NCBI RefSeq assembly: GCF_004010195.1
Contig: NC_057726.1
Location: 61,607,835-61,671,834, forward strand
Source: Chiloscyllium plagiosum
Lineage: Eukaryota
Length of the DNA: 64,000 nt
Direction of reading: 5' to 3'
Part shown: in pieces, positions 1-64,000 of the stretch
Layout of the letters: the number at the start of each line of letters is the position of its first letter
How positions within the stretch are numbered: position 1 is the stretch's first letter
Program-made: the position numbers and the translations under genes
The notes under the pieces: generated by a model
Told to the model about the DNA's origin: nothing
The model's database searches: none
What the model saw: the letters and a program-made list of their open reading frames with translations, nothing else

Positions 1-1747
1 GACAAATGGGTTTCATAGGTAAAATGTTAAACATGACATGAAATATCACATGACTAATGTGTACTTCTCGTGGGAGTTTGTTAAGTCGGAGGTCCACTCC
101 TAACTCCCTTCTGAAACGTTTCCATATGAAGTGATCACAGTATCACTGCGTTCCAAAATCCTCCTTCGTCAGCACTCACCTTTTATCATTAGTTTAATTC
201 TGAAAATATCGCTTCAGTTCGCAGTACTGCAGCTCGTCATCTAAGCGATCCATTTCATGTAGCAACTGTTTATCCTGGGAGCTCTGAGTTTCATGCCACT
301 CTCATCTTTAACAACCTTCGAAAACTTGAGTTTTCAGGAGGAAGCACTGGATTGATAATTTTATGCATCTTTATTTCTCCACTCCAGAGCTGATGTGGAC
401 AGTTTGAGGTTTGGCTGAAGATGAGGGATATCAAGACTGGGGAGCACATTTTTAAAGTGAGAGGACAGAGATTTTTAAAAAAGACATGTGGGGCAAACGT
501 TTTTACCCGTGCGTAATGAAGTTCCTGACGACATGATGGATCTGGAGAAAATTACAACATTTAAAAGCAACGTTTTACTTTGACAAGTAAATGAATAGGA
601 AAAGTTTGGAGGGATACAGGCCAGGAGTGGGCAGGTGGGGCTACATTAGATTAGGATTACATTCAGCCTGGACTGGTAGCACCAAAAACTCTGTTTCCAG
701 GCTGTGTGACTCTCTGACTATGACATTATCGAGGAGAATAGCTTCACATCCTCCATACTACTGAAGTTCCTCAGCCCGCACTTCATTCCGATAAATATCT
801 TCCAACATCTTTACGGCCTTGACATCCCTCAGGATTGAGCATAAGACTCCAGGTTGAGACTAATTCATGTTCAAATTAGGGGTCTTATGGTTTATGTCCA
901 CTTGTCCACCCACCTTCAAAATATTATAAACACACCCAGAACTTTACTATCAATTAAATATTTCTTCTCTAGACAATCACTAAAACGTGAATCATTCCTT
1001 CTGCTTGCTTTTTAAAAAATACCATTATGAGCAAGGCAGATTTGTCCATCCCTAGTTACCCTTGAGGGAAGCCTCATTGCTCATTTTTATGTGTAGTAGG
1101 AAAGCTGGCAGGTCTTGCTATTTTCTCATCAACCTGTTTAGCGATGTGGTGATATAGTATTGGACCCTTGGTGATTTATATTGGGATCTGTCGGCTCAGA
1201 AGTGGGGACAATAATACTGCACCACAAGAACCCCTGAGCTGACAGGTGCTGTTTGGAAAAGCATGGGACAGAGTTTTGAAAGCTATAAGATTAAATTGTC
1301 CAGTGCAAACACTGACCATAGCTGTGAAATCTTTAAGATTGAAATTGACAGCTGGAATTGTTGAAGAAAGATTTTTCAGGTCAATTGTTTTCCCTCATGA
1401 AATCCCAGCAATTGCCGAGTTTTCACATGTAGGTATGACTGTTATCTATGCGTGGATATACAATAAAGGACTTCTGAAGGAATTAAAGATAGATACCACT
1501 CGAGCAGTGATGAATCTCCATAGACAGGTGAAAATGACTGTCGCTATTGTTCGTTGTGGTTCCCACAATTGCTACAGAAATTCCAAGGTGACAAACAAGC
1601 CACAAGACAATTTTCATCAGGTAATTGTTACTAAGGAAGAAAGGGCACAATGGCAGTTCAGATATTAAATAGATTGCATGCAAAGGTACATTTGGATTGA
1701 TGGAATTAAAATGCCGAGTATGGAGGCTTGATGATAAATATTAAATA
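1..1747. repeat. Near-identical segmental copy of the gene A upstream region (about 14004..14316 plus 14849..16277)
   Basis: Base-by-base match with only scattered substitutions and small indels. The ORF track shows twin ORFs at 1246..1668 and 15779..16201. Confidence 0.95.
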
Positions 1748-2247
1748 NNNNNNNNNNNNNNNNNNNNNNNNNNNNNNNNNNNNNNNNNNNNNNNNNNNNN
1801 NNNNNNNNNNNNNNNNNNNNNNNNNNNNNNNNNNNNNNNNNNNNNNNNNNNNNNNNNNNNNNNNNNNNNNNNNNNNNNNNNNNNNNNNNNNNNNNNNNNN
1901 NNNNNNNNNNNNNNNNNNNNNNNNNNNNNNNNNNNNNNNNNNNNNNNNNNNNNNNNNNNNNNNNNNNNNNNNNNNNNNNNNNNNNNNNNNNNNNNNNNNN
2001 NNNNNNNNNNNNNNNNNNNNNNNNNNNNNNNNNNNNNNNNNNNNNNNNNNNNNNNNNNNNNNNNNNNNNNNNNNNNNNNNNNNNNNNNNNNNNNNNNNNN
2101 NNNNNNNNNNNNNNNNNNNNNNNNNNNNNNNNNNNNNNNNNNNNNNNNNNNNNNNNNNNNNNNNNNNNNNNNNNNNNNNNNNNNNNNNNNNNNNNNNNNN
2201 NNNNNNNNNNNNNNNNNNNNNNNNNNNNNNNNNNNNNNNNNNNNNNN
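1748..2247. other. Assembly gap (500 N)
   Basis: Run of N. Confidence 1.
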
Positions 2248-2482
2248 TGTTACAGCTTTTTGGTTTCCAGAGAGATGTGTATATTGATAGTGAGTAACAA
2301 AGTTTAGATTAGATTAGATTACTTACAGTGTAGCAAAGTTGGCAAGGAAATGCTAGAAAATGGAATTTCAATTGCACATATAGTGCAAAGCACTGCTTAA
2401 GTTTGGATTATGTGCAATGCAGCGAGGCATTAGGGTCACTGGTTGTAACTTTGACATGCCATAACAAGTCAAAATATATGGT

Positions 2483-3135
2483 ACTGGAGGAGCAGGTGAG
2501 TCGACGCTTCAGAAATAAGTCCTTCATCAGGAATGTGGAGATGGTAGGGGGCTGAGAGATAAATATGGGGTGGGGGCTGGGCTGGGGGCAAGTTAGGTGG
2601 GATGGTGACAGGTGAATGCAGGTGAGAGGTAGTAGTAATAGGTCAGTGGGAGGGTGGAACAGAGACGTGGGAAGGAAGATAGGCATATAGGACACATCAA
2701 GAGTTTGGGGCCAAATTGGAGGGTTGGATCTGTGATGAGGTGGTGGGAGGGGAGATTTGGAAGCTGGTGAAATAAATGTTGATGCCATGTAAGATTTCGA
2801 GGCAGAAGATGAAGTATTCTTCCTCCAGTTGATTGGTGGCTTTGTTTTGGTGGTGGGAACCCAGGTTTCGCATGTGCTTAGCGGACTGTGAAGGGGAGTT
2901 GAATTGTGTGGTCACAGGGTGGTAGGGTTGTTTGGTGGGTACGGACCAGAAATGTTCCCTGAACTGCTCCATGAGTTGGCATTCTGTTTCCTCAATGGAG
3001 AGAAGGCTGCATCGAGAGCAATGGTGAATGTGCAGGAAAATCTCCAACGAATGTGAAATGATCCTTTAGGTCCTTGGATAGAGGTGAGGCGGATGGCGTC
3101 GATGCAGGTTTTGCACTTCGTGCGGTGGCACAGGT
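2483..3135 (-). mobile_element. Penelope-like element 3' fragment (GIY-YIG end and terminal repeat)
   Basis: Minus-strand ETECQLMEQFREH..QLEEEYFIFCL resembles a PLE endonuclease C-terminus. Degenerate CTGATGA..GAA motif at the end. Confidence 0.65.
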
Positions 3136-3786
3136 TTGGCTGTTGCTGTTTAGAAAACGACAGGCATTAAATGCGAATGATGCAAAAATAACAGTTTTGG
3201 GAACTGTTGCGCACTTGTGGATTCAGTGGAGTTCCTCCTGCCTATCTATCCAATGACCGAGAAGGTCGTATAGGAGATCATGTTTAGTGAATGGTTGTTT
3301 TTCGCTGAGCAGGAACAAGTTCCCTAACGGAGCATAAATTTTAGTTGTGAAACAAACTGCATGCAAACTAAATGTTGATATAGAAACGCACTAACAAGTG
3401 CAAATTTCAACATTAGAAAACTTGTCCTGAACTTAGTTTTCAACTTGCGACAAGTTGGAAATGGTTTTGGAAACTTTGCTCTGGGCGTGGAAAGCTCCCG
3501 ATGTTAGATTGGTTTTGCAATGGACTGGTCAGCAATTCTTCGATGTAACATTTCCTAGTAGATACAGATATTTCAAATAGTTGGTTCTTAGCCTGACTGC
3601 AATGAACGTCAATAATGATTGCAGCACGTTTTATGATATAAAACCAAATACTCCATAGTGCACCCAGTAGTATCATCCATCTTCCCAATATGTTTAAATT
3701 CTTGCTTTCTTTGCCACCTTTATGCCTGCATATAATGTAGAATGGTCTTGCAGTTTGGGTGTTGATGCTTTCTTGGAATCAGCTAT

Positions 3787-3834
3787 TTACAGATTGGCGT
3801 ACGTCAGATTGTTACCTTCGCTTCCTTTCTTGGT
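3787..3834 (-). CDS. Gene A exon 7, terminal cytoplasmic exon with ITIM LTYANL
   Basis: Acceptor ttactttcacag, TKKGSEGNNLTYANL*. The frame continues past the stop to a relic ITSM TLYAGI and a second stop at 3694. Paralog at 29475. Confidence 0.8.
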   Translation of the reverse strand, partial: TKKGSEGNNLTYANL

Positions 3835-6800
3835 CTGTGAAAGTAAAATTTAATATCACGCATTATCCCATCATTGACTCTTTGCTAAACGCAGTCAATT
3901 TTTTAAATAAAAAGACTTCAGGGGAATTTCCTTTCATCATTTGCCAACTTCAGATTGTAACAGAGTTTATAATTATTTTTAACTGATTTCTCTCCACTCT
4001 GTAGATCTGCAGTAAAAGTTCCTGTTATTCTGATTTAAACTTCTCATAAAATAAGCTAGAATATCAACATTGCCCATTAAAGAAGCACGTTTTTGCTTCA
4101 ATTAAAATAGCAAATGAATGAAATGCCGGTGTATTAAATGTGTTTGGAATGCTGATATTGCAAAACATCACTTTCAACACCCAATTTCTGAGCCGTGACA
4201 GCCATTGTGATGTGCTTACCGATTGGGGAGACCTCAAGTTGCAATTTACTACCACCTTTACCCCATTGTTGCTGATTTACCGAACTCTGGGACCCCGGCG
4301 AATATGGTGAGCCTTGGCCGAGATGGTCGGGCCCAGTACAGTATGGGTTAAACATCGGACCTTTCGATTCCTACAGTTTAGATTAGGACCAAACGTCATT
4401 GAACGTCTTTAAAAAATGGTAAAGCTTCACTTGATCATAGACGGTAATCTTCTTTGTTTGTCTGGGATTCTTATTTGTCTTGGTGCTGGATTCGACAGGG
4501 TAGGCATAAAGAGGTTTGTTCTGAGTTCAGTACTTTGTATGTAAAATCGGTATTTGCCACTCTTATCAGTTCAGTTGCTATCATTATTACTGCTAGTTCA
4601 TAAAAGGAAACAAGGATAATTTTCATTGCATTCTCACGCAAAACTCACAGTAAGATCTAGCTGTCCGTTTGATATCTCCCCTGATTTCTATTTCCGACAA
4701 AATCGGCAAAAGAAACATCGACATCGGTTTAATTTTGTCTTTTTTGTCATAGCATAACATGCAAACAAGGAATAAGAGCAAGGCACTAGGCCCTTAAATC
4801 CTGCTCCATCATTCAACAATGTCATGGCCGACTCTGTCAACGCTACATTCAGATTCCCCTCGATAATCTTTCATCCGCTCTATCATCGACAATTTATGTA
4901 CCCCGCCCTAACATGTTTAATGTTTCCGCATTTAGTGCCATTTGGGCTGGACGCTGCCGCAGGACATAGCAGGCAGAGCAGCGGTAGACGACCAGTACGT
5001 GGCCACCGCCATCCGACGCCTTAAAACGGCGGTGCTCGGACCGGACGTAGTGCACCAGTTGGAGGACGCTCAGGTGTGCGGTGGGATCCCGTCCGCGCTC
5101 ACCCCAGCCCGGCCGGAATTTCACATTGGCCCCAACGTCCCGTACTTCCCGCGGGAGCCTGTGCCCCACAACCTAAGCCGCCTCCGAAATTTTAACTTTG
5201 TTTCGTTTAGGGAAATAAAAAGAAGAGCCCTGTACAGACTGCTGCTGCACACCTTACTTGAAAGCTGCTAGCATGCAAATGAGGCAGGAGCAAAACATAC
5301 CTAGCACCTCAGAATAGCCAAGAAATCCTCAGAGTCTGAGAAAGACGCAGCCTTGATGCTGTTACCATCAAAAGGAGAGGAGGAAACTCTTGAGATACTC
5401 CATGCAGAAGAGATGGATGATGCTGCCCATGTTCAAGTCTGAGTCAGAGGAATTGGACCTGGGCAAAAACGTCCAAAAGAAGCCATAAGAAAAAGAACAG
5501 GCCTACATTCCCAGACTTGGTGGGGGAGGGATGTAGAGATTAGAACTAGAGCCAGGTGAATCTCATTGACAATGAGATCCTTAAATGGCCCAGGTTAAAA
5601 ACTCCAATGAGTGTGCCCTGGCTGACAGTTATGAACAAGAGCATTCCCCATCCACTTCTGTTTTGATTTAGTCCCTACCCTCCCCTTCACTGTTTTGATC
5701 ACACAGCACTGTCCCTTGATGTGAAGGGCAGTGCTTGTCACTGGTCACCCGGGTGTTTTCCTATCTTCCTGGTGGTGGAAATTGAATAAAGATTGGTGCA
5801 CTTTGTGTCTTCCACTGTGTCTCAAGAAAAAAAAAATAGTGCCATTTGAAGAAGGGATTTTCAAAGACTTACAACTCTACAACAGAAACGAAAAATCCTC
5901 ACCTCTGTCTTAAATAGACAATCATTTACTTTGAAACTTAGACTTCTACTTTTAGATTCTCCCACAAAAGCAAAGATCCTTTCAGCAACCAAATTTGTCA
6001 GGATTTTATATATTTCAATTAAGTCACCCCTAACTCTTCTAAACTCCAGAGGTATAGGCCTACCCAATGGTTTATAGCTTTTGAAAAGGAAGCGAGAAAT
6101 CAAAATTAACATAGGTCCCAAAGAGAAGGAGGTGGGGAACAAAATCATGGGGAACCAGGAAATGGTAGAATACACTAGCAGCATTCTAAATTATTAAGTA
6201 TCCAAGGGCAAAACGAGGAGTGGAATTAAAGAAAATAACTGTCACTGGAGAGGATGCGTCAGGGAAACTAATGGGGCAAAAGACTAATATGTCCTTTGGA
6301 CCTGATGCAGTACATTACACAATATCAAGGGAAGAAGATACAGTAGTGGATGCACCAATAGTAATCTCCCAGAAATCCTTAGATTCTGAAAGAAAAACTC
6401 CCAGAGGAGTAAAACTTTTCCAAACCAACATCTTTATATAGACAAGAAATAGTTATAAATAAGCTAGTTAGCGAACGCTTGAGTCAATTATAAAGGATGC
6501 AGAGTATTTCAAAATACATAATATCATCAGAGTCAGCTTGCCTTCATGAAGGGGTAAACATGCCTGACAAATTGACTGTATTTTTATTGAGGTAAAAGGA
6601 GGGCAGATGAAGCTGAAGCAGTAGATGCAATATTTTTGGATTTTCAGGAAACATTCACGAAAGTAGCACAAACTAGGTTACTTTATCAGATTAAAAACTC
6701 ATGGTGTTGCGGGCAGTACATTAACATAGATAGAGGATTGACGAAGTAACAGAAGACTGAGATTTGGGATAGGGTGGTAGGGCATTTTCAGAATGGAAAC

Positions 6801-9800
6801 CTGGAACTTCTGGTGTGACACAGGAATTAATACTGGGGTCACAAAGTTTCCAGTTATATATATTTATATATATTACATTTGGATGTAGCAAGTGCATGTA
6901 CAATGGCCGAGTTTATGGTTAACATTAAAGTAGGCTGGAGGCAGGATGATGAGAATTACACAAAAATCTTTAGAGGGATTTAGCCTGATTACGTGAATGG
7001 GCAAAGATTTGGCAGATGGGATATAATGTGGGAAAATGTGAGATTTATACACTTTGGCAGAATGAATGGAGGGGCCAAATATTCGTTAAATGCAGAAAGC
7101 CTGCAGAATGCAACGGAGCAGAGGAATTTTGGAGTCCCAATTCGCGAATCACAAAAAGCTAGCACGCATTTACAACAGGCAATAGAGAAGGCAAATGGAA
7201 TGCTGGCCTTTATTTCAGTGAGAATGGAATATAAAAAGCAGGGATATTTGCCAAAACTATACGAGGCACAAGCTAGGCCAATGTCCTTCCATCAAAAGGT
7301 TGACCAGTATTGTACGCAGTGATGTAGAATTGCTCTTATCAATCCCTTGCATTAATGAAATAGGGAGCTGTTCTTCTGATAACAATTCATGACAGTTTGT
7401 ATGATCAACATTTACTGAAATTAGCTTTGCATTCCAGATTTTTCGATTGAATTAATTCCCATTAGCTGCCCTAGTGAGATTTAAACCGATGTCCCCATGC
7501 TACTAACCTTGGCAACTGGATATCTGCCACTCGTTCTGTTTTATCAAGTCAAAAGTAGAGCATCCCCTTCCCTTACTCTACAGTGTCTTTTTTTAAACGA
7601 CTCCATTATCGCAATGACTAAGAGAAAGTGAGGACTGTAGATGCTGGAGGTCAGAGTCGAGAAGTGTGGCGGTGAAAAAGTACAGCAGGTCAACCAGCAT
7701 TGGAGGCTTAGGAGTGAAGATGTTTGCCGAAACGAACACTCTCCTGCTTCTGGGATGCTGCGTGACTTGCTGTGCTTTTCCAGCACTAAACTTTTCGACT
7801 CCATTATCATAATATTGATGTTGTATGAGAGTGACGTGGATATTTTATTCTTGACAATTCTGGCAGCATACCTGGGAATTGACAGTACTTTCTTCCGCGG
7901 GTCTGTGTTTGGAGAATCCTTTGTTGGTTTTCAATTTTACTGCAGCAGAGGCGGCATTTTCTTCAGCTGGTGCTTTTCTAAGCTAGAAAATAAGATATGA
8001 AATATCGAGAGAAGCGCATTTGATTTTACAGCCAGCCATTGGAACTGAACAATAGAATATTAACGTGCACACAGTAGTTAATCAAACAAGCTAGAAATTG
8101 CATTCTGTCAACTCTCAATGATTTGCATCTAATATCTCACCAATGTGTTGGGGAGTAATGTTCTAAATATGAAACCCAGAGCATTTAACGCATTTACCTA
8201 CAATTTAACATACAGCTGACGAAAAATAGACATTAATTAATTCCTCGTTTATCTCTAGCTCTCTTCAATCTTGTTGTAGCCTCGGCAGTTTCCTTATTCC
8301 ATAATTAACCCAGTCTATTAGAAGATCAGGCAGCGAAGCCTTTGGCTGTTCTCCTAATACTTTTGGAATCTTGTATTCTCTGACTGGCAACCAACAATTA
8401 GATTTCTGGCAAAAATTCTCCCCAAGCGCGTCTACAGTCATTATTTCCTCTCCCTCAGAAACTACGAAACAGCCTGCCCCCAGCACTGCTAACAGAGGAA
8501 TATAATGCAGAAAGGCCTGAGATTTTATGTCGCACACTACTTTAGGAAGATGTCGTGGTTTCGAGAGGATATAACAGAGATTTACGAGAAGGGTCCTAGC
8601 GTTCAGGGATTTCAATGATGTTTAGAAGCCTGGACATGATGCTTTACTTAGATCAGTTACGTTTAAGGGGAGATTTAACTTAAATGTCTAACATCTTGAT
8701 AAATTGTGATGGAATAAATTAGGATAAACAATTTTCATTGGCAGGATGTTTGAGATTTAGGCGACAAGATTCGTTTTCATTGGTAAATAATCTGGGGAGT
8801 ATGTTTGTTCTGCAGCCCAGTGAGCTGCCCGCAAACTGACAGAGTGACAGGAAGAATTCGATAGGAAGTTTCAAAAAGGGAACTGGATTGACCTGAAAAA
8901 TGTAATAAACAGGAGAATAGCACGAGACCGGAACAAATGACTTACTGCCTCATAGAGGCAGTAGAGGTGCTCGCTCTTCATCCCGGGCAATGTAATTCTC
9001 TGTTCTGTGAAATCAAAGTAATTTTGACTGAATGCAAAACTCATTGCTATCCTTTCCATGCACCCACCTCCCATTTGTTTGGAATATAATGAATATTGTC
9101 TCCTTACCGGTTGGACATTTTGATTTGCTTCCACCGAATTTCTTCCTCTGCCTAAGAGAAAGCAAAGTAATATAACGTGAGTGACAGAATCACTCATTCA
9201 ATGTCATGTCTTCGCTGCTAGAAACGTTTAATTTTTATATAAAGTTCAGAAATCTAGTTTGACAATGTTCAGCAGCACCAAGCTCGTTATGCTGTGTTTT
9301 ACCTGCTCACTGCTGTCATCGCGCTTTACCCAATGATGCAGAGTCAGTGACAGTGCAAGTGCAAGTCGGCGTCTTATTTAATCTACAAAATTAGAATGGA
9401 AATAAAATCTGCGGATGTGCATATCTGGTTGTGAGTTCGAAAATGCCCACTTAACCTTAATGCCAAATGCCAAAATCCATTCGAAACATTCGAAAAATGT
9501 TTCCTTCTCAGGAACTGGACCTCCACTGAACTATAATAGAGAACACTCAAAGTTTCGATTTCAGCACCATGGAGGTGAATAAACCGAGTGTATAGTTCGA
9601 ATAAGAAGGTGAAATATTTGCTTTTCAAATCCGGTTAGATCCTCATATCCTAAATTTAATGCCAGGCCTTTGATTTCTCACCTGCTCTCTATGCTTTTTA
9701 CACTGGGTCTGAGGAAATAAAAAGTATACAGTGAAATAAGAAAGATTCTTACCAGCTGATGCTTTCAATTTGAGTATCAAGAAAATGCTTATGATTAGTA

Positions 9801-12800
9801 CCATCGCCAATGCCCCTCCTGCACCTCCAATAATCATCGGACGATTAAAATCTTCACCTACAGAATCAACACGTGATGGAAGTGAACATGTGTGGAACAC
9901 AGGAGTGACATACACAGAGCAAAATGCACAGGATGATAAATTGCAAAGGTGTTTCTCAGGATAACCCAACTGTTAACCAAATTGGACAGTTTTAATTTTG
10001 TTGGGAAAACCTGTACAAGGTCCTTAATTCGCATCAGACCCAATGAATTGCAGCTCAGCTATGTATTTTATGGAGAAAACACATATAATGACTTAATGGT
10101 GTGAGAAACTTTATCTGCATAGGAACACTGTTTGCTATGAGTAAAGAAAGTTGTACTTGCTCATTCATAGAATCCGAGAAGAATCATAGAATCCCTATAG
10201 TGTGTAAACAGGTCATTTGGCCCAACAAGCCCACACCGATCCTCCGAAAAGTATTGCAGCCAGACCCTATTGCTCTCCATTTCCCCTGAATGATGCACGA
10301 AACCTACACATCCCTTAACGCTATGGGCAATTTAGTTTGGCCAATTCACCCAACTTGCACATCTTTGGACTGGGGGAAGAAACTGAAGCACCCGGAGGAA
10401 ACCTGCACAGACTCGGGGAGAATGTGCAAACTCCACAGTCGCCGGAGGCTGGAAGTGAAGCCAGTTTTTTGGTGAATCAACAGTGCGAACCACTGAGCCA
10501 CCATGCTGCCATTTAGGATCTTCCCCACACCACACACCCCAATCCCTATTAGATATATTTTCAATCTTACCTCGATTAAAGGTGTAGCTGACGCTGGTGG
10601 GCACCTTAAGACAAGCATGAGATACCAGACAGGTATAAACTGCACCACTCTGCACAGGCTGTGCATCTTCCAATGAACTAGTAACCTCATAAAGCCCATC
10701 CACGGTCTTGTTTTTCACAGTCTCCATTCCGGTATGAATTTTGAAACCATCTTTTAACCAAGAGATTCCTAAATCCTCTGGGTAAAATGCAGTCGTTTTG
10801 CATTCGAATTTCAAATAGTTCTCTGAAATCTCTTCTACGGGAACGATTTTCTGGAGTTTCGGAGGAACTATAACAGAAAATCAAACCTTTTAAAACATTA
10901 ATTTTCATTCTCTTTTTTTCACCCTTCACACTCGACCCGGTTCGGCACCCCATGTAATACTGTTCCATTACTAATGTGACAACAGTTTTCCTTGTTATTC
11001 TGTTTGAAACTTGGTATTTGCACTTATTTTTAAAAATGCTCAGCAAAATGTTTGGATCATTTGCAAACGATGCACAACGATCATAAACATGGGTAGAAAA
11101 ACTTTAATGAAATGCAGCTATCAGAATCGTCGGGGTTTAGCTTTATGTCAGTGAATTCGGTTTGATGAACTTTTTTTGGAAGACATTCTACCTGGAGGTA
11201 ACACACGAATTAGGAGCTGAAGTAGGACAGTCAATGGGTATCTCTCCATCCTGGAGGCTCCCTGCCTCCATTCCTGATGAAGGGCTTTGCCCTTTCCAAT
11301 CTAAACTTTGGTTTCCAGCATCTGCAGTCCTCACTTTTGCCCAGCCAATGGGCAGTCAATTCAGCTATTTGAGCCTGATCCAACAGTTAATATGATCTTG
11401 TCTGAGTTCTTTCTGTTCCTGATTGGCATTCCCGGTTTAGTATGAAACCTTTTTTTGAAGTATCAATTCTACATTACTCAAGTGAACTTGTGCCCTCTCC
11501 ATCTACAAGCGGTGTTTAGCTGCGAGCTGATCTCCTGTCATAACTCCCATTGCATAGAAAGAATAAGTTACAAACACGAGCGCAAACGTTTTTCGGCATG
11601 TTTGCTGCTGCCCTTCCTTCATTTTGCCTGCTATGCCTACATCAGAGAGTATCCATTTGGCGAACCGCAGAGGGCCAACCAGAGGCAATGGGCAACTTCA
11701 CTGCCTTACACGCTTTAGGATTGTGGATAGAATCCAGTATTGAGGGCAACGTCAACACTTGCTGTCTCACTGAATCATGTGATTCATTTGTTAAAATAAG
11801 CATTGGCATTTCAAACATGTTAGTATTGGGAAAATGCGCTCCCGAAACACTAATCAATTCCACTCTTGAACTTACTCTGCCATTCACTTAGGTTATGGTT
11901 GAACTGTACCTCAACTCCATTTGTCCGGTTTTATTCTATTTCCTTTATCCCCAGGATTAAATTTACTTGATGTCGATCTCCAAGTTTGAAGGATTTGCGA
12001 CAGAATAGTTTGATCGGCAATTTGGGGTCAAAACATTGTCTTGTGTCTGTTGAATATTAATGGCTGTGGGTATGTTTTCATTCACCTTAATTTGACGTGA
12101 ATGCATATTGTCGATGCTGATAAGATGGTCTTTATTATCTTGTATCAAAGCAAGAGCTGTTGGAGCTGTTAAAATTATTCTTATGAAAGATTATGACCTG
12201 AAATGTTAATTGTGTTTTTGATCAACAAGGAAGTTCAAAGGTATCAGAGCGGACAGAAAAATGCAGTTGAGACCATAATCAGATCAGCCATAATGTTGAT
12301 GAGTGGCTGAGTACACTCAAGGGATGAATGGTCTACTCTTGCTTCTAATTCTTATGATCGTATTACCTATGTAGATGTTCAGACATGTTTCAAATAATTT
12401 CTGTTCATATTCCAACTTTTCAAAATCCGTAGCACATTGTTTTGTTTTCTTTTTGATTCTATTGTCACAGTTTAGTACCGTTATTTTGGTTTGAAGTAAA
12501 CTGTGCATTTTGCCTCATGATACAAAAGACAGAAAATGCTAGAGAAACTGAGTAGGTCTGGCAGCATAAAAACATAATAAATAGTTGCAGGGGTAGGCCA
12601 TCTGACTCGCTAAGCCTGCTCTGCCATTCAATAAGCTTATCGCTTTCTTGGACTCAGCTCCACTTACCCGCCCTCTCACCTTTATTTTCTTTAATGTTCA
12701 AAAATCTAAGTATTTTTGCCTTAAAAACATTCATCGATATAGGTAGCTCCAGTGCTTCACTGGAAAGGGAATTCCTCAGATTCACAATCCTTTGAGTGAA

Positions 12801-13931
12801 GAAGTTGGACCTCAACTTAGTCCTAAATCTGCTTCCCCTAATTTTGAGGCTGTGCGTGAAGTGAAAGGAGAGTTAACGTTTCCAGGTCCAGTGACCTTTC
12901 TACAGAAACGTTCTGAAGAAGGATCGTTGAATGCTAAACGGTAGCGCACACAGATGCTGCCAGACCTGCTGAGTTTTTCCAGCAATTTCTAGTTTTGTTT
13001 CAGATTTCCAGAATGCATTTTTTTTTATTTTATCTTACTGCATGAATTAATGTCATCCTAAAATTTGAACAGTTATCCCATTTCACTATCTTGACGCAAA
13101 ATCAACTGCTTCTGCACCAAAAAGGCACTCATTGAATTAATAACACTGCGCAATGTCATGATCACAATGAGCAATGGAATTGATCTTGAGAAATGGTGTA
13201 AGACGTACGAAAGCTAATCAACAGCCGTTGTACAGCGAGGTCGTTGCTACAATGTGAAGCAAATACGCTGTAACCGAGTTTTCTCTAATTATTAAAGCTC
13301 AGATCACATGAATTGCATAAAACAGCTGAAGAGTTGTTTGTCCTGGGTGCAGTGCCACTTACCGCACACTGTCAGCAATGAGCCGCTTTCTGCTCCATGA
13401 GTGGCTTGCTGATGCTTTATTTTACAATGATACATTCCAGAGTCTGCAAAAGTGACGTTGAGAATATGAAGCGAGCCTCTTCCTTTCTGGACATGAAAAC
13501 GCTTTCTGTTGTCTGGTTCCAGAAACGATTCCTCGTTGTGTCTCCACCAAAATATTTCAGGAACATGTTCAAATATTGGAAATGTGCAGAACATGGAAAC
13601 ATTGTCACCTCTGGCCGCCTCTAAGAGTTTGGGAAACTGATGTACTTTGCTCGAAGTTACTTTAGTGACGACTGAAAAAAAAGTAAAACCATGATATAGC
13701 TGTAGACAGCTGACATGAAATAACATCGGGAGGAGTAAAATCTGCAAACAATTGAGAACAACCGCACGCATTAAATTGGAGAAGCAAGACATCAAACTTT
13801 GCAATTTATGGAAGCTGTAAATATGAAATAAAATCTAGGTTACTCTCAAAGGACAATTCGTAACATATAGGAGTACCTGGCCAAGCCATACGCAGAAGAG
13901 CCATGAACAGAACCGCTGCTCTGACCAACAT
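3787..13931 (-). CDS. Gene A: IgSF type I membrane receptor (leader-V(J)-C1-TM-cytoplasmic ITIM), SIRP-like / VJ-C1 family, 322 aa; join(13877..13931,13363..13671,10571..10867,9753..9857,9108..9151,7872..7982,3787..3834)
   Basis: Seven exons with GT-AG boundaries and compatible phases (1,1,1,1,0,0) total 969 nt and are open to TAA. They encode a signal peptide, V-set and C1-set Cys/Trp motifs, a hydrophobic TM and a terminal LTYANL. Six of the seven exons have a same-phase paralog of similar length in gene B. Confidence 0.85.
4925..5265 (+). mobile_element. Tx1/L1-clade non-LTR retrotransposon ORF2 fragment
   Basis: GC-rich island encoding LTPARPEFHIGP..REPVPHNLSRL..LYRLLLHTL, recalled as typical of the Tx1 ORF2 C-terminal region. 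Confidence 0.6.
5645..5836 (+). mobile_element. Tx1-like 3' UTR with poly(A) tail
   Basis: Similar to 39060..39220. AATAAA is followed by an A-run. Confidence 0.55.
6180..7280 (+). mobile_element. Degenerate CR1-type LINE RT fragment
   Basis: Remnants of the LDFQKAF, GVPQGSVLG and KANGMLAFI motifs with many stops. Confidence 0.75.
7620..7800. mobile_element. Short hairpin element derived from a Penelope terminal repeat
   Basis: Starts gagaaagtgaggactg, has internal inverted repeats, and is flanked by direct repeat cgactccattatc. Confidence 0.65.
7872..7982 (-). CDS. Gene A exon 6, cytoplasmic with degenerate ITIM/ITSM
   Basis: Acceptor ttattttctag, donor CAG|gtatgc, 111 nt, phase 0/0. LRKAPAEENAASAAVKLKTNKGFSKHRPAEESTVNSQ aligns without gaps to exon 7. 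Confidence 0.7.
9108..9151 (-). CDS. Gene A exon 5, membrane-proximal cytoplasmic
   Basis: Acceptor ttctcttag, donor CCG|gtaagg, 44 nt, RGRNSVEANQNVQP. A 44-nt paralog lies at 38038..38081. Confidence 0.85.
9753..9857 (-). CDS. Gene A exon 4, transmembrane (uncharged, GxxxG-rich)
   Basis: Acceptor ttctgtag, donor G|gtaaga, 105 nt. EDFNRPMIIGGAGGALAMVLIISIFLILKLKASA. Confidence 0.9.
10185..10512 (-). mobile_element. HE1-like tRNA-derived SINE in the gene A C1-TM intron
   Basis: Minus strand begins ggcagcatggtggctcagtggtt (A box); body homologous to 42585..42899. Confidence 0.85.
10571..10867 (-). CDS. Gene A exon 3, Ig C1-set domain
   Basis: Acceptor ttctgttatag, donor G|gtaaga, 297 nt. Motifs FECKTTAFYPEDLGISWLKDG..DGLYEVTSSL..YTCLVSH. 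Confidence 0.95.
13363..13671 (-). CDS. Gene A exon 2, Ig V-type domain with J-like G strand
   Basis: Acceptor ttttttcag, donor G|gtaagt, 309 nt. Motifs VHQFP..VSMFC..IFWWR..SLHILNVTFADSGMYHC..SGSLLTV. Confidence 0.95.
13877..13931 (-). CDS. Gene A exon 1, signal peptide MLVRAAVLFMALLRMAWP
   Basis: ATG at 13931, 55 nt, phase-1 donor CAG|gtactc. Same length as the gene B leader and similar in sequence. Confidence 0.85.
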
Positions 13932-14396
13932 TTTGCAAATGGAATATAAGCGTGGTCTACTTGATGTAAACACGGGCCGTATTCTGAGTGGCTAGTGTGG
14001 AGCGACAAATGGGTTTCATAGGTAAAATGTTAAACATGACATGAAATATCACATGACTAATGTGTACTTCTCGTGGGAGTTTGTTAAGTCGGAGGTCCAC
14101 TCCTAATTCCCTTCTGAAACGTTTCCGTATGAAGTGATCACAGTATCACTGCGTTCCAAAATCCTCCTTCGTCAGCACTCACCTTTTATCATTAGTTTAA
14201 TTCTGAAAATATCGCTTCAGTTCGCAGTACTGTAGCTCGTCATCTAAGCGATCCATTTCATGTAGCAACTGTTTATCCTGGGAGCTCTGAGTTTCATGCC
14301 ACTCTCATCTTTAACAATTTGCAATTTATGGAAGCTGTAAATATGAAATAAAATCTAGGTTACTCTCAAAGGACAATTCGTAACATATAGGAGTAC

Positions 14397-14451
14397 CTGG
14401 CCAAGCCATACGCAGAAGAGCCATGAACAGAACCGCTGCTCTGACCAACAT
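14397..14451 (-). CDS. Identical second copy of the gene A signal-peptide exon (alternative exon 1)
   Basis: Identical to 13877..13931 including the donor, at an offset of 520 bp. Confidence 0.6.
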
Positions 14452-16819
14452 TTTGCAAATGGAATATAAGAGTGGTCTCCTTGATGTAAACACGGGCCGT
14501 ATTCTGAGTGGCTGGTGTGGAGAGACAAATGGGTTTCATAGGTAAAATGTTAAACATGACATGAAATATCACATGACTAATGTGGCTTATTCAATACGGT
14601 TGTACTTCTCGTGGGAGTTTGTTAAATCCACTCCTAACTCCCTTCTGAAACGTTTCCATATGAAGTGATCACAGTATCACTGCGTTCCAAAATCCTCCTT
14701 CGTCAGCACTCACCTTTTATCATTAGTTAAATTCTGAAAATATCGCTTCAGTTCGCAGTACTGCAGCTCGTCATCTAAGCGATCCATTTCATGTAGCAAC
14801 TGTTTATCCTGGGAGCTCTGGGTTTCATGCCACTCTCATCTTTAACAATCTTCGAAAACTTGAGTTTTCAGGAGGAAGCACTGGATTGGTAATTTTATTC
14901 ATCTTTATTTCTCCACTCCAGAGTTGATGGTTTGAGGTTTGCTTTGGCTGAAGATGAGGGATATCAAGACTGGGGAGCACATTTTTAAAGTGAGAGGACA
15001 GAGATTTTAAAAAAAGACATGTGGGGCAAACGTTTTTACACGTGCGTAATGAAGTTCCTGACGACGTGATGGATCTGGAGAAAATTACAACATTTAAAAG
15101 CAACATTTTACTTTGACAAGTAAATGAATAGGAAAAGTTTGGAGGGATACAGGCCAGGAGTGCGCAGGTGGGACTACATTAGATTAGGATTACATTCAGC
15201 ATGGACTGGTTGCACCGAAAAATCTGTTTCCAGGCTGTGTAACTCTCTGACTATGACTTTATCGAGGAGAATAGCATCACACCCTCCATACTACTGAAGT
15301 TCCTCAGCCCGCACTTCATTCCGATAAATATCTTCCAACATCTTTACGGCCTTGACACCCCTCAGGATTGAGCATAAGACTCCAGGTTGAGACTAATTCA
15401 TGTTCAAATTAGGGGTCTTATGGTTTATGTCCACTTGTCCACCCACCTTCAAAATATTATAAACACATCCAGAACTTTACTATCAATTAAATAGTTCTTC
15501 TCTAGACAATCACTAAAACGTGAATCATTCTTTCTGCTTGCTTTTTAAAAAATACCATTATGAGCAAGGCAGATTTGTCCATCCCTAGTTACCCTTGAGG
15601 GAAGCCTCATTGCTCATTTTTATGTGTAGTAGGAAAGCTGGCAGGTCTTGCTATTTTCTCATCAACCTGTTTAGAGATGTGGTGATGTAGTATTGGACCC
15701 TTTGTGATTTATATTGGGATCTGTCGGCTCAGGAGTGGGGACAATTATACTGCACCACAAGAACCCCTGAGCTGACAGGTGCTGTTAGGAAAAGCATGGG
15801 ACAGAGTTTTGAAAGCTATAAGATTAAATTGTCCAGTGCAAACACTGACCACAGCTGTGAAATCTTTAAGATTGAAATTGACAGCTGGAATTGTTGAAGA
15901 AAGATTTTTCAGGTCAATTGTTTTCCCTCAAGAAATCCCAGCAATTGCCGAGTTTTCACATGTAGATATGACTGTTATCTATGTGTGGATATACAATAAA
16001 GGACTTCTGAAGGAATTAAAGATAGATACCACTCGAGCAGTGATGAATCTCCATAGACAGGTGAAAATGACTGTCGCTATTGTTCATTGTGCTTCCCACA
16101 ATTGCTACAGAAATTCCAAGGTGAAAAACAAGCCACACGGCAATTTTCATCAGGTAATTGTTACTAAGGAAGAAAGGGCGCAATGGCAGTTCAGATATTA
16201 AATACATTGCATGCAAAGGTACATTTGGATCGATGGAATTAAAATGCCGAGTATGGAGGCTTGATGATAAATATTAAGTATTTGAAATACATTCAAGATC
16301 TTTCAGTATGTATAGAGAAGACTTATGAGTTACATGGAGGTAATTATTGGAGATTTAATTTTGCTTCGCAATAGAGAAACACAACTTCCTTATTTAACAC
16401 TCCCAGCGTTTCTTCCACTCAATCAAGTTATAGCAGATTTGGAATTTTACAAGTTGCACTTGATATTTGATACAGTGGTATTTCCCTATTGGATGCGATC
16501 TCCCAGAGTTGGAAATGCGAACCAGGTCAGGCGGCACTGGTGGAAGAAGAATTTGGCTTTCCAAGGACTGTGATCGTTCACTCGAACTTTGTTACGTTCA
16601 AAAGTGTAACACTTTGAGGTGGACAGTAGAAAATAGCGAAAAGGGTGGAGTATTATAGGGAGAGCAGAGCAGAGATGAAAAGACTGGAGAGTTCTGGTAC
16701 GGTGCCAACGAGAGTGGTGATTGGTGATAAGAAACAATGAAACAGAACTGGAATCAAGAAGTGAGGTGAGAGTGACAGCTCTTGACACCAAGGCCATATT
16801 TGACTGAATGTGGCGTCAA

Positions 16820-17870
16820 GGAGTCCTAGAAAACCTGGAAACAATGGGCATCAGCAGGCAAACTCTTTGCTGGTTGGAGTCATACCTGACACTTATGAAG
16901 ATGGTTGCAGTTGTTGGAGGTCAGTTATCTCAGCGCCAAAGCATCTCTGCAGGAGTTGTTAAACATATTGTCTAAATCCAACCATCTTCTGCTACTTCAT
17001 CAATTACCTTCCTCCGATGTCTAAGGTGATGATTTTCGCTAATATTTGCATAAGATTCTGCAACATTTATGACTCTTCAGTCGCTGAAGCAGTCCACGTT
17101 CAAATACAACAAGATCTGGACAATATTCAGGCTTGGACTAATAAATGGCAGGTAACATTCGCACCACTCAAAGGCCAAACAATAGTATCACTGAAATCCC
17201 GCTATCAACACCCTGGGGTTATCATTGATCAGACACTCAACTGGACTCGTCACAAAAAAAACATATTGACTACAAGAGCTGGTCAAAGGCTAGGAATACT
17301 ATGGTTGATAACTCACCTCCTAACTCCCCAAAACCAGCTCACAATCTACAAGGCACAAGTCAAGAATGTGATAGAACACTCCTCATTTTGTCCGGATGGC
17401 TGTAGCTCAAACAACTCTGAAGAAGCTTGATATCATCCATGCCAATGTCGCCCACTTGATTGGCAACACATCCACAAGCACCTACTCCCTAAATTGCATC
17501 AACACTGAGGAGCATCAGTGTGTACCATCTAGAAAATGCACTGCAGAAATGCACCTAAGATCGTTAGACAGCAGGTTCCAAACACTGGACCACTTCTATT
17601 TATAAGGACAAAGACAGTAGCTACATGGGACTAGGTGCAAGTTGCCCCCCAAGCCACTCACCATCCTGACATAGAAATATATTTCATTTCCTTCATTGTC
17701 TCTGGGTCGAAGTGCTGGAATTCCCTTCTAAAGGGCATTGTGGATCGCCGTACGGCACGTGAACTGCAGCAATTCAAAAAGGCTGTTTTCTCAAGCGCAG
17801 TTATCGAATGACAAGAAATGCTGACCAGCCGGCGATGCCCATGTCCCACATCCCACGACATAATGAAAAA
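16820..17870 (+). mobile_element. CR1/L2-group LINE 3' fragment
   Basis: IFANI..QIQQDLDNIQAWTNKWQVTFAP..RAGQRLGIL..TIYKAQV. Confidence 0.8.
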
Positions 17871-20715
17871 AGATCTCATATTCAAAAACATCGTTGCTCT
17901 GATTGTTCACATGCCACGAATAGCTCTTCTGGTGTTTTGACCAACATAGTTCAGAAATGGGATTTACAGATTATCTAACCATTGCGCGTATAACTCATCA
18001 GGGTGCTCGCTGTAGTTCATATTTCTACATTTGTCAAAACCTCACAAATGCATCATGGTTTCCAAGTCTTTGGAGAGCATTGCATGTGTACACAAATCAT
18101 TTCTTTTATCTACTGCTGGCAATAAAATTTGCGATGAACAAATCTGTCTCCAGTTTTGCCTTTGTCACAAACAACGAGTTAATGAAATGCTAAAAGAATA
18201 AAATATACTTATTTTAGGTTATATACACTAACAAATGCAAAATTGGTTGGAATTTAACATTTCCTGAGGCCTCTTGCAAGTTAAAGAACTCAACGCACGT
18301 GTAATTCATTATTAGGACGCGGTAGTGGCAAGGCATTAAGGTGTAAATGTTTTCTTTTTCCTATTGTCTCCATTTCCCAATATAAACCGAGAACCAGGCT
18401 TTTAGTGGAATTCAGACGATTGAGTGAGAGTTCCGCATCTGATTCTTCATACCCTGGCGACCTAACACCGCAACATTTTACACAGCAGCCCCACGTCTTT
18501 GGCAACGGTCAAAATGCTTGGGTAGATTAATAACAATTGGCTGTCTGTTTCTCTTTGCAGAAAATAACTGTGCAAATGAAGGTGAGAGGCAAGATCTGAA
18601 TAACACAACTCTATATCATGTTACCCGCGTATTGCTCAGGAGTCAGGTAGTGATGTACTTACAGATGATAGACTGTACCAATGTCGTCATGTGAAATTCG
18701 AAAAACAATTCGAATTAAAAGTCTTTAACGCAATCACTCATTGTATTGATTATTTCCTGGCTAATATTCACTCCTTAATGAACTGCACTGAAATGTATAA
18801 TCTGCTTCTTATAATGTTTCCGTTTGGAGGCCTTTTTTCCTTTGATCGTGACTGTCATATTTCCAACATGACAGTGACAACATGACAAATGTAGACGTGT
18901 CAAAAATGTAAAGTTCGCAAAAAAGCACTTTGGTAGCTCAAGTATAATGCACAAAATCAGTGGGCGAATTATATTATGCTATACTCTACTGTAACAGGAG
19001 CATTCCTTTGCATATGCAATCTAAAATATTCGACAGTTCAGCACTGAGAAATTTTTGAACTGCAATGTTATTCGCTGTTATGACTGCATAAAATTGTCAC
19101 TTTTTCTAAATATTTCCTGGCGTGGTATAACTTAATTAAGAGAGACTCAGTTGCATGGAGTCAATTGTGCAATGATTGCTTTGAAAGAAAAACATAAATG
19201 ACTCTCCATCAGCAAAAAAATCGCCCAAGTGAATTATATTTATCATTGACAGTAGCTAATTCATCTGGTTAGCTCAATTAATGGGATCACTAGTGCGTAT
19301 TTGAACTCATTGCCAATTATGAGGCTTTAATTTCCATTCAGCCTGAAGCAGATTTGGAACTTGACTCTGTCCCATTAAATGGAAATGTAAGGCAATATGA
19401 CACCCCACTGACAAGCCCCGCCAGGAAACGTCGCAGAATGAATCAGCAAAGGATGTTGAACTAACCACGCACTCAGAAAGTCAACGTTGATTGAGCTAAT
19501 ATCAGAATAATTTCTTCTATTATTGCCTTTCAGAATTAGCACGCTGGAGAATCGCTAAACATAGACATTGCAGAGCTATCGTTTGTTTGACAGATGCGAA
19601 AGTACAAATAAACTTCTTAAATTATACTTCTGAATGTCCAACAATGTCTTACGAGCGTGATGTTGACTCGCACATCTTGAGATGGGTGCAATGTCTAACC
19701 GCAAATGTTTCCATTATGCTGTAGTTGCGATGACATTCTGTTCTCCAAGTGGTTGCAATGATTAGCTAAATGGAGCAAAAATGAGCGAGGTATTGTGATC
19801 TATTTTAATCGATAAGTTGCAAGAGTTCATACTTGAGAGACAACCATCGTGTAATAGAAATACGGGATGCCCAAAATGGATTCCTCTACGGCTAATACTT
19901 TTAATCTGAATGGAATAAATGGCAAATGAGAAGTATTTAAAGGGAGAAGGACGAATTAAGGCAAGAAAATCATAATCAATGAAAGGCAAGTATGCGCAGG
20001 CATACATGTAACAATAAAGCAATTATATGGCGTATGTATAAAATATCCTGAGGTGCTTCATAGGGAACTGTGGAGCTCAGGGCATATCCACTAATGATGA
20101 AAATTAGAGATGGACAAGAGATCAGAATTGGAACAAAAGGACCGTGCAAGGGGATTTGAGAACAATGGTGAGAATTTTAAAATAAAGACATTGTGAGATC
20201 AGGAGTCAATGTAGATATACCAACAAGGTGATGATGTCAGAACAGGAATTACAGAAGTTACTGGCACGCCTACACAGACGTACATAAGTATATACAGACA
20301 TACATAGGCAGTTATACACACATTCACATGTAGTTATAAATACACGTATATTCAAATACACAGTCATAAATACCTACATATGCAAAGCAGACCAATACAG
20401 CAAATTGATAGCAGAATGAAAGATGAAAATAATAATGGCAAAGAGAGTATAAGAATTGGATGACTGTTGTCATAAAATAGAGCTGAAAATCTTCTACAAC
20501 CTTTAATTAGTAAACAGATGGCAACACGTCTTGTGTCAGCTATTGATGCAAAACAGCGAATTGTGATCTGAGGCATAATGCAAAAGTGGGTAATGTAATG
20601 AATATTTTGACTGATATTTACTAAAGAAGATGATTCAAACCAAGCATACAACGAAATGGAGCGGGTAGATGGAATAAATTGTGTAAAAAGTCTGGCCAGG
20701 ATATACTGGAAATGC

Positions 20716-21575
20716 TGTTTTTCCTAAGAGGCATAGGTTGTTTGGTTGAGAAGGCTAACTTCGTGGGGTGCAAATGAAAGTGAGGATGGACATAACAGGA
20801 GGGATTGCCAAATTTTTATATCATCCCCATATGCAGCAGTGGTGCTAGACAATTGGACAACAATAATGCTCAGCCACTCTGACCTCATCCCACAATGCAC
20901 ACCCACTGCCATGTGCTACCACATGCACATTCTATACCTGTCTCTCCATCAGCACTACCTCCCATCCATCGCAATCTCCAGTTTTATTTTATTCTTTGTT
21001 TCATGCACACATTTAATAATAATCAATTCTTTTTCCTTTCAGTTGTTAAGGATACGGGTCCCCGTCTGGATTCGTCCTCCGCTTCTTCTTCTCGTTGAAT
21101 TCATCACTTCTTCTAATTCCACAACTTGCACTGTATTCACGTAGCCTCTGGTTATTCATTACATCAACTAGCATCAGTTACCCTGAATGGCTGCTTTGCG
21201 AGGCAGAGTGATGCCAAAATGTTGAGCTTCATTCCTGCACTGCCTGAAGTCACCGTGAAGGAATTTCCTTCTGACCCTCTGCCCTTGGCTGAAAAGTAGT
21301 GACCCTCAGATTGAAACGACCATCAATCATCTCTCTCTAATGAGAGAGCAGCCCGATAGTCTGGTAAAACTATGGTGAATTTTAGGTTTACACTTTTAGA
21401 CCTTCCTGCCAGATGCTGAAGAATTAACGCTCAGCAAAAAAAAACATCACGCTTTATGATCTCACTTCAATGAATTGCAGGCTGAACCTAATGTTGAACT
21501 CTGGGGTAGGAGTTCCCATGTTGCTCCATTGAGTCTTTCTCGGACACCCATGCGCCTACTCACTCTGGACACTGG
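20716..21575. repeat. Segment of about 860 bp duplicated at 53748..54605
   Basis: Colinear high-identity match. Twin ORFs at 20746..21144 and 53778..54038. Confidence 0.9.
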
Positions 21576-23768
21576 AACATTGCTAAACATAAAACTCCAG
21601 AATGTGTTTTAAAGAAAAATGTTTGGCAGTTGCGTGACTTGATACAGCATACATTTTTAAAATTACACTCTTTTCAACTAAAACGAAAAAAAAATACAAG
21701 GACTGCTAAAATTGCACGTCCTGAGACGGGCTCAACATCCAACCACAAGCGTTTCCATTCGCTTCAACTGTAAGGAACTTTTATTTAAAAATAAATATGT
21801 CGTGGGTGTTAAAACTTGAGCTGTGATGAACTCTCGGCCGAAACATAAATCGAAAATAGGTGCCTGGGTCGTCAGCAATCTCCATTAACGTAGAATGCGT
21901 CACAAATAAGATTAACCTTTAGGAAGGGGACAAGTGGAAACGGAGGCACTCCCACACATAAGCAGAACCACACAGACACGAGCGTTCGGCAAGTCACATC
22001 AATATGGCGCCTGCAACGTAGTAAAATATCAAGGTGATTGGCAGGGAACATTAGAGATTGATAATTGACAAGGTGAAAACACCTTGGTCAGAGAGGCAGG
22101 TTTTAAAAGAGGAGACAAAAACAGACTTGATTCGGTATGAACTTCTAAAGATTAGGACCTGTGTAGTCCAGGAAATGGTGAAATGCAAGAAATTGGACTT
22201 AGACAAGAGATAAGAATTGGAGCAGAGGCGGTGTCCTGGATTGGAGGGATTTAAAATATTAAAGAGAATTTCAAACGTAAGACGTATTAAGGCAATGTGG
22301 CTCAACGAATATGGAACAACGAATGAATTGTTCTTGAGATGAGTTAGATGTAGATACACTTTAGCATGCCCCCCAAAAATATCAAAATATAGACGCATAC
22401 TGAAACCCGGCGCGCAAGTTCACACACATTTACAGATAAAAGGACTTAGATATATAACGATGGGAGCTAGGGTGTTCCGAAGCACTTGAAAGTCAATCAA
22501 GTAAAACCATTGTTATATTGCAAGATTTCACAGGCACACGCAGACTCACGTGCGCAGGCACGCGCATCGTCATTGTGGGCAGTCCCTTGGAATTAAGGAC
22601 AACGGCAGTCAGATTTGATGTGACCTCAGATGACTGAGAAGCCCTATTCTAGATGTAGATCGGTTTTCCGCAATGGGGGCTACAGTGTTGCAAACAGAAA
22701 TGGAATTCCCAGCACTTGATTATCTTCCTTCTCCTTCCTCTGCCACAACCACTTCTCCTCCCAATTTCTACCGATGACTTGGTGCTATGCACATATTCAC
22801 ACACGTACATGAAAAGGGGGCAATGTTGACGTGTAAAATGGGAATGGAGCGGACGCTGCATTTCCCGTCTCATACAACTTCGCTAACACTCTTCCGTTTA
22901 TTTCACGCCAGGGCCTTCTGCAACATTTTGGTGATTCCGGTTGCTACCCCAGCACAGCAACCTAACTAAATTGACACATTATTTTATCGGTAATGGCAAC
23001 ACTGGATTCTCTTCATTGGAAAAATTGTTACCTTCTACCTTTGCAACATTACCTGTATTCATCCCACCTCAATCCATTAAATTCCAATATTAACGCTTGG
23101 AAATTAATGGAATCAATAAACTGAAAAAAAAAGAAAAAAAGACTGGTGACAAAGTTTCACCACCAAACATGCAACATTTTAACCGTTTTCACCAAATGCA
23201 GTCCTCCAATTCACAGAAAATGTATTCTTTCAAAACTTTTCTGCCCATTGGCTATCCTACACCAAGTCGTGCTCACCCAGCTCCCAATCCTCGTTTACCT
23301 GCAAATGTTTCTTATGGCTATTGGCTCAAATTTAAGATTCCGATTTTCTCTTGGCCTTGTTATTCCCTACTCAGTACCAGTTCAGTCAATGATTCCACGC
23401 GCTATTCTCCTATCTGTCGAATATTGTATACTGCCAGTCCTTTACAATCATTGCTTAGATTCCATGCTCAAAATTCCCTCCAAAATTTCTGCTACACCAT
23501 CTTCCTTTTCACTCAGAATTCTTACTTAATCCACCAAAAGAATTGACCTTTCACTCCTCTCTTCCTCTGCACTTTTTGACAGGGTGTGGTTTTGTTTACT
23601 CCTCAGGAGACACTGCTGCATGTTTGTGTTTCAAACGCTTTTTATAAATGTAAGTTGCATAAGATCACTTTCTTACTTTTCTAGTTCTGATGAAGCCCAA
23701 TGACTGAACCATTGATTTACTTTTTCTTGGTAAATGTTAGTCAGCCCATTGTATGATCAGGTCATCGT

Positions 23769-24262
23769 CATAGAGTCATAGAGGTGCACAGCACGGAAGG
23801 AGTCCCTTCGGTCCTACTTATCCATGCCGACCAGGTATCCCAACCCAATCTAGTCCCACCTGTCAGCACCCGGCCCATATCCCTCCAAACCCTTCCTATT
23901 CTAATATTCAACCAGGTGCCTTTTAAATGTTGCAACTGTACTAGCCGTCACCACTTCACTGGCAGCTCAGTCCATACATGTACCACCCTGACTTCTCTTT
24001 TATATCTTTCCCCTCTCACCCGAAACCTATGCCCTCTAGTTCTGGACTCCCCCACTCCAGGGAAGAGACTTTGTCTATTTATCCTATCCATGCCCCTCAT
24101 AATTTTACATACCTCTATAAGGTCACCCCTCAGGTTCCGACGATCCAGGGAAAACAGCCCCAACCTACTCAACCTCTCCCCAGAGCTCAAAACCTCCAAC
24201 CCTGTCAACATTCTTGGAAATCGTTTCTGAACCCTTTCAAGTTTCACGAAGGAGACCAGAAT
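23769..24262 (-). mobile_element. CR1/HER1-like LINE 3' end
   Basis: LERVQKRFPRML..LRGDLIEVCKIM..RTRGH and a (tctatgac)n tail. Confidence 0.85.
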
Positions 24263-24579
24263 TGTTTTGTTTTCCAGCACAAGCCGAGACTATTCAGCCC
24301 ATCTGATATATTCTGGCATTTTTGTTCCTTCCTACTTGCCATGTCTAATCAAATTTGCATATCATTTTATTTATTTGTGTTTCGTTTGCATATTAAACTG
24401 TCTTTTCGATTTCGCTCTGAGTATTTATGTCTGTGTGCTCTAGTTTTGCATTCTATCCCAAGTGGAATCATTTTCTCTGGAATGATCCACCCTGTCATAC
24501 CTCCTCATAATACCAATTAGATTGCTCAGGTCGCCTGTAGGTTTTCATTCTTCTTTAAATTGGTTTGAGTGCCTGGCGG

Positions 24580-25080
24580 CAAGATTCACTCCTGTCTAAG
24601 GACAAGGTTGGCGATTGTCTCACTTCCAGACGAGAACAGCAGTACCGATGTTGGCATTCCAGTGCAGGATTGAACAAGTTCTACTGTCGGAAGCACTACT
24701 TTTCGGATGCGATGTTAAACCAAGTCGACATCCACCCTCTTGTGGTAACTTAAGGGATCCGATGCTACTACTGTGAAGTAGAGCTAAGCTGTTAACCCTA
24801 CTGTCTTCAATCTGTATCATTTAATCAGCATCTATCTGACGCACGCAGAGACACGCAGACACACACTCACGCACACAAGCGCGCGCACATACACACACGG
24901 AAATATACAGGAGTAACCGTTTACCTGGTCATCATCGCATTGTTAATTTGGGAATTTTGCAGTACGCGCGAATTGGCTGTGGTGTTTCGTACATCACCAC
25001 TGTGACTAAACTTAAAAAGTTGGCTGTGGCCACGTTAGGAAGTCCAGAGCATGTTAAAGGCGAGATATGAATATGTTTTT
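24580..25080 (+). mobile_element. Old DeuSINE-like remnant interrupted by a (CA)n-type microsatellite at about 24840..24898
   Basis: ggatgcgatgttaaaccaag..gggatccgatgctacta resembles the Deu domain; highly diverged. Confidence 0.4.
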
Positions 25081-25233
25081 CTGTAACGAAATCAAGACAG
25101 TTGACATCTTACTGTCAACTGATAAATTTGAAAATTTCCTTTGGATTTTATTTGTCCTGAAATATTGTGCGGCCTCTTTATTTCGACAAAGTTGGAAATC
25201 CTTCAAATGACTTCGTTTAATGTTAAAGCAGAC

Positions 25234-25252
25234 TGACCATTAGAGGTCGCTA
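25234..25252 (+). promoter_or_regulatory. Candidate CTCF site between genes A and B
   Basis: tgaccattagaggtcgcta matches the consensus TGGCCACCAGGGGGCGCTA at 14 of 19 positions. Confidence 0.35.
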
Positions 25253-26527
25253 TTTCCTTGCGAGATAGCGATGTTCTGCAGATATAACCGGTGGAAATGT
25301 ACGCCATCTCTCGCCATTAGTGTCAAGTTGTAAATTGTGGTTACATGTTTTAAAAGCCAATAAATGAAGTTGACTTTGGAATCTGAAGAGTGAAAATTGG
25401 TGACTGTATGTCTCTCCTCTGAAAAATGATAAGCGCTGGAAAGTAATTTGAACTTTTAACTTGTCTCCGAAGCGTGCTTTTTACCAGAACCACAATTCCA
25501 GTTTTCGCGTTGCCCTTAAGATTTCGGGGCACATTGCGATCTTCATGCTAAAACCTTACTGTTCTGCACAGGAGAATTGACATTCACTCAATTTGGTCGC
25601 TCTCCAGATGAACAGGTTAAAATATGAAGGAGAATGACACTATTTTGCAACAACAAAACCCCGAAAGAACTGTGGATGCAGGAAATCGGAAATAAGAGCA
25701 GAAATTGTTGGAAAAACTTAGCAGGTGTAGCAGCATCTGTGGAGAATAAGCGAGTTAAGGTTTCGGATCTGATGATCCTTCCTCAGAACTGAAATGATTT
25801 TATGCTTGAAACGTAAATTATTATTCTAGAAGATTAAGTGAAATAAAATTTAGCCCGATTTGTAAAGATATGTTGGAAACTACAGTAACGAATGATGCTT
25901 GATCTTGAATTTCGCAGGATGTTTTGATATGTATAACTATGAATGTGTACACCAGTCTGCAAAAGGAACAATCTGCAGGTTATGAAACTTCAAAATGAAA
26001 GGCAATGGTAAACGTGTACAACGTGAGTTTGAAGATATCAACGTGGAATTAATTGTGATAATAAAGACACCGAATCAGGCATTTGTACATTTTCTGCAAC
26101 GGCAATCCTAAAGCATCGAGCCCTAAATCCAATGTTAAATACAAGCCTAAGCAGATTTACATTAATTCTATTAATCTAACCCTTAATCCTAAAACATCGT
26201 GTTAACCCCACCCTTAAAACTAAACCTTGTGGTTTCATTGGCACACATAGCAGGTTATCGTGTCAGGTATGTTGATGGCATCTTTACACAAATTGGACGA
26301 GATCAGTAGTCATTGACAGATGGCCAACCTCCTCTTGGCAACAATTTTGCAAAGTGATATTGGTTGAGAATTATGAAACCGGAGCATCATAGGATGTACG
26401 ATATGATTACTTTTAGACACGACATTTGGTAAAAGCCTTGTCACTGAAAGGATCAGATGATTCTGAATGCATATTTACCAAAACCTTCTGCCATTAGGGT
26501 TTCTCCCCTGTCACGTGTTGGTCTCTT

Positions 26528-27597
26528 ATAGAGTCATAGAATCTCAGAGATGTACAGCACGGAAACATACCCTTCAGACCAACTCGTTTCTACCGACATT
26601 CTAAATTAATCTAGTCTCATTTAAATGACATAATAATATCCCTAGAGTATGGAAACAGGCCCTTCAGCCCAACAAGTTCACACCAACCCTCTGAAGAGTG
26701 ACCAACCCAGACGCATTCCTCTACCCTATTACTCCACATTTACCCCTGACTAGCGCACCGAACCTGCACATCGATGAGAACTATGGGTAATTTAGCATGG
26801 CCAATTCACCTAACGTGCACATCTTTGGATTGTGGAAGGAAACCCATGCAGACATGGGGAGAATGTGCAAACGCCACACGGACAGTCGCTCGAGGCTTGA
26901 ATCGAACCAGGGTCCCAGGCATTGTGAGGCAGAAGTGCTAACCACAGAGTTACTGTGTCGCTGCAATTTGCTGGCACTTGGTCAATATCCCTCTAAACCC
27001 TTCCTTTCAATGTACCCATTCAGACGCCTTTTAAACATTGTAATTGTATCAATCTTCATCATTTCCTGTGGCAGTTCATTCCATATGTGCACCACCCTCT
27101 GAATAAAGAAGATGTCCCTTAGGTCCCTTTTAAATTATCCCCTCTCACGCTAAACCTATGCCCTCTAGCTCTGGACTCACCCACTGCAGGTAAAAGACCT
27201 TGTCTATTTACTCTATCCATGCTCCTTATGATTTTACGAACATCTATAAGGTCAACCCTCAGTCTCCTACACTCATGGGAAAACAGCCCCAGCATATTCA
27301 GCCTCTCCCTGTAGCTCAAACACTCAAACCCTAGCAACAACCTTGTAAATCCTTCCTGAACCCTTTGAAGTTTTACAACATTCTTCCTATTGGAGGGAGA
27401 CCAGAATTGCACACAATATTCTAGAAGTGGCCTAACCAATATCCTGTACAGCTGCAACATGACCTCCAAACTCCTATACTGAATGCTCTGACCAATAAAG
27501 GGAAGCATACGAAACAGCTGCCTGACTATCCTATTTATCTGCGACTCCACTTTTAAGGAACTATGAATCTGCACTCCAAGGTCTCTTTGTCCAGCAT
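26528..27597 (-). mobile_element. CR1-like LINE 3' fragment with a nested HE1-like SINE (about 26648..26960)
   Basis: ORF 27119..27604 QRDLGVQIH..RPLLEYCVQFWSP. The SINE interrupts the 3' UTR. Confidence 0.85.
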
Positions 27598-27875
27598 ACG
27601 GCATTTTGTCAACTAATTAATGAAGAGTAATTTTAATATGACGCCATTATAATGCGATCATGAGGACATTGCAAGGGGAACTAGACAGATTTTAATATTT
27701 TTGTCCAGACAACATCAAAACTGCCGACAGAGTGGAGGAATACCACATCGTGGTGAAACAGTCTGGGAATGATTTCTCAAATGTAGAAAAGGCCACAGTG
27801 TAAGCAGAAATTGAAAATGCTAGTTGATAGAAATGCAAGTAAATCGTTATTTCAATAGCAGTCAGTCTTAGAATC

Positions 27876-28185
27876 TTAGAATCCCTACAGTGTGGAAACA
27901 GGCCCATTGGCCTAACAAGTCCACATGGGCCCTATAAAGAGTATCGCACCCAAACCCATTACTGTATATTGACCTCTGACCACTACACCTAAACTACACA
28001 TCCCTGAACGGTATGGTCAATTTAGTATGGCCAATTCACCTAGCCTGCACTTCTTTAGATTGTGGGAGGAAACCGGAGCACTTGGAATAAGCCCATGCAG
28101 ACATGAGGAGAAAGTGCAACCTCCACACAGACAGTCGCCCAAGGTTGGAATCTAATCTGATTCCCTGGCGCTGTGAAGCAGCAGT
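27876..28185 (-). mobile_element. HE1-like SINE
   Basis: Homologous to the other SINE copies in the window. Confidence 0.8.
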
Positions 28186-29333
28186 CATTAGTGTATATGT
28201 ACATGTTACTTAAATAGTATTAAAATGTATTTTGTGAAATTTACAGATACAACGGAAAAAAATGCAATTTTATCTGGACTTGAGCTATTGAGTTTCATGG
28301 TCCTGAATGTTAATAAACCACAAGCATTTTTATTTTATTGTGCCTATTATGTGTGTCCAACATCCTTCTCTTGATAATTACTTAGCACAATGGGGGAAAT
28401 GAGTTGAGTTCCCTCTTAAAAGAAATGTGAGAATTAAATGCTTTGCATTAGTCATTGGCATGGACATCACTGGCTAAGTTTATATTTATTATCCATCCCA
28501 AATCACCCTTGCAGATTGTGGTGAGCTGACTTTTGATTGCTTCAGTCCTTTGTGTGTAAGTACTCCCATACTATTGTTCAGAGGACAGTCAAGGATGTTA
28601 ATTCAGGAAGAAATGAGGATGTAATGCAGGCTGGTGTGCGGTTTGGAGAGGAGCATCTGCTGCTCTTGTCCTTCCAGATGGTCAAGGTCATGGGACTAAA
28701 AGTTGCTGTTGGAGGTGTCTTGGAGAGTTGCTATAATGCAACTTGCAGATAGTCCCTGTAAATCAAACGTGGAGGAATTGAATGTAGAAAGTATTGGATT
28801 GGATGCCTTTCACATAGGCTGCTTCACCTTGGATGGTGTTGAGCTTCTTGGCTGATAGATATGCACTCATGCAGGCAAATAGAGACTATTTCATGATGCT
28901 CCTGACTTATGCCTTATAGATGATGAAAAGGCATTCACATGTCACGAAGCAAATTACTGGCTGCATAAATCTTTGCCTTTCAATTGTTCTTGCAATGCCA
29001 GTATTTATTTAGAGTGCTGATAATGTTTTATAATGAGATTCATTTAAGTCATGTAAGAGCAGAGGCACCAGTCTCGAATAAGCATACAAAGAACCTTACA
29101 CAGTAAAATGAAGAGTTGTATTAGAGAACTTACGTACAAATGTACCATTAAACAATGAAAGTGAAAATTACCACTTCACCCTCCCTTCTTACCATGCACG
29201 AGTAATGTTACATATCATTTCAATAGTTAGCCACTATAAATGAAACAGTGATAGATATCAATTGTATGGTATATGACTGGATATCCTCGGCTTCCAACCA
29301 TAAATAATTCACTACTTCTGTTTTTCTAGATTC

Positions 29334-29475
29334 TCAGCTTCTTTTATTCGTTGCCAGCTTTATACCTGCATATACTGTGCATTTAGTCCAGCGATATAGG
29401 TGGTGATTTGTGTTTTGGAATTAGCAAGTTTCAAGTGGCATAAGCCAAATTGTCATCTCGGCTTCCTTGTTTAGT
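29334..29475 (-). CDS. Gene B terminal exon: coding to TGA at 29431 (TKQGSRDDNLAYAT*), followed by a frameshifted ITIM/ITSM relic
   Basis: Same acceptor as gene A exon 7 (ttactttcacag). A 1-nt deletion lies inside the ITIM, and relic CTVYAGIKLATNKRS* sits in another frame. Confidence 0.7.
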
Positions 29476-32400
29476 CTGTGAAAGTAATGTTTGATATCTA
29501 TTGTTAGTGCATTGTCACTCACTACTTAAGATTATCATGGTTGAAAATAAAGGCTGTTAGCAAATTTCCTTTCAATTCCCAATTTGCCTCATGACCTCTA
29601 TTACGCAGAAGGACAAGAGAAAAAGATACCTTGGGATGTCACCATCTCCATACTGACTTGGAATTATACCACTGCCCCTTCACAGTCGCTGATCAAAGTA
29701 ATCAAACTCTTTTCCTAACAGTATTATAGGTGTCTCAACACCACATGGAGTGCAAAGGTTCCAGACGACAACCCACTGTTACCTCCTCAAGATCAATTAG
29801 ATGGGCAAGAAGTGTTGGCCGAGTCAGTGCTCCCCACATGTCATGAATGAACATGAACTTGAGTAAGAGCAATGTCGAGACACTAAAAACAGAATATGGC
29901 CTATCAAGTCTAAAGGCTTTTTGTGAGGTAAGTCAGTCATCCTACTCCTTTATTTGATCACGGTAGCCCTACCCTGTAGCCCCTTTCTTCAAGTGCTCAT
30001 CCAATTCCCTTTTGAAACAATTGATGGTCTCTGCTTCCACCACCCTAATGGGCTATATGTTCCAGGCCAATATCACTCAAATTTCCTTGGATTTCCTCTA
30101 CATGGATTTTCCAAGATCCCAAATGTATTTTCCCAAGATTTTGTGCTGTCAATTAGTGGGACAGGTTTTTCCTTGTCTCCCTTATCTAAAGGTACTATAA
30201 ACTTGAACACCTTTATGATGTCATACCCTCCTCAATCTCCTTTCATCAAGGCCAATAATCTCATCTTTTCCAAGCTGATCATGCATCTACTATTTATGAT
30301 CTCTAATACTTACGAAGTGTATCTCATATGCACCCGCTCAGGACCTACTTTTCCTCAACAGTGAAGACAAGAGGTTGATTCAGTATTCTGCTCATTCATA
30401 GTGCCTCTGCTCTTTCAGAGTATTTATTGATTTATTTAAAAGTAGACACTGATTAATGGACTATAAACTACTTCCGTTTGAAAAATCTTTTCCTTGCTTT
30501 CTCTCACCTCCATCCACAGATGTTTTGCCATATTTATTTTCTGAACAAAGGTGATTTCTCATGACTGTACTGCTCATACATTTATTAACAGAGCCATATC
30601 CTTTGTTTTGATGCTGTCCTTGTGTAAGGTCACACACCTTTTAATATATATTATCCAGTTTTGGTTATCTTGCAAACACGTCTCTACAATGTTATCATAT
30701 CAGAGCTGTTTTTCTGTACTCATGTGATCACTTCATCAAGCCTGTAACAAATTCTTGGTTTGAGACGAAAAAACCATGCAGATTCTGGAATCCAAGGTAG
30801 ACAGTCAGGAGGCTGGAAGAGCACAGCAGGCCAGGCAGCCATCAGGAGGTGGAGGGAGTTTACATGTTACTGAGGATTATATCTGCAATAAATGCCGTTG
30901 GTTGCAAATCCGATCAGATCGAATGGATCAGTTGGAAAGATAGTTAGAGGCAATGCAGAACTTACAAGAACAAGGGAATGTGATGGATGGCAGTTGTAGG
31001 AAGGGGGGAAAGTCGCAGATCCAGTCACACAGATGGTTTAACTCTCTGAAAGGCAAGAGTGGTTGGCAGGTAGTGCAGAAGTCTTCTGTGACTATCCCCA
31101 TTTCAAACAAGTATGCTGTTTTGGAAAATGCATGAGGTAATGGATTCTCAGGGGAATGCAACATGAACAACCAAGGTTTTGGTATTGAGACTGGTTCTTA
31201 GGTAATGAGGGGTACATCGGGTTCCAAGATATCGATTGTGTTAGGTGACTCTCTCGTCCGAAGTACAGACAGATGTTTCTGTGGTCAGCAGTGGAAAATC
31301 AGAATGATTTGTTGCTTCCCTGGTGCCAGGACCAAGTGTGTCTCAGTGAGGGTACAGAATGTTCTCATGGGGGATGGGGCCAGCAGAAGATCATTGGACA
31401 CATTGGAAACAATGACATAGGAAGGGAAAAGGATGAGATTCCGCAGGGAGATGACCGTGAGTTAGGCAGGAATTTAAAAAGGAGGTCTTCGAGAGTAGTA
31501 ATATCTGGATTACTCCCAGTACTATGAGCTCGTGAGGGCAGGAATGCGAGGATAGAGCAGATGAACGCATGGCTGAGGAGCTGGTGTATTGGAGATGGAT
31601 TCACATTTTTGGATCATTGGAATCTCTTTTGGGGTAGAAGTGATCTGTACAAGAAGGATGGATTGTGCCTAAATTGGAGGGGGGCTAATATAGTGGCTGG
31701 GAGATTTGGTCGAGCTGCTTGGGAGGATTTAAACTAGGAAGGTGGGGAGGTGGGACCCAGGGAGACAGTAAGGAAAGAGATCAATCTGAGACTCGTACTG
31801 TTGAGAACAGCAGCCAGTCAAACAGTCAGGGCATGCAGGAACAAAGCAGAGAACAAGGTAGGACTGATAAATTAAACTGCATTTATTTCAATGCAATGAC
31901 CTAAACAGGGAAGGCACATGGACTCAGGGCACGGTTAGGAACATGGGACTGGAATATCATAGCAATTACAGAAACATGGCTCAGGGGTAGACAGGACTGT
32001 CAGCTTAATATCCAGGATACAAATTCTACAGGAAGGACAGAAAGGGAGGCAAGAGAGATGGGGGAGTAGTGTTTTTGATAAGCGATAGCATTATAGCTGT
32101 ACCGAGGGAAGATATTCCTAGAAATACATCCAGGGAAGGTATTTGGGTGGAACTGAGAAATAAGAAAGGGATGATCACCTTATTGAGATTGTATTATCGA
32201 CTCCCTAATAGTCAGAGTGAAATTGAGAAACAAATTTGTAAGGAGATCTCAGTTACCTGTAGAAATAATGGGGTGGTTATGGTAGGGGATTTTAACTTTC
32301 CAAACATCGACTGGGACAGCCATAGTGTTAAGGGTTTAGTTGGAGAAGAATTTGTTCAGTCTGGACAAGAAAATCTTCTGAGTCAGTATGTGGATGTACC

Positions 32401-35400
32401 TACGAGAGAAGATACAAAACTTGACCTATTCTTGGCAAATAAGGCAGGGCAGGTGACTGAGGTGTCAGCGACCATAATTCTATTAGTTTTAAAATAGTGA
32501 TGGAAAAGGATAGATCAGATCTAAAAGTTGAAGTTGAAAATTGGAAAAAGGCCAATTCTGATGGTATTAGGCAAGAAGTTTCAAAGTCTGATTGGGGGCA
32601 AATGTTCGCAGGGAAAGTGATGGCTGGAAAATGGGAAGCCTTCAGAAATTAGATAACGAGAGTCCAGAGACAGTGTATTCCTGTTAGGGTGAAAGGAAAG
32701 GCTGGTAGGTGTAGGTAATGCTGGATGACTAAAGAAATTGAGGGTTTGGTTCAGAAAAAGAAGGAAAGTATAGACAGAATAGATTAAGAGAATCCTCAGA
32801 AGAGTATAAAGGCAGTAGGTGTATACTTAAGAGGAAAATGACGAGGTCAAAAATGGGACATGAGATAGCTTTGGCAATTCACGTTAAGGAGAACCCAAAG
32901 GGTTTTTACAAATACATTAAGGACAAAATGATAATTAGGGAGAGAATAGAGGTTGCTCAAAGCTCAGGAAAGTGGACTTTGTGTTGAACCGCAGGAGATG
33001 TGGGAGATATTAAACGAATCTGTTGTATCAATATTTGCTGTGGAAAAGGACATGGAAGGTATAGAAAGTAGGGAAATAGCTAGTGACATCTTGAAAAATA
33101 TCCATATTACAGAGGAAGAAGTGCTGGATGTCTTGACATGCATAAAAGTGGATAAACCCCCAGGACCTGATCAGGTGTACCCTAGAACTCTGTGGGAATC
33201 TAGGGGAATGATTGCTGGGTCTTTTACTGAGGTATTTGTATCACTGAAAATCACAGGTGAGGTACTGGTAAACTGGAAGTTGGCTAACGTGGTGGAAAAG
33301 TTTAAGAAATGTGGTAAGGACAAGCTAGGGAACTATAGACCAGTGAGCCTGATGTTGGTAGTGGGCAATTTGTTGGAGGGAATCCTGAGGGATAGGATGT
33401 ACATGTATTTGGAAAGGCAAGGACTGATGTGGGATAGGCAACATGGCTTCGTGTATAGGAAATCATGTCTCACAAACTTGATTGAGTTTTTTGAAGAAAC
33501 ATCTCTATGACTATGACTCGAAGTTACAAAGAGGATTGATGACGGCAGAGCAGTAGCAGTGATCTATATGGATCTCAGTAAGGCGTTCGACAAGCTTCCC
33601 AATGGGAGACTGGTTAGCATGTTTAGATCTCATGGAATGCAGGGAGAACTAGCCATTTGGATGCAGAACTGGCTCAAAGGTAAAAGACAAAGGGTGGTCG
33701 TGGAGGCTTGTTTTTCAGACTGTAAGCCTGTGACCAGTCAAGTTCTACAAGGGTCAGTGCTGGGTCCACTACATTTGATCATTTAGATGAATGATTTGGA
33801 TGTGAGCATAAGAGGTATAGTTAGTAAGTTTGCAGATAACACCAAAATTGGAGGTGTACTGGACAGCAAAGATAGTTACCTCAGATTATAACGGGATCTT
33901 GATCAGAAGGGCCAATGGGCTAAGAAGTGGCAGATTGAGTTTAATTTAGATAAATGCGAGGTGCTGCATTTTGGAAAGCAAACCTTAGCAGGACTTATAT
34001 ACTTACTGGAAACGGTCCTCAAGAGTGTTGCTGAGCAAAGAGACCTTGGAGTGTAGGTTCACAGCTCCTTGAAAGTGAAGTTGCAGGCAGATAGGATAGT
34101 GAAGAAGGCGTTTGGTATGCTTTCCTTTGTTGGTCAGAGTATTGAGTACAGGAGTTGGGAGGTCATGTTATGGCTGTACAGGACATTGGTTAGGCCACTG
34201 TGCAATTCTGGTCTCCTTCCAATGGGAAGGATGTTGTGAAACTTGAAATGGATCAGAAAAGATTTATATGGATGTTGCCAGGGTTGGAGGATTTGCGCTA
34301 TAAAGAGAGGTTGAATAGGCTGGGGCTGGTTTCCCTGCAGCGTCAGAGGCAGAGGGGTTTCCTTCTAGAGGTTTATAAAATCATGGTGGGCGTGGATCAG
34401 ATAAATAGACAAAGTCTTTTCCCTGGTGTAGGGGAGTCCAGAACTAGAGGGCATAGGTTCACGGTAAGAGGGGAACGATATAAAAGAGAGCTAATGGGCA
34501 ACTTTTTCACACAGAGGGTGGTATGTACATGGAACAAGCTGCCAGAGGAAGTGGTGGAGCCTAGTGGAATTGCAACATTTAACAATCATCTGGATGGGTA
34601 TATGAATAGGAAAGGTTTAGAGCGATATGGACTGGGTGCTGGCAGGTGGGACTAGACTGGGTTGGGTTACCTGGTCGGCATGGACAAGTTAGACCAAAGT
34701 ACCTATTGCCATGCTGTACGTCTCTGACTCTATGACTCTAAGTCGACATTTCAAATGTAACCTGAAGAACGTTTACATCCGAAACGTCGACTCCTCCACC
34801 TCCTTATGCTGCCTGGTGTCAGTTACGAATTCTGTCTACTTCAGTAGAACAGGCCTTAATCTGACCTTTTGCATCATCAGAATTTGTAGATATATTACTC
34901 TATGTCTCTTAATCTAAATGATTTAAATAGATCACAAAATTGCAGAAATAACAGTGTGCCGAATTGAAAACGTTCAGTTTGTCCTCACTCTTTGCTTCAT
35001 ATCTTCTAAACTATTCTCTATCGATGTATATGTATTACCTGAACTCTATCAGTTCTTGTTTTTCTCTTGAACATGTTGAATGCCTCTTGGAAGTCTCTGC
35101 ACACAGTATTTGTAAGTTTCCTGTTTTCTACCTTGCAAGATAAAGTTCCAAATTCTCTAAAATACTTGCCAAACATGATTTCTCTTTTGACAAGATATTT
35201 TGACTTGTGCTAATCCTACTACACATTTCTAACTGCATTTTTTATACTCTTTTAATAGTATGTTGCAGACCTTTGTTAAGGAATAATGTCAGGTGAACGG
35301 CCCTGCAGTTCCCTGTTTTCCCTTTCTTTTTCCTTGAAAGTGAAGTTATATTTTCCAACTCTCAATCTGATGCGAATACTTTTGGAAATAAGGAATTTTG

Positions 35401-38400
35401 TTTGACCATTGTTCACATAGATGTCTTCATTTCCTGTGAAACTGTCTGTTGTCTCTGTTTGTGAGTGCAAATATTTACTTTGGGATGTCTCTTTTTTGTA
35501 TACTTAATAATGGTCTTACAATCAAATTTTATATTTTTAGCTAGTTTGCTCCCCCCCCCATTTTATCAATTTTTTGATGCATTCTAATATCATATTTAAC
35601 TTATTGAGTGAGTCATGGATGATGTTCCTGACTGAGTTTTTATTATTTAACTAACTAAATTTTGCTCAGCATCTTGAATTGGGTCTTTAAATCCTTCCCA
35701 CTGTGCATTTAATTATCAGCATAATAAAGTTATATAATCAACCTATTTTCACTGCATTTTGATATAATTGATATTGTTTAAGTTAATGATTCATGCTCAT
35801 GATTGGAACTTTGAAACCTAATATGGAATTCAATGGTTTTGTGGTAATTATTTCCTGGCAGACTTAGTAATTAATAAAACATTATAATTATAATTAATAA
35901 TAATTATGATAGCTAGATAGATTAGTTATCTATGATAACTTCATCCAGAGGCAGCTGTAAAATGCATTGCTGCATGAAGTGATCACAAAAAACTCTGCAA
36001 ACTTCTCTTCCAGATTGTCCTTTAAAAAATTTAATTGACACTCCCGATGTGAAGGTTAAATTTACCCAGGACAAATACATTTCCTTTGTGTCAAACTGCA
36101 AAGGTTTAGTTCTATGTTTGGTCCACAATACACTTTCTGTCATGTGTCCTAAAAACTGCTCCAGCTATCATTTTCTGACTCCTGATATTTCCATTTACCA
36201 CGGAGTGTGATTCTGTTTTGTGATTTTCTTTCCAATGTTGCTGCAACAGGAGTGATTCCAGCCTTGGGTGACTGCCTGTGTGGAGTTTGCACATTCAACC
36301 CATGTCTGCGTGGGTTTCCTCTGGGCGATCTGGTTTCCTTCCACAGTCCAAAGATGTGCGGGTCAGGTGGATTGGCCATTCTAAATTGCCCATAATATTA
36401 GGAGAATTAGTCAGAGGGAAATGGGTCTGGGTGGGTTAATCTTCGGAGGGTCGGTGTGGACTGGTTTGGCCGATTAGGGAATCTAATCTAAAAAAAATCC
36501 TTCTTATGAGAGCCACCTTCCACTTTTACAATGTTGAATTCCTCTTGAAATGTGTGTACCTTGGAATATTTATTCCCCAACCTTGGTCACCTTGTAGTCA
36601 TATCTCAACAGTAGCGATCCAATCAATTTACAATACCTATATTTGTGTAATGAACACACCTATTTTCTTGAAGGTGCTTCATGCATTTAGAAGAAAAGAG
36701 CCTTTAATTCCACTACTTTGCTTCTTATTCTTGCATTGACTTTATTCACAGATGCAGAACTGAAGCTAACTTACAGTCCCATCCTGTTTTTTTTTTAACT
36801 ACATCTCTCCATTGTTCTATTGTCTTCATGTCTTATTCTATCTCTTTGGATTGCTCAATCTCGGTTCACCATAACTGTCTCTCTCTACTACTTTAATACC
36901 TGACGACAGCTCTCGTAATTGCAATTGTCCCACTGAGTTTAAGTAGCGCCCACATAAATGAAATGGCTTCCTGTTTCGCAAATGATCAAAACCCTTTTGT
37001 CCAACAGCATTGCTTGAACCATATGTCGAAGTCTCTAATCTGCTGTATGCTATGTCAACTGGTAACAGGCCAGAGATTATTACCTGATAATTTGTGCACT
37101 GTTAATTTGGGCATTTTAAAACTCAGCAGAGCATTATTCCTTGCATTGGTTTCTATGACAACGAGATCGTCCCATCTCACTACAGGTTCCTTCAAGGTCA
37201 TGGGGAGATGACCTTAACCTTGGAACAAGGCATGTCACACAGCATTTCAAGTTCCCAGTGATGATGATCATAATTTGGCCGGGTTGTGCTATGCAAGTGT
37301 TTCAATTTAGCAACTAAGCACCTGGGAATTTCCTATTTTTTAAGCTGTTTGAATTATAAAGATTAGAATGAGAAGTCTCTTCTTTAAATTAGCTGCCTGA
37401 AAGCATGTCCTAGTTAATTACCAGAGACAGAAAAGTGCTTTTCTGGCAGGGTAAGGAAGTAGACATTGAGTTTTCTTCATTCAGAATGCGTACACAATAA
37501 GAATGTAACTGCCAGAAGAGAGTGCAGAAGAGATCTACTAGAATGGTGTCAGGAATGGGGAACTTCATTAATCCTGGGTAGACTAGACAATTTATGATTG
37601 AATTGCGCAGGGCGGAAAAAACCAAAGGGACGATTGTTTCAAGTTTTTTACAATTACGAGAGATTTCAATAAAGCAAAAATGATTTCAATTGTTGATCTG
37701 TCAGCATGCAGAGGATAAATTTACAATTACTGATAGAATAACTATGGGATTACGAAGATTTATTTTGTGGAAACCTCTATAGTACTTTTGAATATCTGGC
37801 AGAAGCAAAGTTAGTAGAAATTAAAAAAAAATGAAGAAAAGATTACCTAAAATGCAAAAATACAGAGCTAGGTACAAAGAGTGAGGAGCTGGGCTGATTG
37901 ATTAGTTATTTTCTAAGACCTACCCAACAGTAACAGTCTCCTTTAGTCTATGATTCAATAAATGTTCTCAGCTGATTGCAATACTTCTTGCTATTCCTTC
38001 ATAACTGTTCTTCTATGAAGAAAGATTATGCCCTTACCAGCTGTTGAGTTTCATCCACTTCTACAGAATGTTTCCTAACACCTAAAGGAAAGAAAAGAAA
38101 TCTATACTGAATGTAAAATATAATAACACAATTATAGCAATGAATAAATGAATATATTGGAGCTGATTCAGAGGAGGCTTACTCGATTGACACTTGGAAA
38201 TAACTGGTTGTTTCATGAGGATAAGTTCAATAGACTCGGTTTCTTTCCACTGGAGTTTGGAACAATAAGAGGTGATCTGATTGCAGTGTATCAGTTACTG
38301 AACTATTTGACAAGATGGACATAGAAAGAATACTTTCTTTTGTGGATGAATCCAGAACAATGGGATACAGTGTACCAATTAGAGATTGTCCTTTAGAGAC

Positions 38401-41400
38401 AGAAATGTGGAAGGTTTCTTTTATCACAGAAAATTGTGCCAGTTTGGAACTCCCTGCTCCAGAAGGTGATCGTTGAATATTTTAAAGGCAGTAGTGCTTG
38501 GATTCCTGTTAGACAAGGGAAATGAATGGTTACTGGGGGATAGTTGGGAATGTGGAATACCAAACACGAACTGATCAGTGATAACCTTATTGAGTGATGG
38601 TAGGTCTGGAGCAGCTGATTGGTCTACTTGTGCTTTTAACTCATATATACTGTATGCTTGTGGGAATAATGTATTGAGTGCACAAGCATCAATAGGGATC
38701 TGCCTTCCAAAGATCTAGAGCTCCGTGTTGAGTACATTGTCTTCCCAAATCCTCCCTTGGTACTAATCACAACAGAGTAGACTCTTCCTCTTGTGGGAGA
38801 GTGAATTGACAGTTTAGTTTGCATTGCAAAGTTACTTTGGACATAACAATTGGGAGTAAAGTGAACCAGATTGGCATAGTGATTGCAACCAGGTTGATAT
38901 TATTGACTGTGTGATCCTCGATTGGGGTTGTAACCCTGGCTGACCAATATAAACAGGAGATTCTGGATGCCCCTGGAGAAGGAAAACTTGGTGTCTACCA
39001 GTAACCTCGAGGTTTTTATGACGAGGTTGGCACCATAGTGTGTAGAGTGTTTTATTCCCCCCTCTGATTCTATTTTGATTTAATCTCTACCCTTCCTTTC
39101 AATTTTTCAATCATGTAGGAGCATGTCCCTAAGGAGCATTGGCGACTTGGGTGCTTTTTCTTCCTGGTGGTGGAATATGAATAATGTTTTATTCACTCGT
39201 TGTTTCTTCACTGTGTCCTGCACATATATGCACACAACATGGGTGCTGGGGAGAAATAAGCACGACTGCTGTTTGGTGGTAGCATGGAGGATTGAGGAAA
39301 AATATATAAACAGGGGACTCAGGATCTCCTCACTTCATGGACTGACTCTGGGCTGGATGGCAACAGCCAGTTTACCGTACACTTGTAAATAAAGGGCGAT
39401 TTGGTGACAGTATACCAGCGTCAGTGTCGTTATTTCAGTTAACTATTCTGATATCACTTTAAAATGAGTACACTGGCACTGCTACTTTTAGAACTGGATT
39501 GGGGTGGGAGTAATTTGTTTACAAAATTGAGGAAATAGTTTGAATGAGGTTTATGTTGTCATGTTGAATTGTCAAACTGCTTCTAACATCAACTTCATTC
39601 TTTAAAGATGTAGAAAGGTGTTCACTATTCCTGCATAGTTATTCACTATTCATCTGCTCTTTATGTCTTCTAACAAGTAAAATTGCCTCTTGGAAGATGA
39701 AACATATTCAGCAGAATAACAAAGTAGAAGTTCATAGAAGTTCATAGAATATGCACATCTGGTATATGAATGCTGGTATACTGTCACCAAATATCATTGG
39801 GACTTGGAAACTAAAAATATTCAGCAAAATAACAAACATTCTTACCAGCTGATGCCTTTAACTCAAGTCTTGTTAAAATGATTATCAATAGTAAAATTGC
39901 CAGAATGCCACCAGCCCATCTAGAGATCAGCAGATAATTGAGATCTTTACCTATAGGATTAATAACACTTGAATGAGAAACTGCAGAGTACAGCGTGATT
40001 TCGACACAGAGAATCATGATTCAGACACAGGAAGGCGATCTGCAAAATAGTATCCCAGGACGATCACATCCAATAAACATCAATAGAGACTGATCCTTTT
40101 TATTTCAATGGGTAGTATGTGTAAAACGATTATAAGGTGTATCACATGACATATCAGTCACAATCCCACAATACAACTTATGGAGGGAACAATTCCATAG
40201 AGATTGAGGAATCTTCACTCCTGGTCATTTCTTAAGAGGAAAAACAGTTACATATTATTGATATCATCGTGTTAGCATTACACATGATTGATATCATCGT
40301 GTTAGCCCTTTATTTACATTGAAAGCACCAGCTGGAAAAAATCATCAGATTTAACACTTCCTGTAACTTTTGTCAATTAATATATGCATCTTGCTTTCAT
40401 TTAACTCGTTTAACATGACAAAGCATCCAATGCTCTCCAGAGGACTGTTATCAAGCAGTCCAGCCACATAAGGCACATTAGAACAAATGGATCAGAAACA
40501 GAAACTCCTGGAGCAAATCAGCTGGTCCAGCAGCATCTGTGGAGAGAGAAACTGATTAAATAATTTGAGTCGAGTGGCCCTTCTTTAGAACTGATAGCAG
40601 CTAGGAAAAAGTGGTATGTATGTTGAAGACAAATATTGGGGAATGGAGAGTGGAGGTGGAGAAAGGGGTGAGCAGAAAGGCAGAGATGGAGCCAAAAGAG
40701 AGAGAACAATAAAAAAGGATGGATGACAACATGCCAGGAAAATAAAAAGCTGACATTGGTGATCATAACTAGATGAAAATTGGTTGACTGTGCTGAAAGC
40801 AGCTCATGTCATTGCCAGGATCTGCAGTGTGAGTGTCGGTAAAGGATATGAAAGTAGTATTCAGGCACTAAAATTATTGAGCTCGTCATTGAGTTCTGAA
40901 GGCTGCAATATCCCCAAGTGGAAAATGAAATGCTGCTCTTCCAGGTTGCACTGAGGCTTGATGCATCACTGCAGCAGGTCTGAGACAGGAATGATAGCCA
41001 GAGAACATGATGGTATGCTGAAGTGGCAGCAACTGGAAACTAATTTTTAAGGACAGAATGAAAGTTTGTTTACAAAGCTGTTGCCTGGTCTGCATTCTGT
41101 CTCAGCAGTGTATAGGAGACAACATTGTGAGCTGTGAATATAATATATAGGTAATCACTGCTTCACTTGGAAGCTGTGTCTGGATTCGAGTGTGAGGAGG
41201 AAGGAAGTAAATGGGCTACCACAATATTGAACCTACTTCTACTTTCTTCCCAAAATCTAGCAACAGGAATGACAGGGCAGAGCTGCTGTTCCTGCCACAC
41301 AGACTTAATCTCTTAATACCTTGATTCAACATTTTATCCCATTCTCAGCTCAGTTCCCATTAATATCCATGATTTATGTGAAACGTTGCATCTGTTTAGA

Positions 41401-44400
41401 GTTTCCGGTTTGTGGGCAGCAACTGTCTCATCTTCATTTTGGATGTACAATGCGTTTACACATCCACCTTCTGTCATGGTGGCTTTATGGTTCCCCACTT
41501 GAACTGTCCCTATTCACCAACCCTCCACTATCTGGCCAAGGTTGTACTCACTTTGAAGAACTTCTCATTTTCCTCCTCTCACCTTCTTCAGAGCAATGGT
41601 TTGGCTATAGATACCTTCATGGTCTTCAGTTCTGTCTGTCTCCTTGTACGGTACATGGAACTTCCCTTATCCTTATCCCATTCAGGTCCTGCCCCACAAC
41701 TCTTTCCCTGTTTCATCGCTAATTCATCAGTGCTTCTTCTGACTCTCATCAAAAACTGGAAAAATTGATTAATTTCACTTTCAATTTCTACGCTGCTCCT
41801 ACCTTCTCCTAGTTCATCTCTGACTCCTCCCTTCCCTTCCTCGACTTTCTGTTTCTTTTTCTGGGTATATGTCTGGCCACAAATTTTCATTACAAACCCA
41901 TCAACTTCCACAGTTACATGGGCAATCAATCCTCACATTGCAAATCCTGTAAAGACGCCTTTCCATTCCAAGTTCTCTATTTGCATCACATCTGTTCTGA
42001 TGATACTACCTTCAGTTCACAGAAATTCCCACTTTTTTTCTCATCCAAGGATTCTCTGCGACATGTTTAAGAGGGCCTTCAGCCATTTCTGATCCATCTC
42101 CCATTCTTCTGCCCTCACTCATCTTCATCCACAATATCGATAGGGTCCTCTTTGTCAACTTCCAGCTCACCTCCCCCAAAGTCACCATTTCTGACACCTC
42201 CCATGGGATACCACCACCAGACACACATGCCTTTCCCCTCCTTTGCCACTAATTTGCCACCATTGCCCACTCATCCTCCACTGCCAACACACCCTTACAC
42301 TCCCACGTCACCTTGCCATGCAGAAGGTGCAACACTTTCCCGTTTACTTTCTCCATCCTCACCATCTAAAGTCTCAGATGCAGCTTGCAGGTAGGGCACT
42401 GATATACCTGCACTTTACTCAATCTAGTCTCCTGTATTCATTGCTCATAATGTACTCACCTCTACATTGGGGAGACAAAACACAGATTGGCTTGCAGAAC
42501 ACCAGTGTTCTGGCTGCAAAAATGTCCCCTGAGCTTCCAATTGCTTGCCGCATCAACAGATTACCATGGTCCCAGCCAACATCTGGGCGGCACGGTGGCA
42601 CAGTGGTTAGCACTGCTGCCTCACAGCGCCAGAGACCCGGGTTCAATTCCCGCCTCAGGCGACTGACTGTGTGGAGTTTGCACATTTGCCCCGTGTCCGC
42701 GCGGGTTTCCTCCGGGTACTCCGGTTTCCTCCCACAGTCTAAAGATGTGCACGTTAGGTGAATTGACCATGCTAAATTGCCCCTAGTGTTAGGTAAGGGG
42801 TAAATGTAGGAGTATGGGTGGGTTGCGCTTCGGCGGGGTGGTGTGGATTTGTTGGGCCGAAGGGCCTGTTTCCACACTGTAAGTAGTCTAATCTAATCTC
42901 TGTCTCGGGCGTGCTGCAGTACTCCAGTGAAGCTCAGTGCAAGCTGGAAGAACAGCACCTCATTTTCCACGTGGGGATAATTTGTCTTCAGACTCAATAT
43001 ACAGTTCAATAATTTTAGGATCTGACCATTTATTCCATGAATTTTACACTCCCCCACACCCCAAGCCCAGACATGACATGAGCTGCTTTCAACATAGCCA
43101 ACCGAAGTTCATCTACTTACGGGCCCCATCATCAACTTTTCTTCCTCCGTGGCATGTTATCATCCATCCCTTTGCCTGCCAAACTGTCATTGTATCTGGG
43201 TTCCATCTCCACCTATCTGTTCTCTCCCTACCTCCCAACCCAAACATGTCTTCAGCAAAAATACCACCCTTTCTTAGCTGCTATCAGTTCTGAGAAATGG
43301 TCACTGAACTCAAAATATTAACTCTGCTTTCTCTCCAGAGATGCTGGCAGGTTTTCTGAGTTTCTCCAGCTTTTTCTCTTTTTTTCCAACATCCACAGTT
43401 CTTTGTTTTGTCTGGATGGCAGGTTATAACTACTGGAGTGCCATAAGTTTTGGTCCTTTGACCCCAGCTATTTACAGTCTACATTAACGACTTGGAAAGA
43501 GAGAGCGAAGGCCCTATAGGCAAATTTGCGGAAGACACAAAAATAGGCAGTATGGTAAATTGCAATGATGAAATAAGAACCTTACAAATGAATATAGATA
43601 GGTAAGGAGAGTGGGCCAATATGTGGCAGATAAATGGCTAGGTGGCTGATTGTGAAGTCATGCATTTGGCTCAGAAAAATGGGAAAACGACCTATTATCT
43701 TAATGGGTAGAGACTTCATGGTGCTCTGGTGCAGATGGATTTCGGTGTACTCATTAATGAGTCAGAGAAAACTGGCATGAGGTACAGTAAATACTAAAGA
43801 AAGCGAATGGAATTTTGGCTTTTATAGCTTCAGGAAAATAATATAAAGGTAGGGAAGTATTGTTGCAACAGTACAAGGTATTGTTGAGACCACGCCTGGA
43901 GTTTTGTGCACAGTCTTGGACCTCTTACTTTAGGAAAGATGTAATGGCATTGGAGAAAGTTCAGAGGAGGTTCATGGATTGATCCCAGACATGAGAAGTT
44001 TGTCATATGAAGAGAGATTGGACAATTTAGACTTATACTTACTGGAATTTCGCAGAATGAGGGGAGATCAAATTGGGATATTCAAGATGATAAAAGGCAT
44101 AGATAAAATAGACGTGGAGCAAATAGAGTCATAGAGATGTACAGCTCAGAAACAGATTCTTCGGTTCAACTCGTCCATGTTGACCAGATATCCCAACTCA
44201 ATCTGTTCCCACCTGCCTGCAGCTGGCCCATATCCCTCCAAACCCATCCTATTCATAAATTTATCCAGATGCCTTTTACATGTTGCAATCGTACTAGCCT
44301 CCACTACTTCCTCTGGCAGCTCATTCCATATACATAACATGCTCTGCATGAAAACGCTTCCCCTTAGGTCTCTTTTATATCTTTTCCCTCTCACCCTAAT

Positions 44401-47400
44401 TTCATTTTACTTGGTAAGAATTTGAGGAATATTTTGATTCTTTTCCCATTTATTACACTTTGGGAGTTAATACAGACTGCATCCACACCTTTCCCCGTGT
44501 TTGGACAGCTGTTCAACTGCCTGTCTACTCTCTAAACCCAGATTGGAGCACTTGGTCCATTTCACTGTTGCCAATGTTTCCAGTCTTACCTGGATTGACG
44601 GTGTAGTTGACACTGGCGGGTACAGGAAGGGAAACATGTGACACCAGACAGGCATAAACCACTCCGCTCCTGACGGGATGCGCTTCTTCCAAAGAGCTGG
44701 AAACCTCATAAAGCCCATCTGCTGTCTTCTTCACGGCTTGTATACTCGGCAGATTTTCGACACCATCTCTTCGCCAGGTGATACTGACAGGCCCCGGGTA
44801 ACAGGCAGCGGTTTTACACACGAGTTTCAGGGAATCGGCGGAAATCCCTTCAACTTGAATGACCTTCAGTGGCAATGGCGACACTTAAAGGAGAAGATAA
44901 AAAAGAAATGGAACATCTCCTCATTTGACCACATCCGTGATACTGTTACATTCATAGCGTGACAATACTTATGCTCTTTATCGTTTAATTTTAAACATTG
45001 AAGTGTTCTATCCCCACAACAAAATAGCAGGAATATGTGAAACGATAAGCAGAGTTTGAATCTCCCAGGACTGGTAACACGTAGGAAGACAGTCAGAATG
45101 TTCGGAAGGAGATCCTGGAACGGGATTGGAGTTAGCAGCAGTCGGATCTCTGAGCAAATCTTTCGAAGGCAGTACACCTCATTGTGCTGCTGAATCATTT
45201 CTCCCCTTAGTGCAGTAGGGAAGGTTTGTGGTATTAAACATTTTGTCTCGTACATTCCTTAAAACATTTCCTAAAGAAGAGTCAAACCAAACTAGAAACG
45301 CTAACTCCATCTCTCTCCACAAATGCTGCCAGATCCACAGCAATTCTCTTCGATTGTTTCCTCTTTTTCAGCACATCCCTGCAGCTTTTAATGTTTCTTT
45401 CCGGATAGGTATAAAGTTCCCCTTTGTCTGCTAAGATTGCACCAAGGTGTCCGGTAGTGCCCTCCAGATCCTTACAAAACTGCTGTTAATGATTTTCTGA
45501 CTATTGTACGTGACTGTTTTGCAAATTATCTTAAATCTACGTCCTCTGTTTGTTCCTCACCAATGGGATCAGCTTATCTGGTGTATACTGTCCTTAGCCT
45601 TGTTAATTACTGATCAGTGTGTAGTTCATAACATCCGCACAGATGCAGAATCCAGGATGGAAAATTCCAATTCTGAGTGCATGTCTTATATAATTCCAGC
45701 GTTTTTGTACTCCCTCAGATCATTATGTCTGCTGGACTCTGTATTTGCCTGCTTTTATCAGCTTTATTTTTGACCTTTAACAGACGTGAATCAGTGTCCG
45801 TACAACCTGGAGGTATCATAAACCTGAGATATGGGGCGTTGTTAAGTTTGCATTATTTGTGAGATTATTGAGGAGCAATTTGATGTTTTCCTTAGGTGCA
45901 TACTTTTCTGAAAATTGCAAAACATAAAATACCATAAAATATGGTCATTATCAATTTGCAAGTTTCGTTACAATTTATGGTCAACAGAACTGCATTAAGT
46001 GCATAGCCCAGACTCAGGATTGCGTCATTCTTTAACCCTGGATCTGCGTTAGTTAAGGGTGGCAAATATGTGATCCAGGAGATGTTAGAATTGTTCCCAC
46101 TGTCACATGTCAGCATGGTCACTTTGGAGAGAAGGTGTCTTGTCTTCGAGTCATAGAGACGGACAGCATGGAAACAGGCTTTTCGGTCCAACTCATCCCT
46201 GAAGAGCAGATATCCCAATCCGTCCCACCTGCCAGCTTTCAGCCCATATCCCTTGAAACCCTTCCTATTCATATATCCATCCAGATGCTTTTAAATGTTA
46301 TAATAGTGCTAGTCTTCACCACTTCCTCTGGCATCTCATTCCATATACATACCACCCTTTGCGTGAAAACGTTACCCCGTAAGCCTCTTTTATAACTTTC
46401 CTCTCTCACCCTAAACCTATGCTCTCCAGTTCTGTACTCCCCCACCCCAAGGAAAAGACTTTGTCTATTTATCTGATTCATGCCCCTCATGATTTTTATA
46501 GACCTCTATAAGGTCACCTCCCAGCCTCCAACGCTCCAGCCTATTCAACCTTTCCCCATAGCTCAAATACTCCAACCCTCGGAACATCCTTGTAAATATC
46601 TTCTGAATCATTTCAAATTTCACAACATCCTTCTGATAGGAAGCAGAACAGAATTGCACGAATATTCCAAAAGTGGCCTAACCAATCTCCTCGACAGCGG
46701 CAACATGACCTCCCAACTCCTGCACTCAATACTCTGAGTGATAAAGGAAAGCATACCAAACGCCTTCTTCACTATCTTATCTACCTCGACTCCACTTTTA
46801 AGGTGCTATGAACCTGCACTCCAAGGTCTCTTTGTTCAGCAACACTCCCTAGGACCTTACCATTAAGTGTATAAGGCCTGCTAAGATTTGTTTTTCCAGA
46901 ATTCAGCACCTACATTTATCTAAATTAAACTCTATTTGCCATTTATCAGTCCATTGCACCATCTGATCAAGATCCTGTTGTAATCTGAGGTAACCTTCTT
47001 TGTTGTCCACTACACCTCCAATTTTGGTGTTATCTGCAAACTTACTAACTATACCTCTTATGCTCACATCCAAATCATTTATCTAAATGACAAAACGTAG
47101 TGGACCAAGCACCGTTCCTTGTGGCACTCCACAGGTCACAGGCCTCCAGCGAGAAAAATGACCCTCCACCACCACCCTCTGGCTTCTATCTTTGAGCCAG
47201 TTCTGTATCTAAATGGCTAATTCTCCCTGTATTCCATGAGATCTAACCTTGCTTTCTGGTCTCCCATGGGGAACCTTGTTGAACGCCTTACTGAAGTCCA
47301 TATAGATCATGTCTACTGCTCTGCCCTCATCAATCCTCTTTGTTACTTCTTCAAAAAACTCAATCAGGTTTGTTAGACATGATTTCCCACGCACAAAGTC

Positions 47401-49265
47401 ATGTTGACTCTCCCTAATCAGTCCTTGCTTTTCCAAATGTATGTGCATCCTGTCCCTCAGGATTCCCTCCAACAATTTGTCCACCACCAACGTGAGGCTC
47501 ACTGGTCTATAGCTCCCTGGTTTGTCCTGACCACCGTTTTTAAACAGTGACACCACGTTAGCCAACCTCCAGTCTTCTGGCACTTCACCTGTGACTATCG
47601 ATGATCCAGATATCTCAGCAAGGGGCTCAACAATCCCTTCCCTAGCTTCCCACAGAGTTCGAGGGAAGGTCCCGATTAGGTCCTGGGCATTTATCCACTT
47701 TTATGCGTTTCAAAACATCCAGCTCTTCCTCCCCTGTAAAATGGACATTTTTCAAGATGTCACCATCTATTTACCTACATTCTATACCTTCCATGTCCTT
47801 TTCCACAGTAAATACTGATGCAAAATACTCGTATAGTATCTCCCCCACTTCCTGTGGTTCCACACAAAGATCACCTTGTTAGTCGTTGAGGGGCCCTGTT
47901 CTCTCCCTAGTTACACTTTTCTCCTTAATTTATTTGTAAGAACCTTTTGAATTCTCCTTAATTCAACTTGCCAAAGCTATCTCATGTCCCCTTTTTGCCT
48001 TCCTGATTTTCCTCTTAAGTATACACCTACTGTCTTTCTAAACCTCATTGATTCATTCCAAACCAAAATGTAAACTTGTATTTCAGTATCATGTTTTGAT
48101 AAGAATTGCAACTGGACAAACATAAAGCTAGATACAACCGTTTCTAGTATCAGGAGAGCAAGCGAGTGAAATTGATCTTTAACTAAAGTACTCAAATAGC
48201 GAGAATGAATCGGTTATTTAACACGAACTCAATGACAAAGAAACTACGAGCCAATGTAAAAGCAATTTGAAGAACCTTCATCTAACGATAAAAAGAATTG
48301 CACGTATCTAATAAAACTGAAAATCAGCCTATCCCGATACAAGGATCCTTACCGGAAACAGTCAGCTGTGTGCCACCTCCATCTTCAATCGACCTTCGCC
48401 GGTGCTTTACCTCACAGAAATACACTCCGGCGTCAGCTAAACTGGCGTTTAGGATATAAAAAGAACTTGTTCCCCTGTTTGTATTGATTCGCTTTCTGCT
48501 GTCTGGCTTCAGAAACGATTCCTCACCCCGTCTCCGCCAATAAACATCAGGAGTTTCTTCAAAGATAGGTAACATGCAGAAAATGGAAACATTCCCACCT
48601 CTGGTAATGCTCAACAACTTAGGGAACTGTTTCACTTTTCTCAAAGTTACTTCAGCCGCTATCAGAAAAGAAAGAAAAGCCACGATAATACACTGTATTT
48701 GATCAGAACAGAAACCGCACGGAGCAAGATTAGGCCGTTCAGCCTCATAAGCCTGTACGGCTATTCAATAATTCTGTTCTGATTGTAGTTCAAATCCGCT
48801 TTCCCACGTATCCCTGACAACCTTTCAACCCGTGGAGAAAGTGAGGACTGCAGATACTGGAGATCGGAGCTGAAAATATGTTGCTGGAAAAGCGCAGTAG
48901 GTCAGGCAGCATCCAAGGAGCAGGAGAATCGACGTTTCGGGCATAAGTCCTTCTTCAGGAATGAACCTGCCTAACCCACTGCGCTTTTCCAGCAACACAT
49001 TTTCAACCTTTCAACCCGTTGCTTGGTAAGAATAGGATAGACACAGGGCAAAGAAAAACCTTAGCGAAGTAAAATGTAAGAACTATTGAAAATGATAGCG
49101 ATCGAAGTGAAGCAGCACAGTGTTTGATTGTACAATGTAGAGCCATTGCAGCATATAGCAAAATAGGGCATAACGGATTTGGTGTAGCACCATTTAACAA
49201 CTGAACATACCTGACCAAATGATGCCAAGTAGAGTTATGTACTGTACTGTAACCCTCAGCAACAT
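29431..49265 (-). CDS. Gene B: IgSF type I membrane receptor (leader-V(J)-C1-TM with Arg-short tail), putative activating paralog of gene A, 282 aa; join(49211..49265,48353..48658,44590..44883,39846..39950,38038..38081,29431..29475)
   Basis: Six GT-AG exons with phases 1,1,1,1,0 total 849 nt and are open. The V domain is about 50% identical to gene A by manual alignment (50/99). Confidence 0.82.
30860..34740 (+). mobile_element. Near full-length degenerate CR1/HER1-like LINE (ORF1 esterase-like; ORF2 APE + RT) in the last intron of gene B
   Basis: ORF1 motifs IVLGDSLVR and HIGNNDIG. APE motifs AITETWL and VGDFNFPNIDW. RT motifs NYRPVSL, QHGF, MDLSKAFDK, QGSVLGP and KFAD. Tail ctctatgactcta. 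Multiple stops and frameshifts. Inserted into a short hairpin element. Confidence 0.92.
36250..36490 (+). mobile_element. 5'-truncated HE1-like SINE
   Basis: tgtgtggagtttgcaca..cacagtccaaagatgtg core and (aatct)n tail. Confidence 0.8.
38038..38081 (-). CDS. Gene B exon 5, membrane-proximal cytoplasmic
   Basis: Acceptor ttcctttag, donor CTG|gtaagg, 44 nt, VRKHSVEVDETQQL. Confidence 0.85.
38890..39437 (+). mobile_element. Solo-LTR-like element with a nested Tx1 3' end (about 38975..39303)
   Basis: TG..CA ends, TATA-like motif and AATAAA. The insert encodes a decayed EKE..VST..LE.F..R.AP..VECFI C-terminus. atataaacagg is repeated on both sides. Confidence 0.5.
39846..39950 (-). CDS. Gene B exon 4, transmembrane with N-terminal arginine
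   Basis: Acceptor cctatag, donor G|gtaaga, 105 nt. KDLNYLLISRWAGGILAILLLIIILTRLELKASA. Confidence 0.9.
40490..43410. mobile_element. Penelope-like element with inverted terminal arms and an RT remnant
   Basis: The left arm (40490..41215) is the reverse complement of the right end (about 42330..43410). A decayed RT lies between them. Confidence 0.7.
42585..42899 (+). mobile_element. Young full-length HE1-like tRNA-derived SINE nested in the PLE
   Basis: Intact A box (tggcacagtgg), B box (ggttcaattcc), retained CpGs and (aatct)n tail. Confidence 0.9.
43413..44397. mobile_element. Two abutting CR1 fragments (plus 43413..44122, minus 44123..44397)
   Basis: GVP..LGP, KFAEDTK and RPRLE motifs, then an inverted CR1 3' tail. 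Confidence 0.75.
44590..44883 (-). CDS. Gene B exon 3, Ig C1-set domain
   Basis: Acceptor ttctcctttaag, donor G|gtaaga, 294 nt. Motifs LVCKTAACYPGPVSITWRRDG..DGLYEVSSSL..YACLVSH. Confidence 0.95.
46148..48045 (-). mobile_element. CR1/HER1-like LINE, 5'-truncated, in the gene B V-C1 intron
   Basis: ORF 47209..47583 PEDWRLANV..YRPVSLT..MDFSKAFNKVPH. Same family as 30860..34740. Confidence 0.9.
48353..48658 (-). CDS. Gene B exon 2, Ig V-type domain with J-like motif GGGTQLTV
   Basis: Acceptor ttttctgatag, donor G|gtaagg, 306 nt. Motifs VSIFC..VYWRR..ADAGVYFCEV..GGGTQLTVS. Confidence 0.95.
48835..49003. mobile_element. Short Penelope-derived hairpin element with 16-bp target-site duplication
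   Basis: caacctttcaacccgt flanks both sides; internal inverted repeat. Confidence 0.8.
49211..49265 (-). CDS. Gene B exon 1, signal peptide MLLRVTVQYITLLGIIWS
   Basis: ATG at 49265, 55 nt, donor CAG|gtatgt. Homologous to the gene A leader. Confidence 0.85.
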
Positions 49266-49924
49266 ATTTCAGACTTTTTTTAAATAAAAGTTCATTTGTT
49301 TGTTTTTGTAGATGAGGATGGTGTACCGAATGTTTTGTTTGGAAAACTTTCTCAAGCGTATGACCATGACCAGAGATATCAAATGACGAGTGTTGAGTTC
49401 CAGAAGTCTGAGGACTTCCGCCGACTGAGCGGTTTCTACCGGAAGGCAAAGTCTTGCTGACATTACCCGCTTTTCAATAATTTATTAACAACCGCCTTGG
49501 CTCAGTCAGAAAATAATGGTTCAGGTCGGAGGCATGGCCATGTATCCAGTATCTCACCTAAAGTATTTACCTCCATGCAGGGCAGTGAGAGTGAGAAAAT
49601 CCATTACGACCTGAAGCAGAAATCACTGGACTAGCAATTAGGATTAATAACCCTGCTTATTTATGCAGGGTTGTCCAGGATAATATTATTTTTACTCACG
49701 ATAGATGTGAAATTCTAGACCCCTGTTCGCATGGTTCACAGTTACAGTTGTTAACGTAATTCACGGGGTTGTTTGATGACATTTCCAGACGAAAGTAAGA
49801 GGAGAAGCAAAATATTGAGACTATCATTTTGCTAAGAGCAATTAAAAGAAAGGGTAACAATGGAAGTCGGAACAAGAACAGAAACTCAAGACCTGGCAGC
49901 ATCTTGTGACGGTGTGATGGTGGG

Positions 49925-50422
49925 TGTTGTGAAACTTGAAAGGGTTCAGAAAAAAATTACAAGGATGTTGCCAGGTTGGAGGATTTGAGCTATAGAGAGA
50001 GGCTGCATCTGTTGGGGCTGTTTACCTTGGAGCGTCAGAGGCTGAGGGGTGACCTTATAGAGGTTTGTAAAACCATGAGGGGCATGAATAGGAGAAATAG
50101 ACAAAGTCTTCTCCCTGGTGTGGGAGAATTCAGAACTATAGGACATGTGTTTGGGTGAGAGGGGAAAGATATAAAAGGGACCTAAAGGGCAACCTTTTCG
50201 CACAGAGGGTGATGTGTGTATGGAATGAGCTGATACAGGAATTGGTGGAGGCTAGTACAATTACGATATACAATATTTAAAAGGCATCTGGATGGCCATA
50301 TAAATAAGAAGGGTTTGGAGAGATATGGGCCAAGTGCTGGTAAATGGGACGAGATTAGATTAGGGTATCTGGTCGGCATGGACGAGTCTCCGTGCTGTAC
50401 GTCTCTATGGTTCTATGACTCT
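49925..50422 (+). mobile_element. CR1-like LINE 3' end
   Basis: LSYRERL..LRGDLIEV and a tctatgac tail. Confidence 0.85.
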
Positions 50423-53247
50423 TATCTGTAGGAAGAGAGCAGAGTTACCATTTCGAGACTGGAGACCCTTCATCAGAACCCCAACAAATGGAAGTGGGAC
50501 TTTGGTTATTCACAGTGTTCAGTTTCTTGCAGCTTCCAAATCTGTTCGGTCTTTTTTTTTAAAAACCTGGAAATGCAAATCATTCAGGAGTTCTGTTCGT
50601 CACCGCCGTCCATCTGAAGTATGCACACTTGGAAAATGGTTAACAACAGGACAGGACTACCCCGCTTCTTCTCAGTAGTCTCTATATCTTTTGTCAATCG
50701 CCTTTACTCTTTGTTATTTGGTTTCCGACCCTTCTATAACTGGGAACAGTGTTCTTTAATTTGCCTTTTGAAAATGTTGTGAACTCTGAACCTCAATTCG
50801 CCTCACCCCTCTCGACTCGAACGAAGAAAATCTCCAGTTTCTCCACTTAGTTAAATCCTATGACCTCGTTTCATTGTGGTACCTTCTGCGGTGTTTCCAT
50901 TTTCGTGAAACCCTCCCTAAAGGGTCGTCGGAGGTTTGAACATAACACTCCAGCTGAGACCTAAATAGTTCTTAACAAATGTTTCGTGCAACTTATTTGC
51001 TTTGTGCACCATCGCTCTATTCACAATGCTAAGAATCTGCTTTGCCTTTTCATTTGGCCTGCAACCCTCAAATATTCCACATGCACCCCAGGCCTTTCAC
51101 TGAATTTCCTTATTTTCTACCAACAGTAAAATGTGAGTAATTCCATTATTTAAGATTTTCCCCGCAGTTTCGTGTTCAGGTAAGTTAATTAAGACTGTAG
51201 CTCCTTCGGATAAATGTAGAAGCCGTGGTATTCTAATTAACGACACAGGGCTGCATGTCAAATTATTAAACTGCGCTCAGGCCTGCTCTTGGATCTGAAC
51301 ATGAATACAGATTTCGGCTTTTGCGAAATGTATGATAATGCAATGAATTTGAGACGATTGTATTGTGAGTAAGCGACTTCTGTCGTGACAGTTTGATCAT
51401 GAAGGATGACTGTCTAACTCAAATTGCCCCCACCTCACTCCTCAATGAACCCCAGCGACTGGCCAGCTGCGCGCCATATATACAATTCAATTATCCTCGC
51501 TCGGGGTTTTCATGAACACAAATCGTATGAAGCTCATGGTATTTACCCATGGAACAGTGCCTCTATTGCACAGCGTAGGGCTGTGAATATCTCGGTTGTT
51601 TCAAGTGTACCTTGCCACAGCCACTGCAAACAATTGGGGGTCCTGGCAACCTCCTCACATTAGGACGAATGACGTGTGTTCTAGAACATGGGAAGGCCTC
51701 AGCCAAACTGTTTCAACACACCATCAGTGGCATGTACCCAAATATTTGAAAGTATCCCACTTAAATATCCTGTCCACAAAACAAAAGCAGGATGAATCAA
51801 ATCTGGGCAATTAACGTTTCGTCAGCCTACTCTTCGACAGAGAGCTGAAAGGTGGTGTCCACAGTGCTATCAGGCGAAATTTGCACAATCATCTGCCCAC
51901 TGTTCAATGTGAGTTCTATCAAATCTAGTGTTCCTCAGTGCACATTACAGCTTTGGTGTAAGCATTATCAAAGAGCTAGAGGTGAGATGAACTTGATATC
52001 AAGGTAGCCTTTGTCCATGTATGGCCCGAAGGAAACCTAGGAAACATGGTCAATGGAAATCAGACGCTGTGGAGTGGATGTAGCGGTAGAAATAGCTCCT
52101 CACTGATTGGATTTACATCGGGCACAGGGAAGATTGTTGCGTTTTTTTGGTGAATCGTTTCAGAACCCAGGACGCTGCTGCAAGATGACTGTAGGGCGGT
52201 GTTCTGGCCCAATCATTTCAGTTGCTTTTTCGTGATCTTCCCTCCAGCATGAAGTTAATACTGTACGCGTTCACTAATGATTGCACAATCTTCATTACCA
52301 GTTCGCCAGAAACTGAGAGGACATGTCCAGATGCAGGAAAGCCATTCAGTCTTCGGCTTAATAGTGGCTCGTAATGTTCACACCTCAGAAGTACCATTTG
52401 GTTCACTGACGTCCTTTAGAGAAGGAAATCTGTTTTCCTTTTGTGGTCTTGCCTCTACGTGACTCCAGATCCACAGCAAGGTGGTTGATTTTTAACTGCC
52501 CTTTCGAATGGGCATTAATTGGTTGTTTGCTTTGATGACAATCGACAGGTTACGTGGTTGACGATGGGATAGTTTTCATTGCGAATTTGTATCAGGTCAC
52601 AGTTTCGCTGCAGGTTTAACCTTCAATTGAGGGACTGTGATAAAATATGAAAAACAGTTTTGATTTTTTAACACTGATCTTATTGTTTTCTTGTGTAAAA
52701 CCAACATTGTAGAGACAGATCTTTTCGCATTGTCAATTTTTTTGTTCCCCTTGAGCGTCCTCGCATCTTTGTTCATCTAAACCTATCATTCTAGCCTTTG
52801 TCCAGCTTCCAGCTATATGGATCGAAACTGCTTGGCCCAGTCACTTCCCTTAAGCTTCATTTCTCCCACAACGGTGGAAACGAGGGTGGGGGAAAGAGAG
52901 CAAAAGAAATTTGACGGAAGGAGAGTTGGTGGCGGCCAATGATATGTCGTGAGGTTTTACTTTCGCCAGAAGACTTTAGTGCTTCTTCCCGATTATTAGG
53001 CGACTGCGTGAATTAGAATAACTTCTATTTTATGTAATATTTGCCTTGTGTTGTACAAAGTCATGAAATTACACGAAAATATCATAGAATCTCTGCAGTG
53101 TGGAGGCGGGCCATTTGGCCCATCGAGTCGAAAACGACACTCCGGAGAACATCGAACCAGATCCGCCTACCCTTAGCCCTGCATCTCCGAAGCTAATCCA
53201 TTTGCCTAGACATCCCTGGATTGTTAAGAGATAAGACACCACGAATC

Positions 53248-53747
53248 NNNNNNNNNNNNNNNNNNNNNNNNNNNNNNNNNNNNNNNNNNNNNNNNNNNNN
53301 NNNNNNNNNNNNNNNNNNNNNNNNNNNNNNNNNNNNNNNNNNNNNNNNNNNNNNNNNNNNNNNNNNNNNNNNNNNNNNNNNNNNNNNNNNNNNNNNNNNN
53401 NNNNNNNNNNNNNNNNNNNNNNNNNNNNNNNNNNNNNNNNNNNNNNNNNNNNNNNNNNNNNNNNNNNNNNNNNNNNNNNNNNNNNNNNNNNNNNNNNNNN
53501 NNNNNNNNNNNNNNNNNNNNNNNNNNNNNNNNNNNNNNNNNNNNNNNNNNNNNNNNNNNNNNNNNNNNNNNNNNNNNNNNNNNNNNNNNNNNNNNNNNNN
53601 NNNNNNNNNNNNNNNNNNNNNNNNNNNNNNNNNNNNNNNNNNNNNNNNNNNNNNNNNNNNNNNNNNNNNNNNNNNNNNNNNNNNNNNNNNNNNNNNNNNN
53701 NNNNNNNNNNNNNNNNNNNNNNNNNNNNNNNNNNNNNNNNNNNNNNN
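53248..53747. other. Assembly gap (500 N)
   Basis: Run of N. Confidence 1.
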
Positions 53748-54605
53748 GCTGTTTTTCCTAAGAGGTTATAGGTTGTTTTGTTTAGAAGGGTTACCTCGTG
53801 GAGTGCAAATGAAAGTGAGAATGGACATAACAGGAGGGATTGCCAAATTTTTAAATCATCCCCAGATGCAGCAGTGGTGCTAGACAATTGGACAACAATA
53901 ATGCTCAGCCACTCTGACCTCATCCCTCAATGCACACCCACTGCCATGTGCGACCACATGCACACTCTATACCTGTCTCTCCATCAGCACTACCTGCCAT
54001 CCATTGCAATCTCCAGTTCCATTTTATTCTTTGTTTAATGCACAAATTTAACAATTATCAATTATTTTTCCTTTCAGTTATTCAGGATACGCGTCCCCTT
54101 CTGGATTCGTCCTCCCTTCTTCTTCCCTTTGAATTCATCACTTCTTCTAATTCCACAACTTGCACTGTATTCACGGTAGCCTCTGGGTATTCATCACATC
54201 AACTAGCATCAGTTACCCTGAATGGCTGCTTTGCGATGCAGAGTGATGTCAAAATGTTGGACTTCATTCCTGCTCTGCCTGAAGTCACCGTGAAGGAATT
54301 TCCTTCTGACCCTCTGCCCTTGGCTGAAAAGTAGTGACCCTCAGATTGAAACGACCATCAGTCATCTCTCCCTAATGAGAGAGCAGCCGGATAGTCTGGT
54401 AAGACTATGGTGACTTTAAGGCTTACACCTTTAGACCTTCCTGCCAGATGCTGTAAAATTAACGCTCAGCATTAAAAAAATACACTTTATGACCTCACTT
54501 CAATGAATTGCAGGCTGAACCTAATGTTGAACTCTGGGGCAGGAGTTCCCATGTTGCTGCATTGAGTCTTTCATCTACATCCATGCGCCTACTCCCTCTG
54601 GACAT
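53748..54605. repeat. Second copy of 20716..21575
   Basis: Colinear match beginning at the gap edge. Confidence 0.9.
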
Positions 54606-54939
54606 CTGGTTTGGCCTTTTAGTTCAATCTTTTCATTGAGAATTTTCAACTTGACATCAACTGCCTTATTTTCTCTGCTCTCATTCTATACTCTAATCTG
54701 TGTCCCCCTGAATTTGCTGCACTACATTCTCCAAATTCTAACTATGAATTTTTTAAATCGTATTTTCTATTAAGAAGAGTGCTGTTGTTGTCTATGTGGT
54801 AAAGGCTGCGCACTAACTTTCTGATACACCCTCTGTTCGAACTCTGGATCATGGTCCTACAGAACATCAAACAGTTATTTTTGGGATGGTTATTAACCTC
54901 ATCTGCTCTTGAGATTTCTTTCCACAGTTCAGGATGGAA

Positions 54940-55790
54940 ACCTGTAAATATTGGAGCGTGATGGGGCTCAGTGTTGTGACCACAATTGTTCACAATATAT
55001 ATTAATGACTTAAAGGAGCAGAGTGAATGTCCTACGGCTAGGATTGCAGGTTGCACAAAAATAGTTGGGACGTGAAATGATTAGGATAATACAGTTTGCA
55101 GATGAATATAATAAACAGGTTACATGAGTGGACAATAATTTGAAAAATGTGAGATTGTACACTTTGCCAGGAAGAATAGAGAAGCTGAAGATTGTTTTTG
55201 TGGAGAAAGACTGAAATAAATGATAGTGCAGAAAAACTTTTGAGTCCTTTTCCATGGATCACAAAAAGCTAGAATCTGAGTTCAGCGATTATTATGGAAG
55301 GTAAGTAGAATGTTGCCCTTTATTTCAAAGTGAGTGGACTATGCAAGTAGGAAATCCAATTAAAACTATGTCAGGCACTATTCAAACCATTGCTGGAAAG
55401 CTGTGAACAGTTTTATTTCCGTTATCTAAGCAAATTTGTGGAAGGACTGTCTTACAAAGACAGTCTGTGTAGTTTGAGCCTTTAATCATTATAAATTTAA
55501 AGTGAGAGGTAATCTGAATGCAAGACAGAAGGTTCTTATGGGACCTGGCAGGTTAGAAGGTGAAAGATTGTTTCCCTATGTGGGAAAGTCTAGGACAGAA
55601 TGCATAGTCTCAGAGTCAGGGGTTGCACATTTACGACAGAAATGTTAAAGAATTTCTGCTCTTAGAGAGTAGTGAATCTATGGAATTACTTCCAAAGGGG
55701 ATTTGTAAAGAATGAGTCTTTAATGATATTCAAGGCTGAGATAGACAGGCGTTTAAAAAGGTAATGGTGAAAGGCAGCAAAGTGTAGTTT
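54940..55790 (+). mobile_element. Old CR1-like LINE fragment
   Basis: Decayed RT motifs (GSVL.P, IYINDL) and 3' end. Confidence 0.6.
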
Positions 55791-56764
55791 CCCTCTCCAC
55801 ATGTGCTGCCAGATGTGCTGTGTTTGTTTCCTGATTTGACAAATGTTGATCAGGTCATCACTCAGCCCTTACTTTTCCTGTTTTTTTTTTCTGTTAGCAG
55901 ACTATCAACATGACAGTCACACTGAGCAAGCACAGCTTATGTTCTGTCTGGTGGGATTTTACTCTGAGATCTCCTTTGTTCTGTATTACAATCAGCTGGG
56001 ATAATAACAAAATGTGGATCATCCGAGGTAGACATCTGTTGAATTTGAAATCGATCTTTGAATCTTTAAAGAAATAATTACACAAAATTACTGGACATAG
56101 AAAGAGGAGTTTTGAATTTTATTGCACAGATTAGAATTTGGAAATAATTTTGACTTTTGTTAAAAGCTTTCTCGGAGTAGAAAAATGTGACTGAAGTTTA
56201 TTTGAAATCTTCGACTAAGACGACACTGTGGGAATGAACAAATAAATTAGAAGTAGAAAACAAAAGTGTAACCTTGCAAAGTTGAGATTCTTAAATATTT
56301 TACCCAACATTTGGAACTAAATGGAGCGAAAACTGAAACTGACATGTCATCACTGAATTCAAATTCAGCAAGAAAAAAAAGGAAAAGAAATTAAAGGAGC
56401 AATGGAAAAATGAAAATGAAGAAAAAAGGAAAGGTAAAAAGCGATGACTAAGAACATTTGAATTGGATGGAGCAAAGGAAAAATGCAAATAGAAATGGAC
56501 TTTAAAAATATGATCAGTGAAGAGACAGCAGAACTAGAAAGTAGGTCTAAACTACAGAAAAGCTTACCATAATTGTGGAAAGAATATGTACGAACTCAAA
56601 AGAGGATTCTTATTCCATTGTTAATTGTGACTTAACTGGAAATGTGCATTAGTTTCTAAATTTCCAGAGCTTGGAGTGGAAATATGTTTCAGTTCAATTG
56701 AAAAGGTAGCCTGGAAGATGAAGTAAACACAAAAAATAGAATATAGATCTTAGAGCAAAGACCA

Positions 56765-57497
56765 TAGAACAGTGCAGCACAGTACAGGCCCTTTGGCCCA
56801 CGACGTTGTGCCAAGCATTTATCTTAATCTAAGATCATCCTAACCTGCAAATCCCTTAATTTACTGCCATCCATGTGGTTGTCCAGCAGTCATTTAAATG
56901 TCCCTAATGTCTCTGACTCTACTACCACCGCTGCCATTGCAATCCATGCACCCACCACTCTCTGTGTACAGAATCTACCTCTGACATCCCCACTATACTT
57001 TCCTCCAATCACCTTTGAAATATGATCCCTCGTGACAGCCATCCTTCCCTGGGAAAATTGTCTGGCCAACTACTCTATCTAAGCCTCTCATTACCTTGTA
57101 TACCTCTATCAAGTCAGCTCTCTTCCATCTTCTCTTCAGTATGAAAAGCCCCAGCTCAATCAATCTCTCTTCATAAGACAAGCCCTCCAATTCAGGCAGC
57201 ATCCTGATAAATCTCCTCTGCACCCTTCCTATAATGAGGCGACCAAACTGGACACAACATTCCAAGAGTGGTCGAACCAAGATTTTATAGAGCAGCAAAA
57301 CATTGTGGCTCTTAAACTCAGTCCCCTGTTAATGAAAGCCAAAACTCTGTATGTCTTCTTAACATTCATATCAATCTGGGTGACAACTTTGAGGGATTTA
57401 TGTACATGGACCATAATATCCCGCTGTTCTGCCACACTGCCAAGAATCCTGTCTTTGACCCTCTTTTGAGCATTCAAATTGACCTTCCAAAATGATT
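56765..57497 (-). mobile_element. CR1-like LINE 3' fragment
   Basis: LYKILVRPLLECCVQF..RVQRRFIRMLP..DLIEVYK. Confidence 0.85.
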
Positions 57498-60400
57498 CAC
57501 TTAGCAAGTGGCTGAAAGACACATGGACCTGAATGTTACAGAATATTTTGAACAGTATCATTAAAAATTTGATGTATCACATTGTCAGAAGAGCAATTTG
57601 CAGGGAACAAAACTGGACAAGCAAAACAAATGTATGTGAGTTTGAAACTATTAATTTATATGTCAGATGATTAGAAACTAACGTAATCAGTAATTTGAAG
57701 GAAAAGAAATTCATTTGGATTGGTACCGCCTCTCACTGAAGTTGGAGAAAGAGTTTGAGAACTTGAAGAAAGTAATGACTATAGTATTCAAAATTATATA
57801 TTAGCAATTACGTCTATAAGCTTCAATAAGCTTCAAATGTCAAAGATCTCGGAATAGTACTTCTGACAGGTTCCTATGATTTTGTAGACAGACCATTACT
57901 TATAGGGCATTTTTCATATGGAAATAAAGAAAGAAATTGAAAGAAAATATTCATTCTGGTTTTAAAAGGTACTGGTTTTACGAAATAGACAGAAGGATTC
58001 CAAGCTGGAACGCAAATGTGATAGAAAGACAATAATATGCCGCCGTTATGATAAGACAGAATATATTAAAGCTGAAATGAGAGATTAATTGCAAAAAATA
58101 GAAGCCCATGGAATCCTTCGAAGTGACAAGCACCAGGAAAGGAAATGAGCATTAAAACTGGAGCAATAGTACAAATGGAGCATGTTGCATTGCATTCTAC
58201 GAGGAAGGAATAGATGACTCAGATACTTAAGACATTTTTTGTTTGATAATGCAATTCAAAATCAGACCATTCAGTGTTCTAGGTAGTCTTTTAAACGGGA
58301 AAGATATTTTCTTGGTCTTCTAATAAAGGAGACAAACCAATAAAAATATTGAGACACAATGGATGGGTTAATGATGGGAAGAAATAATTGGCATCAAACA
58401 CAGAGTGCACAATGTCATCCTATTATCTTGCATTGACTTAAAATACGAAAAAAAAGTTAGTTTACTAATCCAAATTTAAGGATCTGATTTCATCCGAGGC
58501 AATGATATGACTATTTTACGAGAGCTCACCGTTTCCTTATTTGATTACATATAAGGAAGTTGACTGCAACACAACTGAAATACCAAGAGAAGTTTGCAAC
58601 TTAAAAATTAAGAATGGAAGTAAACGCTCTTATAGAATTCCTGATTCATAAAACTAAAGAGAATTCATGAGATTTTTGTGAATGTATGATTTTCAATGAA
58701 CATTTGTGCCTAACATCAGCACAATAACTGTAGCTTTGACAAAATTGTTACAAAAACAAGGAAAATGATATGGTCAGCGGCGTGACAATCATTATTTGAG
58801 AAGCTGAAGGCAATGTTAATAAGTGAATTAGCAATTCCTCTGACTTTAGAAAGCGTTTTACGATGGAAACTAATGTTACTAACGTTGCAATTTTATGAAA
58901 AGGTGATGAATTTATCAAAAGAGAAGACAGTAGGAGGCTTTTCTAAATAAAAAAAAAACTGTCAGAAGAATTACTTAACATCGGTAAAGGAAACTTTGGA
59001 ATTATCATTATCTTTAATATTTTGAAGTTAATTTCCAACGTGATTGCAACGAAACACCAATTCATACTGATTATACTCTGTTACGTTTTGTAAAGAAATT
59101 TATAACTTGAAATTCAATATCATTCTGATGGAGCTTATCGATTCAAATATAACAATATATTGCTGGAGAAGAAAATATAACAGCAAACACGTTATCAAGA
59201 ACGTTTTTGTGCTGTAATAGCTTAAGAGTTCAAGAAGTAAATGAAAACACGTTGCTTAAATCCTGTGTGAGGAATCAGTGCGGGTGAGTTTTATATATTT
59301 AAATAAGCTCTTGCTGGCCATCTTTTTGAATAGGTCTGTTTGAATAGATTGTTTCTCAAATGATATCGAACTCTGATCCCGTGTTGTTTGACACCGTAGC
59401 TCATATCTGTTCACTCAAACATTAATGCTTTGTTTTAAGCATCTCGGTGGTTGGCTATTTATGACTGACGTAAAGAAAGATATCTTAACTCACTTCTCGA
59501 ACGACGAGGGTTGTGGCAGGTCACACATTGAGAATGCTCACAACAGTAATTTGTTGTCCTCTAGATGCTAATATTTCGAAGGATATCGACATAGTGAGGC
59601 AATGTGGTAGTGAGGTAGATGTCAGCCATAAAATAAATGAATGGTAAATTGGGCTTTCCAGGCTGAATGGACAACTCCTGTTCTATTTTATTAATGTTCA
59701 TTTCAACTTTAGTCATTCAGAAATACAGAACTTAAAATTGTTAAAAGGAGATAAAATTCAAGCTTTATGGATTATCTGGATAAGGATGCAAGGAATAAAC
59801 TTGTGAACGGGCCAACAAACCATACAGAATGACGATGGAGACTTCGTTGTCTCTAGAGCTCGTTGATGCCACATATAATGAAATAATGCCTTGATGTCAA
59901 GACGGTCATTCTCATCTCAAAGGTTGATTTGTCCATGTTGGGTCTGAAACTATAATGAGATCCGGACTTAAGTGGCCCTGACAGATCGTAGATCGACCAT
60001 GAATAAATTGACTAATGTAAAACAAAGAACTATGGATGCTAGAAATTTGAAATCTGGTAGCATCTGTGGAGAGAAAAAAAGTTGATGTTTCGAGTCCAGC
60101 GACCCTTCTTCGGAAAGGATGAGTAGACTATTGCTAAGTGAACGATGTTTAATGTCAGTGTCAAATACATATTATATATTTTCTAAACTGCCCAGAGTAG
60201 ATTGATTAATTGAGCAGCTTTAATTTGTCCCGCCTTCTTTGGACAATTTTTCATCGACTACTTTTCCACATAAAATCTTGGTCTTGAAAGATATTGAATC
60301 ATGTGCAGGTCTAGGATTTCTGATGAAGAGTTTATGATCGAAACATTGATTCTCCTGCTCCTCCGATACTGCCTGACTGTCTGTGCTTTTCTATCACAAC

Positions 60401-60579
60401 AATCTTCGACTCTGATCTCCAGTACTTGCAGTCCTCACTTTCTCCTTGCAGGTCTGGGATTGTCTGTTTTTCCAACTAATGATGAAAACATACTTAGTCG
60501 ATATTAACTTGATACAAATTCATGAGTTTGGAAAATATGTTGCAGCCAATCTTGACTAGGGGCGTTTGATGTTTTTTTT

Positions 60580-61770
60580 AAATTCATCTGTGGAAATTTG
60601 GTGTCGCTAACTGGTCAGCATTAATAGCCCATCGCTATTTGCTATTGAGAAGGTGGTGGTCAGCTGCCTTCCTTGAATCACTGCAGTCCACTTGCTGTGG
60701 GTTGACTCACAATGCTGGTAGGGAGGGAATTCCAGAAGTTTGACCCAGTAACTGTGAAGGAACGGCGGTATATTTCCAAGTCAGGGTGATGAGTGACTTG
60801 GAGGGGAACTTGCAGGTGGTGGTGTTCCCAAATACCTGCTGCCTTTGTCCTTCTAGATGGCAGTGGTCGTGAGTTGGAAAGTGCTATCGAAGGATCTTTG
60901 GTGAATTTCAGCAGTACATCTTGTAGAAAGTACGCACTGCTGCTACTGAGCACTGGTGCTGGAGGGATTGAATGTTTGTAGATGTGGTGCCAATCAAGTG
61001 GCTCGCTTTGCCCTGGATAGTGTCAAGATTCTTGAGTGCTGCTGGAGCTGCACCCATCCAGGCAAGTGGGGAGTATTGTATTACACTCCTGACTTGTGCC
61101 TTGTAGATAATGGACAGGCTTTGGGGAGAAAGTGAGGACTGCAGATGCTGGAGATCAGAGCTGAAAATGTGTTGCTGGAAAAGCGCAGCAGCTCAGGCAG
61201 CATCCAAGGAACAGGAGAATCGACGTTTCGGGCATAAGCCCTTCTTCAGGAATGAGCAAAGTGTGTCCAGCAGGCTTTGGGGAGTCAGGAGATGAGTTTC
61301 TGTCTGCAGTATTCTTAGCCTCTGACCTGCTCTTGTAGCCACTATGTGTTTCTGGTGAATCCTGTTGAGATTCTGGTCAATGGTAACCCAAAGGATGTTG
61401 ACAGTGGGGAATTCAGTGATGATAATAGCGTTGAATGTCAAGGGACGGTGGTTAAAATCTCTGTTACTGGTGATGGTCATTGTCTGGCATTTGCGTGGTA
61501 CGAATGTTACTTGCCACTTGTCAGTCCAAGCCTAGATATTGTACAGATCTCATTGCATTTAAGCACAGATTGCTTCAGTTTCTGAGGAGTCGTGAATGGT
61601 GCTAACACTGTGCAATCATTGGCGAACATCCCCACTTCTGACTTTATGATAGAGGGAAGTTTGTTGATGAAGTAGCTGAAGATTGTTGGGCATAGGACAC
61701 GACCCTAACGGACTCCTGCAGAGATGTCCTGGAGCTGAGATGACTGAGCCTCCATAGCCACAACCATTTA
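60580..61770 (-). mobile_element. CR1/L2-group LINE fragment (same family as 16820..17870) with a nested short element at 61126..61269
   Basis: VATRAGQRL..THLLTPQSL motifs. The insert is flanked by direct repeat caggctttggggag. Confidence 0.8.
61217..61254 (-). ncRNA. Minimal hammerhead-ribozyme-like motif
   Basis: CUGAAGA-A-GGGC(UUAU)GCCC-GAAACGUC. Confidence 0.5.
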
Positions 61771-62319
61771 GAATGTGGTACTGTTGGAACCATCACAGAC
61801 TGAATGAATTCAAGGAACATACCCGTGGTAATGATCTTGCAAAGATAATTTCCCCATTCACTTCACTTCCCAAAATGGATTTTAAAATAAGGCTTTTGCT
61901 CCATTCTTTTCACTTGGAGAATGAGCTATCTGGTATGCCTTGAATGCTATACACCACAGTAGTTTTGAACTTATTTGGGTCTTTGGGGTGCAGTAGAATA
62001 TTATATCTGGCATACGCTGGGTGCCAGCCAGAAATTTAGAATCTGGATAGTCTTCATCAGAACAGATGACCGGATCATGTTAACTCTGTGTTCTCCCCAC
62101 AGATGCTGCCAGACCCGCTGGGGGGTTGACAGCAATTTCTGTTTTTGTTACAATTCACCAAGTTCTTTATTTTATTTAATTAACTAGAACTGCTGTAAAT
62201 ATGCATTATTTTTACAAACCTGCATTGAAGATGATGCATACAATTACATCGAAATGCATATTGTCTGTTACAACTTCTTGAGGTCAAGGGAGATCTGTAT
62301 GTAGATCTTGAGTACCAAT

Positions 62320-62955
62320 GTTAAAAAATGACTCAACACCAGGTTATAGTCAACAGGTTTATTTGGAAGCATTAGCTTTCGAGACGCTACCTCATCATCA
62401 GGTGGTTGTGGAACATAACCTTACAAAACAGAATTTATAGCAAAAGGCTCACAGTGTCATGGAGTTGTAATGATATATTAAACAACTTTAGTTAAAAATC
62501 ACACAACAACAGGTTATAATTTTGAAGCAATTTTCGATTAAGTCTTTCATCTTTTAGAATGGGATATGGTGGTTTAGGTTCTTTAATAGGTAAATACCAG
62601 AATTATGTTCTCAAGGTGGCATCTTCTTATCTGATAATAGGTGTCATCTCAGCTCAGACAATGCATTAAATGTGTGAAGGTAAAGTCTATACCAATGTTG
62701 AGACTTTTCTATTTCTAACATGGGGCTTACAGAATCTTACATGGATTTATGCAGTTTTTGAGCAAAATAACATGTCATTTGGAAATACAAATTCACGCCA
62801 TAAACTTATGCGTGCATGCAGAAGAGACAGCGTGGGTGTATGGATGTGAGTGCATGTGCAAAAGTGTGCGCATGTGTGCGTGTAAGCTTGGTCAAGATAG
62901 TGCGTCCAAATAAACCTGTTGGACTATAACCTGGCGTTGTGTAATTTTTAACTTT
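62320..62955. mobile_element. Penelope-like element remnant with inverted termini
   Basis: caacaccaggttatagtcaacaggtttatttgga at the left, with its near reverse complement at about 62905..62950. Confidence 0.7.
62368..62405 (-). ncRNA. Minimal hammerhead-ribozyme-like motif in the PLE terminal repeat
   Basis: CUGAUGA-U-GAG(loop)CUC-GAAAGCUA. Confidence 0.5.
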
Positions 62956-64000
62956 GTCCACCCCAAATCTTGAGTAGAAAAGTTATAAAGGATCTGCTAA
63001 TATTGGAAATGATGGAAAATTGAATTTGCTTTGCACATGCAGTGAAAAACCTGGATTGGTTCGATCTTGTGTAATGCAGCGACACATTACAGGTCACTGA
63101 TTGTAACTTTGACAAAACACAAGAAGTGATAGGTGGCGCCTTCCACACTCTTATTCCTCTTATTGCTGTTGCCCACCCCTCACCCTTGCAAAGCACCCAC
63201 CCTGCTCGCCAAATAAGCTTACCAGCTTTGAAGCAGCAATTTGAGGGGTGAAGGAATTTCAAAATCAGTTGTCCCATCACTATCAAAATGTCCTATAATA
63301 TTGAGCCTGAACGACTTTTCACAATCCAACACTTTATTAGTGCCGATATACTGCTAGATAAAAGTCAATATAGACATTGGTCATACTTATGTCTTGTTCA
63401 TAACGGAAATCCAACGGTCCTCTGGTCAAACAAATTCTTGAACACAACGAAAGATTTTTAACTAGCTCTTTTCAAATTCCTCTCAGCTTTGTGAGGGATT
63501 GAACGTAGGCACGTACGATTTTCCTAAAGTCTTTTGAACATTTTCTGTTCCCAAAACGTCTATTAGGCTCGAAATAAATTGATTTACAACTCTGGAACCA
63601 TGCACGTGTCTTTATATTATGCTCTGTTTGGCGCATGTTACAACATCACAATGAAAGCTGCTCAACTCTGGGTGACAGTCAGACGGACATCAGCCAGTGC
63701 TCCTGTTGATAGAATTGGATCTCTGGGATTGGACTCTCACTGGGCCAGTCTTTTAGCATCAAGAACTAAATTGTTCCTGTCTTTCAGTAGGTTCTTTCTA
63801 TCCTGTTCTGTCCAACTCACTCAGCCTACTGCAGTATAGTTTGATTAAATAAAAAAGCCTCGCAGCCCAAATGCTATTTTCTACTTTGATTTTGAATACA
63901 ATGACATTCTATCTTGTTTACATTGGTGTAGTAGCTCGGTCTCTGGAACATTTAAGTAATGTTTTCGCCTTCAATGTAGAGGCTAATTATATCCCTGTGC

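Follow-up and report, generated by a model that had tools for sequence, protein, structure and literature searches.

The bamboo shark Chiloscyllium plagiosum carries, within the 64,000-nucleotide stretch of contig NC_057726.1 analysed here (the window), an inhibitory-type receptor gene of the Ig superfamily, gene A, whose cytoplasmic tail ends at a TAA directly behind an ITIM. This raises the question of whether the stop is real, whether it marks an allele or a decaying duplicate, and what it leaves of the signalling capacity of the receptor. The answer we prefer, with a probability of about one half, is that the TAA is a real nonsense change present on some bamboo-shark chromosomes, most likely a segregating allele of a V-C1-TM inhibitory-type gene, which has kept its ectodomain, has probably lost nearly all recruitment of SHP-1/SHP-2 and appears to be under relaxed constraint.

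In gene A a single V exon and a single C1 exon precede the transmembrane (TM) exon, and by this layout it is a V-C1-TM receptor (see table). The six exons that precede the stop all have open frames, GT-AG borders and compatible phases, and the gene is thus unlike an old pseudogene. The acceptor 5' of the last exon (3834-3694, minus) ends ...TTTCACAG, in phase 0; as this exon matches family tails (23 of the query proteins, best E 3e-22), it is not a chance reading frame. Behind the TM, LTYANL conforms to the ITIM consensus S/I/V/L-x-Y-x-x-I/V/L given in the introduction of PMC8631942, and a translated TxYxxV/I 3' of it is found in the read-through form and not in the TAA form, where TLYAGI lies behind the stop. 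The initial annotation of this DNA had placed the exon and its stop at the same positions, which we recovered exactly on the minus strand. The frame beyond the TAA, which it had called clean, is indeed open through TLYAGI to the original stop at 3696-3694 (minus), and the 31 residues past the TAA are identical to the intact tail of the RefSeq protein XP_043563363.1.

Features of genes A and B and of the second upstream copy in the window (minus strand throughout).
Feature	Position	Strand	Basis
Gene A, signal-peptide exon; second copy starts at 14451 within a 530-bp tandem duplication	13877..13931	-	sequence comparison
Gene A, Ig V-set exon	13363..13671	-	Pfam PF07686, E 4.8e-12; 100% identical to XP_043563363.1
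Gene A, Ig C1-set exon	10571..10867	-	Pfam PF07654, E 1e-10
Gene A, transmembrane exon, hydrophobic stretch without charged residue	9753..9857	-	translation
Gene A, cytoplasmic exon c1	9108..9151	-	exon mapping
Gene A, cytoplasmic exon c2, ending TVNSQ (TVYSQ in intact copy)	7872..7982	-	comparison with RefSeq tail
Decayed tail exon in last intron of gene A: no acceptor AG, in-frame TGA, two tyrosines	4431..4538	-	42% identity, E 0.007, to a stretch of exon size in Scyliorhinus P0027
Gene A, last coding exon, phase 0: ITIM, TAA, untranslated former ITSM segment	3694..3834	-	translation; junction as in XP_043563363.1 and homologs
ITIM LTYANL, final six residues of TAA form (LTYATL in read-through form)	3790..3807	-	translation, run X2, RefSeq tail
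Premature TAA; CAA (Gln) in read-through form	3787..3789	-	run X2 bubble
ITSM-consensus TLYAGI, outside translated part of TAA form	3721..3738	-	translation
Putative 3' UTR, cDNA piece, ends short of stop	3330..3658	-	run X9
Second copy of gene A upstream region; inferred start of intact copy A' beyond window	1..1747	-	matches 14524-16280
Gene B, upstream exons: SP 49265-49211, V 48658-48353, C1 44883-44590, TM 39950-39846, c1 38081-38038	38038..49265	-	Pfam, sequence comparison
Gene B, last exon with frameshift; TGA in frame at 29433-29431, within the ITIM	29332..29475	-	translation, alignment

XP_043563363.1 ('tyrosine-protein phosphatase non-receptor type substrate 1-like', Chiloscyllium plagiosum) is identical to gene A in the V exon (100%) and the first C1, and continues with a second C1 and the intact tail, both absent from the window. 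In this second part it differs from gene A at 5/98, 0/14, 5/37 and 2/46, in sum 12/195 codons; the differences of the tail include Tyr for Asn (TVYSQ) and Gln for the gene A stop. Tail exons and junctions are alike in the two, whereas the model has a spurious N-terminus, lacks a signal peptide and a TM, and has the second C1 and the intact tail of another copy, A', skipping any V and TM exons of that copy. Judged from these comparisons, XP_043563363.1 is a chimera in which gene A has been joined to the copy that follows it; its SIRP-like V-C1-C1 layout is an artefact, and it conceals the stop because its tail was taken from another copy. The second copy of the gene A upstream region differs from the first by 46 substitutions in 1737 aligned bases (2.65%), plus indels, and begins at a contig edge directly beside a 500-N gap (1748-2247); together with the RefSeq model, this places A' after gene A in the assembly. 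At the protein level A and A' are separated by 12 changes in about 452 non-synonymous sites (2.66%), which is the non-coding rate, and no purifying selection is therefore visible between them. We favour A' being the other allele, assembled in tandem, over its being a copy-number-variable paralog.

Four public sequencing runs, from 24 candidates, were compared with window 3300-4300, and two of these, from two studies, cover 3789; both hold the letter of the window, at the very base for which the initial annotation had advised a look at raw reads. In run X1 a single contig spans 3300-3970 at depth 19.3 and shows TAA alone, although contigs may drop variants and the missing CAA is no proof of absence; the same run resolves a nearby 1:1 bubble just upstream (depths 11.4/11.7). 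Run X2 gave two 74-base contigs with a common flank over 3759-3832, one with TAA at depth 3.5 and one with CAA at 3.3, about 1:1, depth being uncalibrated in these runs and two copies indistinguishable from four. Relative to the window, the CAA branch has changes at 3789, 3793, 3794 and 3802, and its translation, LTYATLQ, is that of the RefSeq tail. With TAA alone in X1 and TAA plus CAA in X2, the stop is real, is not private to the assembly and is variable: one of the two animals showed the CAA form and the other did not. The read-through form in the same species, in the RefSeq tail and in run X2, bears out two proposals of the initial annotation, namely a recent nonsense change that removed the terminal tyrosine motif and its possible status as an allele. 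A search for carpet-shark orthologs of the tail returned, among 122 candidates, only the query itself.

Of the six differences that separate the X2 branches, four lie within 14 bases. Random placement over the 833 covered bases would produce this with a probability of about 1.6e-4, which suggests that the clustered changes are one event. No gene-conversion donor for them was found in the window, the best other match having 7 mismatches in 22. Over 3300-3758 the CAA and TAA forms of X2 show 0 differences (chance 4e-6 at 2.65%), and given this identical 3' flank the haplotypes are mosaic and the X2 CAA form need not be the A' of the reference. As a separate observation, the clustered changes give rise to a 7-base direct repeat whose other half lies 15 bases upstream, which may be a trace of template switching.

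A third run, X9, contains a 374-base cDNA piece over 3330-3658. The template-switch adaptor at its 3658 end indicates minus-strand sense, and the end string is listed as a cDNA 5' primer in the single-cell paper 10.1101/2021.09.27.461747. The piece ends short of the stop and is putatively a sense transcript of the 3' UTR, from either the TAA or the CAA form. At 3330 it has a 20-base loose end, for which the best match in the window has 5 mismatches and which may be chimeric or derive from downstream sequence that is unplaced. Between 3694 and the gap, no canonical poly(A) signal was found. About 2% of the raw RNA run X21 gave 0 reads, and the RNA reads at hand reach neither the stop nor the splice junction of the last exon.

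The codon that was lost can be approached through a chondrichthyan V-C1-TM family with members in Heterodontus, Scyliorhinus, Mobula, Heptranchias and Callorhinchus, which RefSeq names SIRP-like, NCR3LG1-like or tapasin-related. Of 34 named family proteins, 20 have a terminal ITIM (six species, isoforms included, and thus not independent), and the residue that follows it is Q in 18/20, H in 2/20 and K in 0/20. With Q prevailing in these tails and CAA in the read-through form of X2, the ancestral codon is Gln, not Lys. The initial annotation had set the TAA against an AAA (Lys) in gene B (49265-29332, minus), a paralog of gene A with exons about 70% identical; this alignment failed, as the pairing needs a 1-base gap, the gene B exon is frameshifted and the family residue is Gln. 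In its own frame the last exon of gene B reads TKQGSRDDNLAYAT and then TGA: one base is lost at the ITIM and two extra bases follow later, the in-frame end is LAYAT, an ITSM-like TVYAGI stands in another frame, and a complete ITIM is lacking. On account of the frameshift, gene B was rejected as an intact comparator for the stop.

CAA has become TAA, along with three neighbouring changes within 14 bp, and 31 residues are cut off. Under the reading we prefer, the reference animal would be heterozygous, its two haplotypes, about 2.6% divergent, assembled in series across the gap 1748-2247, and the chimeric RefSeq model would follow from this serial assembly. The TAA haplotype, under relaxed constraint, would take part in the ordinary birth-and-death decay of the cluster, for which the dead tail exon at 4538-4431 and the frameshifted gene B exon nearby speak. 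On the other side, 2.6% is a high divergence for alleles, and the near-neutral dN also fits diversifying selection. As a separate observation, the decayed exon in the last intron has homologs that are coding in the family members of catshark and horn shark.

Another possible explanation, to which we give tentative standing, is that gene A is a young decaying tandem duplicate whose neighbour A' keeps the intact tail, with copy number varying among animals. Such a neighbour would account for the second upstream copy at window base 1747 and for a RefSeq model that runs into a second C1 and an intact tail; a divergence of 2.65% with indels suits paralogs, protein divergence at a neutral rate suits a released duplicate, and the family expands by lineage-specific duplication in the V-domain tree described below. 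The 1:1 bubble of X2 is as compatible with two paralogs as with two alleles. However, a fixed intact paralog is expected in X1, and the absence of CAA from that run, which resolved the neighbouring bubble, argues against one, so that this explanation requires A' to be absent or converted in X1. Moreover, the second copy starts exactly at the contig edge by the 500-N gap, a common sign of a separately assembled haplotype. The published Chiloscyllium plagiosum assembly is described in PMC7677710 as based on paired-end, mate-pair, stLFR and Hi-C data.

As to what the stop means for the protein, nonsense-mediated decay usually spares transcripts whose stop lies in the last coding exon, and gene A, if expressed, would hence yield a truncated protein. 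The intact form resembles BTLA, PD-1 and SIRP-alpha in having an ITIM followed by an ITSM 23 residues apart and Ala at pY+1, and by this analogy bivalent SHP1/2 binding would be expected of it. Such binding by ITIM/ITSM receptors is shown in PMC8631942, according to which mutating either the ITIM or the ITSM tyrosine of BTLA abolished SHP1 and SHP2 binding (section 10), SHP2 was not recruited by PD-1 lacking the ITSM tyrosine (section 7) and Ala at pY+1, which the gene A ITIM has, favours SHP1 (abstract). The SH2 domains of SHP2 are stated in PMC8113834 to need a hydrophobic pY+5, a non-hydrophobic residue lowering affinity about 100-fold; pY+5 of the terminal ITIM is L, I or F in 20/20 named family tails. 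The TAA removes pY+4/pY+5 of the remaining ITIM and ends the tail at pY+3. Gene A has further lost the tyrosine of the conserved TVYSQ (now TVNSQ) and, by decay, the upstream two-tyrosine exon, and the TAA form retains one of the three tail tyrosines of the intact copy.

To judge from mammalian receptors, one ITIM ending at pY+3 would provide at best weak monovalent SH2 binding. With the second tyrosine and pY+5 lost, and with the precedent of BTLA and PD-1, near-null signalling is likely and is favoured over mild attenuation. The attenuated receptor of the initial annotation consequently stands as regards the removal of the terminal motif, while 'attenuated' probably understates the loss. Against a near-null state, single-ITIM inhibitors exist, and 3/20 named family tails are naturally without the terminal motif. 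Fc-gamma-RIIB, which signals through SHIP, is an inhibitory receptor of this single-ITIM kind. Both partners are named in the introduction of PMC8631942. As its TM has no charged residue, the TAA form has not been turned into an activating receptor.

It is also conceivable, though we consider it unlikely, that the TAA form is a selected functional variant, either a single-ITIM inhibitor that is attenuated, as the initial annotation had it, or a decoy that binds the ligand and blunts the use of the receptor by pathogens. The stop occurs in the assembly and again in each of the two runs that cover it, which come from two studies, and is thus not rare, the ectodomain, the TM and the ITIM with Ala at pY+1 are intact, and short-tailed Arg-TM members exist beside ITIM-tailed ones, as in paired receptors under pathogen pressure. 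Nevertheless, these occurrences come from three samples, drift within a redundant cluster accounts for them as well, and a TM without charged residue leaves no conversion to an activating receptor. More doubtful is an extended version, in which two old haplotypes, about 2.6% divergent, are maintained and the TAA haplotype, the common one, would be a selected decoy incapable of signalling, reduced from three tail tyrosines to one by a single clustered event, in an undescribed paired-receptor family; if true, a balanced null polymorphism in the style of KIR and Siglec would already be present in cartilaginous fish. A sequencing or assembly error at 3789 is effectively refuted, for even though the reference differs from every covering run at 3386 (3/3) and 4255 (2/2), possible reference errors or private variants, both runs covering 3789, from two studies, hold TAA, one of them at depth 19.3 and with no alternative.

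The wider family shares with gene A the domain order, the exon phases and the terminal LTYA[A/T]L-Q/H motif; its long members have up to six tail tyrosines, in contrast to one in gene A. A later terminal tyrosine motif follows the ITIM in 17/20 named tails, four of the 17 being strict ITSMs (Thr). A wide search added 66 unnamed family-sized proteins, 19 with a comparable ITIM near the end, two of which (2/19) have no later tyrosine. None of the 100 family-sized proteins ends on this terminal ITIM; P0056, of the Arg-TM type, ends on an ITIM-like hexamer. Arg-TM members with short tails (P0006, P0007, P0010, P0020 and P0021) make up 5/24 matches and stand beside ITIM-tailed members, so that similar ectodomains were found with ITIM tails or with charged-TM short tails, as expected of a paired family. 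The V domains of Scyliorhinus P0006 and of the ITIM-tailed P0027, a model without TM, group at 99/96, and in the V-domain tree (25 rows; 7/22 inner branches strongly supported) the family expands separately in each lineage. The short-tailed Arg-TM members are suggestive of an undescribed paired-receptor system in sharks and rays. Among the titles and abstract openings listed by a literature search, with subscription papers lying outside it, no match for this receptor family or variant was found.

The likeness to BTLA, PD-1 and SIRP-alpha is one of tail motifs and no demonstration of orthology, the shark ectodomain being V-C1. SIRP-alpha, after which RefSeq named the protein, has a V-C1-C1 ectodomain, unlike gene A with its one V and one C1 (the second RefSeq C1 lies outside the window), and a PDB sequence search gave no SIRP among the best 60 of 65 matches, all of them weak generic Ig matches. 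The ectodomain of B7-H6/NCR3LG1 consists of V + C1, an architecture common with gene A (Pfam V-set, C1-set) that is no proof of orthology. Mammalian paired-receptor clusters (KIR, LILR, Siglec) harbour tail-truncating or null variants and copy-number variation, and gene A resembles them in the probably segregating loss of an inhibitory motif and in possible copy-number variation within an Ig-superfamily cluster; however, their variants have been tested functionally, and their activating derivatives gain a charged TM residue, which the TM of gene A lacks. Tail loss is common in the shark family and in paired receptors generally, and the loss of ITIM/ITSM to a stop in clustered immune receptors is a familiar pattern, of which gene A is a new instance and not a new mechanism. 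What the locus adds is a natural loss-of-tail variant from a family of shark receptors that is unstudied, and a chimeric RefSeq model conceals it; its short and long tails form a natural mutant pair for asking about SHP-1/2 signalling in an easily bred model shark, and the pair A/A' flags a probable haplotype duplication in the reference.

Some minor observations concern the remainder of the window. The V exon of gene B ends in the J-like GGGTQLTV and that of gene A in ESGSLLTV. Non-rearranging VJ-C1 genes (UrIg, PRARP), a family described in PMC10751288, were considered by way of a germline-joined VJ exon with C1 and of linkage to the MHC paralogon. The gene B TM exon has an Arg near its outer end, faintly reminiscent of the activating members, and a c2 exon of gene B was looked for in the window and not found. 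An 860-bp segment is repeated at 92.7% (20714-21575 and 53748-54609), with one copy upstream of each gene; the second copy adjoins the other 500-N gap, and the segment may be a conserved upstream element or a mobile element. In gene A, the tandem duplication at window 13798-14849 (93.5% identity) doubles the signal-peptide exon, with an ATG at 13931 and another at 14451. Finally, 100 bases after exon c1, window 8946-9006 (minus) holds a short open stretch that contains a single tyrosine and has a GTAAGT donor; it is not in the RefSeq tail and may be a cryptic or relic exon.

What the first reader, a model, noticed from the sequence alone, without database searches (positions are those of the whole stretch)
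3787..49265. Putative shark paired inhibitory/activating receptor family with V(J)-C1 ectodomains
Seen: two tandem paralogs with the same exon plan and about 50% V-domain identity. A has a neutral TM and an ITIM; B has a TM arginine and a wrecked ITIM/ITSM exon. Established: the same split defines paired immune receptors (SIRP alpha/beta, LILRB/LILRA, PIR-B/A, teleost NITRs). A's tail resembles the four motifs of SIRP-alpha (ITYADL, TEYASI, LTYADL, SEYASV), but the ectodomain has one C1 domain rather than two. Inference: a lineage-specific paired-receptor cluster in a cartilaginous fish that still shows the mutational steps from inhibitory to activating. I cannot confirm that it is undescribed.
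Basis: partly seen in the sequence, partly recalled or inferred. Interest (0 to 1): 0.9.

Follow-up and report, generated by a model that had tools for sequence, protein, structure and literature searches.

The report
Shark SIRP-like receptor genes losing ITIMs
Two neighbouring shark genes belong to a large, apparently undescribed cartilaginous-fish family of immune-type receptors, and both are losing their inhibitory signalling tail, one of them while gaining a charged membrane residue typical of activating receptors.

Summary
Two minus-strand genes share one exon plan: split leader, germline-joined V(J), one C1-set domain, TM, and small tail exons. A runs 13931 to 3787 and B from 49265 to about 29431. 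All splice sites are AG/GT and the phases fit. The V domains are 50% identical.

A has an uncharged TM and ends LTYANL-stop. B has a TM Arg (GGA to AGA) and three frameshifts in its last exon.

- The family is not lineage-specific. All 42 database relatives are chondrichthyan, including chimaera. NCBI auto-names them SIRP-alpha-like, NCR3LG1-like or tapasin-related-like.
- A and B are old paralogs (dS 0.8-1.6), each closer to other species' genes than to each other. They are not a strict pair.
- A is eroded too. It keeps one canonical ITIM where the horn-shark relative has four Tyr motifs at aligned positions plus a further ITSM-like one.
- A catshark member has an Arg one TM position away and a short tail, so ITIM-less charged-TM forms recur.

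No RNA evidence could be obtained, so B as an activating receptor is inferred. Nine literature searches found no description. The scan has noted the same family elsewhere in this genome.

The parts
13877..13931 (-). Gene A leader exon (55 nt, ATG at 13931, ends in phase 1). An identical second copy lies at 14397-14451.
   Evidence: tBLASTN with horn-shark P0155 residues 1-22 hits both copies.
13363..13671 (-). Gene A V(J) exon (309 nt, phase 1/1), a compact V domain with a J-like end (SGSLLTV).
   Evidence: Pfam V-set E 2.6e-11. 59.6% identity to P0155 with E 1.4e-36. Splice sites.
10571..10867 (-). Gene A C1-set exon (297 nt, phase 1/1), with the YTCLVSH motif.
   Evidence: Pfam C1-set E 5.9e-10. 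PDB hits to Ig constant domains and to UrIg2 9dmx at 1.2e-14. Splice sites.
9753..9857 (-). Gene A stalk/TM exon (105 nt) with an uncharged hydrophobic core.
   Evidence: 52.8% identity to the P0155 TM.
9108..9151 (-). Gene A cyt1 exon (44 nt, phase 1 to 0).
   Evidence: It is the candidate with the best splice signals among the open small exons of the right phase listed (pyrimidine tract 0.8, the highest value listed, and GTAAGG donor). Its peptide matches catshark P0163 at 69% over 13 aa..
7872..7982 (-). Gene A cyt2 exon (111 nt, phase 0/0). It is the homolog of the ITIM...TVY exon, with both Tyr replaced by Ser and Asn.
   Evidence: tBLASTN with P0155 residues 268-304, 40.5% identity, E 0.024, collinear. 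Splice sites.
4431..4520 (-). Gene A cyt3 exon, probable (90 nt, phase 0/0). It keeps a TVYDQ motif. The polypyrimidine tract is weak.
   Evidence: tBLASTN with P0155 residues 297-337, E 0.09, collinear. AG/GT borders. This is the least certain exon.
3787..3834 (-). Gene A last coding exon. It ends LTYANL followed by TAA (3787-3789).
3694..3786 (-). Cut-off ITSM end of gene A. After the stop, 30 codons stay open, including TLYAGI, up to the ancestral stop.
   Evidence: tBLASTN through the stop: 57% identity over 47 aa to the P0155 C-terminus, E 1.9e-8..
49211..49265 (-). Gene B leader exon (55 nt, ATG at 49265).
   Evidence: tBLASTN with P0155 residues 1-17, 53% identity. Sequence and donor.
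48353..48658 (-). Gene B V(J) exon (306 nt), with the J-like end GGGTQLTV.
   Evidence: Pfam V-set E 2.1e-8. 63.4% identity to P0155 with E 2.7e-38..
44590..44883 (-). Gene B C1-set exon (294 nt).
   Evidence: Pfam C1-set E 6.1e-8. 61% identity to P0155..
39846..39950 (-). Gene B stalk/TM exon (105 nt), with Arg (AGA) about five residues into the hydrophobic stretch.
   Evidence: Apart from three residues at its outer end (SRW for FGC), the hydrophobic stretch and the residues up to the Lys-to-Glu change are identical to horn-shark P0155. DNA-run contigs X3 and X4 cover the exon, and no different letter inside it appears among the rows shown; 43 rows were not shown.
38038..38081 (-). Gene B cyt1 exon (44 nt, phase 1 to 0), intact.
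   Evidence: Found by local alignment. Aligns to A's cyt1 without gaps, with conserved AG and GTAAGG.
29334..29475 (-). Gene B last exon. The acceptor is conserved, a 1-nt deletion inside the ITIM gives LAYAT-stop (stop at 29431-29433), and two more 1-nt indels follow. The ITSM peptide TVYAGI survives out of frame.
   Evidence: 72.7% identity to A's last exon. Frames. tBLASTN with P0155 residues 330-361.
1..1747 (-). Copy of the region upstream of gene A (95.5% identical to 14524-16280). It is the 5' flank of a third family member that lies left of the window.
   Evidence: Earlier scan notes s1-886266 and s1-883904 were not tested beyond the duplication.

Best explanation
A and B are two members of a multigene family found across cartilaginous fish. 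Each encodes a type-I membrane receptor with a split leader, one germline-joined V(J) domain, one C1-set domain, a TM exon, and a tail made of small exons. The ancestral tail carried repeated units of ITIM followed by TVYAQ, and ended in an ITIM plus an ITSM.

Shown: the ancestral state of both genes was inhibitory.

Gene A keeps an uncharged TM and one canonical ITIM at its very C-terminus. Two tyrosines in cyt2 and the terminal ITSM are gone. I infer that A still recruits SH2 phosphatases of the SHP-1/2 type, but weakly.

Gene B keeps intact leader, V, C1, TM and cyt1 exons. It has lost the ITIM and ITSM to frameshifts, lacks recognisable cyt2 and cyt3 exons, and has gained an Arg in the outer third of the TM by one base change.

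I infer that B is a maintained, non-inhibitory derivative. It would signal through an ITAM adaptor with an acidic TM residue (the FcR-gamma, CD3-zeta or DAP12 class). Activating KIR, LILRA, PIR-A and SIRP-beta are thought to have arisen from inhibitory ancestors in the same way.

The receptors' ligands are unknown. With 50% V identity, A and B probably do not share one.
For: Gene structure and family:
- All 15 proposed exons have AG/GT borders and matching phases.
- Horn-shark P0155 maps collinearly on both genes.
- All 31 hits and all 42 hits are chondrichthyan.
- Long tails with ITIM and ITSM-like motifs occur in most members with a neutral TM.

B is kept by selection:
- A-B dN/dS is 0.45 (V), 0.23 (C1), 0.41 (TM) and 0.35 (cyt1).
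- B's terminal branches are no longer than A's: 0.39 vs 0.36 in V and 0.33 vs 0.31 in C1.
- Three frameshifting indels lie in the last ~103 nt of B's last exon, and none in the 804 nt of its five upstream exons. By my arithmetic, the chance that the two later indels both fall there is about (103/907)^2 = 0.013.

The tail loss is young:
- The last exons are 72.7% identical, like the coding exons, while introns no longer align and dS is about 1.

The Arg is derived:
- A, horn shark and most relatives have Gly at that position.

Precedents in the family:
- Catshark P0163 has Arg at the adjacent TM position, and its model ends just after cyt1 with no ITIM.
- Horn-shark P0160 joins cyt1 directly to the last exon, the splice B would need.
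- In a crude census of the 43 relatives (of 47 scanned) in which a TM was detected, 11 of 13 with a charged TM lack an ITIM-type motif, against 9 of 30 with a neutral TM (Fisher p 0.002). The rows are related, so this is not a clean test.

Established background: SIRP-beta uses a positively charged TM residue to bind DAP12, and SIRP-alpha ITIMs recruit SHP1/2 (PMC12975943, passages).
Against: - There is no RNA evidence. No RNA run holds B's V exon. The three holders laid are genomic-DNA-like. The one single-cell RNA run gave 0 reads, which is no test.
- The Arg sits only about five residues into the TM and could snorkel to the surface.
- S. torazame P0192 combines an outer-TM Arg with an ITIM/ITSM tail, so a charge alone does not make a receptor activating.
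- dN/dS is averaged over the whole A-B history, so it cannot exclude a recent death of B.
- A is eroding as well, which fits general decay of this part of the cluster.
- A single ITIM ending at the C-terminal residue may bind phosphatases poorly.
- No adaptor gene was examined.
- A's stop and B's indels rest on one assembly. I could not lay reads on them.
Confidence: 0.4

Rival explanations
1. B is a signal-less receptor, either a decoy or an adhesion type like SIRP-gamma. It is kept by selection for its ectodomain, has lost inhibitory signalling, and binds no adaptor. The Arg is a tolerated change at the edge of the membrane.
For: - The same evidence of maintenance applies: dN/dS below 1 and no frameshift in 804 nt of upstream exons.
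- The Arg lies near the outer end of the TM.
- P0192 shows an outer-TM Arg beside an ITIM tail.
- SIRP-gamma is a known short-tailed member that does not bind DAP12 (PMC12975943, passages).
Against: - Charged TM residues go with ITIM-less tails in the family census.
- A second species has an Arg at the neighbouring position together with a short tail. That argues the charge is used.
Confidence: 0.25
2. B, and perhaps A, are dying copies in a birth-and-death family. The tail lesions are the first hits of pseudogenisation, the Arg is one more neutral change, and neither gene has a present function.
For: - Both genes carry disabling changes in the signalling tail.
- B lacks recognisable cyt2 and cyt3 exons, and a LINE sits in its last intron.
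- No transcript evidence was obtained.
- The genome holds many other family members that could carry the function (unchecked notes).
Against: - Five B exons (804 nt) and all their splice sites are intact, while the last exon collected three frameshifts.
- B's protein branches are not longer than A's.
- The conserved Cys, Trp and YxCxVxH residues are all present in both genes.
Confidence: 0.25
3. The stop in A and the indels in B are assembly errors or rare alleles. Both genes would then be ordinary inhibitory family members.
For: A's lesion is a single base (TAA where B has AAA and horn shark has Gln). The downstream frame is perfectly open.
Against: - B would need three separate 1-nt errors in about 100 nt, plus the Arg codon.
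- B's TM exon shows no different letter in contigs of the two DNA runs that span it, among the rows shown.
- A's two Tyr losses in cyt2 are independent of the stop.
Confidence: 0.05

Closest known systems
SIRP family (SIRP-alpha, -beta, -gamma) of mammals
   Same: - Type-I receptor with a membrane-distal V domain that has a J-like strand, followed by a C1-set domain.
- Family tails hold repeated ITIM-type tyrosines about 20-25 residues apart.
- Members with a charged TM and short tail exist beside inhibitory ones.
- NCBI auto-names many relatives 'tyrosine-protein phosphatase non-receptor type substrate 1-like'.
- The nearest named clusters by language-model features are SIRP-alpha clusters (0.96, 205 of 256 features; a lead only).
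- The family profile aligns collinearly to SIRP-alpha d1-d2 (49.6 bits) and to d3 (44.4 bits).
   Different: - One C1 domain, not two. The SIRP definition is taken from PMC12975943 passages.
- The V-C1 stretch scores higher on Ig light chains (64-66 bits) than on SIRP-alpha.
- No bony-vertebrate protein was recovered. Those searches are limited by word sharing, so the blank proves little.
- Ligand and synteny are unknown.
UrIg and UrIg2 (elasmobranch non-rearranging VJ-C1 genes)
   Same: - Germline-joined VJ exon, split leader and C1-set domains, in cartilaginous fish.
- UrIg2 (PDB 9dmx) is among the best PDB matches of A's C1 (E 1.2e-14) and of the family profile (E 2.6e-32).
   Different: - Nurse-shark UrIg2 has one VJ plus nine C1-type domains. 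No ITIM is mentioned anywhere in that paper's main text (PMC12227049: section 7 read, term search).
- Here there is one C1, an ITIM tail, and a large multigene family.
Paired activating/inhibitory Ig-like receptors (KIR, LILR, PIR; teleost NITR; skate MDIR). Recalled, not checked in a call.
   Same: - Clustered genes that evolve by birth and death.
- Inhibitory forms have a neutral TM and ITIMs.
- Activating forms have a basic TM residue and a truncated tail, derived from inhibitory ancestors by a point change and tail disruption.
   Different: - Those ectodomains are C2/I-type or V-only, with no C1-set domain.
- True pairs have near-identical ectodomains, whereas A and B share 50-55%.
Ig light chains and TCR chains (V-C1 antigen receptors)
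   Same: - They give the best-scoring collinear V-C1 matches in PDB (64-66 bits).
- G-x-G J motif, split leader, phase-1 exons.
- NCBI auto-names some relatives 'Ig lambda-like' or 'TCR beta-like'.
   Different: - V and J are joined in the germline, with no separate J or recombination signal to rearrange.
- The V domain is compact, and its best single-domain PDB hits are I-set domains.
- The genes carry their own TM and ITIM tail.
NKp30/NCR3, B7-H6 (NCR3LG1), tapasin-related protein, PRARP
   Same: Other non-rearranging V(J) or V-C1 genes. These are the automatic names given to several relatives.
   Different: - NKp30 and PRARP have a V domain only (recalled; PRARP seen only as a reference entry).
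- None of these appeared among the best PDB matches.
- The names come from automatic best-hit labelling, not from tests.

Membership tests
SIRP family | Ectodomain of one V-set plus two C1-set domains (PMC12975943, passages) | tested here: not met
   There is one C1 exon between V and TM in A and in B. Of the four relatives scanned, the three single-gene models (P0155, P0163, P0164) each give one V and one C1 match; the fourth, P0175 (489 aa), reads as two fused gene models and also gave one C1 match.
SIRP family | V domain with a J-like G strand | tested here: met
   B ends GGGTQLTV. The family consensus is GNGxGSxLxV. A's motif is degraded (AESGSLLTV).
SIRP family | SIRP is the closest relative by sequence | tested here: inconclusive
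   With the family profile against PDB, SIRP-alpha d1-d2 scores 49.6 bits and Ig light chains 64-66 bits. The ESM Atlas puts SIRP-alpha clusters first (0.96). No SIRP of bony vertebrates was recovered.
SIRP family | Cytoplasmic ITIMs that recruit SHP-1/2 (alpha), or a basic TM residue that binds DAP12 (beta) | not testable with these tools
   The motifs are present: LTYANL in A and Arg in B's TM. Binding was not tested.
SIRP family | CD47 binding and conserved synteny with the SIRP cluster | not testable with these tools
Chondrichthyan V(J)-C1-TM-ITIM family (NCBI models such as XP_067906043 and XP_038662025; unnamed in print as far as I found) | Collinear leader, V, C1, TM, cyt exons and tail with significant similarity in each domain | tested here: met
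   tBLASTN with P0155: V E 1e-36 (A) and 3e-38 (B); C1 E 1e-32 and 1e-28; TM, cyt2 and last exon in order. In both trees A and B sit inside the shark clade.
UrIg/UrIg2 | One VJ followed by several C1-type domains (PMC12227049, section 7) | tested here: not met
   A single C1 exon, then the TM exon.
Paired receptor (strict sense) | Activating and inhibitory partners with near-identical ectodomains | tested here: not met
   A vs B: V 50.5% and C1 55.4% identity. A groups with catshark genes and not with B (SH-aLRT 97).
Paired receptor (strict sense) | Basic TM residue plus loss of ITIM in one member, and neutral TM plus ITIM in the other | tested here: met
CEACAM family (considered because of its ITIM/ITSM tail and PDB hits to CEA) | N-terminal V-like domain without the disulfide, followed by C2-type domains | tested here: not met
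   Both V exons have the Cys...Cys pair, and the second domain is C1-set with YxCxVxH.

The most novel reading that the evidence does not exclude
The window samples a large non-rearranging VJ-C1 receptor family that spans the chondrichthyans and is unpublished. Its ectodomain resembles an antigen receptor (closest to Ig light chains) and its tail resembles SIRP-alpha. The family would then be either the cartilaginous-fish counterpart of SIRPs or a separate relic of the pre-RAG antigen-receptor stock. Within it, ITIM-less forms with a charged TM arise repeatedly from inhibitory genes. Gene B would be such a conversion caught midway: a one-base Gly-to-Arg change plus a still-legible frameshifted ITIM/ITSM exon.
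Probability: 0.3. Interest if true: 0.75.

Novelty: new variant of a known kind. Interest (0 to 1): 0.5.

Why it matters
Non-rearranging VJ-C1 genes are the candidates for what the RAG transposon invaded when antigen receptors arose. So far the shark examples discussed in print are UrIg and UrIg2 (PMC12227049, PMC10751288). This is a second, much larger VJ-C1 family, with its own TM and ITIM tail, present from chimaera to sharks and rays. It bears on that question and on the origin of SIRPs.

The window also gives a clean natural example of how an inhibitory receptor becomes a non-inhibitory, possibly activating one. The charge-creating base change and the decayed ITIM/ITSM exon are both still readable. 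That makes the step testable with adaptor and phosphatase binding assays in a basal jawed vertebrate.

Tried and rejected
RNA support. The look-up of sequencing runs with B's V exon listed no RNA holder. In read laying on 34800-40100, runs X3-X5 had contigs running straight through exon/intron borders (37887-38163 and 39822-40100), so they are genomic DNA. The single-cell RNA run X8 laid 0 reads. No conclusion on expression is possible.

B's missing exons. BLASTN at word size 7 and sliding local protein alignment over 29000-39845 found cyt1 but no cyt2 or cyt3 homolog.

Second TM type. I searched the window with the C-terminal ends of nine relatives. There is no exon of the Arg...Asp/Glu-His TM type.

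Bony-vertebrate relatives.
- all 31 hits chondrichthyan.
- all 42 hits chondrichthyan.
- (tail only): 10 hits from 21 candidates, all chondrichthyan.
- These searches need shared 5-residue words, so a blank says little.

Representative search. Most of the 150 rows are giant multi-Ig proteins. I kept 17 rows for reading: 16 matched in one or two stretches over most of the query, and P0113, a three-V protein that I did not use further. The other 133 rows were set aside unread.

Families considered and rejected: UrIg/UrIg2 membership (many C domains), CEACAM (C2 domains), and a strict paired-receptor reading for A and B (50% V identity).

The census is crude. It misses the Arg in P0018 and P0128 and counts stop-transfer Arg in P0167 and P0030. 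Four of the 47 proteins had no TM by the rule.

Literature. Searches found no paper on a shark V-C1-ITIM or SIRP-like family. The library holds open-access papers only. Ohta 2019 (PMC6761025) and Flajnik 2023 (PMC10530332) are not held.

What I saw of each paper:
- PMC12227049: outline, all of section 7, and term passages.
- PMC10751288: passages only.
- PMC12975943: passages only.
- Fu 2019 (PRARP): a reference entry only. Its content is recalled.
- All others: search listings only.

Full report
WHAT IS THERE

The window (64 kb, 35-46% G+C, two 500-N gaps outside the genes) carries two genes on the minus strand. Self-BLASTN shows that, apart from transposon copies, A and B resemble each other in only four short collinear places:
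- V exons, 70.6% of 286 nt
- C1 exons, 70.3% of 293 nt
- TM exons, 71.1% of 159 nt
- last exons, 72.7% of 161 nt

A fifth pair, the 44-nt cyt1 exons, was found by an exon scan and local alignment. Introns do not align.

I mapped the horn-shark protein P0155 (XP_067906043, Heterodontus francisci) on the window by local tBLASTN and read the borders. This gave the following models.

Gene A exons:
- leader 13931-13877, with an identical second copy at 14451-14397
- V 13671-13363
- C1 10867-10571
- TM 9857-9753
- cyt1 9151-9108
- cyt2 7982-7872
- cyt3 4520-4431
- last 3834-3787

Gene B exons:
- leader 49265-49211
- V 48658-48353
- C1 44883-44590
- TM 39950-39846
- cyt1 38081-38038
- last 29475-29431

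All 15 exons have AG/GT borders. The phases are consistent throughout: the leader ends in phase 1, the Ig and TM exons are 1/1, cyt1 goes from 1 to 0, and the tail exons are 0/0.

- Pfam calls both first domains V-set/I-set and both second domains C1-set.
- V identity is 50 of 101 codons. C1 identity is 52 of 97.
- A's TM is uncharged.
- B has Arg at the tenth residue of the TM exon, where A has Gly (AGA vs GGA) and horn shark also has Gly.
- A ends LTYANL, then TAA.
- B's last exon keeps its acceptor but has a 1-nt deletion inside the ITIM (LAYAT-stop) and two more 1-nt indels. The ancestral peptide is therefore readable in three successive frames, and TVYAGI survives out of frame.

One correction concerns A, which is also degraded.
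- Compared with the horn shark, both tyrosines of cyt2 are replaced by Ser and Asn.
- The TAA cuts off 30 still-open codons. These are 57% identical over 47 aa to the horn-shark ITSM end (E 1.9e-8).
- Only one canonical ITIM remains.

WHAT FAMILY

An all-against-library HMMER search with A's V exon returned 150 rows. Most are giant multi-Ig proteins. I read 17 of them: 16 single- or double-stretch matches and one three-V protein, P0113, that I did not use further. The other 133 rows were set aside unread.

Their names and two further searches (with P0155: 31 hits; with alignment A3: 42 hits) show a family confined, in these searches, to cartilaginous fish. The genera are Heterodontus, Scyliorhinus, Heptranchias, Mustelus, Carcharodon, Chiloscyllium, Pristis, Mobula, Narcine, Hypanus, Hemitrygon, Leucoraja and the chimaera Callorhinchus.

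NCBI's automatic names vary: SIRP-alpha-like (PTPNS1-like), SIRP-beta-1-like, NCR3LG1-like, tapasin-related-like, Ig lambda-like and TCR beta-like. None of these is a tested assignment.

Family tails are built of repeated units, an ITIM followed about 20 residues later by TVYAQ, and end in LTYAAL...(T/S)EYAE(L/I)-type pairs.

RELATION TO KNOWN FAMILIES

- A's C1 hits Ig constant domains and UrIg2 (9dmx, E 1.2e-14).
- The V exons hit I-set domains first. This fits a compact V.
- With the family profile against PDB, the collinear V-C1 stretch scores 64-66 bits on Ig light chains, 49.6 on SIRP-alpha d1-d2 and 48.4 on UrIg2. SIRP-alpha d3 adds 44.4 bits.
- The ESM Atlas puts two SIRP-alpha clusters nearest by language-model features (0.96; a lead only).
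- SIRPs are defined by one V plus two C1 domains (PMC12975943, passages). Here there is one C1, so that membership feature is not met.
- UrIg2 has nine C1-type domains, and no ITIM is mentioned in that paper's main text (PMC12227049, section 7 and term search).

I therefore file A and B as members of a distinct chondrichthyan V(J)-C1-TM-ITIM family. It works like SIRPs and other paired receptors but is not shown to be a SIRP.

AGE AND RELATIONSHIP OF A AND B

- dS between A and B is 0.79 (V), 1.24 (C1), 0.92 (TM) and 1.6 (cyt1). dN/dS is 0.45, 0.23, 0.41 and 0.35.
- Each gene is 60-66% identical to genes of other shark orders but only 50-55% to the other.
- In the V tree A groups with two catshark genes and an unnamed ENA ORF (SH-aLRT 97). 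B sits unresolved beside the horn-shark genes.
- In the C1 tree genes cluster by species, but A and B do not cluster together.

A and B are therefore old paralogs in a birth-and-death family, not a young lineage-specific pair. Their ectodomains are too different for a strict paired-receptor reading.

By contrast, the 1.75 kb upstream of A is 95.5% identical to window 1-1747. This points to a recently duplicated third gene just left of the window, in line with unchecked scan notes.

IS B ALIVE?

Arguments for:
- Five exons (804 nt) and all their splice sites are intact. The distal ~103 nt of the last exon collected three frameshifts. If indels fell at random over the 907 nt, the two later ones would both land there with probability about 0.013 (my arithmetic).
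- B's terminal branches equal A's.
- The last exons of A and B are as similar as the coding exons, even though dS is about 1 and introns are unalignable. Both tails were therefore constrained for most of the time since the split, and the lesions are young.

Precedents:
- Catshark P0163 has Arg at the neighbouring TM position, and its model ends just after cyt1.
- Horn-shark P0160 splices cyt1 directly to the last exon.
- In a crude census of the 43 relatives (of 47 scanned) in which a TM was detected, charged TMs go with ITIM-less tails: 11 of 13, against 9 of 30 for neutral TMs. The rows are related, and the rule misclassifies a few.

Arguments against:
- There is no RNA evidence.
- The Arg is shallow in the membrane.
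- P0192 combines an outer-TM Arg with an ITIM tail.
- A is decaying too.
- The lesions rest on one assembly.

MECHANISM, WITH ODDS

| Reading | Odds |
|---|---|
| B is a maintained non-inhibitory derivative that couples through its TM Arg to an acidic-TM ITAM adaptor. A is a weakened inhibitory receptor that uses one C-terminal ITIM. | 0.40 |
| B is a signal-less decoy of the SIRP-gamma kind. | 0.25 |
| B (and perhaps A) is an early pseudogene. | 0.25 |
| Assembly or allele artefact. | 0.05 |

Shown: gene structures, family membership, the ancestral inhibitory state, the derived Arg, and the tail lesions.

Inferred: expression, adaptor coupling and phosphatase recruitment.

NOVELTY

Gene models of relatives are in NCBI under automatic names. 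Nine full-text searches found no paper describing the family.

The scan's first readers noted the same family at other places of this genome: about 2.7 kb and 95 kb left of the window, 7.4 and 7.6 Mb to the right, and on other pieces (unchecked).

I rate it a new variant of a known kind, with interest 0.5.

There is therefore no structure model and no look at synteny or at the catshark locus.

Noticed in passing
window 13798-14849: A tandem duplication (13798-14318 vs 14318-14849, 93.5% identical) gives gene A two identical 55-nt leader exons with identical upstream sequence and donors (13931-13877 and 14451-14397). Which copy is used is unknown.
   Followed up: partly
window 1-1747 vs 14524-16280: The two stretches are 95.5% identical in the same orientation (1-314 also matches 14004-14317 at 99%). 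This is the 5' flank of gene A, duplicated recently as the 5' flank of a further family member lying just left of the window. A and B, by contrast, share no alignable flanks.
   Followed up: partly
window 32069-34655 (+) and 47209-47583 (-): LINE-type ORFs. Endonuclease-reverse transcriptase (PF14529, E 6.4e-8) sits inside B's cyt1-to-last intron. A reverse-transcriptase fragment (PF00078, E 5.9e-10) sits in B's V-C1 intron. 32805-34736 and 46142-48040 are 80.6% identical inverted copies.
   Followed up: partly
window 36216-36569 and 39048-39401: Word depths of about 2e5-5e5 and 1e3-7e3 in three DNA runs, with many internal joints. These are very high-copy short repeats in B's introns.
   Followed up: no
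database proteins P0018, P0164, P0165, P0174, P0090, P0128: A second TM type in the family has Arg near the outer end and Asp/Glu-His near the inner end, with a short tail. It is conserved in Scyliorhinus, Heptranchias, Chiloscyllium and Carcharodon. In the catshark its V domain is almost identical to that of the Arg-TM gene P0163. No such exon is in this window.
   Followed up: partly
database protein P0192 (Scyliorhinus torazame): This protein has an outer-TM Arg together with a tail carrying ITIM- and ITSM-type motifs. A TM charge and an ITIM can therefore co-occur in this family.
   Followed up: no
family tails; window 4431-4445 in A: The motif TVYAQTKQ is kept from chimaera to sharks and rays at the end of each tail unit (TVYDQ in A's cyt3). 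It is not an ITIM or ITSM by the usual rule, and its role is unknown.
   Followed up: no
window 13364-13366: A has a Cys as the last residue of the V exon (LLTVC), where the nine relatives whose V-C1 junction I read have Tyr, Leu, Phe, His or Ser. Callorhinchus P0175 and the ENA ORF P0009 also have Cys. This is a possible interchain disulfide site.
   Followed up: no
window 1246-1668 and 15779-16201 (+): A 140-aa ORF lies within the duplicated upstream region and is conserved between the two copies. The copy scanned (15779-16201) has no Pfam match. It is probably non-coding or part of a repeat.
   Followed up: partly

Follow-up and report, generated by a model that had tools for sequence, protein, structure and literature searches.

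SIRP receptors have two C1 domains, and B7-H6 (NCR3LG1) is laid out as V-C1-TM. The human SIRPs comprise inhibitory, activating, non-signalling, and soluble members, whose origins are called unknown in the accessible part of PMC9652883; a J-like GxG motif in the V domain is given as a SIRP feature in the available sections of PMC11599192. Among the CD300A/CD300C paired receptors, duplicates degenerate or gain early stops as another member persists, according to the accessible text of PMC12447643. Sharks possess UrIg2, a non-rearranging VJ-C1 receptor, and the available portion of PMC12227049, which deals with it, contains no occurrence of ITIM or SIRP. We use ITIM for I/L/V/SxYxxL/V and ITSM for TxYxxV/I, as defined in the accessible part of PMC5112662.

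The window analyzed here, a 64-kb stretch of Chiloscyllium plagiosum DNA, contains gene A, which belongs to a shark cluster of tandemly arranged V-C1 membrane receptors (V-C1-TM; Table 1). As in the SIRP family, V and C1 domains occur in a tandem cluster, the V domain carries a J-like motif, and multi-Tyr tails are found beside short tails. In the ectodomain of gene A, Pfam recognized a V-set and a C1-set domain, as expected of a SIRP, and NCBI calls the C. plagiosum protein P0001 and many relatives SHPS-1-like. In contrast to SIRPs, there is one C1 domain rather than two, and a repeated exon module supplies the tyrosines of the tail. The V-C1-TM layout is also that of B7-H6, a name under which NCBI lists several members of the family; B7-H6 was not in the best 60 of 11,929 profile matches. 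Because NCBI names vary within one clade (SHPS-1, NCR3LG1, tapasin-related, and PD-L1), they do not fix identity.

When the family profile was compared with the PDB, UrIg2 came first (9dmx, E 5.8e-35) and SIRP-alpha sixth (2wng, E 6e-28); apart from UrIg2, human SIRP-alpha was the best match that was neither antibody nor titin, with antibody chains and titin scoring higher. UrIg2 shares a single-exon V with C1, but the 9dmx entry is V-C1-C2-C3. A confident two-domain structure with an unstructured tail was predicted for a Heterodontus relative. The Foldseek rows listed were antibody-type chains only and offered no distinction between SIRP and other V-C1 proteins, and a single-V PDB search returned generic Ig matches only. 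Since SIRP-alpha ranks behind UrIg2 and antibody chains and Foldseek is undiscriminating, SIRP-family membership of the shark cluster is not established. No flanking marker gene for SIRP synteny was recognized within the 64-kb window. By analogy, gene A would resemble an inhibitory member of a SIRP-type cluster in birth-and-death turnover. It would differ from the CD300A/CD300C case in that there, as far as the available text of PMC12447643 goes, the inhibitory member kept its Tyr and the activating one decayed, whereas here inhibitory-type duplicates lose motifs. If the family were orthologous to SIRPs, it would bear on the SIRP origin that PMC9652883, in its accessible part, calls unknown. 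No description of this chondrichthyan V-C1 family or of its modular tail exon was found in the literature searched, from which subscription papers were mostly outside reach, and the available portions of PMC13262535 and PMC10751288 contained nothing on this shark V-C1 family.

The leader, V, C1, and TM exons of gene A and its exons 5 and 6 are free of stops and frameshifts. The hydrophobic core of the TM segment holds no charged residue of the kind that would suggest an activating receptor. The J-like motif of the V domain reads ExG; in a motif comparison, GxG was found in all six relatives that matched the pattern, and one further protein gave no match. An extra Cys at the end of the V domain (13363-13372, minus strand) and another after the C1 F strand are likewise present in the Chiloscyllium punctatum relative P0042, and the pair could form an interdomain disulfide. 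Upstream, a local tandem duplication of ~520 bp (13798-14849, minus strand; 93.5% identity) has produced two identical leader exons, beginning at 14451 and 13931. Within the tail region, a 54-nt stretch (8946-8999, minus strand) has phase 0-0, an AG, a strong GT donor, and one Tyr, and is possibly cryptic; it was not accepted as an exon, since neither the homologue tails nor gene B have anything equivalent. Neither AATAAA nor ATTAAA was present in the 1.4 kb downstream of the last exon of gene A.

Table 1. Positions of the features discussed in the window (64 kb)
Feature	Position	Strand	Remarks
Copy of gene A upstream region	1..1747	-	95.5% identical to 14524-16280; inferred to precede A′
Last exon, terminal copy of module	3694..3834	-	Tyr at codons 12 and 35
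ITSM (TxYxxI), now past stop	3721..3738	-	Removed by TAA
Premature TAA, codon 16 in frame	3787..3789	-	Gln in A′; also in run X1
Retained ITIM (LxYxxL)	3790..3807	-	Predicted protein end, directly before stop
Exon X, further tail repeat	4431..4520	-	Frame open, Tyr at each end, splice sites weak
Exon 6, first internal copy of two-Tyr tail module	7872..7982	-	111 nt, phase 0-0
Asn35 (AAT)	7878..7880	-	Tyr in A′ and in 8/8 homologue rows compared
Ser12 (TCT)	7947..7949	-	Tyr in most homologues; common to A′, hence the older change
First cytoplasmic exon of gene A, short	9108..9151	-	Protein identical to duplicate A′
Gene A transmembrane exon	9753..9857	-	Open frame; tblastn with homologue tails
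Gene A Ig C1 exon	10571..10867	-	Pfam C1-set, 1e-10
Gene A Ig V exon	13363..13671	-	Pfam V-set, 4.6e-12; sequence identical to P0001
Gene A leader exon	13877..13931	-	Second leader copy begins at 14451
Gene B, upstream, more distant paralogue	29334..48658	-	Open V, C1, TM, and short exon

The protein P0001, named SHPS-1 (SIRP-alpha)-like by NCBI, has a V domain identical to that of gene A. Its model begins at 14787, takes the V and C1 of the window, and continues with a second C1 and a tail; this second part differs from the window at 5/98 positions in C1, 0/14 in the short exon, 5/37 in exon 6, and 2/46 in the last exon. From these sequences we infer that P0001 is a fusion of gene A with a tandem duplicate, A′, lying just past the left edge of the window, A′ being known from the NCBI protein model and not from DNA. 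The public NCBI gene model at the locus therefore appears to fuse two genes, hiding the truncated tail of gene A. The first exon of P0001 differs from the signal-peptide exon, and the model is without a TM segment, skipping the TM and tail of gene A. Non-coding divergence between the two upstream copies is 2.5% (44/1734), and A and A′ group together in the tree (99/95). The C1 branch is longer in A than in A′ (0.04 versus 0.014). In A′, three of the tail tyrosines survive, those of the ITIM and ITSM in the last exon among them. The changes particular to A are Asn35, three or four others in exon 6, Thr14Asn, and the stop.

The two-Tyr tail exon is an old repeated module, present from chimaera to rays. 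The repeated unit measures ~37 codons and carries Tyr at position 12 and again at 35 or, in relatives, close to it; one to four copies per tail were found in Callorhinchus, Heptranchias, Heterodontus, Mobula, Narcine, and others. One search scored 8000 candidates, of which 24 were relatives near the query in length, and from a representative library the best 150 of 1598 hits were taken; exon borders in the relatives were deduced from protein alignment. Exon 6 aligned without gaps to the first internal Heterodontus unit, which has Tyr at both codons; the duplication is thus real but ancient. The preliminary description of this DNA had derived a four-Tyr tail from exon duplication, and the tail is indeed built of repeated exons, but the count was wrong, as there is a further two-Tyr exon (exon X). 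Exon X matched the second internal Heterodontus repeat exon (tblastn E 0.006 to 0.13 with three Heterodontus tails); its first motif is spoiled by Pro at +3, and it is missing from the NCBI model of A′. At codon 3 of exon X, runs X1 and X13 have Leu for Pro. Some NCBI isoform models are without internal units, which suggests exon skipping of these units.

For counts over internal and terminal copies of the module, five single-unit proteins were moved to the internal class by hand, P0147 was dropped, and identical units were collapsed; Fisher values for internal versus terminal units are descriptive only, because related sequences are not independent. Tyr12 was missing in 6 of the 30 distinct internal units and in 0 of 31 terminal units, with different branches of the tree showing Ser, Asp, His, or Asn instead, and the ITIM pattern was present at the first Tyr in 16/30 internal units. 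Only two residues follow the second Tyr of internal units within the exon, and the +3 residue is thus encoded by the next one; +3 was hydrophobic in 25/27 terminal units. Tyr35 was present in all 27 profile-aligned internal units, a figure biased upward because the unit profile missed four units without Tyr35, which were read by eye, and a 31-residue Heterodontus exon. Against this 27/27, the loss of Tyr35 in gene A is unusual. The donor of the internal copies may derive from a Val codon in a terminal exon that was duplicated. As any phase-0 donor reads Val in frame, it is the exon-end position alone, not the Val, that hints at an origin from the terminal-exon ITSM.

Exon 6 itself is as first described: its frame is open between AG and GT flanks, and codons 12 and 35 encode Ser and Asn. 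Pyrimidines occupy 15 of 20 bases at the acceptor. The seven residues said to be shared with the last exon (K3, N9, A13, K21, S24, S32, and T33) were listed correctly; the match at S32 is coincidental (AGT versus TCT, with Asn in A′). As stand-alone evidence, the pairwise match between the two exons was rejected, since 43/111 nucleotides are identical and the best chance match reached 50/111. Its protein score of 14 was reached at 17 of 125,335 window positions, and at least seven identities at 397 of these positions. The register of the alignment comes from homologues and not from the pairwise match. Homologues carry Tyr at both codons, contrary to the possibility, raised with the original claim, that they never do. 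Both codons are one base from TAT, but this proximity is uninformative as evidence, because it is shared by every codon that one substitution can make out of a Tyr codon (14 codons).

The ITIM-ITSM label given to exon 6 is not supported. At codon 12, the closest relatives have TAYATL, TAYAPL, and TEYAPL (TxYxxL-type) and one true ITIM, LAYATL. The second Tyr usually falls outside an ITSM, since the following exon contributes Thr as the +3 residue (16/27 internal copies); strict TxYxx[VI] was found in only 5/27. After splicing, codon 35 of exon 6 likewise falls outside the ITSM pattern, and +3 is Thr in A′ too. Read-through of the exon 6 donor (7830-7871, minus strand) places Val at +3 and meets a stop 8 codons on; with Tyr35 present, such read-through would give a short isoform ending in an ITSM.

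The first motif of the last exon of gene A retains the ITIM pattern, and the ITSM lies beyond the stop (Table 1). Two codons of this exon are one transition from a stop, codon 16 (as Gln, the A′ state) and codon 29, and both sit between the ITIM and the ITSM; the position of the stop is therefore unremarkable and does not need selection. A stop in a last exon should escape nonsense-mediated decay. If expressed, gene A would yield a full ectodomain with a single C-terminal ITIM, and, to judge from ITIM/ITSM biology, the protein would recruit SHP-type phosphatases weakly.

Other individuals were consulted through sequencing runs. In run X1, from a second individual, a contig spanning 3289-3970 differs from the window at one place, 3386, which indicates that the stop is real. 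X1 also has a further exon 6 replacement, Ser32Arg, and shows no difference at codons 12 and 35 among 40 of 658 substitution rows listed. Organism B (run X13) has two contigs at 3815/3818, and in each of them codons 6 and 7 of the last exon show two replacements. These data bear on a technical explanation, that the differences are assembly errors or that the assembly placed two alleles, A and A′, one after the other across the gap. An N gap (1748-2247) does lie between gene A and the A′ upstream region, X1 has a single contig at last-exon positions 3815 and 3818, and Asn35 is without direct confirmation in another run. The single X1 contig, however, does not prove absence, as contigs drop variants, and Organism B has two contigs at the last exon. 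Each of the seven X1 contigs listed has 1 to 9 letters that are not those of the window, over 459 to 910 bases (at most ~1%), which is less than the 2.5% between the upstream copies, and the X1 contig at 3289-3970, stop included, departs from the window only at 3386. We regard an artifact as very improbable.

The preliminary description held that three of four motifs in gene A were disabled specifically and took this to suggest selection for reduced signalling. The divergence of A from A′ does not support specific disabling. Ser12 is found in A and A′ and Asn35 in A only, so the two Tyr losses are separate events, the first of which predates the duplication. Asn35 is one of five amino acid differences in the 37 codons of exon 6, and the chance that these include the site is 0.11 to 0.14; the chance of substitutions striking at least one of the three tail Tyr is 0.18. 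Over the four exons, 12 amino acid differences were seen versus 11.5 expected neutrally at 2.5% non-coding divergence, and C1 divergence was 0.86 of the neutral expectation. Exon 6 alone had 5 changes versus 2.2 expected, or 2.3 times neutral (P 0.07, uncorrected). When tail changes were polarized by outgroups and codon distances, all six polarisable ones fell on A (binomial P 0.03). The 6 or 7 changes on the A branch compare with 2.85 expected at 2.5% divergence (P 0.07 to 0.03); at 5% divergence, the excess is gone (P 0.49 to 0.33). The asymmetry indicates that A′ is constrained and A is not, and by itself it does not separate drift from selection. The longer C1 branch of A and its altered J-like motif point to relaxation beyond the tail.

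The tail losses of gene A, both Tyr of exon 6 and the stop, thus probably reflect relaxed constraint on a redundant duplicate. Tyr12 of the labile internal exon would have been lost first, as in other lineages; gene A would then have been duplicated, with A′ keeping the terminal ITIM and ITSM while A drifted. Decay is consistent with the last exon of gene B being broken too, and is opposed by the intact V, C1, and TM frames and exon 6 splice sites. Read as relaxed constraint, the gene A finding is ordinary turnover in an immune-receptor cluster.

The same asymmetry would also be expected if selection, after the duplication, had favored A in the role of a decoy or weakly signalling companion to A′ and had fixed its tail changes, a history that would resemble the non-signalling members of paired-receptor families. 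We think this unlikely. The 6/6 polarisable tail changes and the 2.3-fold exon 6 value are in its favor, but most changes lie outside motif sites, the two Tyr changes differ in age, and total divergence is neutral. Also in its favor, the stop leaves exactly one whole ITIM, is seen in a second individual, and cuts gene A at nearly the same place as gene B, and the ectodomain and TM frames are open; against it, codon mutability accounts for the position of the stop, and Tyr35 would have been without a hydrophobic +3 after splicing. A broader form of the idea, that an early SIRP-like cluster was tuned like a dial through the two-Tyr exon (by copy number, skipping, and selected Tyr loss), with A as the selected low-signal partner, strikes us as rather doubtful. 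Were selection on the tail demonstrated, the locus would offer an early case of signal tuning inside a receptor cluster.

It is quite unlikely that gene A is already a silent pseudogene whose frames are open only through youth. In favor of a pseudogene are the C1 divergence from A′ (0.86 of the neutral expectation), the altered J-like motif, the NCBI model that skips the TM and tail, and the RNA depths that follow. Against it, immune ectodomains often diverge fast, and the leader, V, C1, and TM exons and exons 5 and 6 contain no stop or frameshift. In the single-cell RNA run X21 (12,955,460 records, ~2% of the run), the bins for V, TM, and the last exon showed no coverage, in a small sample of what may be the wrong tissue; the X21 exon 6 bin is confounded by a repeat near 7622-7786. 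Depth over the last-exon bin was 2.85 in run X23. No RNA run was among the holders listed in the run search.

Exon 6 was not found in gene B. The last exon of gene B (29334-29475, minus strand) has a stop at codon 15 that removes the +3 Leu of its ITIM, and its ITSM-like stretch is read in a different frame, which would imply two frameshifts. Its TM exon (39846-39950, minus strand) has Arg-Trp at the helix start, compared with Gly-Cys in Heterodontus relatives. ORF text and self-matches showed many decayed fragments with RT-like frames, together with short interspersed repeats, at 23757-24289, 27119-27616, 32009-34736, 46142-48040, and 56993-57576; the decayed fragments we take to be LINE-like.

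Follow-up and report, generated by a model that had tools for sequence, protein, structure and literature searches.

On balance we favour the view that gene B, one of two tandem minus-strand genes in the window (the whole stretch of DNA that was analysed, 64,000 nucleotides from Chiloscyllium plagiosum), encodes an activating single-pass V-C1 receptor, in which an arginine of the transmembrane segment (TM) would recruit a signalling dimer of the CD3-zeta/FcR-gamma type. Judged by its sequence, the gene is likely an inhibitory receptor turned activating, an Arg having been gained in the TM and the inhibitory motifs of the tail lost by a frameshift. It is likely also the activating half of a receptor pair, with another C. 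plagiosum protein, P0020, as its counterpart. Gain of a basic residue in the TM together with loss of ITIMs is the textbook mechanism in mammals, and here the known mechanism is met in an apparently undescribed family; a literature search, which covered few subscription journals, found no description of a shark V-C1 receptor family. The single codon is modest on its own, and the value is carried mainly by the family-level pattern, in which the inhibitory-to-activating change seems to have recurred in a little-studied family of sharks and rays.

Gene B and its arginine codon

Both genes of the window have leader, V, C1, TM and cytoplasmic exons, and a profile scan found no further exon of the family, Ig exons included, within the window. 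Gene B comprises six exons, all of them open and with their splice sites intact, whose joining follows from homology and phases, not from reads. They are listed here with the codon of interest, the remainder of the last exon and the TM exon of gene A.

49211..49265, minus strand: gene B leader exon, coding part; tblastn to leaders of relatives; GT donor
48353..48658, minus strand: gene B V-type Ig exon, which also encodes a J-like last strand; Pfam V-set/ig
44590..44883, minus strand: gene B C1-set Ig exon; Pfam C1-set
39846..39950, minus strand: gene B TM exon; 105 nt, phase 1/1, AG/GT ends; inhibitory-class scaffold
39919..39921, minus strand: Arg codon AGA in the gene B TM exon; the plus strand reads TCT
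38038..38081, minus strand: putative first cytoplasmic exon of gene B; 44 nt, phase 1/0, AG/GT; length and phases match 9108-9151 of gene A
29431..29475, minus strand: gene B last exon, coding part; ends LAYAT-stop; incomplete ITIM
29334..29430, minus strand: dead remainder of the last exon of gene B; TVYAGI out of frame; old stop at 29336-29334; AATAAA at 29348
9753..9857, minus strand: gene A TM exon; 105 nt; the codon aligned to the Arg of B is GGA at 9828-9826

The original prediction had read AGA (Arg) in B at 39919..39921 and GGA (Gly) at the aligned codon of A, and both codons, as well as the quoted peptide, are found. The further description of the two genes as separated by a single-base Gly/Arg difference holds for the codon itself but not for the genes, A being a distant paralogue of B and not a recent sister. 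The TM exons align without gaps and differ at 36/105 nt and 17/34 residues, too many for the two genes to make a minimal pair; on the same ground they were rejected as a one-base pair, the apt partner of B being P0020. The V and C1 exons of the two genes are only about 70% identical at the DNA level.

By alignment, the TM of B is of the inhibitory class of the V-C1 receptor family. When the Arg column is omitted, the four TMs nearest to it are all of the Gly type, from the horn shark, with ITIM-like tails (23/28, 22/28, 21/28 and 20/28), and a run of 17 consecutive residues is identical to a horn-shark TM. Since these four nearest TMs are Gly-type with ITIM-like tails, the Arg would be a gain on an inhibitory scaffold. 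The change is not confined to the Arg, B having Ser-Arg-Trp in place of the Phe-Gly-Cys of the nearest horn-shark TM. The NxxR motif is not present in B, where, counted from the Arg, position -3 is Leu and position -6 is Asn.

The V-C1 receptor family

The V, C1, TM and tail exons of B are homologous to members of a chondrichthyan V-C1 receptor cluster. V-C1 relatives, which make up a large family, were retrieved from sharks, rays and chimaera under automatic names that vary (SIRP-alpha-like, B7-H6-like, tapasin-like, light-chain-like). Within a species, nearly all named members sit on a contig of equal length (in C. plagiosum P0020, P0169 and P0094, for example), which suggests one cluster of V-C1 receptor genes per genome. 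Against the PDB, the family profile places UrIg2 first (E 9e-33) and SIRP-alpha fourth (1e-23), with antibodies close behind. P0001, a C. punctatum relative of B, gives B7-H6 as first structural match when used alone, and an Atlas feature search puts SIRP-alpha clusters first (0.93); the three comparisons point to different families. NKp30 is absent among the structure and profile matches listed for P0001 and for the family profile.

The SIRP family resembles B in having V-type and C1 domains and paired forms with ITIMs or a charged TM, and many of the relatives are called SIRP-alpha-like in RefSeq. The SIRP ectodomain is V-C1-C1, with two C1 domains as opposed to one in B, and mammalian SIRP-beta1 uses a central Lys and DAP12. 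The original prediction compared B with SIRP-beta; the orthology that this presupposes is not supported, the profile scoring UrIg2 above SIRP-alpha. SIRP was rejected as the family of B, each gene having a single C1. B7-H6 was likewise set aside, and so was NKp30 because B has a C1-set exon, NCR3/NKp30 being a single VJ domain without C1. A V exon with a J-like end, as in B, is described in the sections drawn on for shark NCR3/NKp30 and for UrIg/UrIg2, which are non-rearranging VJ genes (PMC12227049, PMC10751288). According to the same sections UrIg2, the top PDB match of the profile, has nine C1 domains as against one in B.

The arginine column across sharks and rays

The comparison started from 105 sequences of at most 560 residues, A and B included, of which 77 have a TM-like segment; removal of three false calls and three isoforms left 71 rows, one of them from the coelacanth. 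A V-only search among longer proteins gave 1 match of 87 candidates. The column occupied by the Arg of B holds Gly in 34 of the 71 rows, Arg in 17, Ala in 8, Val in 4 and Lys in 0, and the other columns from -2 to +15 never contain more than two basic residues. The Arg rows fall on two scaffolds. Nine of them, with one Gln row (P0067), constitute a separate TM class that ends in Asp/Glu-His, and eight, B included, have the ordinary Gly-Cys-Ala-Gly-Gly scaffold.

The dedicated class has been seen in sevengill, catshark, horn shark, white shark and both Chiloscyllium species, and the Arg of B is in the same register as that of this class. The Arg is thus not peculiar to B, since the family, C. 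plagiosum included, already has a dedicated Arg-type TM. The members are P0006, P0007, P0009, P0029, P0034, P0059, P0094, P0101, P0172 and P0067 (Gln for Arg), with the Arg near the top and Asp/Glu-His 17-18 residues on; P0094, from C. plagiosum, has NxxR. We take this class to recall the activating TMs of the mammalian LRC.

Among the other seven Arg rows on the ordinary scaffold, three have solely non-Arg rows among their four nearest (Arg column omitted), for two the closest Arg and non-Arg rows are equally near, at low identity, and the last two are nearest to each other. This distribution suggests that the Arg was gained repeatedly on the ordinary scaffold. The count of independent gains is not fixed because the TM-only tree is poorly resolved (4/68 branches well supported). 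On the ectodomain tree, a quick tree, the Arg label requires 12 changes, 8 of them on well-supported branches, although shuffling of TM exons could also yield these.

The presence of the Arg goes with shorter and plainer tails. Distal ITIM-like motifs occur in 3/16 Arg rows vs 33/53 non-Arg rows (Fisher p 0.0036), or in 5/16 Arg rows when membrane-edge motifs are counted (p 0.044), and the median tail is 34 residues in Arg rows vs 83 in the others. With kinship counted, the link between Arg and lack of ITIMs keeps its direction and is not significant (8 independent pairs, on average 4.8 in the same direction and 0.5 in the opposite, median p 0.125). ITIMs are also lacking in 20/53 non-Arg rows, and incomplete gene models, which blur both groups, may account for many tail-less rows. 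Conversely, the Arg row P0040 retains a family-type ITIM.

Several other members of the family are worth recording. P0004 (catshark) and P0050 (little skate) have Arg at +1 on the inhibitory scaffold and short Tyr-free tails. Tree partners with near-identical ectodomains are P0004 with P0007 and P0050 with P0025. In Heptranchias, P0101 and P0154 are identical letter for letter at the C1 end and carry an activating-class and an ITIM-class TM and tail, respectively; either the two form a pair of recent origin or one gene has alternative TM exons. P0069, P0071, P0088, P0145 and P0181 make up a subfamily, conserved in hemiscylliids, in which the TM has Trp-Trp-Ile-Tyr, the juxtamembrane stretch is rich in Cys and the tail is basic and free of ITIMs.

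Taken jointly, the observations could describe a large undescribed cluster of paired receptors with non-rearranging VJ-C1 domains in cartilaginous fish, in which an ancient dedicated activating TM exists beside an inhibitory TM that is one base away from activating, and in which the latter flipped from Gly to Arg independently several times in sharks and rays. We offer this broad picture tentatively, as a possibility short of even chances.

Closest relatives of gene B

An inhibitory protein with a near-identical ectodomain is found in the same species, putatively in the same cluster. This is P0020 (XP_043563239.1), an automatic gene model of C. plagiosum, which is identical to B at 69/76 residues of V and 89/97 of C1, or 158/173 (91%) over V+C1. 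It has Gly-Trp where B has Arg-Trp, and two intact tyrosine motifs. The similarity falls off beyond the ectodomain, the TM of P0020 being just 21/34 identical to that of B and its tail no nearer to the tail of B than the tail of A is. P0020 is treated as a paralogue because the window agrees in every letter with the RefSeq model for gene A. The second close relative, P0001 (GCC26427.1), also an automatic model, is identical to B at 93/100 residues of V and 89/97 of C1 (182/197 over V+C1), and the model ends after C1. B, P0020 and P0001 are grouped in the family tree at SH-aLRT 100. Among the relatives retrieved, no true orthologue of B that includes the TM was found, and the protein searches for relatives gave no record matching B itself.

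Near-identical ectodomains on differing TM and tail blocks are the pattern expected of paired receptors that diversify by conversion or exon shuffling, which is how we would read B and P0020. At 175 ectodomain sites, private amino-acid changes number 11 in B, 5 in P0020 and 4 in P0001, a rate difference that is not significant (p 0.21). Changes away from the family-majority residue account for 8/11 in B vs 1/9 in P0020 and P0001 together (p 0.01, with a threshold set post hoc).

The broken tail

The last exon of B (from 29475) is homologous to that of A (72.7% over 161 nt). Relative to A it has a 1-nt deletion that brings a TGA into frame at Tyr+3, three codons past the first Tyr, and the ITIM is incomplete because this stop removes its completing hydrophobic residue. 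Counterparts of the middle cytoplasmic exons of A were not found in B. With the exons as assigned, the tail would be about 39 residues long and have no complete ITIM. The second motif lies 70 nt past the first Tyr in B vs 69 in A, so that at least one further indel must have occurred in the dead stretch of B. By comparison, the 846 coding nt upstream of the break contain zero stops, frameshifts or broken splice sites. A single extra indel would land in the 97-nt dead stretch by chance with probability 0.10, and two would both do so with probability 0.011. As the further indel or indels lie only in the 97 nt past the break and none in the 846 coding nt, the comparison suggests, with weak to moderate force, that the frame of B was kept after the tail had died.

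The broken tail would also fit if B were a decaying or signalling-dead inhibitory copy, a young pseudogene or a decoy, on which the Arg is neutral. The change from Gly to Arg takes one transition, 8/11 private changes in B leave family-majority residues of the ectodomain, and the protein and read searches produced no record or read that proves expression of B. In the neighbouring gene A, too, comparison with the C. plagiosum RefSeq model P0169 reveals an early stop and the loss of a Tyr, which suggests that tail decay is common in the cluster. We nevertheless consider this explanation rather unlikely: the 846 coding nt have stayed intact while the stretch after the stop took at least one more indel, the 17 consecutive TM residues are still those of a horn-shark TM, and the Arg sits in the one column that is used by relatives. 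Activating receptors may also diverge fast.

Four read runs over 28900-48850 were swamped by repeats; the 15 entries listed of 889 include no exon joint, and no read in these runs joins the TM or tail exons of B. In the raw-read run, a single-cell polyA run of which 2% was read, depth is zero in the TM and last-exon bins, a result that weighs neither for nor against expression. A 288-nt contig (X1 record 8), from a run presumed to be RNA, matches 48439-48660 at all but 7 positions. The match ends two bases beyond the V acceptor, at a point where an AG closes the leader as well as the intron. The contig fits splicing of the V exon, and a paralogue or a relative may be its source.

Predicted position of the arginine in the membrane

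The TM was predicted with a position-dependent hydrophobicity (insertion) scale with approximate constants. On this scale the ten best windows (22-25 residues) place the Arg at TM position 3-7, and the top score is -4.4 kcal/mol, compared with -3.0 when the Arg is excluded. At lengths of 19 and 21 residues the best-scoring window has the Arg at position 1, and at 16-18 and 20 residues the Arg falls immediately outside. An outer-TM location, as first proposed, is therefore what the ten best windows predict, whereas short windows put the Arg at the edge or outside. We place it, on prediction, in the outer part of the bilayer. In FcalphaRI, the Arg is at TM position 3, and the Asp of FcR-gamma is at position 6, in the sections drawn on of the source (PMC1440944).

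The shorter windows would suit a different role, in which B is expressed and the Arg, at the outer interface beside a Trp, merely sets the boundary of the helix and binds no adaptor. The best windows of 16-21 residues do begin at or just past the Arg, a Trp after an Arg is typical of a membrane interface, and NxxR is missing from B. These windows are, however, outscored by the longer ones that contain the Arg by 1.0-1.4 kcal/mol. Moreover, Tyr-Leu-Leu-Ile precedes the Arg, and excluding the Arg leaves 16 residues before the cytosolic Arg. A similar predicted position (2-7) is found in most of 20 Arg rows, the dedicated class included. A purely interfacial Arg is improbable.

The likely adaptor

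By analogy with mammalian rules, the Arg of B would pair with the Asp residues, one per chain, in a zeta-zeta (or gamma-gamma) dimer, binding of a ligand by the V domain would lead to ITAM signalling, and B would balance an inhibitory partner, for example P0020, whose ligand is identical or similar. The premise of the original prediction, that an N-terminal TM Arg marks receptors coupled to FcR-gamma or zeta, agrees with the literature as far as the sections drawn on go (PMC1440944, PMC13107469). According to the same sections, activating forms arose from inhibitory ones through focal TM changes (PMC1440944, PMC13107469), and the Arg of CD89 binds the Asp pair of the adaptor dimer, which is assumed likewise for NKp46 and NKp30 (PMC13107469). 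Context also matters, as excerpts of the two papers indicate: for FcalphaRI, a polyleucine TM that retained the Arg reached about 11% of wild-type assembly (PMC1440944), and Arg-type receptors assemble under constraints of orientation (PMC13107469).

The TMs of the FcR-gamma and zeta chains are nearly identical. CD3Z is expressed in catshark and nurse shark, according to part of one report (PMC10768021), and FcR-gamma is reported absent from cartilaginous fish in passages from one group working with older genomes (PMC4016189, PMC5742104); literature searches on shark FCER1G and DAP12 yielded just these two papers. CD3-zeta is the safer guess of the two because it is documented in sharks and FcR-gamma is reported absent. 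On the tentative picture of the cluster given above, and if FcR-gamma is truly absent, the family would signal via CD3-zeta, and zeta would be the original partner of Arg-type innate receptors. An activating B that uses a DAP10/DAP12-type or shark-specific adaptor instead of zeta or gamma is very unlikely, for although Arg is also used in NKG2D-DAP10 and rodent Ly49-DAP12 (PMC1440944) and one survey, in the part drawn on, reports FcR-gamma absent in sharks (PMC4016189), the parts of two papers drawn on describe NKG2D and Ly49 as type II proteins, the Arg of NKG2D as central, and DAP12 as requiring a central Lys in type I receptors, with its Asp at position 9 vs 6 in FcR-gamma (PMC1440944, PMC13107469).

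Comparison with known paired receptors

The comparisons in this section hold for the portions of the cited papers that were drawn on. The closest parallels to B in the TM are FcalphaRI (CD89), NKp46, GPVI, LILRA2, PIR-A, OSCAR, NKp30 and Xenopus XFL TM1, which like B are type I proteins with a single N-terminal TM Arg (PMC1440944, PMC13107469, PMC2413239). They share with B a short tail without a complete ITIM and are intermingled with inhibitory relatives. In NKp30 the Arg is in the top half of the TM (PMC13107469), as predicted for B. The differences are that B lacks NxxR, a motif of the LRC and XFL TM1 subtype, that its TM appears to be of inhibitory-class descent, and that its ectodomain is V-C1 whereas theirs is C2-type. 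In XFL TM1, TM and tail are on one exon, while the tail of B is still on separate exons (PMC2413239). Paired receptors of the NxxR type are described in Xenopus (PMC2413239).

Activating KIR and NKG2C are similar to B in that each is an inhibitory receptor with a basic TM residue added and the tail motifs removed (PMC1440944). Human KIR differ in using a central Lys and DAP12, the Arg of B being a point change on its own inhibitory-class TM. Macaque activating KIR use Arg and FcR-gamma, but on a TM borrowed from KIR2DL4 by recombination, unlike B (PMC8102735). In sharks, LRC-type (KIR/LILR) genes and FcR-gamma were both missing from one survey, in the part drawn on (PMC4016189). The V-C1 cluster is a candidate for the paired innate receptors of sharks, with B and P0020 as a near-matched pair, and if the tentative picture of the cluster is true and FcR-gamma is absent, the family would be the shark counterpart of KIR/LILR.

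Gene A and the rest of the window

The exons of gene A other than the TM exon are as follows.

13877-13931, minus strand: gene A leader
13363-13671, minus strand: gene A V exon; 102/102 identical to C. plagiosum RefSeq model P0169
10571-10867, minus strand: gene A C1 exon; 98/98 identical to P0169
9108-9151, 7872-7982 and 3787-3834, minus strand: gene A cytoplasmic exons; end LTYANL-stop

The first tail exon is also identical to P0169 (14/14). Gene A retains one ITIM-like motif at its very end, the distal TLYAGI being cut off by a TAA. This TAA (3787-3834, minus strand) is a Gln in P0169, which continues to a second Tyr motif, and the middle exon (7872-7982, minus strand) has Asn in place of Tyr relative to P0169. 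At 4440-4547 (minus strand) gene A has what is left of a third cytoplasmic exon: the match is weak (E ~0.08), a stop interrupts the frame close to the beginning, and P0169 skips the exon.

Positions 1-1747 are a 95% identical copy of the region upstream of gene A (14524-16280), which makes it likely that a further gene copy, A', begins immediately beyond the left end of the window. P0169 seems to join V-C1 of A to the C1 and tail of A', without a TM, and is likely a wrong model. A tandem duplication of about 520 nt at 13798-14849, real or an assembly artefact, gives two identical leader exons of gene A (13931, 14451). Gaps of 500 N occupy 1748-2247 and 53248-53747. An 865-nt direct repeat (92.7%) joins 20714-21575 and 53748-54609, its second copy beginning at an assembly gap edge. 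The introns in the window are filled by many LINE and SINE remnants.
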